IMG/VR virus record: IMGVR_UViG_3300035493_000027 | DNA from: a virus | Reading direction: 5' to 3' (one strand) | Length of the DNA: 41,509 nt | Shown here: piece after piece, positions 1-41,509 of the stretch | How the letters are laid out: every line of letters starts with the position of its first letter | Numbering within the stretch: position 1 is the first letter of the stretch | Notes under the pieces: generated by a model | What the model saw: only the letters and a program-made list of their open reading frames with translations | What the model was told of the DNA's origin: nothing | Databases searched by the model: none | Made by a program: the position numbers and the translations under genes

Positions 1-127
1 GCAAGGCGGCCCCTTCTGTTTCTGCGGCTGAAACCAACAAGCAACCCCAAGAGGCCAGCAAGCGCGTGGAGAAGACCGGCAGCGGCCTCGTGATCGTTTA
101 CCACTAAGAGGAGAACCAAATGGCTGA
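1..127. repeat. Assembly circularisation overlap: nt 1-127 identical to nt 41383-41509
   Basis: Both window ends read gcaaggcggcccc...gagaaccaaatggctga. The same 127-mer also occurs at 41209-41335 because of the 174-bp tandem duplication. Nt 1-107 carry the 3' part of the second copy of the 53-aa ORF. Confidence 0.9.
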
Positions 128-896
128 AGTCCTGAACACCCAAGGCACCCCGAACAGCGAAGCCCCGGCTGGCCACGATGCAGCCATGGCCGCTGCAGTT
201 GACCAGAAGAACGCCGAGCTGGCGAACCTGGGCAACGACGCGCCGAAACCGCAAGAGCCTCTGCTGGGCAAGTTCCAGTCCGTCGACGATCTGGCCAAGG
301 CGTATCAGGAGCTGGAGCGCAAGCTGGGCCAGAAGCCCCAGGAACCGGCCAAGCCGGATGTCACCGACATGACCCCCGAGAAGCTCGACGAGCTGGCCCA
401 GAAGAACGGCTTCGACATCGAGGAGATGTCTGCCCACTACGAGGCCAACGGCGGTCTGTCCGAAGACCACTACGCCCAACTGGAGAAGGATGGCATCCCG
501 CGTGCCTACGTCGACCAGTACATCGCTGGCGTGGAAGCTGAGGCCGAGCGCGCCCGTGACGCCATCTTCCAAGAGGTCGGCGGCGAGCAAGCCTTCCAGG
601 CCATGTCGCAGTGGGCACTGGCCAACCTGAGCAAGGAAGACCTGAACCGCTACAACCTGGCTGTCGAGAGCGGCGACATGGACACCGTGCGCAGTGCCGT
701 GATGTCCCTGGCGTACCGCTACCAGAAGGCAGTCGGCTCCGATCCGAAGCTGGTCAATGGCCAGAACGGTGGCGGTGCCGGTGGTTACGAGTCCCTGGCT
801 CAACTGACCGCAGCAATGCAAGACCCCCGCTATGAGAAAGACCCGGCCTACCGCCGCGAGGTAGAGGCCCGTCTGGCTCGTTCCAACATCTTCTGA
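120..896 (+). CDS. Capsid assembly scaffolding protein (T7 gp9-like)
   Basis: Lies between portal and capsid. Acidic protein with a C-terminal DPRY..YRREVE..SNIF block like the T7 gp9 C-terminus as I recall it. RBS GAGGAG 6 nt upstream. Confidence 0.85.
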   Translation: MAEVLNTQGTPNSEAPAGHDAAMAAAVDQKNAELANLGNDAPKPQEPLLGKFQSVDDLAKAYQELERKLGQKPQEPAKPDVTDMTPEKLDELAQKNGFDIEEMSAHYEANGGLSEDHYAQLEKDGIPRAYVDQYIAGVEAEAERARDAIFQEVGGEQAFQAMSQWALANLSKEDLNRYNLAVESGDMDTVRSAVMSLAYRYQKAVGSDPKLVNGQNGGGAGGYESLAQLTAAMQDPRYEKDPAYRREVEARLARSNIF

Positions 897-904
897 GGTG
901 AACC

Positions 905-1102
905 ATGATCGAAACTGTCCTCGAAAACTGGGACGGCATCCTGGCAGTCATCGTGGCTGCCCATGCCATGGCCCTGGCCATCGTCAACCTGACCCCGACC
1001 CCGAAAGACGACGAGATCGTGGGCAAGGTCTACAAGGTCGTCGAAGCGCTCGCTGGCGTTGTCACCCGCAAGGCCAAGGAGCTGCCCGGCGAGAAGCTGT
1101 GA
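905..1102 (+). CDS. Small single-pass membrane protein (holin/antiholin candidate)
   Basis: 65 aa with one hydrophobic helix (GILAVIVAAHAMALAIVNL) and a charged C-terminal tail. Immediately upstream of the spanin pair; its stop overlaps the next start (GTGA). Confidence 0.5.
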   Translation: MIETVLENWDGILAVIVAAHAMALAIVNLTPTPKDDEIVGKVYKVVEALAGVVTRKAKELPGEKL

Positions 1103-1335
1103 AGGCGTTCCTCAAGGCGCTCCAGTCGATCCTCCAACTAGCCACCATGGTGCTCACCCTCCTGCGTGACGACAAGTTGCGCCAGGAAGGTGAGCGCAAG
1201 GTGCGCCTGGAGGCGATGGAGGCCGAGCAACAGCGCCGTGGAGAAGCCCATGAGATTGACCTGCAGGTGGCTCGTGGTGGCCTGTCTGACGCTGATCTTG
1301 AGCGGATGCGCCGCTACCAACGCGCCAGTCGATGA
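1099..1335 (+). CDS. i-spanin candidate (Rz-like); GTG start
   Basis: GTG at 1099 overlaps the preceding stop. Short N-terminal hydrophobic segment (ILQLATMVLTLL) followed by a charged, coiled-coil-like region. Contains the start of the o-spanin gene in another frame. The alternative ATG at 1147 would remove the hydrophobic segment. Confidence 0.5.
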   Translation: MKAFLKALQSILQLATMVLTLLRDDKLRQEGERKVRLEAMEAEQQRRGEAHEIDLQVARGGLSDADLERMRRYQRASR

Positions 1336-1441
1336 GTGCTCCTGGGTGAAGCCTATCAGTTGGCATGAAGACGACACCCCGACGACCAAGCAGGAGGTCT
1401 TCGCCCACAACCTCAAGTGGGAGAAGTTCTGCCTCCGGTAA
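1250..1441 (+). CDS. o-spanin lipoprotein (Rz1-like), overlapped architecture
   Basis: 63 aa. Signal peptide with lipobox LSGC (MRLTCRWLVVACLTLILSGC), mature part Pro/Thr/Cys-containing. Starts inside the 1099..1335 ORF in the +1 frame and extends beyond it. GGAG lies 6 nt upstream of the ATG. Confidence 0.75.
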   Translation: MRLTCRWLVVACLTLILSGCAATNAPVDECSWVKPISWHEDDTPTTKQEVFAHNLKWEKFCLR

Positions 1442-1462
1442 TTACCACACAGTTATGGAGAA
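1440..1462 (+). promoter_or_regulatory. Phage RNAP promoter, M1 family (AATTACCACACAGTTATGGAGAA)
   Basis: 23-nt motif repeated 9 times in intergenic positions. Layout AATTA-NNN-CACA-N5-GGAGA parallels the T3/K11 promoters (AATTAACCCTCACTAAAGGGAGA, AATTAGGGCACACTATAGGGAGA). Predicted +1 is G1457, followed by a 5' stem-loop GGAGAAC/GTTCTCC (1457-1476). Confidence 0.85.
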
Positions 1463-1500
1463 CAAGATCGTTCTCCGATCTCTCCTGTTGGTTGGTACTT

Positions 1501-1531
1501 CGGGGCTGACTTCCTGTCGGCCTCGCTTTTT
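1501..1531 (+). terminator. Attenuator-like hairpin plus T-run in the capsid leader
   Basis: CGGGGCTGAC-ttcct-GTCGGCCTCG (10 bp with two G-U pairs), followed by C and TTTTT. Sits between promoter 1440 and tRNA-Asn. Confidence 0.45.
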
Positions 1532-1654
1532 CCCAGGATTCCATCGCCCCCAAGCCTCTGGCCGGGTTCCCCGTCACCCGCGTATCTAAGGCCACGCTCA
1601 AATCGTGGGGCCGCTAGGCAGCTTGCTCCGTCTGCCGAATCACGGAGCCTTCAC

Positions 1655-1730
1655 TGGTATGTAGCTCAGATGGTAGAGCACCCGGCTGTTAACCGGGCGG
1701 TCGCAGGTTCGAGTCCTGCCGTGCCAGCCA
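1655..1730 (+). tRNA. tRNA-Asn (anticodon GTT)
   Basis: Manual cloverleaf. Acceptor TGGTATG/CGTGCCA, D arm GCTC-AGATGGTA-GAGC, anticodon arm CCCGG-CTGTTAA-CCGGG, T arm GCAGG-TTCGAGT-CCTGC, discriminator G and encoded CCA. Confidence 0.9.
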
Positions 1731-2018
1731 AACCCCATAGAGAAGGAGGTGATCCTGTATCTCCGGGTGCAGCTACGGAAACTGCACAAGCCCTAGCACG
1801 TCGTGATGACGTTACTGGGCAACCCCCCTACCTCGAACGACGAGTGCCCCAAGTCGCACTGGCAGCAAAGCCGGTGACTTAGCACCCAAAGCATTTCATG
1901 CACGAGCCTCGGCCCAACTGGCCCACCTGCGGGTGGAGCTGGAAGGACAACCTTGTGCGCAGCGCGTGGATGGCTGCTGGGAGCAACCCACTCTCATCAA
2001 TCGTTCACGAGGTAACAA

Positions 2019-2972
2019 ATGGCTGACGCTATCGTTTCGCGTCTGGGTCAGATCAACGGCAGCGGCGCTGTCGATGCTCTGTTCCTGAAAGTGTTTGCTG
2101 GTGAAGTTCTGACCAGCTTCGAGAAGACCAACGTGATGATGGGCAAGCACCAAGTGCGAACCATCGCCAACGGCAAGTCTGCTCAATTCCCGGTAATGGG
2201 CCGCGCGAGCGCCTACTACCACACTCCGGGCCAGGAGATTCTGGGCGGCACCCTGAAGCACGCCGAGAAGGTCATCACTATTGATGAACTCCTGATCGCT
2301 CCGACCTTCATCGCCAACATCGACGAGGCGAAGAACCACTACGACGTTCGCTCGGTTTACACCCGCGAGATGGGTGCCAAGCTGGCGAACACCATGGACA
2401 AGCACATCCTGCAAACTGGTGTGCTGGCTGCCCGCACCGCCAAGACCATCAACGACCCGGATCAGTTCGGTGGCACCACCATCAACAACGTGGTCGCTGA
2501 TAACGGCGATGCCCTGGCAGACGCCATGTTCGAGGCTGCTCGCATCCTCGACGAGAAGGACGTACCGGCTGACGAGCGCTACCTGTTCGTGCGCCCGGCT
2601 CAGTTCTACGCCCTGGCGAAGTCGACCAAGGTTCTGAACCGCGACTGGGGTGGCGAAGGTTCTTACGCTGGCGGCAACGTGATCCGCGTTGCTGGCATCA
2701 CCATCGTCAAGACCAACAACCTGCCGAACACCGTTGTCGCTGCAGGTTCCCTGGACGCTGGCACTGGTGACAAGTACGCCGGTGACTTCTCCAAGACTGT
2801 CGGTCTGGTGATGCACCCGTCGGCAATCGGCACTGTGAAGCTGCTCGACCTGGGCATGGAGTCCGAGTACCAAATCGCTCGTCAAGGCACCCTGATGGTT
2901 GCCAAGTACGCGGTTGGTCACGGCGTCCTGCGCCCGGAGGCTGCAGTGGAACTGTCGAGCGCAACTGCGTAA
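2019..2972 (+). CDS. Major capsid protein (T7 gp10-like)
   Basis: ALFLKVFAGEVLTSFEKT, GKSAQFPVMGR, EKVITIDELL, NHYDVRS and GHGVLRPEAA blocks match T7 gp10A as recalled. RBS GAGG upstream. Confidence 0.95.
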   Translation: MADAIVSRLGQINGSGAVDALFLKVFAGEVLTSFEKTNVMMGKHQVRTIANGKSAQFPVMGRASAYYHTPGQEILGGTLKHAEKVITIDELLIAPTFIANIDEAKNHYDVRSVYTREMGAKLANTMDKHILQTGVLAARTAKTINDPDQFGGTTINNVVADNGDALADAMFEAARILDEKDVPADERYLFVRPAQFYALAKSTKVLNRDWGGEGSYAGGNVIRVAGITIVKTNNLPNTVVAAGSLDAGTGDKYAGDFSKTVGLVMHPSAIGTVKLLDLGMESEYQIARQGTLMVAKYAVGHGVLRPEAAVELSSATA

Positions 2973-2974
2973 GC

Positions 2975-2995
2975 AACTATCCACCATCGCATAGG
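2975..2995 (+). promoter_or_regulatory. M2 motif copy (AACTATCCACCATCGCATAGG), function unknown
   Basis: Member of a conserved intergenic motif family (see findings). Starts 3 nt after the capsid stop. Its 3' end forms the left arm of the terminator hairpin. Confidence 0.6.
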
Positions 2996-3025
2996 AGGGC
3001 CAGAAATGGCTCTCCTATTTTTTTC
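2991..3025 (+). terminator. Hairpin plus T-run terminator after the capsid gene (T-phi analogue)
   Basis: ATAGGAGGGCC-agaaat-GGCTCTCCTAT (11 bp, one G-U) followed by TTTTTTTCTT. Confidence 0.7.
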
Positions 3026-3038
3026 TTATGGGGGTTCC

Positions 3039-3614
3039 ATGATTTCTCCAACCACTGAGCTGGAAGCCATCAACACGATGCTCTCCACCATCGGTGAAGC
3101 CCCGATCAGTACCGTAGAGGACAGCGGCGTAATCGACGCAGTGATGGCCCGCCAGATCCTCCGTTCGGTTGACCGGGAAGTCCAGGCCAGGGGCTGGCAC
3201 TGGAACACCGATAAGGGCTACCCACTGACCCCGAACCAAGAGGGTGAGTGCGAGCTACCCATCGGGGTACTCCGCTGCGACACGGTCAGTCCTGACGACC
3301 AGATCGACGTGGTGGTTCGTGGCAAGCGACTCTACGACCGCCGCAACCACACCTACCAGATCAACAAGGCGGTGCGGGTGGACATGGTGACCCAGCTTCC
3401 CTTCGAGGAGCTGCCGGAAGCCGCCCGCCAGTACATCACCATCCGTGCCTCCCGCATCTTCCAAGAGCGCGTCCTGGGTTCAGTCGAGCTGTCCAGCTTC
3501 TCGACCGTCGACGAAACCCGCGCCCTGGTGACCCTCAAGGAGATGGAAGCAGACACGGCTGACTACAACATCCTGTCCGACAACTACTCGGTCTTCCGGG
3601 TACTGGATCGCTAA
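3039..3614 (+). CDS. Tail tubular protein A (T7 gp11-like)
   Basis: N-terminal ELEAINTMLSTIGEAPISTVED matches the gp11 [21 protein letters not shown] block. The longer ORF start at 3006 lies in the terminator loop and would translate the T-run, so ATG 3039 is preferred; 3006 remains possible. Confidence 0.85.
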   Translation: MISPTTELEAINTMLSTIGEAPISTVEDSGVIDAVMARQILRSVDREVQARGWHWNTDKGYPLTPNQEGECELPIGVLRCDTVSPDDQIDVVVRGKRLYDRRNHTYQINKAVRVDMVTQLPFEELPEAARQYITIRASRIFQERVLGSVELSSFSTVDETRALVTLKEMEADTADYNILSDNYSVFRVLDR

Positions 3615-3616
3615 CC

Positions 3617-6013
3617 ATGAGCCTGATCTCCACGACCATTCCCAACTTGGTGAATGGGGTGAGTCAGCAGCCCTATGCGATGCGTCTGGCCTCTCAATGC
3701 CAGGAGCAAATCAACGCCCACTCATCTGTGGTCGAAGGGCTGCGGAAGCGCCCCGGTACTCGCCATCTGGCCAAGCTGCCCAACATTACCGGCAGCCTGT
3801 TCATCCATACCATCAACCGCGACGCTGTCGAGCAGTACATCGTCATCATCCAGAACGGCAACCTTCGCGTGTTCGACCTGAACGGCGTGGAGAAGACCGT
3901 GACGTTCCCCAACGGCAAGACCTACCTGTCCTCGGCCAACCCGGCAGAGGAGTTCCGGTGCGTCACCGTTGCGGACTACACCTTCGTGCTGAACACCAAG
4001 GTCGCCACCAAGGAATCCACCACGCTGACCCCTAGCCGTCCCTACGAGGCTCTGGCCTGGGTCAAGCAAGGTGCCTACGGGGCCAAGTACATCCTGACGG
4101 TGGATGGTAAGACGGCCAGCTTCACGGCACCTGATGGTTCCCAGGCTGCGCACGTCAACCAAGTCACCACCGATCACATCGCCACCCAACTCACCAGCGG
4201 CATCAGCTCTGCGCTAGGCACAGGCTGGTCTGTTGTCCGGTATGGCTCGACGATCCACATCAAGCGTAACGATGGGGCTGCCTTCACGATCAGCTCCGAT
4301 GACTCCATCGGGGACAATGGCCTGGAGGTCATCGCCCAGAAGGCCCAGCGGTTCTCGAACCTCCCGGCCCGCGCAGTGGCTGGCTTCACGGTGGAGATCG
4401 TGGGCGACCAGTCGTCCTCGTTCGACAACTACTACGTCAGCTATGACGTGACCGGCACCGGCACCAGCCAGGGTGTCTGGAAGGAGACCCTCAAGGGAGG
4501 CGAGTCGGTCGGCCTGGACGCGGCCACCATGCCGCATGTGCTGATCCGCAACGCTGACGGGACGTTCACCTTCAAGCGCGCCGATTGGGAGAACCGGAAG
4601 GTAGGTGATCTGGACAGCAACCCGCTGCCGTCCTTCGTCGGGCGACCGCTCAACGACATCTTCTTCCACCGTAACCGCCTGGGGTTCATCAGCGACGAGA
4701 ACATCGTCTTCTCCCGCTCCGGTGAGTACTTCACGTTCTTCCGGGGCACGGCAACGTCGACCCTGGACACCGATCCCATCGACATCGGGGTGTCCCACGT
4801 CAAGGTCTCGATCCTGCGCCATGCGGTGCCGTTCAACGAGACCATGCTGCTGTTCAGCGACAAGACGCAGTTCCAGCTCGGGAACGCTGACGTGCTCACC
4901 CCAGACACGATCTCGGTGAATCAGACGACGGAGTACGAATGCTCTCTCCGTGCAAAACCTGTGGGGGCCGGGCGATACATCTACTTCGCGGTCAACCGGG
5001 GCACCTTCACGGGGCTGCGGGAGTACTTCGTGGATGGCGAGACCGAGTCCGAAGACGCGGCTGACATCACCGGCCATGTGCCGAAGTACATCCCAGGTGG
5101 GGTCTTCAAGATCGCTGCCAGCTCCAACGAGGATTGCGTGGCGGTGCTCTCGGATCAGCAGCGCAACTGCGCCTGGGTCTACAAGTACTACTGGAGCAAC
5201 GGCGAGAAGCTGCAGTCGTCTTGGTCGCGCTGGGAGTTCCACCCAAGCGATCAGATCCTCAACTGCGACTTCATCGAGTCCCGCCTGTACTTCGTCATCC
5301 GGCGAAGCGATGGGCTTCACCTTGAGGTCATCAACCTCGAACCTGGGGCAATCGAGCCGAACTGGAACATCGCCGTTCACCTCGACAGCATGGTTACCGA
5401 TCAACGCTGCACGGTGATCTTCGAGGAGAACGACCCGGCCCTGGAGGCGGACGACATCACCCAGGTCACGCTGCCCTACAAGCTACGCGCTGGTGAGACG
5501 GTTCAGTTGGTCACCGCGCCTGGAGGCTCCCGAGTTCCTGGGGTCGTGGTGAGCGACTACACCTTGAACAACAGCGGGACGTTCTCGGTGCTGAGCTTCA
5601 AGGGTGACTGGCGGGGCCAGCCGTTCTACATCGGCAAGCCGTACACCTTCCGCTATCGGTTCTCCACCCTGGTCATCAAGGAGGAGGCCATCGGCGGGGG
5701 CCAGTTGACCATCGGTGAGGGCCGCATCCAGCTCCGCAGAATGTCGGTGCTCTACAACAACGCCGGGTACTTCCGGGCCGAGGTGACGCCGTTCCGCAGG
5801 GATACCTACAGGTACATCTTCTCGGGGCGTGTGGTCGGCTCCGGTCGGAACATCCTGGGCCAAGTGGCTATCGAGGAAGGCAAGTTCAGCTTCCCCGTCA
5901 TGGCCAAGAACGATCAGGTCGAGATCGAACTGGTCAACGACAGCTACCTCCCATGCTTCTTCCTGAGCGCCGAATGGGAGGCGTTCTACGTCATTCGTTC
6001 AAGGAGACTGTGA
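3617..6013 (+). CDS. Tail tubular protein B (T7 gp12-like)
   Basis: 798 aa. N-terminal NLVNGVSQQPYAMRLASQ..EQINAHSSVVEGLRKRPGT is typical of gp12 family proteins. Position after gp11. Confidence 0.93.
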   Translation: MSLISTTIPNLVNGVSQQPYAMRLASQCQEQINAHSSVVEGLRKRPGTRHLAKLPNITGSLFIHTINRDAVEQYIVIIQNGNLRVFDLNGVEKTVTFPNGKTYLSSANPAEEFRCVTVADYTFVLNTKVATKESTTLTPSRPYEALAWVKQGAYGAKYILTVDGKTASFTAPDGSQAAHVNQVTTDHIATQLTSGISSALGTGWSVVRYGSTIHIKRNDGAAFTISSDDSIGDNGLEVIAQKAQRFSNLPARAVAGFTVEIVGDQSSSFDNYYVSYDVTGTGTSQGVWKETLKGGESVGLDAATMPHVLIRNADGTFTFKRADWENRKVGDLDSNPLPSFVGRPLNDIFFHRNRLGFISDENIVFSRSGEYFTFFRGTATSTLDTDPIDIGVSHVKVSILRHAVPFNETMLLFSDKTQFQLGNADVLTPDTISVNQTTEYECSLRAKPVGAGRYIYFAVNRGTFTGLREYFVDGETESEDAADITGHVPKYIPGGVFKIAASSNEDCVAVLSDQQRNCAWVYKYYWSNGEKLQSSWSRWEFHPSDQILNCDFIESRLYFVIRRSDGLHLEVINLEPGAIEPNWNIAVHLDSMVTDQRCTVIFEENDPALEADDITQVTLPYKLRAGETVQLVTAPGGSRVPGVVVSDYTLNNSGTFSVLSFKGDWRGQPFYIGKPYTFRYRFSTLVIKEEAIGGGQLTIGEGRIQLRRMSVLYNNAGYFRAEVTPFRRDTYRYIFSGRVVGSGRNILGQVAIEEGKFSFPVMAKNDQVEIELVNDSYLPCFFLSAEWEAFYVIRSRRL

Positions 6014-6477
6014 TGCTCACCGTTCGACGAGCAACCCATGAGGATGCCGTCGATATGGCACCGCGTCTTCGCCAAGCTGACCTTCGAGAACTCCAAGCAG
6101 TGGGGCGGAAAGATCCCCTGGAAGCCCTGCTGGTTGGGGTCGACTCGCCTGATCCTTGCTTCGTGGCAGTCGATGCGCAGGACAAGCCTCAGATCATCTG
6201 GGGCACCTGCCCATCCGATGAACCCTACCTGGGGTACGTCTGGATGATGGCCACCGACGCCATCAAGGATCACTGGGTTCAGATCCTGCGCGAGACCCGT
6301 CCGTATCTGGCGCGTATCCGAGAGCACTACCGCGTACTGGCCAACGCCGTCCACGCGGAAAACCAAGTCCACATCCGGTGGCTCAAGTGGGCCGGGTTCA
6401 CGTTCCTGCGTGAGTTCGACTTCAACGGCCACAGGTTCTATGAGTTCGCCAAGTTGATTCCCCTGGAGGGACGCTAA
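6013..6477 (+). CDS. Internal virion protein A (T7 gp13-like, DUF2833-type)
   Basis: ATG overlaps the gp12 stop (TGATG), AAGGAG upstream. Size and position match gp13. C-terminal HIRWLKWAGFTF resembles the family as recalled. Confidence 0.65.
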   Translation: MLTVRRATHEDAVDMAPRLRQADLRELQAVGRKDPLEALLVGVDSPDPCFVAVDAQDKPQIIWGTCPSDEPYLGYVWMMATDAIKDHWVQILRETRPYLARIREHYRVLANAVHAENQVHIRWLKWAGFTFLREFDFNGHRFYEFAKLIPLEGR

Positions 6478-7061
6478 TGTGTGATCCCCTTTCCATCACG
6501 ATGGGTGTGATGAGCACGCTATCTGCCGTGGCAGGACATCAACAGCAGTCTGTGGCTGCCAAGATGCAAACCAAGCAGCACGAGCAGAATCAACGCAACG
6601 CCCATGCTGCCCTGCGGGACAGCTATATCGCTATCCAGAACCGCCAGCAGCAAGAGGCCCAAAGCGCTGCCCAGCAGATCGAGGAGCGCCGCCGCGAGTC
6701 GGTACGGCAGATGTCCTCGGCCTATGCAGCAGCCGGTGAGGCTGGAGTCTCTGGCTTCTCCGTCCAGTCAATCCTGGCTGACATCGGCGCTACTGCATCT
6801 CGTGACATCAGCAACATCGAGCAGAACCGCGACTGGACGCTCGACCAGCTCAACTCCGAGATGGCTGGTGCCCGTAACCAGGCCATGGGCCAGATGAACG
6901 CCACCGCTCCTGGCACCCGCCCGAGTGGCTGGGCAACTGCCCTGCAGATCGGTTCGAGCGCTGCCGGAGCCTACGCCAACTACACCACCCGCACCGGCAA
7001 AGACCCGGTGGGCGGCTACTTCGGCAAGAAGTCCACCACGACCACCACCAAGACGACCTAA
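6477..7061 (+). CDS. Internal virion protein B (T7 gp14-like)
   Basis: Begins with MC, Gln-rich coiled region. AAGEAGVSGFSVQSIL parallels the T7 gp14 AIGESMLEGSSMDRI block. Position after gp13-like. Confidence 0.8.
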   Translation: MCDPLSITMGVMSTLSAVAGHQQQSVAAKMQTKQHEQNQRNAHAALRDSYIAIQNRQQQEAQSAAQQIEERRRESVRQMSSAYAAAGEAGVSGFSVQSILADIGATASRDISNIEQNRDWTLDQLNSEMAGARNQAMGQMNATAPGTRPSGWATALQIGSSAAGAYANYTTRTGKDPVGGYFGKKSTTTTTKTT

Positions 7062-7071
7062 GAGGTAACCA

Positions 7072-8775
7072 ATGGACAACGTACCGGGGCTGCGGCCCTC
7101 GACTTCCTCGCGTCCCTCTGTCCGCCAAAAGAGGGGCCGAGTGGTAACCCAGCGGGATACGTCCGCACGAGTAGGTCTAGCCCCGGCTGCGGCTCGGGTC
7201 GACACCTACGTCCGTCCTCAAGCCATCGCCCAGGATAACCGCCTGGGCCAGCTTGCTGACGCGCTCTCCCAACTCAACCCAGCCATCGAGCGTTATGCCG
7301 CTGCTGCGACTCCGAACAAGGAAAAGGAGCAGATGCAGAAGCTGCGGTTCTACACCGAGCAGTTCATGCGCGACAAAGAGTCCGGGGCTGTCTCTGCCAC
7401 CCAGGTGCAGGAGCAGTTCCCCGAGCTGGTTCCCACCGTGGCTGCCCGTATCGCCCAGGCAACGGGCGAGCAAGAGGCCAAGCAATGGGCGCTCGATCAG
7501 GTGCAGGAAGTCCTGCAGAACGACGAGCTGCGCCTGAACACGGCCAACCGCAAGCAGTTCCTCGACAACATCCGCAAGCAAGCCTTCGAGAAAACAGGTG
7601 GCCAGGACTTCTACGGCACCGGCTTCCTCGATCAGGTCGACCGAACCCTCAACGAGTTCGAGACCACTTGGATGCGAGAAACTGCTAAGTACCATCAGGA
7701 ACTCCAGAAGAACTCCTTCTCGGATGCCGTGGTGAACACCCTCAAGTCCGGGGGTGACCTCCTGGCCCTGGACAACGAGTGGAAGCAGTCGTCCTCGCTG
7801 AACAACGTGGAGCGCAACAAGATCATCGTGGACTCGGTGATCGCCCAGGCCATCGCCGACAGCAACCCCAAGATGCTCGACACGGTGCCCACCCGGTTCC
7901 TCAATGCCGAGTCCAAGGCCGAGCTGGCGAAGGTCGGCCAGCAGATCGAAGCTGCCAAGTACTCCGAGTTCGTCCGCGCCAAGGAGATTGCTGAGTTCCA
8001 GCGGTCGCAGAGCATCCGCGCCGGTAAGGCGTCGATCCTGCAGCGTCTGGTCAATGGTGATGCCGTGAACCCGGCTGACTACTACAAGACCCCGGAGCTG
8101 TACGAGTACGCCCTGCGGCTGAACTCCCAGCCCACCCTGGATGCCACCTACAGCACCCGCAATGCTGCCTCGGTGCGCTCCAAGCTGCTCCAGGCGGGAA
8201 CGACCGGCTCCTTCATCCAGGCTTTCGAGGCCGACCCTGAGTTCCTGTACGACTTCCGCCAGGACGGGGACGTGACCGAGGACAAGCTGCGTGACCACAT
8301 CATGTCCCGTAGCGACCTGAACCCCAACGACAAGCAGAAGCTGATCGACGACATCCCAACGCTCATGGGTGGTGTGAACCTACTGCGCGATCAGGAGGTG
8401 ACGACGTACTTCGAGTCGAACCTGGGGGCAGACCTCAAGGTGTTCGCCCAGTCGCCTCAAGCCCAGATTCTGCAGATCCAGGGGGTGAACGCCCAGGGTG
8501 CTGTTCGCTCGACGTTCTTCAACACGCTGGCCTACGAGGTCAACGCCTACATCGAGGAGGAAAATCAGATACCCCGTGGCCGCGCCAAGTTGGAACTGAT
8601 GGAGCGTGCCCGTCAGGCCGCTGAGATGCGCCTCCAGATGCTGCAGAACCGCGCAGTAAACCAGCAACCACAAGCAATCAATAACCCTGCACCTACCCCG
8701 CAAAGGGCTGCGCCGGAAGGCTCGGCCAATACGATCCGTCTACCGAACGGCGTGGAGGTGCGCCGAGTAGAGTGA
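7072..8775 (+). CDS. Internal virion (core) protein C (gp15-like by position)
   Basis: 567 aa, helical and charged. Sits between the gp14-like and gp16-like genes. RBS AGAGGTAA upstream. Confidence 0.65.
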   Translation: MDNVPGLRPSTSSRPSVRQKRGRVVTQRDTSARVGLAPAAARVDTYVRPQAIAQDNRLGQLADALSQLNPAIERYAAAATPNKEKEQMQKLRFYTEQFMRDKESGAVSATQVQEQFPELVPTVAARIAQATGEQEAKQWALDQVQEVLQNDELRLNTANRKQFLDNIRKQAFEKTGGQDFYGTGFLDQVDRTLNEFETTWMRETAKYHQELQKNSFSDAVVNTLKSGGDLLALDNEWKQSSSLNNVERNKIIVDSVIAQAIADSNPKMLDTVPTRFLNAESKAELAKVGQQIEAAKYSEFVRAKEIAEFQRSQSIRAGKASILQRLVNGDAVNPADYYKTPELYEYALRLNSQPTLDATYSTRNAASVRSKLLQAGTTGSFIQAFEADPEFLYDFRQDGDVTEDKLRDHIMSRSDLNPNDKQKLIDDIPTLMGGVNLLRDQEVTTYFESNLGADLKVFAQSPQAQILQIQGVNAQGAVRSTFFNTLAYEVNAYIEEENQIPRGRAKLELMERARQAAEMRLQMLQNRAVNQQPQAINNPAPTPQRAAPEGSANTIRLPNGVEVRRVE

Positions 8776-8783
8776 GGAATTGA

Positions 8784-11700
8784 ATGGCCGTTTACGAGAT
8801 CAATGGCGCTCGCTATGAGCTGCCCGATGACCTCCAGGGTGACCAACTCAACGAGACCTTGATGTACCTCTCCCAGGCCGAAGCGCCGCAGGAAGCTGCC
8901 CTGGCCCCGACTGATTACCAGTATGGGGCCGTGGCCAAGGACATCGACCCCGATACCCTGGCCAGCAACCAAGACTGGCTCAACGCCTCCCGCGTGCTGT
9001 ACCAGATGAACGAGGGGCAACCCTTCCAGGGTAGCGACCAAGAGCTGGCTGAGTGGGGTCTGGACATGATGGGCTGGTTCAATTACAACCTGCCCGTAAT
9101 GGCGGTGGATGCTGCCAAGATCAGCAACGCAGAGCAGTTTGAGAAGGACGCCTTCCTGTACCTGATGGACTCCTATGACAACCTCAACGTGTCCTGGGAT
9201 GGCGTCGGGCGGTTCTTCAAGGGCGTCCTGACTGACCCCACAACCTACGTCGGTCTGGGCACCCTGGGTGTCGGCCTCGCTGGTAAGGAAGGTGCCAAGC
9301 AAGCCACCAAGGCTGGCGTCCGTGAGCTGCTCAAGTCTGGCCTCAAGACCGGAACCGTAGCCGGTGTCGAGGGGGCCATGTACGGCGCGGTCGACAACAC
9401 CATCCGTCAGAGCATCGAGGTATCTGCAGGACGTAAGGAGGAGATTGATGGCACGTCTGTTCTGGGCAGTGCTGCCCTGGGTGCAGGGGTTGGCTTGGCT
9501 GGGGGTACTGTACTCTCTGCTGTTTCAGACTCACTAGCCAACAAGTGGCGCAACTTCCGGGCTGGGCCGGAGGAAACCATTCCGGTTCCAGTCCAAGCGG
9601 CACCAGAGGCTCAGCCGAAAGCTGCTGCTGCTGACAGTGCAGCACCCGCTACCCCCGATGCAGCCCCCACTCCTAGCCAACCGGCTCAACTCGAAGCCAC
9701 GCCGACCGATCTTGTTCGGGTGGCTCCGGGCACCGATGCAGCCATCCAGGCCCGCGAAGGCGAGCTGATCTTCAACCGCACTCTGGAACAACTCAACACC
9801 CCAGAGCTGGACAACCAGATCCCGTTCGTTCCCAGGAACATGGACGAGGTGACCCAGTTCGCTGAGTCCCTGGCCGAAGACCTTCGAGACCTGCACTACA
9901 CCCAGGTCGAGGACATCGTCGACCAGCTCCGTACCACCAAGATGACCCAGGCAGAATGGGGCAGCTTTAACCGCTCCACCCAGATCGCCGTGGATCAGCT
10001 CCGCACCGAGCTGGCCAAGGTCATCAAGGAGACCCAAGGCACCACCGATCCTCAGAAGCTGTACCTCCTTGGCAAGCAACAGGAGAAGCTGGAGGGGCTG
10101 CTGTCGCCGGTAGCCACAATGGACGAGGCATTCTCCTCGCTCACCGGCTCCATGCTGCGTCAACGCCAGGAAGGTCTCACCGCGCTCCGTGGGCTGAGTC
10201 CCGAGGAGCTGGTGAAGCAAGGCATGTCCAAGGAGGACGCCGATGCCGAGTTCGCTCGCCGCGTCGATGCAGCCATGGAGAGCCGGGAGTTCAAGCAGAA
10301 GGCCCAGGAGTACGACTCCGCGATCTCTGCAGCCCTGGCCAAGGGTGACGTGGGGGAAGCTGCAAGGCTCACCGTGATCAAGCAGGAGGAGCTGGCCATC
10401 GACGCTGAGTCGGCTGCTGGCACCAACCCTGGGTTCATCCGCAAGGCCAACGAGCTGATCATCTCCAACGTGTTCAGCATGACCACCCTGATGGTCAACG
10501 CTGTACCTTCCATGGCCAAGGTGCTGTACCGGCCCACGCTCAACGCGGCCCTGTCGAACCCCTTCGAGAAGGCTACCCGCCGCGAGATGATGGCCACCTA
10601 CAGCGCCATGCGGTCGGCTACTGGCGGTGCCTGGAGAGCGGCCAAGGCGGCCTTCCGGTACGAACAGGCGATCCTCACCAGGGAGTCTGGCCGGTTGCTG
10701 GAGGGCGAGCTGGCGATCAAGGGACTCAAGGGAGGCGTCATCCGCATGTTCCCACGTTTGCTCAACGCCTCCGACGAGTTCATGTCGCGCATCACCTACG
10801 AGGGCTTCATCGCCGGTAAGGTCGCCAATGACGCATTCGAGGAAGGCGAACGCCAGGGACTCAAGGGCAAGGCGCTGAACCAGTTCGTGAAGACCAAGGT
10901 GTGGGAAGCCATCGAGGCGTCCTACGCCAACCCCACGGCCCAGGAGAACCTGAACGTCGTGCTGAACAAGGGCCGAACCCTGGGCTACTCCGGGCAGAAG
11001 CTGATCAACTACGTCCAGCGCGAGGTGGCCCGAGACCCCGAGGCACTACGCCACGGTCACGACTCCGAGGCCATCGACTACGTCCGCGACGTGCTCTACA
11101 AGCGGGCGTTCAGTGGTGAGGGATTCGCGTCCAGCACCGCCAAGCGCTACGAGGACTGGGTCAACGAGCATCCGATCGTTCGCCTCATGGGGCAGTTGTT
11201 CTTCCGCACCCCCGTGCGTGTCTTCGAGGAAGGTATGAGGATGACTCCCGGTGTGCAGGTACTGGCTCCTGGCTTCATTCGTGACCTGCGTGGCCTGAAC
11301 GGTCGACGGGCGCAGATGCGTGCCCAGGGCGAGGCGATGATGTCGCTGGCCGCTACCAGTGCTGTCCTGACGCTCTACGCCCAGGGCCGGATCACTGGTG
11401 ACGGTGCCTATTCGGACTGGCGGCAGCAGCGTGCCCGTGGGGATTCCGACCTGCCTGAGCCGTACACCATCCGGTTCGACGATGGTTCCACCTGGAGCTA
11501 CCGCAACTTCGACCCGCTGGCCACCCCGTTGAAGATCATGATCAACGGCCTGGAGCGCTACGAGAACCTCGTGCGCCGGGAGCGTCAGGGCGAGTTCGTG
11601 GACAAGACCGAGTGGGATCGGGCCAAGGCAGCGGTGTCTGTCGGAACCGGGGCAATCGCCCAGGCCATCCGCGATGCCAACCTCATGGCCGGTGTCGACG

Positions 11701-12419
11701 CAATGCTGACCCTTGGAGAGGACGCCACCGATCCCGAGAAGTCCGACGCTGCGATGCTCAAGTTCCTGGGCGAGAAGCTGCGCACCCTGGTGCCCAACAC
11801 CATGCAGAAGATCGCCAAGACCAACGACCCGACCATCGACGACCCGACTACGTTCTGGCAGATGGTGGAGTCGAAGGTGCTCTTTGGGGGAACCCTGGGA
11901 GCCTACGAGCGCAGTGCCCCGAAGTCCTACGACTTCCTGGGGAACGTGCGGCAGATGGGCGACGAGGGTGTGATGTGGAACATCTTCTCCCTGTCCACCC
12001 CCGAGGAGCGGGCCAAGGGCATGAACGAGCAGCAGCTCGATGTGCTCCGCAAGCTCGACTACATCAGCAAGCAGACCGGGACGACCTTCGCCGCGCCTAA
12101 CAAGCACCGGCTGATGGGCAACACCGATCTTCGCAAGACGATGACGGCGGACGGCCAGGAGTCCCTGTATGACCGCTGGCAGCGCTACTACAAGGAGCAG
12201 CAGCCCGAGGTCGGCCTGTCGCAGATCCTCAACGCCGGTCTCCCGGTGGGCACCCAGTCCATCAGCGGGCCGGTGGTGCAGCAGGTGAACCGCTACATCA
12301 ACTCCCTCCGTGATGCCGCTTTCTACCGCCTGATGGCCGAGGAAGCCGGTGTCCAGCAAGGCGTCATCCAGAACCTGCACCGCAAAGCTGAGGTGAAAGC
12401 GGGCTTCTGGGATCAGTAA
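8784..12419 (+). CDS. Internal virion (core) protein D (gp16-like by position and size)
   Basis: 1211 aa, the largest ORF. Directly precedes the tail fibre as in T7. Contains an Ala/Pro-rich linker around nt 9560-9720. Confidence 0.7.
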   Translation: MAVYEINGARYELPDDLQGDQLNETLMYLSQAEAPQEAALAPTDYQYGAVAKDIDPDTLASNQDWLNASRVLYQMNEGQPFQGSDQELAEWGLDMMGWFNYNLPVMAVDAAKISNAEQFEKDAFLYLMDSYDNLNVSWDGVGRFFKGVLTDPTTYVGLGTLGVGLAGKEGAKQATKAGVRELLKSGLKTGTVAGVEGAMYGAVDNTIRQSIEVSAGRKEEIDGTSVLGSAALGAGVGLAGGTVLSAVSDSLANKWRNFRAGPEETIPVPVQAAPEAQPKAAAADSAAPATPDAAPTPSQPAQLEATPTDLVRVAPGTDAAIQAREGELIFNRTLEQLNTPELDNQIPFVPRNMDEVTQFAESLAEDLRDLHYTQVEDIVDQLRTTKMTQAEWGSFNRSTQIAVDQLRTELAKVIKETQGTTDPQKLYLLGKQQEKLEGLLSPVATMDEAFSSLTGSMLRQRQEGLTALRGLSPEELVKQGMSKEDADAEFARRVDAAMESREFKQKAQEYDSAISAALAKGDVGEAARLTVIKQEELAIDAESAAGTNPGFIRKANELIISNVFSMTTLMVNAVPSMAKVLYRPTLNAALSNPFEKATRREMMATYSAMRSATGGAWRAAKAAFRYEQAILTRESGRLLEGELAIKGLKGGVIRMFPRLLNASDEFMSRITYEGFIAGKVANDAFEEGERQGLKGKALNQFVKTKVWEAIEASYANPTAQENLNVVLNKGRTLGYSGQKLINYVQREVARDPEALRHGHDSEAIDYVRDVLYKRAFSGEGFASSTAKRYEDWVNEHPIVRLMGQLFFRTPVRVFEEGMRMTPGVQVLAPGFIRDLRGLNGRRAQMRAQGEAMMSLAATSAVLTLYAQGRITGDGAYSDWRQQRARGDSDLPEPYTIRFDDGSTWSYRNFDPLATPLKIMINGLERYENLVRRERQGEFVDKTEWDRAKAAVSVGTGAIAQAIRDANLMAGVDAMLTLGEDATDPEKSDAAMLKFLGEKLRTLVPNTMQKIAKTNDPTIDDPTTFWQMVESKVLFGGTLGAYERSAPKSYDFLGNVRQMGDEGVMWNIFSLSTPEERAKGMNEQQLDVLRKLDYISKQTGTTFAAPNKHRLMGNTDLRKTMTADGQESLYDRWQRYYKEQQPEVGLSQILNAGLPVGTQSISGPVVQQVNRYINSLRDAAFYRLMAEEAGVQQGVIQNLHRKAEVKAGFWDQ

Positions 12420-12445
12420 CAACCAATCGTTCCATCGCTAAGGGG
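12418..12445 (+). promoter_or_regulatory. Degenerate M2-like copy (AACAACCAATCGTTCCATCGCTAAGGGG)
   Basis: Its 3' half CCATCGCTAAGG resembles CCATCGCATAGG of the 2975 copy. Starts at the stop codon of the gp16-like gene, like other M2 copies. Confidence 0.3.
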
Positions 12446-12471
12446 CGGCCTTCGGGTCGCCCTTTTTCTTT
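12443..12471 (+). terminator. Intrinsic-type terminator (UUCG tetraloop hairpin plus T-run)
   Basis: GGGCGGCC-TTCG-GGTCGCCC (8 bp, one G-U) followed by TTTTTCTTT. Confidence 0.8.
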
Positions 12472-12486
12472 GTCTGGAGGAAAAGC

Positions 12487-14454
12487 ATGGCTCTTGCACG
12501 AGTCACTTACACACAGAGCGTCAGTGGTAACCGCAACTTCTCGGTGCCTTTCCCGTATCTGTCCAAGGATCACGTCAAGGTCACCGTTAATGGCGCAGCC
12601 GTGACGTTCTCCTGGCTGTCGGCCTCGTCCATCCAGTTGACCACGGCACCGGCCATCGGCGTCAAGGTCGAGGTTCGCCGGGTAACCGAGCGCAACTCCC
12701 TGCTGGTGGACTTTGCGGACGGCTCTACGCTCACCGAAAGCCAGCTCGATCTGGCCAGCAAGCAGAACTTCTACCTGTCCCAGGAAGCGGATGACCTGGC
12801 TGTCGAATCCAATGGCCTCGCCAAGGACGCGACCGATACCGCCAACGCCGCAACCACCACGGCCAATGAGGCGAAGACCCTCGCCAACACCGCTGTGAGT
12901 ACCGCCAACTCGGCCAGTGCTACGGCTAACGACGCGAAGTCAACAGCAGATTCCGCCGTAGTGACCGCCAACAACGCCAGCAATACTGCTTCTTCAGCGG
13001 TAGTAACAGCGAACGGTGCAGTAACCACGGCATCGGCTGCAGAGGCGAAAGCAGATTCGGCTGTTACGACCGCTTCGCAAGCGAATAACCGCGCATTCAG
13101 CGCAGAGCTGAAAGCTGATTCTGCGATCTCCACTGCCAATGGCGCGAGTGCCAAAGCGGACAGCGCAACCAGCTCTGCCAACACCGCACTCAATACGGCG
13201 AACACTGCCCTTAGTAACTCTGAGACTGCAGTTTCGCTTGCCGACGCCGCGTCGATTCGCTCTGACGCCGCCCAGGCATCTGCCAGTGCTGCTCAAGCTG
13301 CCGCTGAAGCCGCCGCTCAGGATGCCAACACAGCGGTAAACACGGCTGCTGAGTTGGAAGTGACGGTGAATCAGGTACTGGAGGGTGTTCAGGCAATCGC
13401 AGGTGGTGACCTGTCCGACTTTGCCAAGAACTCGGAAAACCTCTCGATGTTGACCGATAAGGCTGCGGCCAAGGCCAACTTGGGATTAGATCAAGTCGAT
13501 AACACCAGCGATCTGGATAAGCCGATCTCAACGGCAACTCAGAGTGCTCTTGAAGGTAAAGCAGATTCTTACCACCTGCACACTCGGGATCAAATTACAG
13601 ACTTCACTGTAAGTTGGGCCGAGGTTACAGGGAAACCGGCAAGTTACACCCCAAGCGCTCATACTCACGGGGTGAATGACTTACCGGCGTCAGTGAAGGG
13701 TCTAGTCGCTTATTACGGCAGTGGTCAAGGAGATCCGAATACAGCGGTTGACCATATCCTTCTGTCTAACCACGCAAACACACCTAACTCCGCGTTCTAC
13801 TGGCATATATACACGAGCTTCTACTCGTCGATTAGTTCGACAGCGAACCGCTCGCAACTAGCCATTCAGTACAACGGAGGAAACCAAGTCTATGCGCGTT
13901 CCTGCTATGGATCGACGTGGACTGCGTGGGTACGGCTGGATGTAGGCGACTGGGCGACGTTGTTGAACAAGCCGTCGGAGTTCCCCCCGTCAGCACACAA
14001 TCACGACTGGGCGAATATCCTCAACCCGCCGACTCAAGCGACTCGCTGGCCTACATGGAGCGAAGTAACCAGTAAGCCTACGACATTCCCGCCTAGTTCA
14101 CATACTCATGGCGCTGCTGATATAGCCGCTGCATTCAACGGGAGCGGCTTACAAAGTCTAGGACTGACTGGCTACCAGAAGCTCCCTGGAGGTCTGATCC
14201 TGCAGTGGAAGTACCATGATGTCAGCGTAAGTCTTGGTGCTCATACCATGATGGTGTCTAACTCGTCGTTCCCTATCGCATTCCCCAATGAGGTGTTTGC
14301 TGTTTATACGGCATGGATGAACGGTAACACCTCGAAGATCTCTTTGATGGCCACCGACGTGAGCACAACCCAGGTCGGCGCGATTTACGGTTCTGACAAC
14401 ACTAACGGTGGAACAAGAACAGGTCGAATTGTGTATTTAGCTACAGGGCGTTAA
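12487..14454 (+). CDS. Tail fibre protein (T7 gp17-type N-terminal adaptor, Ala/Thr/Asn-rich stalk, HxH-repeat distal part)
   Basis: The N-terminal ~100 aa fit the T7 tail-fibre N-terminal domain pattern (FSVPFPYLSKDHVKV..V..R.T, LVDFADGSTLTESQLD). Nt ~12830-13340 encode low-complexity TAN/SA repeats. Three P-S-(A/S)-H-(T/N)-H-(G/D) repeats occur (SAHTHG, SAHNHD, SSHTHG), as in the phage tail fibre repeat family. Confidence 0.9.
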   Translation: MALARVTYTQSVSGNRNFSVPFPYLSKDHVKVTVNGAAVTFSWLSASSIQLTTAPAIGVKVEVRRVTERNSLLVDFADGSTLTESQLDLASKQNFYLSQEADDLAVESNGLAKDATDTANAATTTANEAKTLANTAVSTANSASATANDAKSTADSAVVTANNASNTASSAVVTANGAVTTASAAEAKADSAVTTASQANNRAFSAELKADSAISTANGASAKADSATSSANTALNTANTALSNSETAVSLADAASIRSDAAQASASAAQAAAEAAAQDANTAVNTAAELEVTVNQVLEGVQAIAGGDLSDFAKNSENLSMLTDKAAAKANLGLDQVDNTSDLDKPISTATQSALEGKADSYHLHTRDQITDFTVSWAEVTGKPASYTPSAHTHGVNDLPASVKGLVAYYGSGQGDPNTAVDHILLSNHANTPNSAFYWHIYTSFYSSISSTANRSQLAIQYNGGNQVYARSCYGSTWTAWVRLDVGDWATLLNKPSEFPPSAHNHDWANILNPPTQATRWPTWSEVTSKPTTFPPSSHTHGAADIAAAFNGSGLQSLGLTGYQKLPGGLILQWKYHDVSVSLGAHTMMVSNSSFPIAFPNEVFAVYTAWMNGNTSKISLMATDVSTTQVGAIYGSDNTNGGTRTGRIVYLATGR

Positions 14455-14459
14455 CGGCA

Positions 14460-14831
14460 ATGAAGTATTCAGTAGAGACAAACGGCTTTTATGCCGACGA
14501 TGTCCAATATGCCTATGTCCCTTCGGACGTTGTCCAGATTACGGATGAGGAGTATTGGACACTACTCAAAGGGCAATCCGAAGGGAAGCGGATTGTCCTG
14601 GGAAACAATGGGCGACCAGTGTTAGGTGAGCCTCTGCCTCCAAGTTACGAAGATGTCGCCGAGCAGGTCCGGTCTCAACGTAATCGGCTACTTGCGGAAT
14701 CTGACTGGACGCAAATGCCGGATGCTCCGGTTGATCGTTCAGCCTGGGCGGTGTATCGCCAAGCGCTGCGTGAAGTGCCGCAACAGCCCGGCTTCCCCTT
14801 CGACGTGGTATGGCCGGAGGCTCCTGCATGA
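14460..14831 (+). CDS. Tail fibre assembly chaperone (Tfa-like)
   Basis: C-terminal R..LLAESDWTQMPDAP......W..YRQALREVPQQPGFPFDVVWPEAP fits the Caudovirales tail fibre assembly protein motif as recalled. Immediately downstream of the fibre gene. Confidence 0.65.
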   Translation: MKYSVETNGFYADDVQYAYVPSDVVQITDEEYWTLLKGQSEGKRIVLGNNGRPVLGEPLPPSYEDVAEQVRSQRNRLLAESDWTQMPDAPVDRSAWAVYRQALREVPQQPGFPFDVVWPEAPA

Positions 14832-15055
14832 CCGTCCGCCACGCTGCTGAGCAAGCAGCCATCGTCACCACTCCCGTGCCGGTTGGTGTCTCGGGCATGA
14901 CCATGTTCGGGATCACCCTTCAGGATTGGGTGTTCATCGGCACCGCGATGCTTCTGGTGTTCCAGATCATCGTCTTCCTGCCCAAGGTACGGGACGCAAT
15001 CAAGTCCCTGTTCGGAAAGGAGAAAACCTGTGACCGCACCGAAAGAGCTTCTTGA
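14828..15055 (+). CDS. Holin candidate (position of T7 gp17.5)
   Basis: ATGA overlap with the preceding stop. 75 aa with a strong TM segment (WVFIGTAMLLVFQIIVFL) and a charged C-terminus. Lies between the fibre module and small terminase as in T7. Confidence 0.55.
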   Translation: MTVRHAAEQAAIVTTPVPVGVSGMTMFGITLQDWVFIGTAMLLVFQIIVFLPKVRDAIKSLFGKEKTCDRTERAS

Positions 15056-15263
15056 GGCTCTCCACGCGGCGGTCGGTGAGCAACTGCTGGAGCGAATCCA
15101 GTCTGGCCAAGCCACTGCCTCGGATTTCGCCCAGGCCATCAAGTTCTTGAAGGACAACGGCATCGAGGCAATCCCGACTGCCGGTAACTCCCTGGAGCGC
15201 CTGACCAATTCGTTGACCAGCCAGCTCCCGTTCACCGATCCCAACGATCCCGCATACCACTAA
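15030..15263 (+). CDS. Terminase small subunit (T7 gp18-like); GTG start
   Basis: 77 aa helical protein directly upstream of the large terminase. AAGGAG lies 6 nt upstream of the GTG. The AIKFLKDNGIE block is typical of this family as recalled. Confidence 0.75.
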   Translation: MTAPKELLEALHAAVGEQLLERIQSGQATASDFAQAIKFLKDNGIEAIPTAGNSLERLTNSLTSQLPFTDPNDPAYH

Positions 15264-15284
15264 CCAAACCGCCTAGAAGGCCCG

Positions 15285-15346
15285 TAGAGCGCCTCCAGCA
15301 ATCCACCAGTGCATAGGTACAGGGTGGGTTCGCTGGCGGCGCTCTA
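15285..15346 (+). other. Long imperfect hairpin (about 22 bp in three helical segments) carrying an M2 copy
   Basis: TAGAGCGCC/GGCGCTCTA, CCAGC/GCTGG and AATCCACC/GGTGGGTT pair around the apical loop AGTGCATAGGTACAG. The ATG at 15346 lies in the 3' arm. Confidence 0.6.
15298..15317 (+). promoter_or_regulatory. M2 motif copy (GCAATCCACCAGTGCATAGG), function unknown
   Basis: Intergenic, between small and large terminase genes. Confidence 0.6.
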
Positions 15347-15372
15347 TGCGTTTCTGTGGAGCTTACAGCCCT

Positions 15373-17049
15373 ATGTCTTTGCCTGAGTCTCACCCCTTGA
15401 GGGACTTCAGGAACTTCCTCTTTGTCGTGTGGGAGTTCCTGTGGAATGCCGGGGCCATTACGGCAGCAAAGCCAGACCCCACGCCCATCCAATACGACAT
15501 CGCTCACTTCCTCCAGCACGGCCCTCGACGCAAGGTCATCGAGGCGTTCCGGGGAGTGGGCAAGAGCTGGATCACCTCGGCCTACGTCTGCTGGCGACTC
15601 CTGCTCGATCCCAACCTCAACTTCCTCGTGGTCTCGGCCTCGAAGGATCGCGCTGACCAGTTCTCGACGTTCACCAAGCGGTTGATCTTCGAGCTGCCCA
15701 TCCTGGCCCACCTGCGGCCCAGGGACGGTCAACGCAACTCCAACATCATGTTCGACGTTGGCCCGGCTGGTATCAGCCATTCGCCCTCGGTGAAGTCCGT
15801 GGGTATCACCGGCCAGCTCACTGGTAGCCGTGCCGACGAGATCATCGCGGACGACGTGGAGTCGCTGAACAACTCGCTCACCCAGGTGATGCGCGACCAG
15901 CTCTCCGAGCGGATCAAGGAGTTCGACGCGATCATCAAGCCCGGTGGCCGCATCACGTTCCTGGGCACGCCTCAGACCGAGATGTCGATCTACAACCAGC
16001 TCACCGAGCGTGGCTACCAGATCCGCGTCTGGCCAGCTCGCATCCCAGAAGACCCCGACAAGTACCAGGGCCGTCTGGCTCCCTACATCATGGACATGAT
16101 CGCCCGTGGTGCTAAGACCAGGGAGACCACCGATCCCAAGCGGTTCAGCTCGGAGGACTTGCTGGAGCGTGAGGCTTCCTACGGTCGATCCGGCTTCGCC
16201 CTGCAGTTCATGCTGGACACCAGCCTGAGCGACCAAGAGAAGTACCCGCTGCGGCTGCAAGACCTGATCGTCATGCCCCTGGATACCCGCATGGCCCCCG
16301 TGAAGGTGGTCTGGTCGTCTGGCCCGGAGTACACCCTCAACGATGTCCCCTGTGTGGGCATGGGTGGTGATCGGTTCTACCGGCCCATGTGGACTGCCCA
16401 GGACATGGCCGAGTACACCGGCTCGGTGATGTTCATCGACCCGTCCGGTCGCGGTAAGGACGAGACCTCCTACGCGGTCGTGAAGATGCTCCACGGGTGG
16501 CTCTACTTGGTCGACTGCGGGGGCTTCACCGGGGGTTACAACGACGAGACCCTCAAGAGCCTGTGCCTCGTGGCAGCCAAGCATTCGGTCAATCTAGTGC
16601 TGATCGAACCCAACTTCGGTGACGGTATGTTCCTCGAACTCCTCAAGCCCTGGATGACTCGGTTCCACCCGGTCACCCTGGAGGAAGCCCCGAGGGCATC
16701 CATGCAGAAGGAGAAGCGGATCATCGACGTACTGGAGCCGGTGATGAACCAGCACCGTCTGGTGATCGACAAGGCGCTCGTGAAGAAGGACTACGACTCA
16801 GCTCCTGATCCCAAGTACAGCCTGTTCTACCAGCTCACCCGGATCACCAAGGATAAGGGGGCATTGATCCACGATGACCGCCTGGATGCGCTTGCAGGAG
16901 CCGTTGCGTACTGGGTAGAGCAGATGGGTAGGGATACCGAGAAAGCCGCTCAGAGCCACCGGGAGAGGCTCCTAGACGCTGAACTGCAGAAGTTCGCACG
17001 CAGCGTCCTGGGCTATTCGCCCCAGGCTGATACATGGATGGGCTTCTGA
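15373..17049 (+). CDS. Terminase large subunit (T7 gp19-like)
   Basis: AFRGVGKSWITS (Walker A), LVVSASKDRADQFS, HSPSVKSVGITGQLTGSRADEIIADDVE, FLGTPQTEMS and ALIHDDRLDAL closely match T7 gp19 as recalled. The start could instead be 15346, which is embedded in the upstream hairpin. Confidence 0.93.
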   Translation: MSLPESHPLRDFRNFLFVVWEFLWNAGAITAAKPDPTPIQYDIAHFLQHGPRRKVIEAFRGVGKSWITSAYVCWRLLLDPNLNFLVVSASKDRADQFSTFTKRLIFELPILAHLRPRDGQRNSNIMFDVGPAGISHSPSVKSVGITGQLTGSRADEIIADDVESLNNSLTQVMRDQLSERIKEFDAIIKPGGRITFLGTPQTEMSIYNQLTERGYQIRVWPARIPEDPDKYQGRLAPYIMDMIARGAKTRETTDPKRFSSEDLLEREASYGRSGFALQFMLDTSLSDQEKYPLRLQDLIVMPLDTRMAPVKVVWSSGPEYTLNDVPCVGMGGDRFYRPMWTAQDMAEYTGSVMFIDPSGRGKDETSYAVVKMLHGWLYLVDCGGFTGGYNDETLKSLCLVAAKHSVNLVLIEPNFGDGMFLELLKPWMTRFHPVTLEEAPRASMQKEKRIIDVLEPVMNQHRLVIDKALVKKDYDSAPDPKYSLFYQLTRITKDKGALIHDDRLDALAGAVAYWVEQMGRDTEKAAQSHRERLLDAELQKFARSVLGYSPQADTWMGF

Positions 17050-17070
17050 TTACCACACAGTTTTGGAGAA
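17048..17070 (+). promoter_or_regulatory. Phage RNAP promoter, M1 family (GATTACCACACAGTTTTGGAGAA)
   Basis: Overlaps the terminase stop. Followed by the stem-loop GAAGGGGG-gagta-CCCCCTTC at the predicted transcript 5' end. Confidence 0.8.
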
Positions 17071-17107
17071 GGGGGGAGTACCCCCTTCCTCAGAACTGAG
17101 GTGAGTA

Positions 17108-17596
17108 ATGAGGATAGAAACACTAAGCGAACTTCTTGAGTACCGTGAAGGTAACCTCTACTGGCGAAAAACCCGGAGAGGTAAGGCCCGTAAAGGCTCG
17201 GTAGCGGGGAGTAAACGCCAGGACGGTTATGTCATGGTAGAAGTTGGGGGAAACCGCTTCTTCGCCCATAGACTGATATGGATGTTGTTCAACGGTTCTA
17301 TTCCAGCCGGAATGCAGGTGGATCACATCAATGGAATCAGGGACGACAACCGTATCGAGAACCTCCGGCTGTTGTCCCAAACAGACAACATACGGGCTGC
17401 TTCCAGAAGGCCGAGGAAGAACAACACATCTGGCGTTCCTGGCGTCTACTACAACATCAGCCCTAAGGCGAGAGGGTATGTGGCTAGAATCAGCGTGAAT
17501 GGAAAACGCATAGAGCTGGGCTTCCGCACCGACTTCTTCGAGGCTGTCTGCTTGAGAAAGTCGGCAGAAGTACGCTACGGCTACGCAAAGTTGTGA
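17108..17596 (+). CDS. HNH homing endonuclease with AP2-type DNA-binding domain
   Basis: HRLIWMLFNG..VDHINGIRDDNRIENLRLLSQTDN (HNH_3-type) plus GVPGVYY....GYVARISVNGKRIELGF (AP2-type). Clearly lower GC than its neighbours. Confidence 0.9.
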   Translation: MRIETLSELLEYREGNLYWRKTRRGKARKGSVAGSKRQDGYVMVEVGGNRFFAHRLIWMLFNGSIPAGMQVDHINGIRDDNRIENLRLLSQTDNIRAASRRPRKNNTSGVPGVYYNISPKARGYVARISVNGKRIELGFRTDFFEAVCLRKSAEVRYGYAKL

Positions 17597-17645
17597 TTGA
17601 GATAGAGGGGGCGGCCTCTCCATCGCTGGAGTACTCCCCCCTTTC

Positions 17646-17668
17646 AATTACCCCACAGTTCTGGAGGA
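17646..17668 (+). promoter_or_regulatory. Phage RNAP promoter variant, M1 family (AATTACCCCACAGTTCTGGAGGA)
   Basis: One substitution in the conserved core (A to C). Promoter plus about 40 nt of leader is a diverged copy of the 38417 promoter-leader. Confidence 0.65.
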
Positions 17669-17711
17669 TAGGGGAAAACACATAGATTACTTATAGATAC
17701 AGACACTAGAT

Positions 17712-17811
17712 CCTCTGTCAGTCGTCTGCTGCTTTCCCTCTCCTGACCACCATCATCATCCATCCTTCCTTCACTGACACCAGGGCTTCACCCTCTGTCA
17801 GTTGTCTGCTG
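17712..17811 (+). repeat. Two 20-bp direct repeats (CCTCTGTCAGTYGTCTGCTG) 80 bp apart flanking a pyrimidine-rich tract
   Basis: Copies at 17712-17731 and 17792-17811 differ at one position. The intervening sequence on the + strand is almost all C/T. Confidence 0.7.
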
Positions 17812-17825
17812 TGACCGTACCAACC

Positions 17826-18113
17826 ATGACCATCAATGACCATGACATCCAGGGGATGCCCATAAGGCTCCTCTTTGTGCGCTACCTCATGGCCTCCTTC
17901 CTGTACTACCAGCTCGATGAAGCCAGTCCCTGGAGTGACCATGAGTACGACGCTGCCTGTAAGCGCCTGTACGACGAATGGGACACCTTCGAGCATCCCC
18001 ACAAGGTCTTCGCTGATCGTGACTGCTTGACTGCTGGGTCGGGTTACCAGATCCGGTACTACCCCAAGATCACCCAAAGTGCGGCGTTGAGATGGGCGAG
18101 AGGGGAGACCTGA
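17826..18113 (+). CDS. Hypothetical protein resembling domain Ia of NAD-dependent DNA ligase
   Basis: FLYYQLDEASPWSDHEYDAACKRLYDEWDTFEHP parallels E. coli LigA [31 protein letters not shown] as recalled. Start uncertain (TTG 17802, ATG 17826 or ATG 17856); no clear RBS. Confidence 0.6.
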   Translation: MTINDHDIQGMPIRLLFVRYLMASFLYYQLDEASPWSDHEYDAACKRLYDEWDTFEHPHKVFADRDCLTAGSGYQIRYYPKITQSAALRWARGET

Positions 18114-18511
18114 CCCGTTGAATCGACGGGTGAGCTTCAGGGGAACCCCTTGGTTTTTGGCAAAAATCCGAGACGGTATAACGCCGGAGCTGCACCCTCA
18201 GTTCCCCCCGTGGGGGTGGGCACCTGGGGCTGGCGACACATGCCACGACACAAACGCCCCGCAAAGCCGCGCCGTTGCTGGCCTCGCAAAGGATTAGGAA
18301 TCCATCGGCCTATCTAGTGGGCGCGCTGCCTGGGCAATCCTGGGGCTTTCCTGGGCGTTCTAGTGGGCTGGCCTGGTGCTTGGCCTTGCGCTTTTTCTTG
18401 TGTGGGCTTGTTGTGTCGTGTCTTATTTTTTTCCTTCGACCACAATATCTAGTGGTTCCCCTGCAGTCACACCACAAGCCATAGCGTTATGCCGCACTCC
18501 ACGCAAAAGAC

Positions 18512-18540
18512 TTGACGAACTATCCACCGTCGCATAAGAT
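18512..18540 (+). promoter_or_regulatory. Sigma70-type early promoter candidate (TTGACG-17 nt-TAAGAT)
   Basis: Best -35/-10 pair with correct spacing in the 664-bp non-coding region upstream of the first large early gene. The 17-nt spacer is an M2 copy. Confidence 0.55.
18518..18538 (+). promoter_or_regulatory. M2 motif copy (AACTATCCACCGTCGCATAAG), function unknown
   Basis: Fills the spacer of the sigma70-like promoter. Confidence 0.6.
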
Positions 18541-18720
18541 GCGCAGCCAAGAGGGAAGCGAAAGCCAACCTCACCGGCCACTAGGCCAACCGCTCTTTAA
18601 CAATCTGGATGGTGGTGCCCGTAGGTAACACCAACGGCAAGGATTGCCGGTAATCCCCAAGGATGGTGGATGCCTCAAGGCCCATTGACTGGGATCTTTC
18701 CCAGTATCAGTGCGCCTTGA

Positions 18721-18740
18721 AGTATCCACCCGCGAGATGG
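18721..18740 (+). promoter_or_regulatory. Degenerate M2-like copy (AGTATCCACCCGCGAGATGG)
   Basis: Shares TATCCACC-NN-CG with M2. Lies about 40 nt upstream of the ATG at 18778. Confidence 0.3.
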
Positions 18741-18777
18741 ATGCGACAGTGAAAAGCCCAACAAAGGAGAACTACAG

Positions 18778-19437
18778 ATGGCTATTCGCATCAGTGTTAC
18801 TTCAAAACTGGATGGCATCCGCTCTTGGTCACTGGAGGCCATCGCTACCTGCCCCGGCTCTGTTGGGGCAGACGGTGAACTGGTTCCCGCTTGCCAAGGC
18901 TGCTATGCCACCACTGGCAACTATCGCTTCCCCAACGTCAAAGCGCCTCGTCAAGAGAACCGCCAAGACTGGAAGCGCGCCGAGTGGGTAGACGATATGG
19001 TCAAGGAACTGGACAGCGACCGCTATTTCCGGTGGTTCGACTCCGGTGACCTGTACGACCTGCGCCTCGCCCACAAGGTGTATCAGGTAATGGCTCGCAC
19101 TCCATGGTGCAAGCACTGGCTGCCGACCCGGATGCACAAGTTCGAGAAGTTCGCCCAGGTGCTGCGCATGATGGAGCAACTGCCGAATGTGGTAGTTCGC
19201 CGCTCAAGCGACAACGTCGACGGAACCTTCACCGATGGCGTTCATGGCTCGACCATTGTGCCCACTGCTTCCCAGGTTCCGGCTGGCGTCAAGATCTGCC
19301 AAGCCTACGAGAACGGCGGCAAGTGCTCCGGTTGCCGGGCTTGCTGGGATAAGTCGGTCTCGGTTGTCGGCTACGTCGCCCACGGCAAGAAGATGGCCTC
19401 AGTCCTCAAACGCGAAGGGCTGATTGCTGTCGGCTGA
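18778..19437 (+). CDS. Cys-rich early protein of unknown function (possibly GP88-like)
   Basis: 219 aa, RBS AAGGAG. Cys clusters C-x13-C-x2-C near the N-terminus and C-x8-C-x2-C-x2-C near the C-terminus suggest metal or Fe-S binding. The family assignment is from memory only. Confidence 0.85.
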   Translation: MAIRISVTSKLDGIRSWSLEAIATCPGSVGADGELVPACQGCYATTGNYRFPNVKAPRQENRQDWKRAEWVDDMVKELDSDRYFRWFDSGDLYDLRLAHKVYQVMARTPWCKHWLPTRMHKFEKFAQVLRMMEQLPNVVVRRSSDNVDGTFTDGVHGSTIVPTASQVPAGVKICQAYENGGKCSGCRACWDKSVSVVGYVAHGKKMASVLKREGLIAVG

Positions 19438-19459
19438 AACAATCCACCAACGCAACATT
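19438..19459 (+). promoter_or_regulatory. M2 motif copy (AACAATCCACCAACGCAACATT), weaker 3' half
   Basis: Begins immediately after the TGA of the preceding gene. Confidence 0.5.
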
Positions 19460-19536
19460 CGCGCTAGTGGCTTCATCCAAGGCCATCCACTGGGTGGCCT
19501 TCAGTGAACCCACTGAACCCCATGAGGGCAACAACC

Positions 19537-19704
19537 ATGAAAGCGTTCAAGCACTGGGGCCGCGAACTGGCCCGCGACCATCGCTACCGCAAAACCATGC
19601 GCCGCTCTAAGGAGTGGGGCGACTTCGACGACATGGGCAACGAGCGCATCGAGCGCGCCTACCACGCCCAGCGGCTGGCCAAGCGCGGCCTGTTGTTCTG
19701 CTGA
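19537..19704 (+). CDS. Hypothetical small basic protein
   Basis: ORF 19504..19704. ATG 19537 has GAGGG 8 nt upstream; the upstream candidate starts lack an RBS. Confidence 0.55.
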   Translation: MKAFKHWGRELARDHRYRKTMRRSKEWGDFDDMGNERIERAYHAQRLAKRGLLFC

Positions 19705-19712
19705 GGTGGCCC

Positions 19713-19895
19713 ATGGACGTATTCAATCACGTCGAGCGTGAGGTCGACCGCATCCTGGCGCCTCAAGCCGACTTCTACCCACTGCAGCCCGACTACCTGC
19801 AACGCCTTACCGAGGAAGCCTACAACCTGGGGGCGCTCTCCCAGGACGAGTACCGCTACCTCTGTCGGCGCATCGAGAAGGCGAGGACTCACTGA
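19713..19895 (+). CDS. Hypothetical small protein
   Basis: Internal ATG of ORF 19614..19895 preceded by GAGGTGG. 60 aa. Confidence 0.6.
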   Translation: MDVFNHVEREVDRILAPQADFYPLQPDYLQRLTEEAYNLGALSQDEYRYLCRRIEKARTH

Positions 19896-20047
19896 TGTCT
19901 GCCGCTCTCCAGCTCGACCAGCAGATGCCCCTTGAAGGCTGCTTGCTGACTGTTCTCGTGACTGCCCGGTGGTTCCACCGCCAGGGCATTCGCACTGGAC
20001 TCACCCGAGTTCGCAAAGGCCACTGGACGCTGACGCCCAGGGCTTGA
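19895..20047 (+). CDS. Hypothetical 50-aa protein (below the ORF-track cut-off)
   Basis: The ATG overlaps the preceding stop (TGATG), GAGGA 6 nt upstream. Translated manually: MSAALQLDQQMPLEGCLLTVLVTARWFHRQGIRTGLTRVRKGHWTLTPRA. Confidence 0.4.
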   Translation: MSAALQLDQQMPLEGCLLTVLVTARWFHRQGIRTGLTRVRKGHWTLTPRA

Positions 20048-20074
20048 ATTACCACCACTACTGAGGAGACACCT

Positions 20075-20476
20075 ATGAACGACGCACTCAAGAAACAGGC
20101 CGCTACTGCTTTCACCGCCATGATCGCCAAGACCATCGAGAAAGTCGTGACGGCTGATGCCCTGGACGACGTGGTCGTCGGTCGCACCTTCGACTTCAAC
20201 GTCCTGAACCGCACCAAGACTGGCCGCATGATCGTGGAAGGCATCGTCGGTGCCGTCTGCCACATGGACCTCGCCAATCTCATGCAGCACGGCCCGTTCA
20301 CCATCGTAGCCACCTATCAGGGAGCGCTGACCGACGTGGTTTGCCAGGACGTGAGAGGCGAGCACTTCATGCTGCCGAGCGGTGTGTTTACGCTGCTGAA
20401 CCGCTTCGAGACTGGCGACATGCCGCCCGAGCTGCCCTTCGAGATCGACGCGGAGGAGCTGGCATCGGCTGCGTGA
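20075..20476 (+). CDS. Hypothetical protein
   Basis: 133 aa, RBS GAGGAG, codon usage like the rest of the genome. Confidence 0.8.
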   Translation: MNDALKKQAATAFTAMIAKTIEKVVTADALDDVVVGRTFDFNVLNRTKTGRMIVEGIVGAVCHMDLANLMQHGPFTIVATYQGALTDVVCQDVRGEHFMLPSGVFTLLNRFETGDMPPELPFEIDAEELASAA

Positions 20477-20590
20477 TTCTTCACCAGGGAAGAACAGTGG
20501 CATTTTGTTATCAAAGTGCCACTTGAAAAAAGACTTTCAGTCCCCATCATTTTGTACGCTCTTTTGTTCAAGGAGAGGTGACCGTACAAG

Positions 20591-20803
20591 ATGCTGAAGC
20601 ATGAACTTAGACGCATGTTGGCGCAAAAAACTGACGATTTCGTGGCGAACGGTCACGAAATCATCAGGTATGCCTCACCGAGTAACCCCTCGAAGATCAA
20701 GCTCGGGGGTCACCGGAAGGTGTACAACCTCAAAGAGCTGGCATGGCGTGACGAGCTACAACGGATGCAGAAGGAGGCCGCACAGAATGACTGCAGCCAT
20801 TGA
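20591..20803 (+). CDS. Hypothetical protein (lower-GC island)
   Basis: 70 aa ORF. AAGGAGAGG upstream, though with long spacing. Confidence 0.55.
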   Translation: MLKHELRRMLAQKTDDFVANGHEIIRYASPSNPSKIKLGGHRKVYNLKELAWRDELQRMQKEAAQNDCSH

Positions 20804-21071
20804 CAAGCTAATCGAGTCGTCCAACGGACGCCCAGTTTCCATCAGGTTCCTCAAGGAGACCGGGGAAGAAGCCACCTTGAGTGGCCGCACGACGATTCGC
20901 TGGGGCAACGTCCCTAGCAAGTACAGCAAGGGGCCAAACCGCCGCAAGTACTACCTGATCTACGTCCCACACAAGGGCTACCGCCGAGTCAACGCTGACG
21001 CTGTACTGGAAGGTGCTCTGGGTGGGGTCACGGTGAAGAACGACGCGGTTCCCCCCGAGATAGCAGCGTGA
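20787..21071 (+). CDS. Hypothetical protein (lower-GC island)
   Basis: Internal ATG of ORF 20601..21071 with AAGGAGG 9 nt upstream. 94 aa. Confidence 0.6.
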   Translation: MTAAIDKLIESSNGRPVSIRFLKETGEEATLSGRTTIRWGNVPSKYSKGPNRRKYYLIYVPHKGYRRVNADAVLEGALGGVTVKNDAVPPEIAA

Positions 21072-21454
21072 TCCCCTTTGAAGACGCCCTGGATCTGGGG
21101 GTTATAACGATCCTGATCGGCGTCGCTGTGTTTTTCATGAGCATCACTTAGGAGTTCGACTGGTCTGGTCTCGTAGTCGTCGAGCGGGGCCAGGGCAAAC
21201 GGATATTGCAGGGCAAGACGTACTAGACAGGCAGACGCTCGAAGTCTGCTGCGCGCAGAAGCAAGAAGGACTACCAGAGAATGTACATCAGTTTTTGCTC
21301 TCCCAAGGTTTTCGGAAAGCGGTGCTTTTTTGAGTTCGATAGCAATTCACGTCCGCATCAGATGCTAGACTGGCTCGTCGAACCGAATGATGTTTTACTG
21401 TGGGTGTGGCGGTTCCACATCGTCATATCCAAAGAAACTAGGAGGTAACAAACC

Positions 21455-21790
21455 ATGGCTCTGACAGCTCTCGCAGTGATCGAGGAAGTAATCAAGCGTT
21501 TCCGCGACTTCGATCAGGAGATGCAGATGCAGACTGCCCAGACATTCATCGCGGTCGCTATGCAGCCCGGCATCACCATGAAGGAGCTATCGGAGAAGGT
21601 TGGCATTTCTCAAGCGTCCTGCAGCCGCAACGTCTCGGCCCTGTCCCGAGTCCACCGGCTGAACAAGCCAGGAATGGATCTGGTTGTGGCTGCAGAAGAT
21701 CCGATGGAACGCCGCCGCAAGGTAGTCAAGCTGACCCCGAAAGGACAGCGCCTTGCCGAGTCACTGACCCAACTTATCGAGGAGAAGTAA
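21455..21790 (+). CDS. Winged-helix (MarR-like) transcriptional regulator; candidate lysogeny regulator
   Basis: HTH ITMKELSEKVGISQASCSRNVSAL followed by the wing DPMERRRKVVKLTPKGQRL. Strong RBS TAGGAGGT. Adjacent to the tRNA-Leu/integrase module. Confidence 0.8.
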   Translation: MALTALAVIEEVIKRFRDFDQEMQMQTAQTFIAVAMQPGITMKELSEKVGISQASCSRNVSALSRVHRLNKPGMDLVVAAEDPMERRRKVVKLTPKGQRLAESLTQLIEEK

Positions 21791-21797
21791 CAGAGGT

Positions 21798-21883
21798 TGG
21801 TGCTCGGAGCGGGACTCGAACCCGCAAGACCGTAGGTCGGGGCATTTTAAGTGCCCTGTGTCTACCAATTTCACCACCCGAGC
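21798..21883 (-). tRNA. tRNA-Leu (anticodon TAA), complete, antisense to all protein genes
   Basis: The reverse complement folds as a type II tRNA. Acceptor GCTCGGG/TCCGAGC, 3-bp D stem GTG/CAC, anticodon arm GGGCA-CTTAAAA-TGCCC, variable arm GACC-tac-GGTC, T arm GCGGG-TTCGAGT-CCCGC, ACCA end. Confidence 0.9.
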
Positions 21884-21895
21884 GAGGAGAGAACC

Positions 21896-22969
21896 ATGCC
21901 GGTAAAGCCAAGAGGTCGTGGCTTTGAGGCCACAGTCAACCACCAAGGAGGAAAGTACCGGAGGCAATTCGCAACCCAGGTCGAAGCCGAAGCCTGGGAG
22001 AAGGCAACCAAAGCCGCCCTCATGAGGGGCGAGATGGTAGCAGAAAGCAGCGGCTCAGCCAATGGAAACCCGAGCAGTCTCAAGGAGTTGGCCGAGCTGA
22101 CCTACAAACGATTCTGGCAGGGTCGCCCTGGAGGAGAGACCGCCCTGCGCAACGCCAAGCAATGCCTCGCCATCCTCGGTGAGGGCATGACCCCAGGCTC
22201 AGTTACGGAGCAGCGCATCGACGACATGGTGTTCGCATTCGAGCAGCAGGGTCTGTTCGACAGCACCATCAACCGGAAGCTCTCCGCTCTGTCCAAGATG
22301 CTGACCTTCGCCTATGAGCGAGGCTACATCCCACGCAAACCCAAGATCGAACGCAAGAAAGAACCCCAGAACCGCATCAGGTACTTCGACGAGGTCGAGG
22401 AGCAGATGCTGCTGGACACCTTCAACCACTTCGGGCTTCACGACATGGCCGACTTCTGCATCGTGGCCATCGACACCGGGATGCGGGTTGGTGAGATCAT
22501 GCGGATCGAGGATCGTGACGTAGCCAATGGGCTGGTCTCCGTGTGGCGCACGAAGAACGGCAAGGCCCGATCCATCCCGATGACCAAGCGCGTGGCTGAG
22601 GTACTGGAGCGCCGCTTTAAGGAGGAGCGTCGTCGGCTCAACACCATCGGCAACGTGAAGGCGTTCGACGGCTGGAACCACAGCAAGATCAGAACGCTGT
22701 GGGAGAAAGCCCGCCGCCACATGAAGATGATGGGCGACCCTCAGTTCGTCCCGCACGTCATGCGGCACACCTTCTGCTCCCGGCTGGTTCAGCGTGGAGT
22801 GGACATCGTGACGGTCTCGAAGCTGGCCGGTCACAGCTCCATCGTAGTCACCATGCGGTACGCTCACCTCGCTCCCGATAGTCTGGCCCATGCCATTCGG
22901 AAGCTGGAAGAACCCGCAAAAGATGTAAATCCCCAAGCTCGACACACGACACAAGTTGTGTCGCGGTAG
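21896..22969 (+). CDS. int: Tyrosine integrase (site-specific recombinase)
   Basis: TGMRVGEIMRI, HVMRHTFCSRLVQRGVDI, LAGHSSIVVTMRYAHL (R..HxxR..H..Y catalytic pattern). ATG 21896 with GAGGAG upstream is preferred because the longer ORF start at 21851 lies inside the tRNA. Confidence 0.93.
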   Translation: MPVKPRGRGFEATVNHQGGKYRRQFATQVEAEAWEKATKAALMRGEMVAESSGSANGNPSSLKELAELTYKRFWQGRPGGETALRNAKQCLAILGEGMTPGSVTEQRIDDMVFAFEQQGLFDSTINRKLSALSKMLTFAYERGYIPRKPKIERKKEPQNRIRYFDEVEEQMLLDTFNHFGLHDMADFCIVAIDTGMRVGEIMRIEDRDVANGLVSVWRTKNGKARSIPMTKRVAEVLERRFKEERRRLNTIGNVKAFDGWNHSKIRTLWEKARRHMKMMGDPQFVPHVMRHTFCSRLVQRGVDIVTVSKLAGHSSIVVTMRYAHLAPDSLAHAIRKLEEPAKDVNPQARHTTQVVSR

Positions 22970-22985
22970 TGTCGAGAGCCGCGAC

Positions 22986-23006
22986 CATTGCGATAGTGGA
23001 TTGATT
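22986..23006 (-). promoter_or_regulatory. M2 motif copy on the minus strand (CAATCCACTATCGCAATG core)
   Basis: The only inverted copy. Lies in the left arm of a bulged hairpin GTGGaTTGATT...AATCAACCAC. Confidence 0.45.
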
Positions 23007-23099
23007 GAACCCCAATAAAATCAACCACTTACGCCAGCAGTAGTCCTCCGCAACAGACTTAAAAGGTCTTGCATCCGACTACCCACTGGCACATTGAAT

Positions 23100-23126
23100 A
23101 ACCCGGCATCGTCCGGGTTTTCTTTT
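23100..23126 (+). terminator. Intrinsic terminator between integrase and RNAP gene
   Basis: AACCCGG-catcgt-CCGGGTT followed by TTCTTTT. Confidence 0.75.
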
Positions 23127-23132
23127 CCCATC

Positions 23133-23152
23133 AACTATCCACTGTCGCAACC
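23133..23152 (+). promoter_or_regulatory. M2 motif copy (AACTATCCACTGTCGCAACC), function unknown
   Basis: Between the terminator and the M1 promoter of the RNAP gene. Confidence 0.55.
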
Positions 23153-23220
23153 TTTGCAGACCGCTCGACACAAGACACGGGCGGTTTGTGTCGTCACGGC
23201 TCTCTGACGCCCTGCTTGGC

Positions 23221-23243
23221 AATTACCACACAGTCTTGGAGCA
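23221..23243 (+). promoter_or_regulatory. Phage RNAP promoter, M1 family (AATTACCACACAGTCTTGGAGCA), directly upstream of the RNAP gene
   Basis: Full M1 core. 58 nt upstream of the RNAP ATG. Confidence 0.85.
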
Positions 23244-23300
23244 CCGAGAGGTGACCTCCGAGGCCGGTTCCTTAAAGCCAAACTCAGAGAGATCCAATAG

Positions 23301-25826
23301 ATGACTTCAATCATCACCAACCAACTGATTCAGGAAATTGAGAACAACCAAGAGTGGCAAGAGAAGTTCGACCGTCAGGTGGAACTTGAGGAGAAGATGA
23401 GAGGCATGGGCGTCGACCGTCACTGGTCGGAGGTAGCCAAGGCCAGGGAGCGTGGTCAGGAAACCAGCGTCCGCTCCGTCCGCCGACTGATGAACTCGTC
23501 AGTCGCCAAGATCGCAGAAGGCATCCGCCAGTTCATCGAGAGCTGCGAGGCTGGCAAGGCTGGCCGCAAGTACAGCGCATACCCACTGCTCAAGCAGATC
23601 GAACCCGAGGCCGCAGCCCTGATCACCGCACGGGTGGTACTGGATGGCGTGGCCAAGGGTGACCTGCTGGTCCCCCTGGCTCGCCGAGTTGCGTCCCTGA
23701 TCGAGGACGAGCTGGCCTTCCGCGAGTTCGCCAAGGCTGACCGCAAGACCTACGACTGGTTGGTCAAGCGCGAGAAGCGAGTCAACGGCAGCAGCTACCG
23801 CCGCCAGCGGCTGACCATGCTGCACAACATGGAGGCCCGCAACATCGCATGGCAGGAGTGGACTGCCCGCGAGTCCCTGCTGGTCGGCTCCAAGCTGATC
23901 GAGATCATGACCGAGACCACCGGCCTGATTCAGAAAGTCACCCGCACCGTGGACGTGAAGCGCCAGGAGGTGGCAATCGAGGCCACCCCTGAGACCATCG
24001 CCTGGATCAACGAGGAGAACAACCGCTGCGAAGCTCTCTCCCCGGTGTACCTGCCCACCATCATCCCGCCTCGCCCCTGGACTTCACCGTTCGAGGGCGG
24101 CTACTGGACTCCGCGTGTCCGCCGACTGGCCCTGGTCAAGACCCACTCGAAGGGGTACTTGGAGGAGCTGGCCGAGCACGACATGCCGGAAGTCTACGAT
24201 GCGATCAACGCCATGCAGCACACCGCCTGGGCCATCAATGGCCGGGTGCTGGAGGTGGTTCGCAACCTGTGGAACAACGGTGCCACCCTGGGTGGTATCC
24301 CTGCGGCTGACGATCAGCCGATCCCGCCGAAGCCCCTGTTCCTTGAGCAGGAGCTGCCCCGCGAGGAGTGGTCGGAGGATCAGGTGCGTCAGTTCAAGGA
24401 GTGGAAGCGCGAGGCAACCGACACCTATGCGTCCAACGCGAAGCTGAAGTCCCTGCGTCTGCAGTTCGCCAAGGTATTGATGATTGCCGAGATGTTCGAG
24501 CACGAGGAGGAAATCTACTTCCCGCACCAGTTCGACTTCCGTGGCCGGGCCTACGCTGTGCCGATGTTCCTGAATCCCCAGGGCAGCGACATCGCCAAGG
24601 GTCTGCTGGAGTTCGCCAATGCGGTAGCGATCAACGACGAGGAAGGTGCCAACTGGCTGGCCATTCACGGTGCCAACAGCTACGGCTACGACAAGGTCTC
24701 CCTGGCTGAGCGTGTGCGCTGGGTGCAGGAGAACGAGGCCGAGATCCTGGCCTGTGCTGCTGACCCGTACAGCCACAGCATGTGGGCCAAGGCCGACAAG
24801 CCCTTCCAGTTCCTGGCGTTCTGCATCGAGTGGGCTGAGTTCAAACGCGAAGGCTACGGCTACCTGTCGACCTTGCCCATCGCAATGGACGGTAGCTGCA
24901 ACGGGCTGCAGAACTTCTCGGCGATGCTGCGTGATGCCATCGGCGGCGAGGCCGTGAACCTCGTGCCCCAGGAGAAACCTGCGGACATCTACCAGAAGGT
25001 GGCCGACCGCGTGGTGCTGCGTGTCGAGGCTGACGCTGTTGGCCAGGACGAGGTGTTGGCGAAGCTGGCCCAGGGCTGGCTCAAGCACGGCATCAACCGC
25101 AAGGTGTGCAAGCGCCCGGTGATGACCCTGGCCTATGGTGCCAAGGAGTTCGGCTTCAAGACCCAGGTGTTCGAGGACACCGTCATGCCGTACAAGCTGA
25201 AGGCTGGCAAGGAGTTCCCCTGGGAAGGCTCCGGCTGGGCTGCCGCTGAGTACATGGGCAAGCTGATCTGGGAGTGCGTCGGTGAGGTGGTGGTCGCTGC
25301 TCGTCAGGCTATGGACTGGCTGCAGAAGGCTGCGCGTCTGGCCGCGAAGGAAGGACTGCCGGTACGTTGGAACACCCCGGACAATCTGGTCGTGCTCCAG
25401 GCGTACCCGAAGATGCTGACCGAGCGCATCGACCTGACCTTCGGGGGCAGCCGTCACCTGCTCACCGTGGCAGTCAGCCCGACCACCGAGCTGGATCGCA
25501 ACAAGCAAGCCAACGGGATCAGCCCGAACTGGGTTCACTCGATGGACGCCAGCCACATGCGGGCCACTGTCCGCCGCTGCTGGAACGAGGGGATGCGCAG
25601 CTTCTCCCTGATCCACGACAGCTACGGCACCCACGCCGGGAACGCCTGGGCACTCGCCAAGTTCCTGCGTGAGGAGTTCGTCACCATGTACGAGGAGGAT
25701 GTGCTGGAAGACTTCAAGCGAGAACTGGAGCGGCAGCTCCCCGAAGGATCAGAGCTTGATCCTCTACCCCCGAAAGGCAACTTGGACTTGGCTTTGGTGC
25801 TGGAGTCCGCGTTTTTCTTTGCCTGA
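23301..25826 (+). CDS. T7-like single-subunit DNA-directed RNA polymerase
   Basis: FDFRGRAYAVPMFLNPQGSDIAKGLL, DGSCNGLQNFSAMLRD, LIHDSYGTH and a C-terminal FFFA match T7 gene 1 protein motifs. Confidence 0.98.
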   Translation: MTSIITNQLIQEIENNQEWQEKFDRQVELEEKMRGMGVDRHWSEVAKARERGQETSVRSVRRLMNSSVAKIAEGIRQFIESCEAGKAGRKYSAYPLLKQIEPEAAALITARVVLDGVAKGDLLVPLARRVASLIEDELAFREFAKADRKTYDWLVKREKRVNGSSYRRQRLTMLHNMEARNIAWQEWTARESLLVGSKLIEIMTETTGLIQKVTRTVDVKRQEVAIEATPETIAWINEENNRCEALSPVYLPTIIPPRPWTSPFEGGYWTPRVRRLALVKTHSKGYLEELAEHDMPEVYDAINAMQHTAWAINGRVLEVVRNLWNNGATLGGIPAADDQPIPPKPLFLEQELPREEWSEDQVRQFKEWKREATDTYASNAKLKSLRLQFAKVLMIAEMFEHEEEIYFPHQFDFRGRAYAVPMFLNPQGSDIAKGLLEFANAVAINDEEGANWLAIHGANSYGYDKVSLAERVRWVQENEAEILACAADPYSHSMWAKADKPFQFLAFCIEWAEFKREGYGYLSTLPIAMDGSCNGLQNFSAMLRDAIGGEAVNLVPQEKPADIYQKVADRVVLRVEADAVGQDEVLAKLAQGWLKHGINRKVCKRPVMTLAYGAKEFGFKTQVFEDTVMPYKLKAGKEFPWEGSGWAAAEYMGKLIWECVGEVVVAARQAMDWLQKAARLAAKEGLPVRWNTPDNLVVLQAYPKMLTERIDLTFGGSRHLLTVAVSPTTELDRNKQANGISPNWVHSMDASHMRATVRRCWNEGMRSFSLIHDSYGTHAGNAWALAKFLREEFVTMYEEDVLEDFKRELERQLPEGSELDPLPPKGNLDLALVLESAFFFA

Positions 25827-25847
25827 CGCTATCCACTAGTGCATAGA
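25827..25847 (+). promoter_or_regulatory. M2 motif copy (CGCTATCCACTAGTGCATAGA), most palindromic copy
   Basis: Begins 1 nt after the RNAP stop. CTATCCACTAGTGCATAG is a palindrome except for two positions. Confidence 0.6.
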
Positions 25848-25861
25848 TGTGGGCCAGCCGG

Positions 25862-25884
25862 AATTACCACACAGGTATGGAAGA
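25862..25884 (+). promoter_or_regulatory. Phage RNAP promoter, M1 family, copy 1 of tandem triplet
   Basis: AATTACCACACAGGTATGGAAGA. Confidence 0.85.
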
Positions 25885-25907
25885 CCGCGCTGGCTCTACC
25901 TCCAGGC

Positions 25908-25930
25908 GATTACCACACAGGTATGGAAGA
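25908..25930 (+). promoter_or_regulatory. Phage RNAP promoter, M1 family, copy 2 of tandem triplet
   Basis: GATTACCACACAGGTATGGAAGA, 46 nt after copy 1. Confidence 0.85.
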
Positions 25931-25954
25931 CCGCACTGGCTCCACCCCCGAGGC

Positions 25955-25977
25955 GATTACCACACAGGTATGGAAGA
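25955..25977 (+). promoter_or_regulatory. Phage RNAP promoter, M1 family, copy 3 of tandem triplet
   Basis: GATTACCACACAGGTATGGAAGA, 47 nt after copy 2. Confidence 0.85.
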
Positions 25978-26009
25978 CCGCCCACCCACCAGATCACGAG
26001 GAGAACTTC

Positions 26010-26135
26010 ATGAGCGCATTGCAACAAGCCATCGAGTACTGGACCGAGGACATGCCGATCCCCGTCGATCTGGCAATGGAGCTGGCCAGCGAGGGCTACG
26101 ACGTGGAAGCCCTTGAGGACTTCTATCGCCAGTAA
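26010..26135 (+). CDS. Hypothetical 41-aa acidic protein
   Basis: Internal ATG of ORF 25839..26135 with GAGGAG upstream. The upstream part of the ORF merely reads through the promoter repeats. Confidence 0.55.
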   Translation: MSALQQAIEYWTEDMPIPVDLAMELASEGYDVEALEDFYRQ

Positions 26136-26154
26136 CTATCCACCAACGCATTGA
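26134..26154 (+). promoter_or_regulatory. M2 motif copy (AACTATCCACCAACGCATTGA), function unknown
   Basis: Overlaps the TAA stop of the 41-aa ORF. Confidence 0.55.
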
Positions 26155-26181
26155 ACCCACGACAACTGTGAGGACTACTGA

Positions 26182-26838
26182 ATGACCGACAAGAAAGCCC
26201 GCAACCCCCGTTACGTCACCCAGGTTGGCGTTGCCATCTACCCGCACCTCGTTGAACCGGACACCAAGTTCAACGCCGAGGGCGAGTACAAGGTGAAGCT
26301 GCGCCTGTCCCCGGACTCGGTAATCACCGATGCCAAGGGCAAGCGCGTTGCTGACGTGCAGAGCTTCATCGACGAGATGATGGGCAAAGCCCTGGAGAAG
26401 GCGCAGCAGGAGAACAAGGGCAAGATCAAGGAGGCCGATGCGCCCTACGAGATCGACGACGAGACCGGCGAAGTGCTGGTCAACTTCAAGCTCAAGGCCA
26501 CCGGCAAGACCCGCGATGGCAATGAGTTCACCCAGAAGCCCGCGCTGTTCGACTCCAAGGGCAAGCCCGCTGAGGTCAAGGGTGTCTGGGGCGGCAGCAA
26601 GATCAAGGTCTCGTTCGAGGTCGTGCCGTTCTACACCAAGCTGATCGGTGCCGGTGTCTCGCTGCGCCTCAAGGCCGTGCAGATCATCGAGCTGGTAGCC
26701 GGTGGCAACGGCGGTTCCGCTGACAGCTACGGCTTCGGCGAGGAAGAAGGCTACGAGGCTGAGGACGAAGCAGCCGACAACGGGTTCAGCTCCGACGACG
26801 AAGGCGGCTCCGCACCGGCTGACGACGAGGACTTCTGA
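26182..26838 (+). CDS. Single-stranded DNA-binding protein (T7 gp2.5-like)
   Basis: Position after the RNAP/promoter array. Acidic C-terminal tail ending in Phe (APADDEDF), as in gp2.5. Confidence 0.85.
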   Translation: MTDKKARNPRYVTQVGVAIYPHLVEPDTKFNAEGEYKVKLRLSPDSVITDAKGKRVADVQSFIDEMMGKALEKAQQENKGKIKEADAPYEIDDETGEVLVNFKLKATGKTRDGNEFTQKPALFDSKGKPAEVKGVWGGSKIKVSFEVVPFYTKLIGAGVSLRLKAVQIIELVAGGNGGSADSYGFGEEEGYEAEDEAADNGFSSDDEGGSAPADDEDF

Positions 26839-27284
26839 TGGCAGCTCCCCGAGAGGCCGGGCTTCGGCTCGGCTTCCGGTCGGGGCTTGAGGAGAAGATC
26901 GCCCGAGAACTGGATGCCCACGGCATCGAGGTTCAGTACGAAACCGAACAGATCCGCTACGTCAAACCCGCCCGCGAAGCCAAGTACACCCCCGACTGGA
27001 TACTGCCCAACGGAATCATCGTCGAGACCAAAGGCAGGTTCGTCGTCGAAGACCGCCAGAAACACCTGATCATCAAGGAGCAGCACCCCGGCCTGGACGT
27101 GCGCTTCGTCTTTTCCAACTCCCGTACCCGCATCAGCAAGAACAGCAAGACCACCTACGCCATGTGGTGTGAGAAGTACGGGTTCCTGTTTGCCGACAAG
27201 TCCATCCCCGAGGCGTGGCTCAAAGAGCCGCACAGCCCGGAGCGTTGGGCTGCCCTGGAGAATGCCCGAGTTAAGAAGAAATGA
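26838..27284 (+). CDS. Endonuclease I, Holliday junction resolvase (T7 gp3-like)
   Basis: SGLEEKIA, YTPDWILPNGIIVETKGRF, DRQKHLIIKEQHPGLDVRFVFS and CEKYGFLFADK match T7 endonuclease I. Confidence 0.95.
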   Translation: MAAPREAGLRLGFRSGLEEKIARELDAHGIEVQYETEQIRYVKPAREAKYTPDWILPNGIIVETKGRFVVEDRQKHLIIKEQHPGLDVRFVFSNSRTRISKNSKTTYAMWCEKYGFLFADKSIPEAWLKEPHSPERWAALENARVKKK

Positions 27285-27793
27285 ACCGCGAGATTGACAC
27301 CCTGATCATCCACACCGCCGCGACCAAGGCGACTGCGGACATCGGTGCCGTCGACATCGACAAGTGGCACCGCGCCCGTGGTTGGCTGGGTTGTGGCTAC
27401 CACTTCGTTATCCGCCGCAACGGCACCATCGAGTCCGACGAGAAGGGCAACCGCTGCCGTCCGCTGGCCCAGGCCGGTGCCCATGTCGGTGACTGCGGCC
27501 CTGGTTGGAACAAGCGCAGCATCGGCATCTGTCTGGCTGGTGGCATCGACGCCAACGGCAAGGCCCAGAACAACTACACCCCCGAGCAGTGGAAGTCCCT
27601 GGAAGAACTCGTTCTGTCCCTGCTCGAACGCTTCCCCTCCATCAAGACCATCGGTGGTCACCGCGACCTGATCCGTAAGACCGGCGCGCCGCCGAAGGAT
27701 TGCCCGTGCTTCAACGTGAAGGACTGGTTCGAGCGCGAGGTGAAGCCCAAGTACCCCGAGGCCGCGTACATCCAGGCCGTGAAGTACATCTGA
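27281..27793 (+). CDS. N-acetylmuramoyl-L-alanine amidase (T7 lysozyme gp3.5-like)
   Basis: IHTAAT, GYHFVIRRNGTIE, GAHV..GWNKRSIGICLAGG, GHRDL, KDCPCFNV. Confidence 0.95.
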   Translation: MNREIDTLIIHTAATKATADIGAVDIDKWHRARGWLGCGYHFVIRRNGTIESDEKGNRCRPLAQAGAHVGDCGPGWNKRSIGICLAGGIDANGKAQNNYTPEQWKSLEELVLSLLERFPSIKTIGGHRDLIRKTGAPPKDCPCFNVKDWFEREVKPKYPEAAYIQAVKYI

Positions 27794-27795
27794 CC

Positions 27796-27818
27796 AATTA
27801 CCACACAGGTATGGAAGA
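27796..27818 (+). promoter_or_regulatory. Phage RNAP promoter, M1 family (AATTACCACACAGGTATGGAAGA)
   Basis: Identical to copy 1 of the triplet. Followed by the hairpin CCCCCGG...CCGGGGG and TTTCTGTTTC. Confidence 0.85.
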
Positions 27819-27890
27819 CCCGCCCCCGGTATGCCCCGCGCTGCCGGGGGTTTCTGTTTCAAGACCCACGACAACTGTGAGGAGAACCCC

Positions 27891-28133
27891 ATGACCCACA
27901 CCCAAATCCGTGCTCTGTCCCCGCAATGCGAGCTGATCCTCAACCACCTGCGTGCTGGCCACACGATCACCCAACGCTCGGCCCTGATGGACTTCGGCGT
28001 GATGGCACTGCCGCGCCGCATCGCTGACCTCAAGGAGCGTGGCTACGACATCGTGTCCGTGATGGAGCACAACAAGCTCACCGGCCAGCGCTATGCCCGC
28101 TACTCCCTGAAAGCCCAGAAGCGCCGCGCATAA
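27891..28133 (+). CDS. Helix-turn-helix DNA-binding protein (HTH_39-like)
   Basis: Internal ATG with GAGGAG upstream. ILNHLRAGHTITQRSALMDFGVMALPRRIADLKERGYDI fits the winged-helix pattern recalled for this family. Confidence 0.7.
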   Translation: MTHTQIRALSPQCELILNHLRAGHTITQRSALMDFGVMALPRRIADLKERGYDIVSVMEHNKLTGQRYARYSLKAQKRRA

Positions 28134-28143
28134 GGAGGCCCGC

Positions 28144-28344
28144 ATGATCCAGCTCAACAAGATCCTCAAGTCCTTCAAGAAGACCATCGACCAGCTCGAA
28201 CAACTGACCGCCAGCAACAACATCGAGGTCAGCCGCAACACCGAGCAGATCGACCGACTGCAAGAGAAGAACCTGCTGCTGATCGCAGAAGCCCAGGCTG
28301 CCAAGGAGACCGCCGAGAACCTGAAGGCACTGATCGGTCACTGA
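28144..28344 (+). CDS. Hypothetical coiled-coil protein
   Basis: 66 aa, AAGGAGG upstream, heptad-like sequence. Confidence 0.6.
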   Translation: MIQLNKILKSFKKTIDQLEQLTASNNIEVSRNTEQIDRLQEKNLLLIAEAQAAKETAENLKALIGH

Positions 28345-28388
28345 CCTGACCCGACGATTCACCGGGTCAGCTACCAACGAACACCAAT

Positions 28389-28419
28389 AGCCCGCCTCTG
28401 AGCGGGCTTCGTCTTTTCT
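28389..28419 (+). terminator. Hairpin plus interrupted T-run terminator
   Basis: AGCCCGC-ctctga-GCGGGCT followed by TCGTCTTTTCT. Preceded by a second hairpin CTGACCCG/CGGGTCAG (28346-28370). Confidence 0.6.
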
Positions 28420-28431
28420 GGAGGACAGAAC

Positions 28432-29193
28432 ATGAGCAAGCAACTGATCACCCGCGAGTACCAAGGTAACGTCTTCACCTTCCGTGAGGACGGCTACTTC
28501 AACATGACCGACGCTGCAAAGAAGTTCGGGAAAGATGTCTTCGAGTTCCTACGACTGCCGAGCACTGTGGAATATGTGGAAGCACTAACCGGGATTATCC
28601 CGGTATCTAATCTAACTGAGGCCAAACGCGGTGTAGGCACCTGGGCACACCCCAAGCTGGCCGTCTTCTTCGCCCGCTGGCTGGACGTGAAGTTCGCAGT
28701 CTTCTGCGACATGGTCATCGACGACATCCTCAACAAGAAGGCCGAGCTGACCATCACCCAGCCCGCCGAGTCGATGGCAATGAAGGTGCCCCAGTCGTTC
28801 CCCGAAGCCCTGCGTCTTGCTGCCGAGCTGGCAGAGAAGAACGAGCAGCTCGCCCTGGAGAACAAGGAGATGGCACCGAAGGCTGTCGTCTTCGACAACT
28901 GCATGGCGCTGCGTCAGGAATCCCTGGCCACCTTCGTGCGTACCCTGGAAGGCGTCAACACGATGGCCATCAAGGGTGATCTGGCTGACATGGGCTACCT
29001 GTACCGCACCGTCGGCGCTGGCAAGTACCGCGTGTACGCCAAGTACCGGAACGTGTTGTTCACCGAGAAGCTGATCGCCCATCCGACCCGCCCGGTCTAC
29101 GAAATCCTACCGACTCCCGAGGGCAAGAAGCTGATCGTCCAGCTCTACCGTGACGGCAAGCTGACCATGAAGAAGGCATACGCAGCAGCATGA
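28432..29193 (+). CDS. KilA-N domain / ANT-type antirepressor-like protein
   Basis: N-terminal FNMTDAAKKFGKDVFEFLRL...WAHPKLAVFFARWL (KilA-N pattern). C-terminal half resembles phage antirepressor C-terminal domains. Confidence 0.8.
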   Translation: MSKQLITREYQGNVFTFREDGYFNMTDAAKKFGKDVFEFLRLPSTVEYVEALTGIIPVSNLTEAKRGVGTWAHPKLAVFFARWLDVKFAVFCDMVIDDILNKKAELTITQPAESMAMKVPQSFPEALRLAAELAEKNEQLALENKEMAPKAVVFDNCMALRQESLATFVRTLEGVNTMAIKGDLADMGYLYRTVGAGKYRVYAKYRNVLFTEKLIAHPTRPVYEILPTPEGKKLIVQLYRDGKLTMKKAYAAA

Positions 29194-30845
29194 GCGAGTG
29201 GGTGCAAACCCACTTGCCTTGTCCCTGTGGCCAATCCTCTGACGCCTACTCGATCAACGACAAAGGTTGGGGGAAGTGCTTCTCGTGCGGGAAGAACTTC
29301 AACGAGGAGGCGTCGGACTCAACACCCAGAGGTAAACAGCAAGTGGCAGCAGTGAAAGAACTGGTGCCCTTCGGAGAGTACCGGGCACTAAGCAAACGCA
29401 AGATCACAGAGGAGACCTGCAAGAAGTTCGGCTACTTCGTCGGTGAGTTCAAAGAGCAGACCGTCCAAGTGGCCCCGTACCGCAACACCGAAGGCGAGGT
29501 CATCGCCCAGAAGGTGCGGTTCGCTGACAAGTCCTTCACCACCAGGGGCAAGTTCAAAGGCGTGGCCCTGTTCGGCCAGCACCTGTGGGGCGAAGGCGGC
29601 AAGAAGCTGGTCATCACCGAGGGCGAGATCGACTGCCTCACCGTGAGCCAGCTCCAGGGCAACAAATGGCCCGTGGTGTCCATCCCCAACGGCGCTCAAG
29701 GCGCAGCCAACTCCATCAAGGAGAACCTCGAATGGGTGCTCACCTTCGAGGAGGTCATCCTGATGTTCGATCAGGACGAGCCGGGCCGCGAAGCTGCCAT
29801 CAAGGTGGCCGAGCTGCTGCCCCCAGGCAAGGCCAAGATCGCCAGCCTCCCGCTCAAAGACCCGAACGACATGCTCGTAGCTGGCCGTGGCCAGGAGGTG
29901 ATCCAGGCAATCTGGAACGCGAAGGAGTACCGGCCTGACGGGCTGGTCTCCATCGACGACATCCTCGACGAGGTCGAGAAGCCCATCGAATGGGGCAAGC
30001 CCTGGTGCTTCGAGTCCCTCACCAAGCTGACTTACGGTCGCCGCGAGGGTGAGCTGTACGCCATCGGCGCTGGCACTGGCGTGGGCAAGACCGACTTCAT
30101 GACCCAGCAGATCGCCTTCGACGTGGTCGAGCTGGGCGAGCATGTCGGCGTCATCTTCCTTGAACAGAAGCCGGTCGAGACCGCCAAGCGCGTGGCCGGG
30201 AAGATCGCCGGTCGGCGCTTCCATGTGCCGGATGCTGGCTGGACTCCCGAGGAATTGAAGACAGCCGTGGCCAACCTCAAAGGTAAGGTCACCTTCTACG
30301 ACTCCTGGGGCGAGACCGAGTGGGATGCGGTCAAGTCCAAGATCCGCTTCATGGTGGTCAGCCTGGGCATCAGGCACATCTACCTCGACCATCTCACGGC
30401 GATGGCCGACACCTCGAACGAGAAGGAATCCATCGAGCAACTGATGAAGGAGATGGCGGGCTTGGCCAACGAGCTGGGCTGCATCATCCACTTCGTCAGC
30501 CACCTGTCCACCCCGGAGGGCAAGCCTCACGAGGAAGGTGGCCGCGTGATGATCCGCCACTTCAAGGGCAGCCGGGCCATCGGCTTCTGGTCGTACTTCA
30601 TGTTCGGCCTGGAGCGGAACCAGCAAGCCGAGGATGAGGAGGAACGGCAGACCACCACCTTCCGCATCCTCAAAGACCGCTACACCGGCCAGTCCACCGG
30701 CCACACCTTGAGCCTCGGCTACGACCAAGAGACTGGTCGCCTGTTCGAGATCGCCCAGACCGCCGACGACTACGGCTTCGACGACACCCCGGCCACCACC
30801 CAGGAGGGCATCGACCTGCCTTGGGAGGAAAAGCCGGATTTCTAA
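29190..30845 (+). CDS. DNA primase/helicase (T7 gp4-like)
   Basis: Zn finger CPCG..x..CFSCGK, TOPRIM ITEGEIDCLT and MFDQDEPG, Walker A GAGTGVGKT, Walker B IYLDHL. Confidence 0.97.
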   Translation: MSEWVQTHLPCPCGQSSDAYSINDKGWGKCFSCGKNFNEEASDSTPRGKQQVAAVKELVPFGEYRALSKRKITEETCKKFGYFVGEFKEQTVQVAPYRNTEGEVIAQKVRFADKSFTTRGKFKGVALFGQHLWGEGGKKLVITEGEIDCLTVSQLQGNKWPVVSIPNGAQGAANSIKENLEWVLTFEEVILMFDQDEPGREAAIKVAELLPPGKAKIASLPLKDPNDMLVAGRGQEVIQAIWNAKEYRPDGLVSIDDILDEVEKPIEWGKPWCFESLTKLTYGRREGELYAIGAGTGVGKTDFMTQQIAFDVVELGEHVGVIFLEQKPVETAKRVAGKIAGRRFHVPDAGWTPEELKTAVANLKGKVTFYDSWGETEWDAVKSKIRFMVVSLGIRHIYLDHLTAMADTSNEKESIEQLMKEMAGLANELGCIIHFVSHLSTPEGKPHEEGGRVMIRHFKGSRAIGFWSYFMFGLERNQQAEDEEERQTTTFRILKDRYTGQSTGHTLSLGYDQETGRLFEIAQTADDYGFDDTPATTQEGIDLPWEEKPDF

Positions 30846-30864
30846 CTATCCACTAGCGCATAGG
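30844..30864 (+). promoter_or_regulatory. M2 motif copy (AACTATCCACTAGCGCATAGG), function unknown
   Basis: Overlaps the TAA stop of the primase-helicase gene, 20 nt upstream of the DNA polymerase ATG. Confidence 0.6.
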
Positions 30865-30884
30865 TACTCCCATGAGAGGCCCAG

Positions 30885-32681
30885 ATGAAGACCCTTGAGT
30901 TCGACTGTGAAACAAACGGGCTGCTACACCAGCTCGACCGCGTCCATTCCCTCGTGATCAAGGACGCAACCACCGGGGAGCGTGGCTCCTTCGCTGACCA
31001 GCCGGGCTACTCGCCCATCAAAGAGGGGCTGGCTTGGCTGATGGAGGCTGACCTTGCGGTCGGCCACAACATCATCAAGTTCGACATGCCCGCGCTGCAG
31101 CAGGTCTACCCCTGGTTCGACATCCCGCTCGAACGGCTGCGTGACACCCTGGTACTGACCCGCCTGATCTGGCCGGAGATCGGTGACCGGGACACCGGCC
31201 TGATCCGCAAGGGGAAACTGCCAGGGAAGCTGCGAGGCTCCCACTCCTTGGAAGCCTGGGGCTACCGCCTCGGGGTCTACAAGGGTGAGTTCGGTAAGAC
31301 CTCGGACTGGCAGGTCTGGATGCCTGAGATGCAGACGTACTGCGAGCAGGACGTTGAGGTCACCGATGCGCTGTGGAAGAAGATCCAGTCCAAGGAAGTG
31401 GCCGAGCGCGCCGTCGAGCTGGAGCACTGGTTCGCCTTCATCATCGGTCTGCAAGAGCGCCACGGGTTTGCCTTCAACACCCAGGCAGCCGCTGCTCTGT
31501 ACACCACCCTGGTGGCCGAGCGGGAGAAGCTGGACGCGGAACTCAAAGGTGCCTTCCGGCCCTGGTACGTCAACGCCGGGGTCGCCATGCCCAAGCGCCC
31601 GAACCGTACCCAGGGCATTGAGGCCGGGGTTCCGTACTGCAAGATCACCCTGCAGGAGTTCAACCCCGCCAGCCGACTGCAGATCGCTGACCGCCTGACC
31701 AAGCTGTACGGTTGGAAGCCCAAGGAGTTCACCGATAGCGGCCAACCAAAGGTCGACGAGACGGTGCTCTCCAAGCTGCCGTACCCAGCGGCCAAGCTCC
31801 TGGCTCGTCGGTTCCTGATCGAGAAGCGCATCGGGCAACTGGCCGAGGGGAACCAGGCTTGGCTCAAGCTGGAGCGCAAGGGGCGCATCCACGGCTCGGT
31901 GAACACCATCGGTGCCGTGACCGGGCGCTGTACCCACAGCCACCCCAACGTCGCCCAGGTGCCGTCAGTCCGCGCCCCATTCGGCAAGGAGTGTCGGGCA
32001 CTGTTCGGTGCTGATCCTGGCTACGTCCAGATCGGTGCCGACGCCTCGGGCCTTGAGCTGCGCTGCTTGGCCCACTACATGGCGCGGTATGACGGGGGAG
32101 CCTACGCCAAGGTTCTGCTCGAAGGTGACATCCACACGGAGAACCAGAAGGCAGCCGGTCTGCCCACTCGGGATAACGCGAAGACGTTCATCTACGCCTA
32201 CCTCTACGGGGCTGGCGACGAGAAGATCGGGCAGATCGTTGGCAAGGGTGCGAAGGAAGGAAAGAAGCTCAAGGAGAACTTCCTGAAACGCACCCCCGCA
32301 TTGAAGCGGCTACGCGAAGACGTTGCGTCAGCCGTGAAAAAGCGGGGCTACCTCGTCGGGATCGACGGGCGACACCTGCACATCCGATCCGACCACGCCG
32401 CCCTCAACACCCTCCTGCAATCAGCCGGTGCCCTGTTGGTTAAACAAGCCACGGTCAACTTGTATCGGGAGCTATCCACTCGTGGATACGTCTTCGGCAA
32501 GGACTGGGCGATGTTGGCCCACGTTCACGACGAGTACCAGCTCCAGGCCAGGAAGGAGATCGCAGACGAAGTTGCCCAGGTAGCCGTGTGGGCCTTCCAG
32601 CAAGCGGGCCGCGACTTCAACTGGCGGTGCCCACTGGATGGTGAGGCCAAGACCGGCACGAACTGGGCGGAGTGCCACTGA
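30885..32681 (+). CDS. Family A DNA polymerase with 3'-5' exonuclease (T7 gp5-like, compact)
   Basis: Exo motifs FDCETNGL, GHNIIKFDMPAL, YCEQDV. Pol motifs DASGLELR, RDNAKTFIYAYLYGAG, HVHDEY. Confidence 0.97.
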   Translation: MKTLEFDCETNGLLHQLDRVHSLVIKDATTGERGSFADQPGYSPIKEGLAWLMEADLAVGHNIIKFDMPALQQVYPWFDIPLERLRDTLVLTRLIWPEIGDRDTGLIRKGKLPGKLRGSHSLEAWGYRLGVYKGEFGKTSDWQVWMPEMQTYCEQDVEVTDALWKKIQSKEVAERAVELEHWFAFIIGLQERHGFAFNTQAAAALYTTLVAEREKLDAELKGAFRPWYVNAGVAMPKRPNRTQGIEAGVPYCKITLQEFNPASRLQIADRLTKLYGWKPKEFTDSGQPKVDETVLSKLPYPAAKLLARRFLIEKRIGQLAEGNQAWLKLERKGRIHGSVNTIGAVTGRCTHSHPNVAQVPSVRAPFGKECRALFGADPGYVQIGADASGLELRCLAHYMARYDGGAYAKVLLEGDIHTENQKAAGLPTRDNAKTFIYAYLYGAGDEKIGQIVGKGAKEGKKLKENFLKRTPALKRLREDVASAVKKRGYLVGIDGRHLHIRSDHAALNTLLQSAGALLVKQATVNLYRELSTRGYVFGKDWAMLAHVHDEYQLQARKEIADEVAQVAVWAFQQAGRDFNWRCPLDGEAKTGTNWAECH

Positions 32682-32893
32682 TGAACCGCAAGACCCTGAT
32701 CGTCCTGCAGCGAGCCTACATCGAGCCATTCACCGTGCAGAGCAACTACGCACGGGAGAACGCAGTGCGCGTGGCCGAGCTGGCAAGCCGAGGACTACTG
32801 ACCACCCATGCTGGCCATGGGCTTTACAGCAAACACTGGCGCGTTACCCCAGCGGGGCGCGCTCTCTTGGAGTACACCGGAGGAGAATCCTGA
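32681..32893 (+). CDS. Hypothetical small protein (possible winged helix)
   Basis: The ATG overlaps the polymerase stop (TGATG). 70 aa. Confidence 0.6.
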   Translation: MNRKTLIVLQRAYIEPFTVQSNYARENAVRVAELASRGLLTTHAGHGLYSKHWRVTPAGRALLEYTGGES

Positions 32894-33216
32894 TGTTCAA
32901 GAACCTGATCGCCACCCTGTTGATCGTTGTCGCCCTGGTCGCTGGCCCGGCCCAAGCCCGTGGCTTCGCGGCACCGGCTGCCCGCGTTGCCCCTGTGGTT
33001 CGCATGGCACCAACCCCGAAGCCGGTCTACACGCCCAAGCCCCAGGTGGCCCCACGTTCCACCGCTTCGACCGTGACCACCACCAGCTCCACCACTCGCT
33101 CAACCACCGATGACGCCAGCTCCGCAGTCAGCACCGCCATTACCTGGGGGGTCATCGGCGCAATGATCGGCTCGACCTTTGGCGACGACGAGGAGGATGA
33201 GGAGGAGCAGCAGTGA
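32893..33216 (+). CDS. Predicted secreted / membrane-anchored protein with acidic tail
   Basis: The ATG overlaps the preceding stop. Signal-like N-terminus MFKNLIATLLIVVALVAGPAQA, Pro/Thr/Ser-rich middle, C-terminal TM AITWGVIGAMIGSTF, tail DDEEDEEEQQ. Confidence 0.65.
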   Translation: MFKNLIATLLIVVALVAGPAQARGFAAPAARVAPVVRMAPTPKPVYTPKPQVAPRSTASTVTTTSSTTRSTTDDASSAVSTAITWGVIGAMIGSTFGDDEEDEEEQQ

Positions 33217-33929
33217 GAGCGCAGTACGTTGACCACATGGGCGACGACCTGAGCGTGGTAAACGCCGCTCGGGTCAGCTTCGACAAGATCAGCAGCCACG
33301 TCTACGTCGATGAGGAAGGCAACGAGTTCGAGGAGCTGGTAGCTACCGGCCTCCGAGGGCCAACCACCAAGGCCGACGACCAGCGCCTGATCCGCTATCT
33401 CGCCAAGCACGACCACTGGACTCCCTTCGCCCACACCGGCATCACCCTGCGGATGCAAGCCCCGGTGCCGATCCGCACCCAATGCTTCAAGCACAAGCAG
33501 GGTCTGGTGGAGAACGAGGAGTCTCGCCGGTACATCAGCTCCACGCCTGAGCTGTACATCCCGTCCGTGTTCCGCAGCAAGCCCGAAGGCTCGGCCAAGC
33601 AAGGCTCTGCCGGTGAGCACCCGCGCAGCCATGAGTGGCGCAAGGAGTACCGGCTGGCTGGCGAGTACGCCATCAAGCTGTACGAGGACATGATCCGTGA
33701 CGGTGTCTGCCCCGAACAGGCCCGCTTCATCCTGCCGCAAGGCTGCGAGGTGAACTGGATCTGGACTGGCAACCTGTACGCCTTCGCCAACTTCTACCTG
33801 AAACGCACCGACCCGCACGCCCAGCACGAGATTCAAGTGCTGGCCCAGGAGGTCGGCTCAATCATCGAACCGCTGTTCCCAGTCTCCTGGGCGGCTTTGA
33901 CACGTCTGGAGGAATCCACCAGTGGATGA
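33213..33929 (+). CDS. thyX: ThyX-family (flavin-dependent thymidylate synthase-like) protein, divergent signature
   Basis: MGDDLSVVNAARVSF, HWTPFAH, ILPQGCEVNWIWTGNLYAFANFYLKRTD and AQHEIQ fit the ThyX fold pattern. The signature reads KHKQGLVENEESRRY rather than RHRxxSxxxxSxR. Confidence 0.8.
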   Translation: MRAQYVDHMGDDLSVVNAARVSFDKISSHVYVDEEGNEFEELVATGLRGPTTKADDQRLIRYLAKHDHWTPFAHTGITLRMQAPVPIRTQCFKHKQGLVENEESRRYISSTPELYIPSVFRSKPEGSAKQGSAGEHPRSHEWRKEYRLAGEYAIKLYEDMIRDGVCPEQARFILPQGCEVNWIWTGNLYAFANFYLKRTDPHAQHEIQVLAQEVGSIIEPLFPVSWAALTRLEESTSG

Positions 33930-34155
33930 ATTGAACCTTGATCTGAGCGGCATCGAAGACCCGGTTACCGCCCGTGTGACCGACCTGATCCGCCTCAGCG
34001 AAGCCCTGGACAAGGCCCAGGAGGAAGTCGGCCAGAACGCCCTGAAGGCTGGCCTTGCGTTCGTGCTGGAAGACCTCAAGCGCGTGGTGTTCCCGCCTGT
34101 TGCAGTCCAGGGCGACAACGTCATCCCGTTTCCTGGAGGCCGTGATGTCCACTGA
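33922..34155 (+). CDS. Hypothetical protein; GTG start
   Basis: 77-aa ORF overlapping both neighbours by a few nt. No recognisable motif. Confidence 0.5.
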   Translation: MDELNLDLSGIEDPVTARVTDLIRLSEALDKAQEEVGQNALKAGLAFVLEDLKRVVFPPVAVQGDNVIPFPGGRDVH

Positions 34156-34927
34156 AACCATCGCGCTGATCGACGGCGACATCTTCGCCTATGAGATCGC
34201 TGCCGGTGCCGAGGAGCCGATCCACTGGGGTGACGGCCTCTGGACTCTCCATGCGTGGGAAGACCAGGGCCGACTCCGGGTGGTCGACCGGGTGCATGAG
34301 GTGGCCGATGCGATCAACGCCGACCGCATCATCGTGGCCCTGACGGATGACGTGAACTGGCGCAACTCGGTGCTCCCTTCCTACAAGGAGAACCGGGTCG
34401 GCCAGCGCAAGCCGATGATCCTCAAGCCGCTCAAGGAGCAGCTCAAGGAGAGCTTCGAGACCTTCATCCGTCCGGGCCTGGAGGCTGACGACGTGCTCGG
34501 CATCCTCTCCACATGGCCGAAGCTCAAGGGCCGCAAGGTCATCATCACCAAGGACAAAGACCTCAAGACCATCCCCGGTCTGCACTTCCACACCCACCGC
34601 ACCGAGCTGGGCGTGTTCGAGGTCACCGAGCACCAAGCCAACTACCACCACCTGCAGCAAGCCCTGACCGGCGACATCACCGATGGCTACAAGGGCTGCC
34701 CAGGTATCGGCCCGGCCAAGGCCGACAAGATCCTCCTGCCGTTCGCCCACGAGACCAAGCACGACCAGTTCTTCGACGTACAAGGCGCCTGGGAGAAGGT
34801 CGTCGAGGCGTTCGCCAAGGCCGGTCTCTCCGAAGAAGAAGCCCTCGTTCAGGCCCGCGTGGCCCGCATCTGCAGGGCATCCGACTACGACTTCAAGACC
34901 AAGAAGGTGAAGCTATGGAATCCGTGA
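34145..34927 (+). CDS. 5'-3' exonuclease (T7 gp6-like)
   Basis: Internal ATG with GGAGG upstream. ALTDDVNWRNSVLPSYKENR, LEADDVLGIL, ITKDKDLKTIPG and LTGDITDGYKGCPGIG match T7 gp6. Confidence 0.95.
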   Translation: MSTETIALIDGDIFAYEIAAGAEEPIHWGDGLWTLHAWEDQGRLRVVDRVHEVADAINADRIIVALTDDVNWRNSVLPSYKENRVGQRKPMILKPLKEQLKESFETFIRPGLEADDVLGILSTWPKLKGRKVIITKDKDLKTIPGLHFHTHRTELGVFEVTEHQANYHHLQQALTGDITDGYKGCPGIGPAKADKILLPFAHETKHDQFFDVQGAWEKVVEAFAKAGLSEEEALVQARVARICRASDYDFKTKKVKLWNP

Positions 34928-35232
34928 TCGACATGGTCAACCACCCTGGCCATTACAAGGGGAAGATCGACCCCATGCTTGCCGCTGTACGCGGTGCCCT
35001 CGTCGAGGACGTGGACGGCATCAACATCGAGTGCTTCGAGGCCATGGTCTCGATGATGACCATTGAGGAACTACGCGGTTACCTGCGTGGCAACTCCTTC
35101 AAGTACCGCTGGCGCTACCAGAAGAAGGCCGGACTGCAGGACTTGGAGAAGGCCGAGTGGTACGAGAAGAAGCTGCTCCGTCTTGAGCAAGCGGTCCATG
35201 CCTACCTGTTTCCGAAGGGGGTGGCCGCATGA
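34915..35232 (+). CDS. DUF3310-family protein
   Basis: HPGHYKG..IECFEAM..GNSFKYRWRYQKKAGLQDLEKAEWY is the typical DUF3310 pattern. Confidence 0.8.
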   Translation: MESVIDMVNHPGHYKGKIDPMLAAVRGALVEDVDGINIECFEAMVSMMTIEELRGYLRGNSFKYRWRYQKKAGLQDLEKAEWYEKKLLRLEQAVHAYLFPKGVAA

Positions 35233-35531
35233 TCGAGAGCCTGGAAGCCAACGTACTCCAGTGGGCGCAGGACCGGGGCATCTTCGCGAAAGCCACCCCG
35301 GTTAGCCAGTGGGACAAGACCCATGAGGAAGTCATGGAGCTGTTCACCGGCATCGTCGCCAAAGACCTTGACGAGATCGAGGACGCAATCGGGGACATCG
35401 TAGTGACCCTGATCATCCAGGCGCACATGCATGGCCTGACTTTGGGCCAGTGCCTCGCCTCGGCCTACGACCAGATCAAGAACCGAACCGGAAAGATGAT
35501 CAACGGAGTTTTCGTCAAAGATGCACCTTGA
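35229..35531 (+). CDS. mazG: MazG-like nucleotide pyrophosphohydrolase
   Basis: HEEVMEL...EIEDAIGDIVVTLII (EExxE..D metal motif) and a C-terminal IKNRTGKMINGVFVK. Confidence 0.85.
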   Translation: MIESLEANVLQWAQDRGIFAKATPVSQWDKTHEEVMELFTGIVAKDLDEIEDAIGDIVVTLIIQAHMHGLTLGQCLASAYDQIKNRTGKMINGVFVKDAP

Positions 35532-37284
35532 GACCTACCACGGTCTCACCCTGGACAATGGGCGTGATGCCCGACTGACAGCCCTCGCAGGAGACCTCCT
35601 GCGGGGGTTTTATCTTTCTGGGGGTGAGACTTTCCAACGCGCCTTTGCGCGCCCCGCGCTGGCGTTCTGCAAGGGAGACCTGCAGTTCGCCCAGGACATC
35701 TACGACGATGTCTCCCGTGGCTGGGCCATGTACTCCAGCCCGATCCTGAGCAACGCCCCCATGCCGGGCGAGCTGCCCAAGGCCATGCCGATCAGTTGCT
35801 TCCTGTCGTTCGTACCGGATACCCGCGAGGGTCTGGTGCAGCATCAGGTCGAGCTGGCTTGGCTGTCCATGATGGGCGGTGGTGTCGGCGGTCACTGGGA
35901 TCTGGTGCGTGCTGTGTCCGACAAGTCGGTCGGCCCGCTGCCGCACATCAAGATCGCCGATAGCGCCGTCGAAGGGTTCCGCCAGGGCAAGACCCGCAAG
36001 GGTTCCTATGCGGCGTACCTCTCGATTTCCCATCCAGATGTCGTCGAGTTCATGAACATTCGCCTCCCAACCGGGGGTGACGTGAACCGCAAGTGCTTCA
36101 ACATCCACCACGCGATCAACATCACCGATGACTTTATGGCTGCTGTTTTCGCTGGTCGATCTTGGGAGCTTCGCTGCCCTCATAGCGGCGCTGTGGTTGA
36201 AACAGTGGATGCGCGAGAACTGTGGCAGTCGATCCTCGAAGTTCGCTTCCGTACCGGCGAGCCGTACCTGAACTTCATCGACACAGCGAACCGTGCGCTG
36301 CCCGAGGCCCAACGCGCCCTGGGGCTGCGAATCCATGGCTCAAACCTGTGCAACGAGATTCACCTACCGACCGACGCCGAGCGCACGGCTGTGTGCTGCC
36401 TCTCGTCGATCAACCTTGAGAAGTTCGACGAGTGGAGCAAAGACCCGCGCTTCGTGCATCGTTGGGTTCGGTTCCTCGACAACGTGCTGGACTACTTCAT
36501 CGAGCACGCCCCGGACGTAATGAGCCGTGCGGTGTACTCGGCCATGCGTGAACGGGCCATTGGTCTGGGCGCTATGGGCTTCCACTCCCTGCTGCAGAGC
36601 AAGCGGGTGCCGTGGGAGTCGGTCATCGCCAAGTCCATGAACCGCCGCATCTTCGCCAAGATCCAGGCCGACGCCATTGAGGCAAGCCAAGAGCTGGCCC
36701 TGGAGCGCGGCGAGGCACCGGACATGGTGGGAACTGGCCGTCGCAACAGCCACCTGCTGGCCATCGCACCGAACGCCAACAGCGGCCTGATCTGCGGCAC
36801 CAGTCCGTCCATCGAACCGCTGCGCTCGAACGCCTTCACCCAGCGCACCCGTGCTGGTTCCCATCTGGTGAAGAACCCGCACCTTGAGGCGCTGCTGGAA
36901 TCCCTCGGCCACAACACCGACGAGGTCTGGCAGTCGATCATCCTGCACAAAGGGTCGGTCCAGCACCTGGACTTCCTCGACGAGTACGACAAGGAGGTCT
37001 TCAAGACCGCCTTCGAGCTGGACATGCGGTGGGTCGTAGACCTCGCTGCTGATCGCCAGGAGCACATCTGCCAGGGCCAGAGCCTGAACCTGTACTTCCC
37101 GTTCGGTTCCGAGCGCCGCTACGTCAACGAGGTTCACCTCATGGCGTACCAGCGGGGACTCAAGGGCGTGTACTACCTGCGCACCGATGCCGGGTTCAGT
37201 GGGGACAAGGTCAGCCAGAAGATCGAGCGCAAAGCACTGAAAGACTTCAACGCAGAGGAGGAATGCCTAGCATGTCAAGGCTGA
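35521..37284 (+). CDS. nrdA: Class I ribonucleotide reductase alpha subunit, no ATP-cone
   Basis: SSPILSNAP, GSNLCNEIHLP (active-site Cys/Asn/Glu), the GVYYLRT tyrosine pair and a C-terminal CLAC redox pair. 587 aa starting directly with the catalytic core. Confidence 0.92.
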   Translation: MHLETYHGLTLDNGRDARLTALAGDLLRGFYLSGGETFQRAFARPALAFCKGDLQFAQDIYDDVSRGWAMYSSPILSNAPMPGELPKAMPISCFLSFVPDTREGLVQHQVELAWLSMMGGGVGGHWDLVRAVSDKSVGPLPHIKIADSAVEGFRQGKTRKGSYAAYLSISHPDVVEFMNIRLPTGGDVNRKCFNIHHAINITDDFMAAVFAGRSWELRCPHSGAVVETVDARELWQSILEVRFRTGEPYLNFIDTANRALPEAQRALGLRIHGSNLCNEIHLPTDAERTAVCCLSSINLEKFDEWSKDPRFVHRWVRFLDNVLDYFIEHAPDVMSRAVYSAMRERAIGLGAMGFHSLLQSKRVPWESVIAKSMNRRIFAKIQADAIEASQELALERGEAPDMVGTGRRNSHLLAIAPNANSGLICGTSPSIEPLRSNAFTQRTRAGSHLVKNPHLEALLESLGHNTDEVWQSIILHKGSVQHLDFLDEYDKEVFKTAFELDMRWVVDLAADRQEHICQGQSLNLYFPFGSERRYVNEVHLMAYQRGLKGVYYLRTDAGFSGDKVSQKIERKALKDFNAEEECLACQG

Positions 37285-37451
37285 AGAACGTCGAAGTTCG
37301 CCCGTTAGGAATGCCCGGAAAATGTCGTGGATGTGAGGGAAAGATAGAGCCACACGTTGAGAGCGCGGTAGTCGTAAAGACCGCGCGTGGGCCAGTAATC
37401 CTCTGTGAGAGTTGTGTTGAAGCTATTAAGGAGGAAATGTGCCATCTCTAA
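37272..37451 (+). CDS. Small CxxC...CxxC zinc-ribbon-like protein between nrdA and nrdB
   Basis: CRGCEGK...CESCVEA. Lower-GC insert. Start 37263 or 37272. Overlaps the GTG start of nrdB. Confidence 0.5.
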   Translation: MSRLKNVEVRPLGMPGKCRGCEGKIEPHVESAVVVKTARGPVILCESCVEAIKEEMCHL

Positions 37452-38407
37452 CGGAAGTCTCTACGACTTACAAACCGTTCCACTACCCCGAGTTCGTCAA
37501 CCACGCCATCGACCATGAGTCCCTGTTCTGGGGCGAGTGGGAGGCATCCCTGCAGCGTGACGTGAACCAGTGGAAGGACGGGACGATCACCCCGGTCGAG
37601 AAGAACCACATCACCCAGATCCTGCGCCTGTTCACCCAGAGCGACCAGATCGTGGGCGGTTCCTACGTCGACGTGTTCCTGCCGTACTTCAAGAACAACG
37701 AAGCCCGCATGGCGCTGCTGTCCATCGCCAACCGGGAGTCGACCCACATGCGCGCCTATGCGCTGCTGAACGACACCCTCGGCCTACCCGAGAGTGAGTA
37801 CCGGGCGTTCCTTGAGTACGAGGAGATGGCAGACAAAGCGGAGTTCATGCAGGACTTCGCCGTGGTTCCAGGCCCGATGCAGATGGGACTGAACATCGCC
37901 CGCACAGTGATGAACGAGGGTATGAGCCTGTTCTCGGCCTTCGTCCAGCTCCTGAACTACCAGCGCCCCGAGGCTGGCTCGAAGATGCTGGGCATGTGCG
38001 AGATCGTCGAATGGTCGATCCGCGACGAGACCAAGCACGTCGAGATCATGGCGGCGCTGTTCCGGCGTCACTGCGAGGAGCACCCGGAGATCGTCACAGA
38101 TGCGTTTAAGCGGGCGATGTACGGGATGTACCGCCAGGGTGTCACCCTGGAGGATCGCTTCATCGACCTGTCGTTCGCCCTGGGTGGGCCGAGGGCGCTG
38201 ACCCCCGAGGAGGTCAAGCAGTACATCCGCTTCATCGCGGATCGCCGTCTGGTTCAGCTCGGCCTCAAGCCGAACTGGGGGATCGAGAAGAACCCGTTGC
38301 CGTGGGTCGACCACATCGTCTCCGGTGACAACCAGAAGAACTTCTTCGAGGGCCGTGTGACCGACTACAACCACAAGGGTATGGAGGGTGACTGGGGGTG
38401 GGAATGA
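37439..38407 (+). CDS. nrdB: Class I ribonucleotide reductase beta subunit; GTG start
   Basis: Ferritin-like di-metal ligand motifs RESTHMRAYALL and IRDETKHVEIM. AAGGAGG 4 nt upstream of the GTG. Confidence 0.92.
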   Translation: MPSLTEVSTTYKPFHYPEFVNHAIDHESLFWGEWEASLQRDVNQWKDGTITPVEKNHITQILRLFTQSDQIVGGSYVDVFLPYFKNNEARMALLSIANRESTHMRAYALLNDTLGLPESEYRAFLEYEEMADKAEFMQDFAVVPGPMQMGLNIARTVMNEGMSLFSAFVQLLNYQRPEAGSKMLGMCEIVEWSIRDETKHVEIMAALFRRHCEEHPEIVTDAFKRAMYGMYRQGVTLEDRFIDLSFALGGPRALTPEEVKQYIRFIADRRLVQLGLKPNWGIEKNPLPWVDHIVSGDNQKNFFEGRVTDYNHKGMEGDWGWE

Positions 38408-38416
38408 CCCCCGGTC

Positions 38417-38439
38417 AATTACCACACAGTCTTGGAGGA
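38417..38439 (+). promoter_or_regulatory. Phage RNAP promoter, M1 family (AATTACCACACAGTCTTGGAGGA)
   Basis: Intergenic after nrdB. Heads the gp6.7-like/portal/scaffold block. Confidence 0.85.
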
Positions 38440-38466
38440 CAGGGAAAACACTCATAGGGATAACTT

Positions 38467-38664
38467 ATGGATCAACTACCTGTGATTCCTAAAGACCTAC
38501 TCGATGCCCTGGAGCAGCGCTTCCCAGAGCGTTGTCCTGAGCCTGAGTGGTCTGAGCGTGAAATCTGGATGCGCGTAGGTGAGCGCCGGGTAATCCGGTT
38601 GCTCCGTCGCGTGTATGAGCAACAGCAAGAGAACGTGTTGGAGAACACTCATGTGCTTCGTTAA
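38467..38664 (+). CDS. Hypothetical protein
   Basis: 65 aa, AGGGA 8 nt upstream, lower GC than its neighbours. Confidence 0.6.
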   Translation: MDQLPVIPKDLLDALEQRFPERCPEPEWSEREIWMRVGERRVIRLLRRVYEQQQENVLENTHVLR

Positions 38665-38857
38665 GACCCCAAAAATGAAGTCCAGCACCCCCGCAGCAGC
38701 GCCGCCGGCACCGGAGAAATCTGCCGCCGATGAGCAAGGCGTCCCCGAGAACGAGGACACCAACCTCAGTACCAAGAAGACCCCGCTGCGGAACAAGCTG
38801 CGCATCGACCTCGACCGCAACGAGGAGGAGCGCAAGTTCGGCGGTTACCGCCTGTAG
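38651..38857 (+). CDS. T7 gp6.7-like small virion protein
   Basis: N-terminus MCFVKTPKMKSS parallels T7 gp6.7 MCFSPKIKTPKM as recalled. GGAGAA 6 nt upstream. Confidence 0.75.
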   Translation: MCFVKTPKMKSSTPAAAPPAPEKSAADEQGVPENEDTNLSTKKTPLRNKLRIDLDRNEEERKFGGYRL

Positions 38858-38863
38858 GTAGCC

Positions 38864-39316
38864 GTGTTCATCCCCCAGTATCTGCGCCTGGATGCTGGAA
38901 CCCCAACCCCATTGACCCGTGAGCAGATCGAGCCAACCGTTCGGGAGGCCATGAAGCTCTACTTCGACATCCACAAGGCCGACTACGGCCAGTGGCTACT
39001 GTCCGCAGACGAAGCTGCAGAGGTCTCCCTTCGAGACCACCACATCGTCCTCATCAACTCCGACTACCTGATCGGCTACTCGAAAGCCTCCGAGTGGTAC
39101 GCCCGTGGCTTTGTGCTCACCGAGGAGTACCTGCTACGAGTAGGGACTGGGAGCACCCGGTTGTCCGAGGTGTTCGAGGTGATGAAGACCTTCGCGCTGC
39201 TCCACGGGGCAAGAGGTTGTGAGTTCGGCACACGCGCAGCCAGCAACAAAGCGGCCATCCGACGGCTTTACGCCCGGCATGGCCTGACCGAAACCATGAC
39301 TGTGATGAGGTGTTAA
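38864..39316 (+). CDS. Hypothetical protein (weak GNAT-like C-terminal motif); GTG start
   Basis: 150 aa. The C-terminal NKAAIRRLYARHGL resembles the acetyltransferase motif B pattern, but evidence is thin. Confidence 0.6.
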   Translation: MFIPQYLRLDAGTPTPLTREQIEPTVREAMKLYFDIHKADYGQWLLSADEAAEVSLRDHHIVLINSDYLIGYSKASEWYARGFVLTEEYLLRVGTGSTRLSEVFEVMKTFALLHGARGCEFGTRAASNKAAIRRLYARHGLTETMTVMRC

Positions 39317-39319
39317 CCA

Positions 39320-39607
39320 GTGGGTGGCATCAAGAAAGCATTCAAGTCCGTCACCAAGTCCATCAAGAAGGTCGTCTCGAAGACCGTTGGTGGTGCGGTG
39401 TTCGGCATCAAGGCTGACAAGCCCAAGGTAGTCGAGCAAGCCCCTCCGGCCCAGGAGGCACCGAAGGCTGAACAGAACGCGGAAGGCGTCAGCACCCCCG
39501 AGGAGCTGAGCACCCGCAAGCGCAATCGCCGCAATGGCTTGCGTATCGACCTGAACAACGCAGGTGGAGCCAACACCGGCAGTGGCCTGAACATTCCGGT
39601 GGGCTAA
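39320..39607 (+). CDS. T7 gp7.3-like virion protein; GTG start
   Basis: MGGIKKAFKSVTKSIKKVVSKTVGGA parallels T7 gp7.3 MGKKVKKAVKKVTKSVKKVVKEGA. The C-terminal GSGLNIPVG parallels GGGINI. Confidence 0.75.
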   Translation: MGGIKKAFKSVTKSIKKVVSKTVGGAVFGIKADKPKVVEQAPPAQEAPKAEQNAEGVSTPEELSTRKRNRRNGLRIDLNNAGGANTGSGLNIPVG

Positions 39608-39619
39608 TCAAGGAGGCGT

Positions 39620-41161
39620 ATGGAACAAACGGCTGGCGGGCGCTACAACGCCCTGATCAGCTTCCGTGAGCCATTCCTTCAACGCGCACGAGAAGCTGCC
39701 AAACTCACCATCCCGTCGCTCCTTCCTCCTGCAAACCACTCCCCGCACACCAAGCTCCCGACCCCGTTCCAGGGGCTGGGTGCTCGCGGCGTCAACAACC
39801 TCTCCTCGAAGCTGCTCCTGGCACTCATGCCGCCGAACAGTCCGTTCTTCCGGCTGACGGTGGACGACTACACCCTGGAGCAGATGACCCAGCAAGAGGG
39901 CATGAGGGCCGAGGTTGAGGAAGCCCTGGGCAAGATCGAGCGTGCTGTCATGTACGACATCGAGTCCCAGGCCATCCGCGTCTCGACCGGCGAAGGTCTC
40001 AAGCAGTTGCTCGTCGCGGGCAACGTGCTGCTGTACCTCGCCCCCGAGGGAGGTATGAAGGTCTACCGCCTGGATCGCTACGTCGTCCGCCGTGACCCCA
40101 TGGGGAACGTGCTGGAGATCATCGTGCAGGACGTGGTCTCGCCCGAGGCACTGCCGCAGGACTTCCTGGCCAAGCTCAAGGACGCCCCGCAGTTGACCAA
40201 GGAGAAGACCCTGGAGCTGTACACCCGGATCTACCGGGACGGTAACCAGTGGCGGATCTACCAAGAGGTCAAGGGTGAGCGTGTCCCAGGCACCGAGGGC
40301 ACCTATCCGCTGGACAAGTCCCCGTGGCTGGCCCTGCGGTTCACCAAGATCGACGGCGAAGACTATGGCCGTGGCTACGTCGAGGAGTACTACGGTGACC
40401 TCCGGTCGCTGGAAGCCCTGACCCAGGCCATCGTCGAAGGCTCGGCTGCCGCTGCCAAGGTGCTGTTCCTCGTGAACCCCAATGGCACCACCGAGCAGCG
40501 CACCCTGACCGAATCCCCGAACGGGGCTGTCCGCACCGGCAACGCCGCTGACGTGACGGTTCTGCAGGTGGAGAAGTTTGCTGACTTCCGCATCGCCTTC
40601 GAGACCATCGAGGCGATCAGCCAGCGGCTGTCCTTTGCGTTCCTGCTCAACACCGCCGTTCAGCGTGGTGGCGAGCGCGTGACCGCCGAGGAGATTCGGT
40701 ACATGGCCGGTGAACTGGAGGATGCCCTGGGCGGCGTCTACTCGATCCTCTCCCAGGAGTTCCAGTTCCCCCTGGTGCAGCGCCTGATCCTGCAACTGGA
40801 GAAGCGCAAGAAGATCCCGGCACTCCCGAAGGACACCGTCCGCCCGACCATCACCACCGGCCTGGAAGCCCTTGGCCGTGGGCACGACCTGAACAAGCTC
40901 GATGCCTTCATCCAGGGCGTGAACCAGACGTTCGGCCCGGAGGTGGTCGCTCGCTACCTCAACGTCGGGGACTACATGACCCGTCGCGGTACAGCGCTTG
41001 GCCTGGATATGAAGGGTCTGGTGCGCAGCGAGGAGGAAGTCAAGGCGATGCAGCAACAGCAAGCCCAGGAAGAACAGATGGCCCAGCTAGGCCAAATGCT
41101 CGCCCAGGGCGGTATGGGAATGGCAACCGAAGTAGTCAAGGCAGGTGTGAAGAATGGCTGA
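39620..41161 (+). CDS. Portal (head-to-tail connector) protein (T7 gp8-like)
   Basis: GARGVNNLSSKLLLAL, YVEEYYGDLRSLEAL and GERVTAEEIRYMAGELEDALGGVYSILSQEFQFPLV are nearly identical to T7 gp8 blocks. Confidence 0.97.
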   Translation: MEQTAGGRYNALISFREPFLQRAREAAKLTIPSLLPPANHSPHTKLPTPFQGLGARGVNNLSSKLLLALMPPNSPFFRLTVDDYTLEQMTQQEGMRAEVEEALGKIERAVMYDIESQAIRVSTGEGLKQLLVAGNVLLYLAPEGGMKVYRLDRYVVRRDPMGNVLEIIVQDVVSPEALPQDFLAKLKDAPQLTKEKTLELYTRIYRDGNQWRIYQEVKGERVPGTEGTYPLDKSPWLALRFTKIDGEDYGRGYVEEYYGDLRSLEALTQAIVEGSAAAAKVLFLVNPNGTTEQRTLTESPNGAVRTGNAADVTVLQVEKFADFRIAFETIEAISQRLSFAFLLNTAVQRGGERVTAEEIRYMAGELEDALGGVYSILSQEFQFPLVQRLILQLEKRKKIPALPKDTVRPTITTGLEALGRGHDLNKLDAFIQGVNQTFGPEVVARYLNVGDYMTRRGTALGLDMKGLVRSEEEVKAMQQQQAQEEQMAQLGQMLAQGGMGMATEVVKAGVKNG

Positions 41162-41315
41162 CGAAGCTCAACCGAAAGTCACCAGCCAGGAAACCAAAGG
41201 GGGTCGCCGCAAGGCGGCCCCTTCTGTTTCTGCGGCTGAAACCAACAAGCAACCCCAAGAGGCCAGCAAGCGCGTGGAGAAGACCGGCAGCGGCCTCGTG
41301 ATCGTTTACCACTAA
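41154..41315 (+). CDS. 53-aa basic protein, tandem copy 1
   Basis: The ATG overlaps the portal stop (ATGGCTGA). Translation: MADEAQPKVTSQETKGGRRKAAPSVSAAETNKQPQEASKRVEKTGSGLVIVYH. Confidence 0.55.
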   Translation: MADEAQPKVTSQETKGGRRKAAPSVSAAETNKQPQEASKRVEKTGSGLVIVYH

Positions 41316-41327
41316 GAGGAGAACCAA

Positions 41328-41489
41328 ATGGCTGACGAAGCTCAACCGAAAGTCACCAGCCAGGAAACCAAAGGGGGTCGCCGCAAGGCGGCCCCTTCTG
41401 TTTCTGCGGCTGAAACCAACAAGCAACCCCAAGAGGCCAGCAAGCGCGTGGAGAAGACCGGCAGCGGCCTCGTGATCGTTTACCACTAA
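41328..41489 (+). CDS. 53-aa basic protein, tandem copy 2 (identical)
   Basis: Identical sequence. Preceded by GAGGAGAACCAA, the same RBS context as the scaffold gene. Confidence 0.55.
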   Translation: MADEAQPKVTSQETKGGRRKAAPSVSAAETNKQPQEASKRVEKTGSGLVIVYH

Positions 41490-41509
41490 GAGGAGAACCA
41501 AATGGCTGA

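What the first reader, a model, noticed from the sequence alone, without database searches (positions are those of the whole stretch)
2975..30864. Unexplained conserved intergenic motif family M2 (AACTATCCACYRNYGCATAGG)
There are eight clear + strand copies: 2975, 15298, 18518, 19438, 23133, 25827, 26134 and 30844. One inverted copy lies at 22986-23006, and degenerate copies at 12418 and 18721. All are intergenic and most begin at or within 3 nt of a stop codon; in two cases the TAA stop is part of TAACTATCCAC. They sit after the capsid, gp16-like, small terminase, first early gene, RNAP, 41-aa gene and primase-helicase genes, and before the early block and the RNAP gene. This distribution is reminiscent of where T7 places its RNase III processing sites (R0.3, R0.5, R1, R1.1, R4.7, R18.5). 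However, no common hairpin accompanies the copies, so the primary sequence appears to be what is recognised. The motif is pseudo-palindromic (half-sites CTATCCAC and GTGCATAG, best at 25827), which would suit a dimeric DNA-binding protein such as the MarR-like regulator at 21455. Its 3' end (CATAGG) also looks like a T7-type initiation region, yet it is about 2 nt longer than the M1 promoter between shared landmarks. None of promoter, operator, processing site or sequence-specific pause signal fully explains it.
Basis: partly seen in the sequence, partly recalled or inferred. Interest (0 to 1): 0.85.

Follow-up and report, generated by a model that had tools for sequence, protein, structure and literature searches.

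The report
Dispersed repressor operators, temperate T7-like phage
The repeated motif is real and is most likely the DNA binding site of the phage's own MarR-type lysogeny repressor, sitting inside the early host-type promoter, around the integration site next to the RNA polymerase gene, and in many short gaps between genes, which would let a T7-like prophage keep itself silent.

Summary
The window is a circularly permuted genome of a temperate T7-like Pseudomonas phage, about 92-97% identical in DNA to LUZ100. M2 is real. A weight matrix finds 13 sites against 0 expected by chance. Eleven of them lie in the 7.4% of the window that is non-coding, and 12 of 13 share one orientation.

M2 is better described as a 16-22 bp dyad, (AC)CTATCCAC-NN-GTG(C/G)ATAG(GT), with a stronger left half. 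One copy forms the spacer and -10 of the early sigma-70 promoter (TTGACG-17-TAAGAT). In LUZ100 the two mapped host promoters, P1 and P2, have the same layout. Three copies flank the attP core and terminator T4 upstream of the RNA polymerase gene.

LUZ100 cappable-seq shows no transcript start or end at the other copies. Only one copy sits in a stable hairpin. This argues against a promoter, terminator or RNase III role.

The motif persists at the same places in relatives whose MarR is only 47-68% identical. Its half-site changes (TATCCG, ATACAC), and the TATCCG change goes with a different MarR recognition helix. The predicted protein has a MarR fold.

Best reading: an operator family for the MarR-like repressor, dispersed like mycobacteriophage stoperators. 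No binding has been shown. Confidence is about 0.6.

The parts
2975..2995 (+). M2 site. It starts 2 nt after the major capsid stop codon, and its 3' end runs into the stem of the capsid terminator (LUZ100 T16).
   Evidence: 0 mismatches; 26.4 bits; T16 sequence.
15297..15317 (+). M2 site between the small and large terminase genes. Nearly symmetric. It sits in the upper part of a 66-nt hairpin (15283-15348).
   Evidence: 27.5 bits on +, 25.1 on -. Fold -52.2 kcal/mol, z = -6.6. The same position is occupied in L157-L166.
18512..18540 (+). Early sigma-70-type promoter, TTGACG-17-TAAGAT. M2 (18518-18538) forms its spacer and overlaps its -10.
   Evidence: Promoter scan. LUZ100 P1 and P2, with mapped starts, have the same layout.
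18720..18740 (+). Weak M2 site after the first early terminator and before the early gene at 18778.
   Evidence: 16.7 bits. The orthologue L160:13724 is a perfect palindrome.
19438..19458 (+). M2 site starting directly after the stop codon of the early gene 18778-19437.
   Evidence: 23.4 bits; conserved in L157, L159 and L160.
22985..23005 (-). Inverted M2 site about 15 nt after the integrase stop codon, on the int side of the attP core.
   Evidence: 24.7 bits on -. A - strand copy sits just after int in LUZ100, L160, L162 and L013 as well.
23056..23064 (+). attP crossover core, GACTTAAAA, matching the anticodon loop of the host tRNA-Leu(TAA).
   Evidence: Homology to the two ends of an integrated prophage breaks here.
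23077..23097 (+). Weak M2 site 12 nt right of the attP core, just before terminator T4.
   Evidence: 15.3 bits. The LUZ100 copy at 3937 is better, with 2 mismatches.
23100..23129 (+). Intrinsic terminator (LUZ100 T4), flanked by two M2 sites.
   Evidence: Terminator scan; mapped 3' end in LUZ100.
23133..23153 (+). M2 site between T4 and the phage promoter phi1 (23222-23241), upstream of the RNA polymerase gene.
   Evidence: 24.6 bits; phi1.
25827..25847 (+). M2 site starting directly after the RNA polymerase stop codon, 16 nt before the first of three tandem phage promoters.
   Evidence: 27.5 bits. It is the only conserved island after the stop codon in 10 phages.
26134..26154 (+). M2 site. 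The upstream gene's TAA stop is part of it. It lies before the SSB gene.
   Evidence: 27.9 bits; conserved in L005-L013.
30844..30864 (+). M2 site. The primase-helicase TAA stop is part of it. It lies before the DNA polymerase gene.
   Evidence: 0 mismatches; 31.8 bits; footprint alignment.
32470..32490 (+). Near-palindromic M2-like site inside the DNA polymerase coding sequence.
   Evidence: 27.0 bits on +, 24.8 on -. Kept in L005-L015, but coding constraint cannot be separated out.
33910..33930 (+). M2-like site at the overlap of the thyX stop and the next gene's start.
   Evidence: 24.8 bits; present in LUZ100 at 14657.
21455..21790 (+). MarR-like winged-helix regulator, the proposed reader of M2. 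It sits upstream of the integrase gene (21851-22969).
   Evidence: Pfam HTH_24 and MarR_2. AF2 pLDDT 92. Best Foldseek match is the MepR-DNA complex, TM 0.75. Found with M2 in every relative where both regions are covered.

Best explanation
M2 is the operator family of the phage's MarR-like lysogeny repressor (gene 21455-21790). A repressor dimer would bind the 16-22 bp dyad (AC)CTATCCAC-NN-GTG(C/G)ATAG(GT).

Shown:
- The motif is non-random, dyad-symmetric and almost entirely intergenic.
- One copy is the spacer and -10 of the early sigma-70 promoter.
- Three copies bracket the attP core and terminator T4 upstream of the RNA polymerase gene.
- The layout is conserved in relatives that carry the same MarR family.

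Inferred:
- In a lysogen the repressor occludes the early promoter.
- At the left prophage end it works with T4 to stop read-through from the disrupted host tRNA-Leu gene into the phage RNA polymerase gene. That gene would otherwise amplify itself from phi1.
- At the dispersed intergenic copies it acts as an orientation-biased roadblock to host RNA polymerase, like the stoperators of cluster A mycobacteriophages.
- During lytic growth the sites are unoccupied or harmless.
For: 1. Non-random: 6 strict matches against 0 expected. Thirteen matrix sites score 15-32 bits against 12 or less for background. Eleven of 13 lie in the 7.4% of the window that is non-coding, P = 2.6e-11.

2. Dyad symmetry: in the family matrix, positions 4-10 (TATCCAC) mirror positions 13-19 (GTGSATA). 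Some copies are perfect palindromes, such as L160:13724 and L014:199.

3. Operator position: window 18512-18540 reads TTGACG-17-TAAGAT with M2 as spacer and -10. LUZ100 P1 and P2, whose starts were mapped by cappable-seq, are identical in layout. The same is seen in L162 (three promoters) and L163.

4. Cluster in the int-RNAP gap: three copies in the window, four in L013 and four in L238, interleaved with terminators. Prophage ends place attP in this gap and show the host tRNA-Leu 5' half reading toward the RNAP gene.

5. Conservation: M2 is the only conserved island after the RNAP stop codon and before the DNAP gene, in phages with RNAP identity down to about 50%. It persists where the phage-RNAP promoter motif M1 is not found, in L012, L014 and L015.

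6. Link to MarR: every locus that covers both an M2-bearing region and the early region has the MarR-int module. The recognition helix ISQ(A/S)SCSRNV goes with TATCCAC. The helix (L/T)(A/V)QST(T/C)SRNVSL goes with TATCCG, in L168, L172, L173 and L237. L239 and L007 have M2-type sites but no HTH_39 gene in the covered part.

7. Distant relative: L017 (MarR 40% identical) has a different palindrome, TTGGTAC-N6-GTACCAA, three times in the equivalent int-RNAP gap.

8. Fold: MarR family, with the MepR-DNA complex as best match.
Against: - No binding assay exists for this protein or any relative, and the link to MarR is correlative.
- The half-site/helix covariation rests on essentially one lineage (L168/L172/L173/L237), so it counts as one evolutionary event.
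- The HTH_39 protein (27831-28133) co-occurs with M2 in most relatives.
- Most copies are asymmetric, with a degenerate right half, and 12 of 13 share one orientation. A symmetric dimer does not predict this.
- The MarR promoter region (LUZ100 P3) has no M2, so there is no sign of autoregulation.
- A subset of copies carries a short extra inverted repeat after the CCAC box (CGCAT-AAG-ATGCG, GCAA-CCT-TTGC, CGTAA-CCT-TTACG), which the model does not explain.
- LUZ100 lysogens could not be obtained, so repression has never been observed.
- Roadblock activity at the dispersed sites is pure inference.
Confidence: 0.6

Rival explanations
1. M2 is an operator-type site read by a different phage DNA-binding protein. 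Candidates are the HTH_39 winged-helix protein (27831-28133), the KilA-N/ANT-like protein (28432-29193), or an unrecognised early protein.
For: HTH_39 is conserved alongside M2 in most relatives (L005-L015, L035, L238).
Against: L239 and L007/L032 have M2-type sites but no HTH_39 gene in the covered region. Lytic-looking relatives with HTH_39 but no MarR hit in the fetched part (L004, L018-L020) have no M2. HTH_39 lies in the middle region near phage promoters, so it would be made too late to control early promoters in a lysogen.
Confidence: 0.12
2. M2 is a head-to-head pair of host DnaA boxes. Each 9-mer, CTATCCACY and CTAT(G/C)CACY, resembles TTATNCACA. This would couple early transcription to host DnaA.
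For: Each half matches the DnaA box at 7 of 9 positions. The one core position that varies between halves and between phage lineages (C/G/A) is the N of TTATNCACA. The box definition is from my own knowledge, not a tool result.
Against: Positions 1 and 9 of the box are systematically wrong: C instead of T, and Y instead of A. The TATCCG variant appears in one phage lineage together with a changed MarR recognition helix, whereas DnaA boxes are, to my knowledge, nearly universal. The T7-like relatives fetched without a MarR hit have no M2.
Confidence: 0.06
3. M2 marks RNA processing sites, either RNase III sites as in T7 or RNase E sites, and acts on the + strand transcript.
For: There is a strand bias (12 of 13 on +) and the sites lie after genes, as with T7 R sites. 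The copy before the large terminase gene lies in a 66-nt hairpin with z = -6.6, in the place of T7 R18.5.
Against: Eight of the nine regions folded have ordinary folding energy, and the capsid-site signal comes from terminator T16 rather than from M2; four weaker or coding sites were not folded. The copy in the promoter spacer lies upstream of the transcription start, so it is not in RNA. One conserved copy is on the non-transcribed strand. Several copies in relatives are perfect DNA palindromes. In LUZ100 no 3' ends map at the M2 copies without terminators.
Confidence: 0.05
4. M2 is a second promoter class or a sequence-specific pause/termination signal for the phage or host RNA polymerase.
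For: The 3' end, CATAGG, resembles a T7-type initiation region. The right half resembles a -10 element (TAAGAT, TAGGTA, TAGAAT).
Against: LUZ100 cappable-seq found 11 starts. None is at an M2 copy except P1 and P2, where a -35 TTGACA is present. 3' ends near M2 occur only at the hairpin terminators T4 and T16. The other copies lack a -35. M2 is kept in relatives where the M1 phage promoter motif is not found.
Confidence: 0.04
5. M2 is mainly a recombination or module-boundary sequence, or an integrase arm-type site, with no role in transcription.
For: Several differences between the window and LUZ100 begin or end next to M2 copies: the HNH insertion before terL is flanked by M2-like copies, and the early-gene replacement at 18782-19937 ends with the 19438 copy. 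Three copies flank the attP core.
Against: A boundary sequence does not need dyad symmetry or a fixed register inside sigma-70 promoters. Arm-type sites would not be spread over 30 kb.
Confidence: 0.05

Closest known systems
Stoperators of cluster A mycobacteriophages (L5 gp71, TipsytheTRex repressor)
   Same: One repressor site type occurs both inside the early lytic promoter and at many short intergenic gaps across the genome. Its orientation correlates with the direction of transcription, and it is proposed to block both initiation and elongation (PMC9283540). M2 shows the same distribution: a promoter copy, dispersed intergenic copies often touching stop codons, and 12 of 13 in one orientation.
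   Different: Stoperators are asymmetric 13-mers bound by a monomer with two DNA-binding domains. M2 is a 16-22 bp dyad and the candidate reader has a MarR fold. The phage is a T7-like podovirus with its own RNA polymerase, and there are about 13 sites rather than more than 20. No elongation block has been shown here.
MarR-family repressor operators (MepR, MexR, MarR, OhrR)
   Same: A dimeric winged-helix protein binds a (pseudo)palindrome of about 16-20 bp that overlaps the -35/-10 of the controlled promoter. The predicted structure of the window protein matches the MepR-DNA complex best.
   Different: Cellular MarR proteins usually control one or two promoters and respond to small ligands. 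Here the sites are spread over a whole phage genome. The protein is short (111 aa), and its sequence match to Pfam MarR_2 is below the curated cut-off.
Proposed MarR-based lysogeny switch of temperate T7-like phages (Boeckman et al. 2022, as summarised in the LUZ100 paper)
   Same: A MarR-like regulator next to the integrase is proposed to bind sites flanking the promoter upstream of the RNA polymerase gene. The M2 copies at 22985-23153 fit this. L017 shows a different palindrome in the same gap.
   Different: The LUZ100 paper names no operator sequence and even considers the sites might be defective. Copies in the early sigma-70 promoters and the genome-wide dispersal are not mentioned there. 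I could not read the 2022 paper, so it may already contain part of this.
T7 RNase III processing sites (R0.3 to R18.5)
   Same: They lie between genes, after the RNAP, capsid-region and packaging genes.
   Different: T7 sites are long irregular hairpins with little shared primary sequence (my own knowledge). M2 is a shared primary sequence without a hairpin, except at 15297.

Membership tests
Operator of a dimeric (MarR-type) phage repressor | Dyad-symmetric site of about 16-22 bp | tested here: met
   In the family matrix TATCCAC mirrors GTGSATA around a 2-bp centre. Relatives contain perfect palindromes.
Operator of a dimeric (MarR-type) phage repressor | Overlaps the core elements of the promoter it controls | tested here: met
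   Window 18512-18540 reads TTGACG-17-TAAGAT with M2 as spacer and -10. LUZ100 P1 and P2, with mapped starts, have the same layout. So do promoter-like sites in L162 and L163.
Operator of a dimeric (MarR-type) phage repressor | Co-occurs and co-varies with the repressor gene | tested here: inconclusive
   Co-occurrence holds in all loci that cover both regions. The change from TATCCAC to TATCCG goes with a changed recognition helix, but in only one lineage.
Operator of a dimeric (MarR-type) phage repressor | The candidate reader has a MarR / winged-helix fold | tested here: met
   AF2 pLDDT 92. Foldseek matches MepR-DNA (TM 0.75), MexR, MarR and PcaV. Pfam HTH_24 is above its cut-off; MarR_2 is below.
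Operator of a dimeric (MarR-type) phage repressor | Sequence-specific binding by the protein, and repression | not testable with these tools
   Needs EMSA or footprinting, reporter assays, and ChIP in lysogens.
Stoperators (cluster A mycobacteriophages) | Many copies in short intergenic gaps plus a copy in the early promoter | tested here: met
   13 sites, 11 of them non-coding, one in the early promoter.
Stoperators (cluster A mycobacteriophages) | Orientation tied to the direction of transcription | tested here: met
   12 of 13 are on +, p = 0.003. The single - copy lies after int, next to the prophage right end, in five phages. Four sites are nearly symmetric, so for them orientation means little.
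Stoperators (cluster A mycobacteriophages) | Asymmetric 13-bp site bound by a monomeric HTH plus Stoperator-domain repressor | tested here: not met
   M2 is a dyad and the candidate reader has a MarR fold. The definition is from PMC9283540.
Stoperators (cluster A mycobacteriophages) | Blocks transcription elongation when occupied | not testable with these tools
   No lysogen transcript data exist. LUZ100 lytic data show no 3' ends at the dispersed sites, as expected if the repressor is absent or inactive.
T7-type RNase III site | Extended irregular hairpin spanning the site | tested here: not met
   Of nine regions folded, only 15297 has z = -6.6. The z of -2.8 at 2975 is due to terminator T16. 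The remaining regions range from -2.6 to +0.9.
Phage (T7-type) RNA polymerase promoter | Transcription starts at the site, and it matches the phage promoter consensus | tested here: not met
   No LUZ100 start maps to M2 outside P1 and P2. The true phage promoter is M1, ATTACCACACAGKNNTGGAR, with nine copies.
Sigma-70 promoter | -35 and -10 hexamers at 16-18 bp spacing | tested here: not met
   Met only at 18512-18540. The other copies lack a -35.
DnaA box | 9-mer TTATNCACA | tested here: inconclusive
   Each half matches 7 of 9 positions, with positions 1 and 9 consistently off. Host DnaA binding was not tested.

The most novel reading that the evidence does not exclude
Temperate T7-like phages silence the whole prophage with a dispersed, orientation-biased set of MarR-dimer binding sites. 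These would act both as operators in the early host promoters and as elongation roadblocks. The roadblock targets would include read-through from the tRNA-Leu gene that the phage disrupts on integration. This would be a convergent, structurally unrelated counterpart of the mycobacteriophage stoperator system, in a phage family long regarded as strictly lytic.
Probability: 0.35. Interest if true: 0.65.

Novelty: new variant of a known kind. Interest (0 to 1): 0.55.

Why it matters
How T7-like phages with integrases keep a self-amplifying RNA polymerase silent in a lysogen is an open question. The LUZ100 study proposed MarR-based control but could not name the binding sites, and it wondered whether they were defective.

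M2 supplies a concrete and testable candidate operator. It shows that the early sigma-70 promoters, and not only the RNAP promoter region, would be under the same control. It also suggests genome-wide roadblocks.

If confirmed, it would give a second, independent example of stoperator-like silencing. It would also give a compact repressor/operator pair for Pseudomonas synthetic biology, and a sequence signature for recognising temperate members of the Autographiviridae, which matters when choosing phages for therapy.

Tried and rejected
It was uninformative.
- The genome-contig scan with the RNAP protein gave only 3 loci, none close.
- The Boeckman 2022 paper is not held in the library, so I could not check what operator it proposed.
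- Plain k-mer counting in distant loci (L167, L036, L184 and others) mostly found terminal-repeat arrays or phage promoters, not operators. A short-palindrome search downstream of int in five distant loci was also unclear, because most contigs end at int.
- Small-hairpin idea: some copies have a 4-6 bp inverted repeat after the CCAC box with apparently compensatory changes. It is missing from at least five window copies and from several orthologues, so I did not build a model on it.
- 12418 as a degenerate copy is rejected (below 7 bits). The good sites in L162 and L163 that I first took for its orthologues actually lie about 3 kb upstream of the tail-fibre gene, apparently inside the preceding internal-virion-protein gene.
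- Rfam finds nothing but the two tRNAs.
- Sigma-54 and ECF promoter readings were considered by eye and dropped for lack of the defining spacing.

Full report
IDENTITY OF THE WINDOW

The window is a circularly permuted genome of a T7-like phage. Its first 127 bases repeat at 41209 and 41383. The RNA polymerase gene (23301-25826) is 97% identical in DNA to that of Pseudomonas phage LUZ100. Most of the genome aligns to LUZ100 at 92-97%.

LUZ100 is a T7-like phage with temperate features. Its transcript starts and ends were mapped by ONT-cappable-seq (PMC10134795), and its GenBank record carries those features.

CHECKING THE OBSERVATION

The stated pattern has six + strand matches within three mismatches and none in 100 shuffles. 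A weight matrix built from the family and its relatives separates 13 window sites (15-32 bits) from background (12 bits or less).

- The 13 sites are 2975, 15297, 18518, 18720 (weak), 19438, 22985-23005 (- strand), 23077 (weak), 23133, 25827, 26134, 30844, 32470 and 33910.
- Eleven of 13 lie in the 7.4% of the window that is non-coding (P = 2.6e-11).
- Twelve of 13 are in the + orientation (p = 0.003).

The conserved columns form a dyad. TATCCAC at positions 4-10 mirrors GTG(C/G)ATA at positions 13-19. The left half is better kept, and the symmetry extends weakly to ACC...GGT.

WHAT THE SITES ARE NOT

In LUZ100 the same sites are present at 374, 575, 775, 3865(-), 3937, 3993, 6687, 6963, 11567, 13193, 14657, 22148, 34509 and 34998.

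Cappable-seq found transcript starts only at 374 and 575. These are the host-type promoters P1 and P2, where TTGACA lies immediately upstream and M2 forms the 17-bp spacer and the -10 TAAGAT. It found 3' ends only where a hairpin terminator adjoins M2, at T4 and T16. The copies after the RNAP gene, before SSB, before DNAP and before terL have neither.

Of nine M2 regions folded as RNA, only the one before terL has unusual stability (-52.2 kcal/mol, z = -6.6). The signal at 2975 comes from terminator T16. Rfam finds only two tRNAs.

So promoter, terminator and RNase III readings fail for the family as a whole.

WHAT THE ANATOMY SAYS

Early promoter. The window copy at 18518 lies in a sigma-70-type promoter, TTGACG-17-TAAGAT. 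A protein bound there would occlude RNA polymerase.

Region between int and the RNAP gene. Three copies sit between the integrase stop (22969) and phi1 (23222): one inverted at 22985-23005, one weak at 23077, and one at 23133. Terminator T4 (23100-23129) lies between the last two.

Position of attP. Comparing the window with the two ends of an integrated relative in an isolate genome places the attP core at about 23056-23064, GACTTAAAA. This is the anticodon loop of a host tRNA-Leu(TAA). In the lysogen the 5' half of that tRNA gene therefore reads straight toward the RNAP gene, through weak M2, T4, M2 and phi1. The inverted copy ends up just inside the other prophage end, facing outward.

A self-amplifying RNAP gene placed downstream of a tRNA gene fragment would need exactly this kind of protection. 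That last step is inference.

COMPARATIVE EVIDENCE

M2 recurs at the same places in relatives fetched through the RNAP, MarR and terL proteins:
- directly after the RNAP stop codon;
- before SSB;
- before DNAP;
- about 50 nt before terL;
- in two or three early sigma-70 promoters;
- after early genes;
- in three or four copies in the int-RNAP gap, interleaved with terminators.

In alignments of the RNAP-downstream and DNAP-upstream gaps, M2 is the conserved island while its flanks diverge.

The motif is kept in L012, L014 and L015 (RNAP 74-79% identical), where the M1 promoter motif is not found.

All loci that cover both regions carry a MarR-like gene next to the integrase. Its recognition helix is almost invariant, ISQ(A/S)SCSRNV, across proteins down to about 45% identity. 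This matches the wide conservation of TATCCAC.

Three further observations bear on the link:
- L168, L172, L173 and L237 form one lineage with the helix (L/T)(A/V)QST(T/C)SRNVSL, and their half-site is TATCCG.
- An AT-rich relative, L239 (MarR 47% identical), has ATACAC-NN-GTGTAT at the equivalent places.
- The distant L017 (MarR 40% identical) has a quite different palindrome, TTGGTAC-N6-GTACCAA, three times and only in its int-RNAP gap.

The predicted structure of the window protein (pLDDT 92) matches MarR-family structures, with the MepR-DNA complex at TM 0.75 as the best match.

MOST LIKELY MECHANISM

M2 is the operator family of the MarR-like repressor.

Shown: non-randomness, dyad symmetry, promoter overlap, the cluster at attP and the RNAP gene, conservation and co-occurrence with the MarR family, and the MarR fold.

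Inferred: that this protein binds the sites, that it shuts the early promoter and guards the RNAP gene in lysogens, and that the dispersed copies act as roadblocks.

The distribution is the hallmark of the stoperators of cluster A mycobacteriophages: one copy in the early promoter, many copies in short intergenic gaps, and one orientation (PMC9283540). M2 is not a member of that family. Stoperators are asymmetric 13-mers read by a monomer with two DNA-binding domains, whereas M2 is a dyad and its candidate reader is a MarR-fold protein. 'Works like' is plausible; 'is a' fails.

WHAT REMAINS UNEXPLAINED

- The right half is systematically weaker and resembles a -10 element. Orientation is biased although a dimer should not care.
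- Some copies carry an extra short inverted repeat after the CCAC box, with apparently compensatory changes.
- Two sites lie in coding sequence.
- The MarR promoter region has no M2.

RIVALS

- Another phage winged-helix protein, HTH_39, is the main rival. It is weakened by L239 and L007, which have M2-type sites but no HTH_39 in the covered region.
- Each half-site resembles a DnaA box at 7 of 9 positions, and the variable core position coincides with the N of TTATNCACA. However, positions 1 and 9 are consistently wrong, and the lineage-specific TATCCG variant argues for a phage-encoded reader.
- A role as a module boundary or integrase arm site cannot be excluded for some copies, but it does not explain the dyad or the promoter register.

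NOVELTY

The LUZ100 paper proposes MarR binding near phi1 but names no sequence and never mentions an operator or palindrome. No later paper in the library does so either. The 2022 paper that first proposed MarR control could not be read.

Operator sites for a phage repressor are a known kind of element. New here would be a genome-wide, orientation-biased set of them in a T7-like phage, including sites in the early host promoters and at the prophage ends.

Noticed in passing
window 15283-15348: A 66-nt hairpin (-52.2 kcal/mol, z = -6.6) spans the gap between the small and large terminase genes and buries the terL start codon. Its outer stem is kept by different sequences in L166, L168, L169 and L170-L173, even where the M2 copy inside it is absent. 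It could be an RNase III-type site (the place of T7 R18.5) or a translational control of terL.
   Followed up: partly
window 23056-23064 and 21798-21883 (- strand); L011:1400-1500; L160:18290-18370: The attP core, GACTTAAAA, equals the anticodon loop of a host tRNA-Leu(TAA). The phage side does not rebuild the tRNA 5' half, so integration appears to disrupt the host gene. The phage carries its own tRNA-Leu(taa), which may compensate.
   Followed up: partly
window 22935-22985 and 23160-23195: Related words (CGACACAAG, TTGTGTCG, CGGTAGTGTCG) form inverted repeats on both sides of the attP core, overlapping the 3' end of int and preceding phi1. They may be integrase arm-type sites.
   Followed up: no
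window 1-127, 41153-41509: A 174-nt unit is repeated in tandem after the portal gene (41153-41326 and 41327-41500). The first 127 bases of the window repeat at 41209 and 41383. This is either an assembly overlap of k-mer size or a true tandem repeat. The 41154-41315 and 41328-41489 ORFs are copies of each other.
   Followed up: no
window 25863-25996: Three tandem copies of the phage promoter with 46-47 nt spacing lie upstream of the SSB gene. LUZ100 has two (phi2, phi3).
   Followed up: no
L007 / L032 (IMGVR_UViG_3300014012_000008) 4169-4504: A 93% identical copy of the MarR-like gene sits in the middle region downstream of the RNAP gene, roughly where other relatives have the HTH_39 gene. No HTH_39 gene is found in that contig part.
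   Followed up: no
L001 (LUZ100) 34509-35019 versus window 15297-15403: LUZ100 has an HNH endonuclease gene inserted between the M2 copy and terL, and a second M2-like palindrome (GGGTATCCACTGATGGATAGC) sits at the HNH/terL junction. The window lacks the insertion. Other window/LUZ100 differences in the early region also end at M2 copies.
   Followed up: partly
window 18531-18543, 23146-23157; L001 6699-6713; L035 6765-6777: In a subset of M2 copies the right half is part of a short inverted repeat whose arms differ between copies but stay complementary (CGCAT-AAG-ATGCG, GCAA-CCT-TTGC, GCGCA-TAGGT-TGCGC, CGTAA-CCT-TTACG). It is not present in all copies and is unexplained.
   Followed up: partly
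L162:4482, L163:4051: A good M2 site is conserved as an island about 3 kb upstream of the tail-fibre gene, apparently within the otherwise divergent coding sequence of the preceding internal-virion-protein gene. The window has no counterpart.
   Followed up: no
window 28432-29193: A KilA-N protein with an ANT (antirepressor)-like C-terminal part lies in the middle region, where the annotated promoters are phage-RNAP promoters. The gene is replaced by a different allele in LUZ100. It might counteract the repressor once the lytic programme starts.
   Followed up: no
window 35521-37284: A full-length 587-aa ORF is present at the position of the LUZ100 gene annotated as ribonucleotide reductase. 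In LUZ100 only a 65-aa remnant is annotated there, and about 2.8 kb is missing (alignment gap 35629-38392).
   Followed up: no

Follow-up and report, generated by a model that had tools for sequence, protein, structure and literature searches.

Lysogens of the phage type analysed here carry their prophage in the anticodon loop of a host tRNA-Leu(UAA) gene, which is left split and is not rebuilt, and the phage's own tRNA-Leu(UAA) is most likely the replacement for it. The window, by which we mean the whole stretch of 41,509 nucleotides under study, is the genome of a T7-like Pseudomonas/Stutzerimonas phage in which a regulator-tRNA-integrase module sits upstream of the gene for a T7-type RNA polymerase (RNAP). 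We consider it highly probable that this is a module for tRNA-dependent lysogeny, in which the host tRNA-Leu(UAA) is split without repair and the phage tRNA-Leu(UAA) takes its place. Such a strategy is already known from marine and mycobacterial phages, and the phage of the window joins them.

ARAGORN, Rfam and Pfam find all three components of the module at the positions given in a preliminary description of this DNA. The first gene (21455..21790, plus strand) encodes a transcriptional regulator of 111 amino acids, a putative prophage repressor. It matches PHROG 9665, ‘transcriptional regulator’, at 5e-33, and tblastn finds a homologue ahead of the integrase gene in some 35 related loci. The regulator had been called MarR-like; its winged helix is supported by the Pfam profile HTH_24 (28.4 bits, cut-off 21.9), whereas MarR_2 scores 24.2 bits, below its cut-off of 27. 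Since the protein is also short for a MarR regulator, ‘MarR-like winged helix’ is the safe name. On the opposite strand follows a complete tRNA-Leu(UAA) of 86 nt with A73 and an encoded CCA (21798..21883, minus strand), which we refer to as the cargo tRNA. ARAGORN classifies it as tRNA-Leu with anticodon TAA, and the Rfam tRNA model scores it at 53.1 bits (threshold 29). Its 5′ end at 21883 and the integrase ATG at 21896 leave the 12-nt gap described earlier. The tyrosine integrase itself (21896..22969, plus strand, 357 aa) matches the Pfam family Phage_integrase (PF00589) at 1.8e-25, and the claim that it is intact is borne out by an alignment of 35 sequences (A3), in which the catalytic residues R197, K220, H287, R290, H313 and Y322 occupy invariant columns. 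The RNAP gene (23301..25826, plus strand, 841 aa) comes next in the window. That the tRNA is the only minus-strand gene of the genome, as had been stated, is plausible: a single long ORF on that strand was examined (17123-17647), and it matches no family and overlaps a strong plus-strand ORF for an HNH endonuclease.

The closest described relative is phage LUZ100 (OP329100.1; Putzeys et al., mSystems 2023, PMC10134795); nucleotide identity is 91% in the module and about 93% in the structural half. By segment, identity amounts to 96.5% for the tRNA, 95.5% for the regulator, 88.9% for the integrase and 97.3% for the RNAP. The LUZ100 record annotates the same features, namely the MarR-family gene gp10, an antisense tRNA-Leu, the integrase gp11, the promoters P3 and phi1 and the terminator T4. 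The window is about 4 kb longer, one example being the HNH endonuclease (17108-17596), and, unlike the LUZ100 record, it is a circularly permuted assembly. In the LUZ100 paper the att site was unmapped, no stable lysogens were obtained, and the tRNA was read as a relic of imprecise excision (PMC10134795).

Where do phages of this type integrate? A search of genome contigs with the integrase only returned a single, distant Xanthobacter locus; lysogens were found via protein homologues, the contigs that encode them, and IMG/VR. The resulting sample comprises about ten integrated prophages in Pseudomonas and Stutzerimonas chromosomes and may include defective ones, such as L035 with its split RNAP gene. 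An integrase 100% identical to that of the window is annotated in Stutzerimonas stutzeri records and forms the right-hand end of prophages integrated in bacterial and metagenomic contigs, so that the module, as proposed, is a genuine lysogeny module. Natural lysogens include GCA_050267705.1 and GCA_031733975.1, and the integrase cluster is also present in a 4.55-Mb S. frequens and a 6.05-Mb P. putida chromosome. Five prophages (L008 in P. qingdaonensis, L009 in P. kilonensis, L238, L239 and L246, a P. aeruginosa assembly) show the order terminase, early genes, regulator, antisense tRNA-Leu and integrase, followed directly by host genes. The integrase is thus the last gene of the integrated prophage, and the RNAP gene is its first.

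Comparison of prophage and free-phage junctions places the crossover in a common core, AGACTTAAAA, at 23055..23064 (plus strand), 95 nt downstream of the integrase and between the integrase and RNAP genes. On the attR side, homology between free phage and prophage stops exactly at 23064 (L006, L008, L009, L238, L239, L240 and L245-L247), and beyond this point the sequence continues as class II tRNA 3′ halves, which end in ...CACCA. L245 and L247 had been suspected of alternative junctions from their unusual right flanks, but their attR sequence is the standard one. On the attL side, homology starts at GACTTAAAA (L016, L013, L010, L011, L035, L036 and L240); here the 5′ half of a host tRNA-Leu runs up to GACTTAAAA and is joined to window sequence from 23065 on. 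One contig, L240, contains both junctions. The block common to phage and host is therefore GACTTAAAA or AGACTTAAAA, 9-10 bp, which in the host tRNA-Leu(UAA) covers the anticodon loop CTTAAAA and 2-3 nucleotides of its stem; nothing more matches. The 10-mer occurs once in the window.

The identity of attB follows from two observations. When attB is rebuilt from the halves in L016 and L006, ARAGORN recognises a tRNA-Leu(taa). L190 offers an unoccupied site (3818-3904), where an intact tRNA-Leu(taa) matches the fused host halves at 100% identity. Integration into this target recurs across at least five host backgrounds; a P. aeruginosa assembly is among them, and in a P. aeruginosa assembly the attB gene adjoins lecA. 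The preliminary description was thus right to name tRNA-Leu as the integration target. It had further supposed that the host tRNA is rebuilt after insertion. This is not so: because phage and host share nothing beyond the core, the host gene is split, and neither attL nor attR nor attP is recognised as a tRNA by ARAGORN, also with a relaxed threshold. Likewise, Rfam (E<=10) has the cargo tRNA as its sole match across L240 and leaves both junctions of that contig without one. The observed junctions show where attP lies, which gene is attB, that the core measures 9-10 bp, and that the tRNA is not rebuilt.

The cargo tRNA stays inside the prophage in all lysogens examined. Across 11 cargo copies, double compensatory changes are seen in 19 of the 23 stem pairs and pairing is never lost, which shows that the tRNA is under structural selection. 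It is intact even in the 2.4-kb remnant on L240, which has lost >90% of the prophage. In contig c8 the cargo tRNA is interrupted in its anticodon loop by an island with a P4-type integrase and VapE, with a 9-bp duplication, and this element brings another intact tRNA-Leu(UAA). Moreover, the anticodon and the attP core change together. Each of the five UAA-cargo lineages has AGACTTAAAA in the spacer between integrase and RNAP genes, and L018 combines a CAA cargo with the core AGATTCAAAA. Pseudomonas-lineage cargos read CA-CTTAAAA-TG as against GA-CTTAAAA-TC in the host targets. We considered whether cargos shun the full core to escape self-recombination; as a general rule this is ruled out by four cargos that bear GACTTAAAATC (L070, L077, L044 and HTVC200P).

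Could the tRNA mainly serve lytic growth, by codon supplementation or as a decoy or replacement against anticodon nucleases, with its link to the integration site being incidental? Phage tRNAs are frequently accounted for in this way, and anti-defence was raised as a possible added benefit in the work on actinobacteriophages discussed below (PMC10865867). The genome also has a further tRNA, tRNA-Asn(GTT) at 1655-1730, which is unconnected with integration. Codon use points the other way. TTA accounts for 4 of 10,235 phage codons (0.39 per 1000), all four in one tail-fibre gene, and TTG is used at 5.0 per 1000, more rarely than in the host flanking genes (9.6-24.9 per 1000). Codon use therefore does not explain the cargo tRNA. 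We know of no nuclease specific for tRNA-Leu(UAA). Finally, an incidental link is at odds with a cargo isotype that always matches the att target, the CAA variant included, and we regard this explanation as improbable.

Still less probable, and in our view very unlikely, is that the tRNA is a passive remnant of imprecise excision after an earlier integration, now devoid of function. This is the hypothesis stated in the LUZ100 paper (PMC10134795), and the isotype of the tRNA is indeed that of the integration target. The position of the cargo speaks against it: it lies upstream of the integrase, opposite to the host tRNA halves, where imprecise excision from attR would not capture it. Nor does the tRNA behave as a relic. 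Its compensatory covariation is strong, it shows no decay even in lineages whose integrase identity falls to 30%, its anticodon changes in step with the attP core, and it was kept in the remnant described above. The cargo also departs considerably from the host tRNA-Leu(UAA) genes that it would replace, with about 65% identity as judged by eye rather than computed. The junctions reported here thus lead to a reading of the tRNA other than that of the LUZ100 paper.

The suggestion of the preliminary description, that the complete antisense tRNA-Leu is itself attP, with the crossover within it and the host tRNA rebuilt from phage sequence, started from the facts that tRNA genes are common att sites and that this one adjoins the integrase, and a rebuilding attP is plausible in more distant relatives that carry a complete plus-strand tRNA-Leu directly 3′ of the integrase (L022, L045-L049, L052-L054, L057, L065 and the Xanthobacter locus L002); for the phage of the window it retains next to no credibility and is refuted by the natural lysogens examined, in which regulator, tRNA and integrase are uninterrupted in every integrated copy, the junctions lie at 23055-23064, 1.17 kb off, and neither of them is a tRNA. 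An attP copy had also been held likelier than an expressed phage tRNA. The evidence favours the latter, because the phage tRNA most likely must be expressed to replace the destroyed host gene.

We envisage the following course of events. After infection, the genome would circularise through its terminal repeats, and host RNA polymerase would transcribe the regulator-integrase operon. Recombination by the integrase would then join the 9-10 bp core AGACTTAAAA to the chromosomal tRNA-Leu(UAA) gene at its anticodon loop. At attL this would place the host tRNA 5′ half before the phage terminator and RNAP gene, and at attR the 3′ half behind the integrase. UUA is decoded by tRNA-Leu(UAA) alone (wobble decoding). 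The cargo tRNA-Leu(UAA), on the opposite strand between regulator and integrase, would supply UUA/UUG decoding in the lysogen; we infer that it is expressed there and that survival of the lysogen depends on it. Integration would at the same time cut the RNAP gene off from the early host-type promoters, behind a terminator, which together with the MarR-like protein should contribute to the silence of the prophage.

Several features around the module bear on this scheme. The experimentally mapped LUZ100 promoter P3 (record 2224-2273) aligns to 21359..21407 (plus strand) at 96% identity, and by this homology the latter is the putative host-type promoter of the regulator-integrase operon. In LUZ100 the MarR-like gene and the integrase are co-transcribed from P3 (PMC10134795). 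A promoter of the cargo tRNA was sought by a sigma-70 consensus scan of both strands from 21200 to 23320, which detected none; the scan also missed the mapped P3. The LUZ100 supplementary data on terminators, annotation, RNAP loops and SNPs place terminators on the plus strand only and give no minus-strand start site, although the long-read method of that study would catch tRNAs poorly. An intrinsic terminator at 23100..23129 (plus strand) was found by a terminator scan and corresponds to LUZ100 T4, which aligns to 23066-23165 at 99%; every attL junction preserves its hairpin and T-tract unchanged. The integrase operon stops at this terminator in the free phage; in the prophage it lies between the host tRNA promoter with the 5′ half-tRNA and the RNAP gene, which it probably insulates. 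Integration parts this gene from the early host-type promoters, the attL junctions lying about 240 nt upstream of it. A phage-RNAP promoter precedes the gene (23191..23249, plus strand); it is one of a nine-copy ATTACCACACAG..TGGAG family and the equivalent of LUZ100 phi1, which aligns to 23191-23240 at 100%.

Two palindromes are candidate regulatory sites. One, CGACACAA-n-TTGTGTCG at 22940..22963, lies over the 3′ end of the integrase gene and may be an operator or an arm-type site. The other, CGACACAA-n12-TTGTGTCG at 23166..23193, immediately precedes the phage promoter that serves the RNAP gene, is conserved in attL junctions and is a candidate repressor operator. With reference to earlier work, MarR sites on either side of the RNAP promoter have been proposed in the LUZ100 paper (PMC10134795). 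Eight of the nine CGACACA copies in the window fall into three clusters (18234-18418, 22940-22963 and 23166-23193). Only this clustering is notable, since nine copies against 7.6 expected do not amount to a genome-wide enrichment. A different motif, CTATCCACNNTCGCA, occurs nine times in the window against 0.85 expected, a number reached in 0 of 100 shuffles. Two of its copies flank the core as an inverted pair (I1), one to the left at 22989..23003 (minus strand) and one to the right at 23135..23149 (plus strand), the latter without good -35/-10 hexamers. CTATCCACNNTCGCA equals the spacer of the LUZ100 sigma-70 promoters P1/P2. Good hexamers are present only at the copy at 18520, and the idea that the motif marks host-type promoters, including one on the minus strand at 22989 firing towards the tRNA, is unsupported.

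Is the arrangement unusual, as had been thought? This is not borne out: the same order is present in LUZ100, in the pelagiphage HTVC200P and, with integrase identity falling to 30%, in several uncultured T7-like contigs. Synteny of regulator (plus), tRNA-Leu (minus), integrase (plus), short core and RNAP (plus), together with integrase homology, is shared by LUZ100, HTVC200P, L038, L070, L077 and L018. HTVC200P and HTVC119P are low-GC marine T7-like phages of SAR11 (Zhao et al., bioRxiv 10.1101/410191). In HTVC200P the order and strands are identical to those of the window, with a MarR-family regulator, a tRNA-Leu(TAA) that ends 19 nt ahead of the integrase ATG, the integrase, and attP in the spacer before the RNAP gene. 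It also has the same 14-mer, CAACAGACTTAAAA, as the window, although the two integrases are only 32% identical. The junctions of HTVC119P/200P were mapped experimentally, and the upstream tRNA-Leu is, according to the authors, ‘likely used instead’ (bioRxiv 10.1101/410191).

In actinobacteriophages, experiments have established that lysogeny requires the phage tRNA, the deletion of which results in clear plaques (Guerrero-Bustamante & Hatfull, mBio 2024, PMC10865867); for the phage of the window we infer such a need. Both combine a tyrosine integrase with an attB inside a host tRNA gene, which is not rebuilt, and with a phage tRNA whose isotype is that of the target, and the short core of 9-10 bp compares with 8-17 bp in actinobacteriophages. 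One of these, Gaia, targets a tRNA-Leu (CAA) through an 8-bp core. The actinobacteriophages of that study are siphoviruses of Mycobacterium and Gordonia, and neither the phages nor their integrases are related to those of the window. According to the authors, prevalence outside actinobacteriophages needs study, and their Discussion is without pelagiphage or Pseudomonas cases (PMC10865867). Canonical tRNA-targeting phages, such as cyanophage P-SSP7 and the type B relatives L022 and L045-L049, have the same integrase family, the same position of attP between integrase and RNAP and a tRNA-Leu target. Their attP includes either a long part of the tRNA or all of it (in P-SSP7 a 42-bp match to the host tRNA-Leu), and the gene is regenerated, in contrast to the 9-10 bp of the window, where it is not.

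The cargo tRNA may have a further consequence, although here we lean towards doubt. As the host copy is destroyed, the cargo tRNA would make part of the prophage undeletable and would become a landing site itself, resulting in an addiction-like stabilisation and in competition between mobile elements for a single essential tRNA gene. If so, precise excision would restore the host gene, and any other deletion must keep the tRNA; stubs consisting of regulator, tRNA and integrase would therefore persist, as in L240. Unrelated disrupt-and-replace elements would then land in the cargo tRNA and form nested chains. Contig c8 would be such a chain, in which the P4-type-integrase/VapE island brings a third tRNA-Leu(UAA).

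For LUZ100-type phages, our results provide a concrete and testable integration site, with AGACTTAAAA as attP and the tRNA-Leu(UAA) anticodon loop as attB. P. aeruginosa has natural lysogens, and without engineering phages of this type are therefore not suited to therapy; deletion of the cargo tRNA should cleanly turn such a phage obligately lytic. A vector for integration into Pseudomonas could be built from the integrase and its tRNA. The antisense tRNA, misread before as an attP copy and as an excision relic, now receives a functional interpretation. [quoted passage not shown]

The lysogeny module lies where the preliminary description had placed it, as tRNA searches, profile matches and ORF coordinates all confirm. 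ARAGORN calls two tRNAs in the window, tRNA-Asn(GTT) (1655-1730, + strand) and an 86-nt tRNA-Leu(TAA) (21798-21883, - strand); the latter, termed cargo tRNA here, scores 53.1 bits with the Rfam tRNA model (threshold 29 bits). It separates a 111-aa winged-helix regulator (21455-21790, +) from an integrase (21896-22969, +; Phage_integrase, 1.8e-25), whose ATG at 21896 is 12 nt from the 5' end of the tRNA. The regulator ORF exceeds the cut-off for HTH_24, falls slightly under that for MarR_2, and matches PHROG 9665 'transcriptional regulator' (5e-33). Residues R197, K220, H287, R290, H313 and Y322 of the integrase are invariant in a 35-sequence alignment. Downstream of the integrase follows a T7-type RNA polymerase (RNAP) gene (23301-25826, +). 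The tRNA-Asn(GTT) resides in the structural region, is annotated in the related Pseudomonas phage LUZ100 (OP329100.1; Putzeys et al., PMC10134795) too, and has no link to integration; AAC already dominates the Asn codons of the phage (366 vs 43 AAT).

The window itself is a circularly permuted assembly of the phage genome in its free, unintegrated state. Positions 1-127 recur at 41209-41335 and again at 41383-41509, so that the two ends overlap, and the 3' end (region 41153-41509) contains a tandem duplication of 174 nt. This most likely is an artefact that arose in assembling a genome with circular permutation or terminal redundancy. A phage-promoter motif occurs in nine copies, and Logan contig L241/L243 matches window 11896-25933 at 100% identity. 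That contig also carries an HNH endonuclease gene located just 3' of the terminase gene (17108-17596, +; PHROG 99, 8e-57), which is missing from several prophage relatives and forms part of the extra length of the window relative to LUZ100.

Where does this phage integrate? Bacterial chromosomes hold integrase homologs with 89-100% identity to that of the window. In P. qingdaonensis (L008), P. kilonensis (L009), a P. aeruginosa assembly (L246) and two contigs with an integrase 100% identical to the window's (L238 and L239, the same sequence being annotated in Stutzerimonas stutzeri records), the gene order is tail, terminase, early genes, regulator, tRNA-Leu(-) and integrase, followed at once by host genes. 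Because integrated copies keep this order up to the host genes, the cargo tRNA is not the crossover point. At attR, the integrase-side junction, phage and prophage remain homologous for 95 nt beyond the integrase stop, up to and including ...CAACAGACTTAAAA, whose last base is window 23064; what follows is the 3' part of a class II tRNA gene, with CACCA at its end, and then a host terminator. The other junction, attL, precedes the RNAP gene by ~240 nt; here the window from 23065 onward is joined to the 5' half of a host tRNA-Leu, comprising acceptor stem, D arm, and the anticodon stem with its loop CTTAAAA. This fusion recurs in L016, L013, L010/L011/L035/L036 and L240, across three or more host backgrounds, and L240 carries both junctions on one contig. 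The only block common to attP and attB is GACTTAAAA or AGACTTAAAA, 9-10 bp; the 10-mer core occurs once in the window. In natural P. aeruginosa lysogens the insertion adjoins lecA. Chromosomal prophages with junctions inside a tRNA-Leu gene thus bear out the proposal that the module is aimed at tRNA-Leu(TAA), and contradict the proposal that the antisense tRNA serves as attP: crossover falls at the core ending at 23064, and the cargo tRNA stays inside the prophage.

Several individual loci deserve mention. L245 contains another prophage integrase (7292-8323, -), unrelated to the first, ~190 nt past the tRNA-Leu 3' half, suggesting that the locus is occupied in tandem. In L247, an inverted HemN/VRR_NUC/helicase block (7350-12758, -) is found past attR; the same block flanks attL in L240, indicating rearrangement of the host locus. 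The RNAP gene of L035 (10001-12527; JGI 3300011457, a 378-kb contig) is split, apparently by a frameshift, into ORFs of 531 and 313 aa in a prophage otherwise 98% identical, which suggests that the lytic program of the resident prophage is inactivated.

Is the host tRNA rebuilt upon insertion, as had been predicted for the antisense copy? Across 80 related IMG/VR loci, the integrase family shows two designs. In the canonical rebuilding design, which the preliminary description had assumed, the integrase is immediately followed by an entire tRNA-Leu on the + strand; the other, found in the window, combines a short core with a separate cargo tRNA. Joining the host halves from attL (L016) and attR (L006), both of the same isolate genome, yields an 87-nt tRNA-Leu(taa) by ARAGORN, whereas no tRNA is found in attL, attR or attP, even at relaxed threshold. 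Rfam scans of both L240 junctions (E<=10) return the cargo tRNA only. An unoccupied site on a metagenome contig (L190, 3818-3904) contains an intact tRNA-Leu(taa) that is 100% identical to the halves joined at the inferred crossover, and the related contigs L150 and L146 show tRNA-Cys or tRNA-Gly neighbors, as beside attL. Integration leaves the host tRNA un-rebuilt.

Five lines of evidence point to a cargo tRNA that functionally replaces the host gene destroyed by integration. Eleven cargo copies, drawn from lineages with integrase identity as low as 30%, share one cloverleaf: 19 of the 23 stem pairs show double compensatory changes, none is broken, and A73 and CCA are kept throughout. In each of the five lineages that combine a UAA cargo with a contiguous integrase-RNAP spacer, that spacer contains AGACTTAAAA, while L018 carries a cargo tRNA-Leu(CAA) and has AGATTCAAAA at the matching position. 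Judged from these sequences, the cargo anticodon tracks the attP core. L018 also encodes a 256-aa ORF (2300-3070, +) directly upstream of the tRNA, in place of the MarR-like gene, which is further upstream (2008-2337).

In two decayed prophages an intact tRNA-Leu persists. On Logan contig L240 (SRR27421625_32), a prophage has shrunk to a 2.4-kb remnant (6252-8694), still bounded by intact attL and attR. It consists of the attP right arm, ~227 nt from the start of the RNAP gene, a 55-aa ORF and the regulator, along with the integrase and an undamaged cargo tRNA; all else, starting inside the RNAP gene and extending through the early region, is gone. In contig c8 (L012 + L003, IMGVR_UViG_3300014012_000008; also L242), the surrounding T7-like prophage is heavily deleted, and a 12.5-kb element (4568-17058) interrupts the anticodon loop of the cargo tRNA and is flanked by a 9-bp duplication corresponding to window 21844-21852. 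This element encodes an unrelated P4-type integrase (Arm-DNA-bind_3 + Phage_integrase; 25% identity to the phage integrase), a VapE-like primase, an NYN-domain protein and an HTH_17 protein. It brings its own, different, intact tRNA-Leu(UAA), and therefore one functional copy is always preserved.

Could the cargo tRNA instead supplement codon usage? This is unlikely, because TTA accounts for 4 of 10,235 codons in the phage, all within one tail-fiber gene, and TTG is used less than in host flanking genes. The cargo precedes the integrase and runs opposite to the host tRNA halves, a geometry that simple capture by imprecise excision would not yield. Covariation, co-change of core and anticodon, retention in remnants and nested replacement together point to a cargo tRNA functionally tied to integration.

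The regulatory anatomy of the module can be read by alignment with LUZ100, which is 91-93% identical to the window. The hairpin equivalent to its terminator T4 (23100-23119), 36 nt right of the core, is unchanged across all attL junctions. We infer that it ends the integrase operon in the free phage and, in the prophage, separates the host tRNA promoter and 5' half-tRNA from the RNAP gene. Early host-type promoters equivalent to P1/P2 and P3 map to about 18500-18549 and to 21359-21407. Integration puts the RNAP gene at the opposite prophage end and, by moving it away from these promoters, would sever the read-through route to RNAP expression proposed by the LUZ100 authors (PMC10134795). CGACACAA/TTGTGTCG palindromes form three clusters, upstream of the early promoters within or close to the terminal-repeat region (18234-18252 and 18412-18418), at the integrase stop codon (22940-22963) and just upstream of a phi1-type RNAP promoter (23166-23193); these are candidate operators for the MarR-like protein. 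The motif CTATCCACNNTCGCA occurs nine times in the window vs 0.85 expected (2977, 18520, 18742(-), 19440, 22989(-), 23135, 25829, 26136 and 30846). It corresponds to the 17-nt spacer of the mapped LUZ100 sigma-70 promoters P1/P2 (TTGACA-..CTATCCACCAGCGCA-TAAGAT); most other copies immediately follow stop codons and lack good hexamers, and an inverted pair flanks the attP core. CTATCCACNNTCGCA, too, may be an operator.

Contrary to what was first thought, the arrangement is not unusual. Among its features the LUZ100 record already lists the MarR-family gene, antisense tRNA-Leu, integrase, P3, T4 and phi1, and its regulator and integrase are co-transcribed (PMC10134795). The logic of the module is likewise known from pelagiphages and mycobacteriophages. 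In T7-like pelagiphages, experimentally mapped junctions place attP between integrase and RNAP (Zhao et al., bioRxiv 10.1101/410191). HTVC200P shares the layout of the window, with a MarR-family regulator (+), a tRNA-Leu(taa) (-) ending 19 nt ahead of the integrase ATG, and an integrase (+) of 32% identity; its spacer contains the same 14-mer, CAACAGACTTAAAA. For mycobacteriophages, Guerrero-Bustamante and Hatfull coined tRNA-dependent lysogeny, showed that lysogen survival requires the phage tRNA, and noted that prevalence beyond actinobacteriophages needs study (PMC10865867). The window module displays four of the five defining features, and the fifth, a need for the phage tRNA, is predicted. 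What is new is the mapping of att sites in phages of the LUZ100 type, with natural P. aeruginosa lysogens beside lecA among them, a correction to the published interpretation of the LUZ100 tRNA, and comparative evidence that ties cargo tRNA function to integration.

Follow-up and report, generated by a model that had tools for sequence, protein, structure and literature searches.

Genes at the locus and relatives of the phage

The window analysed here, i.e. the whole 41,509-nt stretch of viral DNA deposited as IMG/VR record IMGVR_UViG_3300035493_000027, represents a LUZ100-like temperate T7-like Pseudomonas phage that shares 93% DNA identity with Pseudomonas phage LUZ100. Its ends carry an exact terminal overlap of 127 nt and the window is therefore taken to be a circularly assembled, unintegrated form of the phage. 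The region of interest lies between the gene for a tyrosine integrase (int, 21896..22969, + strand; Pfam Phage_integrase, E = 2e-25) and the gene for a T7-type single-subunit RNA polymerase (RNAP, 23301..25826, + strand; Pfam RNA_pol, E = 3e-112, and RPOL_N). Upstream of int are the gene for a MarR-like winged-helix regulator (21455..21790, + strand) and a complete tRNA-Leu(UAA) gene on the − strand (21798..21883; found by ARAGORN, 53 bits with the Rfam tRNA model). The regulator matches HTH_24 above the Pfam cut-off, MarR_2 just below it, and PHROG 9665 (‘transcriptional regulator’, E = 5e-33).

LUZ100 has the same gene order, namely P3, MarR, tRNA-Leu (− strand), int, the terminator T4, the promoter phi1 and RNAP, and its MarR counterpart, gp10, is co-transcribed with int in the P3 operon (PMC10134795). 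Unlike in LUZ100, the RNR genes of the window are intact. A search for an excisionase among the neighbouring small ORFs gave no family matches and there were no Rfam families in the int–RNAP junction.

A probable attachment site between int and RNAP

An earlier note on this DNA had treated the stretch from 22938 to 23300 purely as a control region. Host–phage joints in relatives of the phage, obtained from IMG/VR and a metagenome scan, reveal an attachment site that this view had missed. The attP core (23050..23072) is an imperfect inverted repeat, GCAACAGAC / GGTCTTGC, around TTAAAA. The 9-bp identity block that it surrounds, GACTTAAAA (23056-23064), agrees with the anticodon loop of tRNA-Leu(UAA) and lies 87 bp past the int stop (22969), so that attP adjoins the integrase gene. 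The attL joints of four relatives (L011, L012, L014 and L017) and the attR joints of four others (L009, L036, L037 and L038) fall exactly at GACTTAAAA. In one isolate-genome provirus with two host flanks, the 5′ half at attL and the 3′ half at attR add up to a perfect 87-nt tRNA-Leu(taa), and RNAP is found at one end of the provirus and int at the other. The identical junction recurred elsewhere: three distinct 5′ halves of a host tRNA-Leu were joined there, as were two additional 3′ halves of host origin. The isolate sequenced as IMG genome 2927991490 is a natural lysogen. These prophages are relatives with 89–97% identical Int proteins rather than this exact genome, and a search of genome contigs with RNAP gave no prophage of Pseudomonas, just three loci that were distant or partial. 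Judging from the joints, prophage copies in several hosts have evidently recombined at GACTTAAAA with the anticodon loop of the host tRNA-Leu(UAA). We consider it highly probable that the region 22938-23300 combines an attP, at about 22938-23204, with the signals that control the RNAP gene.

Integration thus splits the region at GACTTAAAA. The RNAP-side end of the prophage carries the P′ arm, with the proximal M2 motif, T4, the distal M2, palindrome 2, box 2 and phi1 (all described below). The int-side end carries the P arm, with palindrome 1, box 1, the inverted M2 and the IHF consensus, as well as the phage tRNA-Leu(UAA), the MarR gene and the early sigma70 promoters. Because attP is located between int and RNAP, integration cuts RNAP off from the early promoters of the phage.

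Terminator, promoter and leader of the RNAP gene

Between the core and the RNAP start codon are two elements that have been mapped in LUZ100. The intrinsic terminator (23100..23129, + strand, TTS at about 23125), equivalent to LUZ100 T4 and also read as a terminator in the earlier note, comprises a hairpin at 23100-23119 followed by a T-run; its 7-bp stem has five GC pairs, its tail is TTTTCTTTT and its predicted energy is −12.1 kcal/mol (z = −2.9). The fragment that was tested as LUZ100 T4 differs from the window by 1 nt. In LUZ100, T4 has its TTS at 3985 (ONT-cappable-seq) and a termination efficiency of 61%, and it was among the nine strongest of 25 terminators in trap assays in E. coli, P. 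putida and P. aeruginosa (PMC10204088). Four diverged relatives (L052, L053, L055 and L057) have one terminator each, 30–60 nt past the core. A ‘terminator plus M2’ module was also considered after the RNAP stop codon, and the scan showed no terminator there.

The phage-RNAP promoter motif M1 at 23221..23241 (+ strand), equivalent to LUZ100 phi1, is one of five copies with up to three mismatches, all on the + strand (0 expected), and it matches the consensus of LUZ100 phi1–phi8. The 50-nt promoter window is identical to that of LUZ100 phi1, the TSS of which was mapped by ONT-cappable-seq (PMC10134795) and places the TSS here at about 23239-23240. The ONT-cappable-seq data of LUZ100 are public under GEO accession GSE211961. 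The distance of phi1 from the core varies across the relatives, from +133 to over +200. Next to phi1 comes the RNAP 5′ UTR (23242..23300, + strand) with a small hairpin, CACCGAGAGGTG; L017 retains its stem as CACCC/GGGTG. From the terminator to the RNAP ATG we found no sigma70-like site, even at 8/12 matches, in agreement with the absence of a convincing sigma70 promoter that had been claimed for this stretch; none was present between the core-side terminator and RNAP in the four diverged relatives either.

The RNAP gene therefore sits behind a strong terminator and is preceded only by a promoter for its own product, as had been proposed, with both signals mapped in near-identical regions of LUZ100. 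Shielding of the gene from read-through needs to be qualified: the terminator is indeed strong, but in a lysogen the source of the read-through would be the host tRNA-Leu promoter and not int. The host promoters that are directed into attL read TTGCnn-N17-TATAGT, with TATATT in place of TATAGT in a single host. The idea of a switch made of T4, positive feedback and MarR is not new. The published LUZ100 model already combines leakage through T4, self-amplification of RNAP and repression by MarR (Putzeys et al. 2023, PMC10134795), and the earlier interpretation was a reasonable one that T4, phi1 and this model had anticipated. The LUZ100 paper nowhere mentions attP or attB, reports that lysogeny of LUZ100 itself was never obtained and notes that full-length reads did not capture T4 read-through into RNAP (PMC10134795).

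Repeated elements keep their distance from the core

The repeats that flank the core are listed here from int towards RNAP. The distal repeat cluster of the P arm (palindrome 1; 22938..22976, −122..−84 from the core centre) consists of two copies of CGACAC followed by two of GTGTCG and contains the palindrome CGACACAAgTTGTGTCG at 22947-22963. It begins within the last ~30 nt of int, and the tail of the Int protein after DVNPQ is not conserved in L019. Box 1, GAGAGCCGCGAC (22974..22985; GAGAGCCGTG in LUZ100, L036 and L038), is followed by an inverted M2 half-site, ATCCACTATCGCAA (22988..23003, − strand, about −62), of which 22988-23001 lies inside a hairpin-forming stretch (fold z = −4.3). Next comes a perfect IHF consensus, WATCAANNNNTTR (AATCAACCACTTA; 23019..23031, + strand, −41..−29), the sole match in the window on both strands (0.21 expected) and 25 bp from the core. 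A degenerate inverted M2, GCCAGCAGTAGTC (23033..23045, − strand), forms a dyad around the core with the proximal M2 half-site, GACTACCCACTGGCACA (23077..23093, + strand, +23; CTATCCAC in LUZ100), and in the predicted fold 23033-23045 pairs with 23077-23090. The core GACTTAAAA sits between the two M2 copies named in the earlier note, the inverted one and the direct one (23133). Beyond T4 are the distal M2 half-site, AACTATCCACTGTCGCAA (23133..23150, + strand, +79), and the distal repeat cluster of the P′ arm (palindrome 2; 23164..23193, +104..+133), CGACACAA-N12-TTGTGTCG, in which the arms of palindrome 1 occur again at 23166-23173 and 23186-23193. The last element is box 2, GTCACGGCTCTC (23193..23204), the inverted partner of box 1 and 92% complementary to it. 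The palindromes, boxes and M2 copies pointed out in the earlier note are thus all present at the coordinates it gave, as are its terminator and M1.

One could argue that these repeats are chance matches or relics of duplication without function, and that only the core, T4 and phi1 matter. A single perfect 8+8 palindrome is indeed within chance (four in the window, shuffle mean 3.4), and conservation of the P arm relative to LUZ100 is poor, with 20 of the 23 intergenic substitutions located there. However, CGACACAA-N12-TTGTGTCG with up to two mismatches occurs twice where 0.01 occurrences are expected, a recurrence beyond chance; matches to the M2 position weight matrix number 15 genome-wide (0.95 in shuffles); and eight of the nine copies of CGACACA in the window are gathered in three clusters. 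Together with the IHF consensus and with positions that are conserved across clades in which the surrounding sequence has diverged beyond alignment, these statistics make an absence of function very improbable.

What is conserved is the distance to the core. Repeat clusters are found in the relatives at about −120..−85 and +105..+133: repeats analogous to palindrome 1 lie at a like distance in L053 (−120..−95), L052, L055 and L057, and palindromes are present at +112..+127 in L053 and L052. In L011, L014 and L017 the arms of palindrome 2 are kept and its spacer varies. The M2 half-sites of the relatives are positioned at about −60, +23 and +78, with inverted half-sites at −59 in L055 and L057, symmetric pairs at about −22 and +23 in L053 and L055, position +22/+23 kept in LUZ100, L052, L055 and L057, and position +78/79 common to the window, LUZ100, L053, L052 and L055. 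None of the repeats overlaps phi1; the nearest are box 2, with its end at 23204, and palindrome 2, with its end at 23193, 28 bp before the motif. Given distances to the core that are fixed in diverged relatives and the lack of overlap with phi1, the elements appear to belong to the arms of attP and not, as the earlier note had it, to insulate the RNAP gene. The palindromes, boxes and M2 copies are best read as candidate arm or accessory sites of attP, and the repeated elements would be candidate protein-binding sites of the attP intasome.

Which protein might bind which repeat

The distal CGACACA units are tentatively the better candidates for Int arm-type sites. The M2 motif is the better candidate, again a tentative one, for a site of the MarR-like protein, because it resembles a pseudo-palindromic operator and is also found in the spacer of an early promoter. 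The full M2 is an 18-bp palindrome, CTATCCAC-NN-GTGGATAG, with four sites at up to two mismatches (about 0.01 expected). Two of these, at 25829 and 32472 with one mismatch each, are far from attP, which is unusual for arm-type sites and counts against the arm-site reading, as does the occurrence of CGACACA clusters at the edge of the terminal repeat too.

The distribution of M2 bears on a purely transcriptional switch, the view of the earlier note and of the LUZ100 model, in which the palindromes and M2 would be operators of a MarR-like repressor that controls T4 read-through and phi1, the repeats would take no part in recombination and the attP core would just happen to lie among them. A published hypothesis, attributed to Boeckman et al. 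2022, puts MarR sites on both flanks of the RNAP promoter (PMC10134795). An 18-bp palindrome would suit a winged-helix dimer, and M2 lies between the −35 and −10 elements of the early sigma70 promoter at 18512-18540 (LUZ100 P1/P2). Across clades, the recognition helix of the MarR protein, SQxSCSRNV, is conserved and so is the M2 half-site, and L057 alters both. The junction itself fits less well. A MarR-type operator would be an inverted repeat of 16–20 bp that overlaps the regulated promoter. Palindrome 1 has such a geometry and so does M2 elsewhere in the genome, but the M2 copies at the junction are left half-sites only, with at least five mismatches to CTATCCAC-NN-GTGGATAG, and the overlap with a promoter that M2 has at 18512-18540 is lacking at phi1. 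Furthermore, half of the elements leave with int to the far end of the prophage, from where they would be unable to act on RNAP, and what is conserved is how far the elements lie from the recombination core and not from the promoter. We thus regard a purely transcriptional role as rather unlikely and continue to favour attP arm sites.

Other roles for M2 were considered as well. As a weak sigma70 promoter, the distal M2 would have the hexamers CCCATC/ACCTTT in the register of LUZ100 P1/P2, and the best alternative, TTCCCA-N17-CAACCT, is poor; with no site at 8/12 matches this was rejected for the window. In L021, a good TTGCAA-N17-TAAAAT is seen by eye around M2, which keeps the sigma70 reading alive for the wider clade. 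DnaA boxes were set aside: CTATNCAC resembles TTATNCACA, and 7/9 matches are common by chance. Within the clade, M2 never has T at position 1 and seldom has A at position 9. Phage promoters of a second class were also rejected, since M2 and M1 have only CCAC in common, LUZ100 lacks an annotated TSS at the corresponding sites and the TSS of P1/P2 is spaced as expected for sigma70.

The inverted arrangement of the arms could alternatively act in RNA. In T4 read-through RNA of the unintegrated genome, 22969-23001 would pair with 23137-23210 and the resulting interrupted duplex would be processed, e.g. by RNase III, much as at the early-mRNA processing sites of T7 or in the retroregulation of lambda by sib. 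The 281-nt region folds at −113.7 kcal/mol compared with −73 in shuffles (z = −8.3), and four other relatives in attP form have z-scores of −6.8 to −4.2 with 16–48 pairs spanning the core. The long-range stems are impossible in transcripts that end at T4 and also in lysogens, whose RNAs could not form the duplex because the arms are at opposite ends of the prophage. By its dyad symmetry the arm region might sense the state of integration, like lambda sib, with the duplex marking int–RNAP read-through RNA for processing or decay; if this is true, the fate of int and RNAP mRNA would depend on integration. A DNA motif under sequence constraint would, however, produce complementarity anyway when present in inverted copies, and the M2 consensus is kept far from attP. 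In L057 the sites are kept and folding is not in excess (z = −0.1), L053 retains box 1 in the absence of its partner, the RNA stability of palindrome 2 by itself is unremarkable (z = −0.5), there is no Rfam match, and the two attP-form sequences in the clade are too few for covariation. Such an RNA element appears improbable, and the sensing of integration that would follow from it equally doubtful.

The split host tRNA gene and its phage-borne counterpart

ARAGORN found no tRNA-Leu at any of the attL or attR joints. As read from the joints, the host tRNA gene is evidently split by integration and not rebuilt. The anticodon of the tRNA carried by the phage equals that of the core in six of six clades. 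The tRNA-Leu of LUZ100 has been viewed as a possible relic of imprecise excision (PMC10134795). It is likely that the phage tRNA-Leu(UAA) serves as a replacement for the host gene that integration splits, a reading that corrects the idea of this tRNA as a mark of the integration site.

Comparison with other attachment sites and the proposed switch

The present locus can be compared with the attP of lambda and with integration loci of other phages. Attachment sites of the lambda type comprise a core and P and P′ arms that contain Int arm-type sites and IHF sites. Here too, about 260 bp of repeats surround a short core and an IHF consensus adjoins the core. The Int of the window has ~100 extra N-terminal residues, as lambda-type Int does, with an arm-binding domain that remains sub-threshold: the sole Pfam match in the N-terminal 80 aa is Arm-DNA-bind_4 (E = 0.011–1.5, below the cut-off), and a single-sequence AlphaFold model of Int was unusable (pLDDT 39). 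As with lambda int and sib, connectivity across att changes with the integration state. Unlike in lambda-type attP, however, repeats are also found outside attP, and a terminator and the promoter of a polymerase gene lie in or beside the P′ arm. In mycobacteriophages with integration-dependent immunity, attP is said to be inside the repressor gene, so that integration changes the protein. The likeness is that attP is part of the locus that controls lysis and lysogeny and recombination rewires expression; the difference is that attP here is located between the int and RNAP genes, and what integration alters is the upstream context of RNAP.

The split-and-replace design for tRNA-Leu and the position of attP are already known from pelagiphages and cyanophages. 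In the pelagiphages HTVC119P and HTVC200P, which infect SAR11 and are unrelated in sequence, attP likewise occupies the non-coding region between int and RNAP, its core corresponds to the central part of the tRNA-Leu(TAA) gene of the host, this gene is split and not complemented, as here, and a tRNA-Leu that the phage carries upstream of int is ‘likely used instead’ (Zhao et al., bioRxiv 10.1101/410191). The description of attP given there does not mention a terminator, a self-promoter, arm repeats or MarR (10.1101/410191); compared with the pelagiphages, integration in the present case is deduced from prophage junctions and not by experiment. In the cyanophages P-SSP7 and S-TIP37, attP is also downstream of int and targets the host tRNA-Leu, and both int and attP are needed for integration (Shitrit et al. 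2021, PMC8776855). Their attP has a longer exact match to the tRNA (42 bp in P-SSP7), compared with the 9-bp identity block here, and stable lysogeny was not found in those phages (PMC8776855), whereas full-length prophages are present in genomes here. With the general design documented in marine T7-like phages, the gain of the present analysis is in specifics and not in concepts.

In the switch that we propose, the first steps follow the published LUZ100 model: upon infection, host RNAP that starts from the early promoters would leak through T4 and yield the first phage RNAP, which would then amplify itself from phi1. Integration itself would be a part of the switch, as none of the phage-borne host promoters would then remain upstream of RNAP. 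In the lysogen, only the host tRNA-Leu promoter would be left upstream of RNAP, blocked by T4, and phi1 would be silent for want of RNAP.

LUZ100-type Pseudomonas phages are relevant to the safety of phage therapy and are a source of orthogonal RNAP–promoter parts. The present analysis places their attachment site between int and RNAP and identifies the 260 bp that would have to be kept or removed in engineering. Hosts that can be lysogenised are predicted to be those with a tRNA-Leu(UAA) that carries the core. The removal of the phage-borne host promoters, together with a strong terminator that would block the host tRNA promoter, may offer a simple physical reason why a self-activating RNAP stays silent in the lysogen.

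Genome form and gene map

The two ends of the window (1–127 and 41383–41509) overlap exactly over 127 nt and the window is therefore a circular assembly, representing the free phage genome of ~41,382 bp and not a prophage. Allowing for permutation, it can be aligned from one end to the other with the genome of Pseudomonas phage LUZ100 (OP329100.1). The stretch from int to RNAP is 93% identical in the two phages and free of indels, so that adding 19,140 to a LUZ100 coordinate gives the window coordinate, and the LUZ100 annotation was transferred directly. Besides host promoter P3, this transfer places a MarR-like regulator at 21455–21790, a tRNA-Leu(UAA) on the minus strand at 21798–21883, a tyrosine integrase (Int) at 21896–22969, the hairpin of terminator T4 at 23100–23119, phage promoter phi1 at 23191–23240 and RNAP at 23301–25826. 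Pfam, NCBIfam and PHROGs gave concordant assignments for the regulator, the integrase and RNAP. The counterpart of LUZ100 gp12 (23094–23207; 37 aa, TTG start), which overlaps T4 and the RNAP-side arm of the junction, had no family match, lacks its start in the relative L011 and is probably not a gene. The ribonucleotide reductase genes are intact in the window (35521–38407; large 587 aa, small 322 aa) and are represented in LUZ100 only by a 65-aa remnant, which points to a deletion of ~2.8 kb in LUZ100.

Identification of a probable attachment site

Comparison with integrated relatives identifies the densely structured int–RNAP junction as the putative attP of this phage lineage; the LUZ100 paper mentions neither attP nor attB (PMC10134795). 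Among the IMG/VR proviruses related to the window, three stop at the stop codon of the integrase gene and three start at the first codon of RNAP (two of these being contigs that also end at the integrase stop). A fourth provirus, in an isolate genome, retains host flanks on both sides. At its RNAP end (attL), a host tRNA-Cys precedes the 5' half of a tRNA-Leu(UAA) ending ...GGGACTTAAAA, which passes directly into GGTCTTGCATCC... and then into T4, the repeated motif M2, palindrome 2, phi1 and RNAP. At the int end (attR), the int 3' end, palindrome 1 (which shares its arms with palindrome 2) and an inverted M2 run up to ...GCAACAGACTTAAAA, beyond which lies the CCA-terminated tRNA 3' half. Joined together, the two host halves form a perfect 87-nt tRNA-Leu(taa). 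Three distinct host 5' halves and another two host 3' halves showed the identical joint, and these prophage joints define the core identity block as GACTTAAAA (23056–23064), which is unique within the window and flanked by an imperfect inverted repeat, GCAACAGAC / GGTCTTGC. In a metagenome contig (L036, 3660–3860), ~110 nt of unrelated DNA and a complete tRNA-Leu(UAA) lie, in that order, beyond the attR joint, suggesting that the same tRNA site took a tandem or an earlier insertion.

With ARAGORN, none of the attL and attR joints examined yielded a tRNA-Leu, and the phage P' arm (the RNAP side of the core) encodes no tRNA 3' half; a complete tRNA-Leu(UAA) is phage-borne, beside int. Across six related clades, the tRNA-Leu that a phage carries has the anticodon found in its attP core or attR joint: taa with core GACTTAAAA in the window and L053, caa with GATTCAAAA in L052, L055 and L057, and tag with GACTTAGGA in L043. 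Judged from these sequences, the agreement fits a split-and-replace strategy.

Arrangement of repeats around the core

All of the elements listed in the earlier note were found where it had placed them. Perfect 8+8 palindromes number four in the window versus a shuffle mean of 3.4, so a single one is not unusual; the recurrence of the arms is, with two occurrences of CGACACAA-N12-TTGTGTCG versus 0.01 expected. M1, with five copies versus none expected, matches LUZ100 phi1–phi8 and is the promoter motif of the phage RNAP. M2 is a real motif (15 PWM matches versus 0.95 in shuffles) whose complete form is an 18-bp palindrome, CTATCCAC-NN-GTGGATAG, with four sites at no more than two mismatches versus ~0.01 expected; the junction copies have the left half-site only. 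The early sigma70 promoter (18512–18540, the LUZ100 P1/P2 equivalent) has M2 as its -35/-10 spacer. As an 18-bp pseudo-palindrome, M2 occurs at 2977, 15299, 18520, 19437, 25829, 26136, 30846 and 32472 (~18 bp each), mostly on the plus strand and in intergenic gaps, at places that include the 3' side of the capsid gene, the 5' sides of the terminase, SSB and DNAP genes, the early-promoter spacer and the position directly after the RNAP stop. M2 sites thus flank the RNAP gene on both sides.

Relative to the centre of the core (23060), the P arm (the int side) holds a CGACACA cluster (-122 to -84), box 1 (-86 to -75), the inverted M2 (about -62), a perfect IHF consensus (-41 to -29; the sole match in the entire window versus 0.21 expected) and a degenerate inverted M2-like dyad partner (-27 to -15). 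Beyond the core (-4 to +4), the P' arm holds a proximal M2 (about +23), T4 (+40 to +66), a distal M2 (about +79), a second CGACACA cluster (+104 to +133), box 2, the inverted partner of box 1 (+133 to +144), and phi1 (+161). In diverged relatives (Int 44–58% identical, surrounding DNA unalignable), M2 half-sites recur at +22/+23, +78/79 (+99 in L057) and -59, with clade-specific GTGGC-type repeats or palindromes at about -120 to -85 and +110 to +130. Four of these relatives have one intrinsic terminator each, 30–60 nt past the core, and lack any sigma70-like site before RNAP. The distance from core to phage promoter varies from +133 to more than +200; the repeat positions track the core, not the promoter. 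A purely transcriptional operator array is possible for M2 but would leave unexplained both this conserved phasing and the departure of elements with int upon integration. Some 260 bp of positioned repeats round a short core would represent the anatomy of an arm-containing attP. Int has ~100 N-terminal residues before its Xer-like core; the only Pfam match within these residues is to Arm-DNA-bind_4, in register and below threshold.

Between window 22970–23300 and LUZ100 3830–4160 (331 nt, intergenic) there are 23 substitutions, 20 in the P arm (22982–23049) and three in the P' arm, which suggests that the int-side arm evolves much faster. The more distant relatives L019 (2700–2860) and L021 (upstream of RNAP) carry three M2 copies and, by eye, an apparent tandem terminator pair between core and RNAP promoters; in the L019 junction (scanned as L052), only one terminator was called. 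In L021, one M2 lies inside a good sigma70-like frame (TTGCAA-N17-TAAAAT).

As to the proteins involved, we tend to assign M2 to the MarR-like protein, as a candidate site, and the distal units to Int, as candidate arm-type sites, based on few clades. The M2 half-site is kept across clades, as is the MarR-like protein's recognition helix (SQxSCSRNV), both being altered in L057; M2 is palindromic when complete, and it is present in the early-promoter spacer. The distal units vary by clade (CGACACA versus GCCACA) and the Int N-terminal strands vary likewise. Eight of the nine CGACACA copies in the window fall into three clusters. Such units also cluster at 18234–18252 (+,+) and 18412–18418 (-), 140–300 bp upstream of the early promoter, within and just past the equivalent of the LUZ100 direct terminal repeat. 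Neither the attP reading nor either protein assignment accounts for these units at the terminal-repeat edge.

Pairing of the P and P' arms in read-through RNA deserves mention as another explanation. Predicted folding of the 281-nt region is far more stable than that of shuffles (z = -8.3 to -8.1), the same holds for four other attP-form relatives (z = -6.8 to -4.2), and the long-range stems, which require a transcript of the unintegrated genome that has passed T4, recall lambda sib. However, such complementarity would arise regardless from a DNA motif under sequence constraint that is present in inverted copies, L057 retains the sites but not the fold (z = -0.1), palindrome 2 by itself is not unusually stable and no Rfam family matched in the junction.

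Probable consequences of attP for RNAP expression

In LUZ100, the phi1 start and T4 stop were mapped by ONT-cappable-seq and most P3 transcripts terminate at T4 (PMC10134795). T4 (TTS 3985, window 23125; termination efficiency 61%) ranked in the top nine when 25 terminators were compared by trap assay in E. coli, P. putida and P. aeruginosa (PMC10204088). The phi1 50-nt window is identical in the two phages and the T4 100-nt test fragment differs by 1 nt. The earlier note had found no convincing sigma70 promoter after the terminator, and a scan from there to the RNAP start gave no sigma70-like site even at 8/12 matches. The note's interpretation is partly supported. Its layout of terminator and self-promoter is real but had been published for LUZ100, and the positive-feedback switch is a rediscovery: the LUZ100 authors proposed occasional host RNAP read-through of T4, self-amplification of phage RNAP from phi1, and MarR-like repression in lysogeny (PMC10134795). 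Insulation of RNAP is right in spirit, although the relevant read-through in a lysogen would come from the host tRNA gene.

Integration leaves RNAP, T4 and phi1 at one prophage end, and int, the phage tRNA, MarR and every phage-borne sigma70 promoter at the other. In three hosts, a well-formed predicted promoter (TTGCnn-N17-TATAGT, TATATT in one host, then G+C-rich sequence) lies 5' of the split tRNA-Leu, directed into attL, T4 and RNAP. During infection, a trickle of transcription from the early promoters past T4 would yield the first RNAP, and phi1 would then lock in the lytic programme. After integration, the early-promoter path to RNAP would be physically cut, the host tRNA promoter would be the sole upstream promoter, stopped by T4, and phi1 would be inert without RNAP; any proteins bound to the M2 copies flanking T4 could add a roadblock.

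T7-like pelagiphages were reported to share this split-and-replace design: their attP separates int from RNAP, the core falls in the middle of tRNA-Leu(TAA), the host gene is disrupted, and a tRNA-Leu carried by the phage ahead of int is 'likely used instead' (bioRxiv 10.1101/410191). Cyanophage attP sites likewise lie downstream of int, in tRNA-Leu (PMC8776855). With these precedents, the site described here belongs to a known kind: the main addition is the identification of the junction as a putative attP, of a design already documented in marine T7-like phages.
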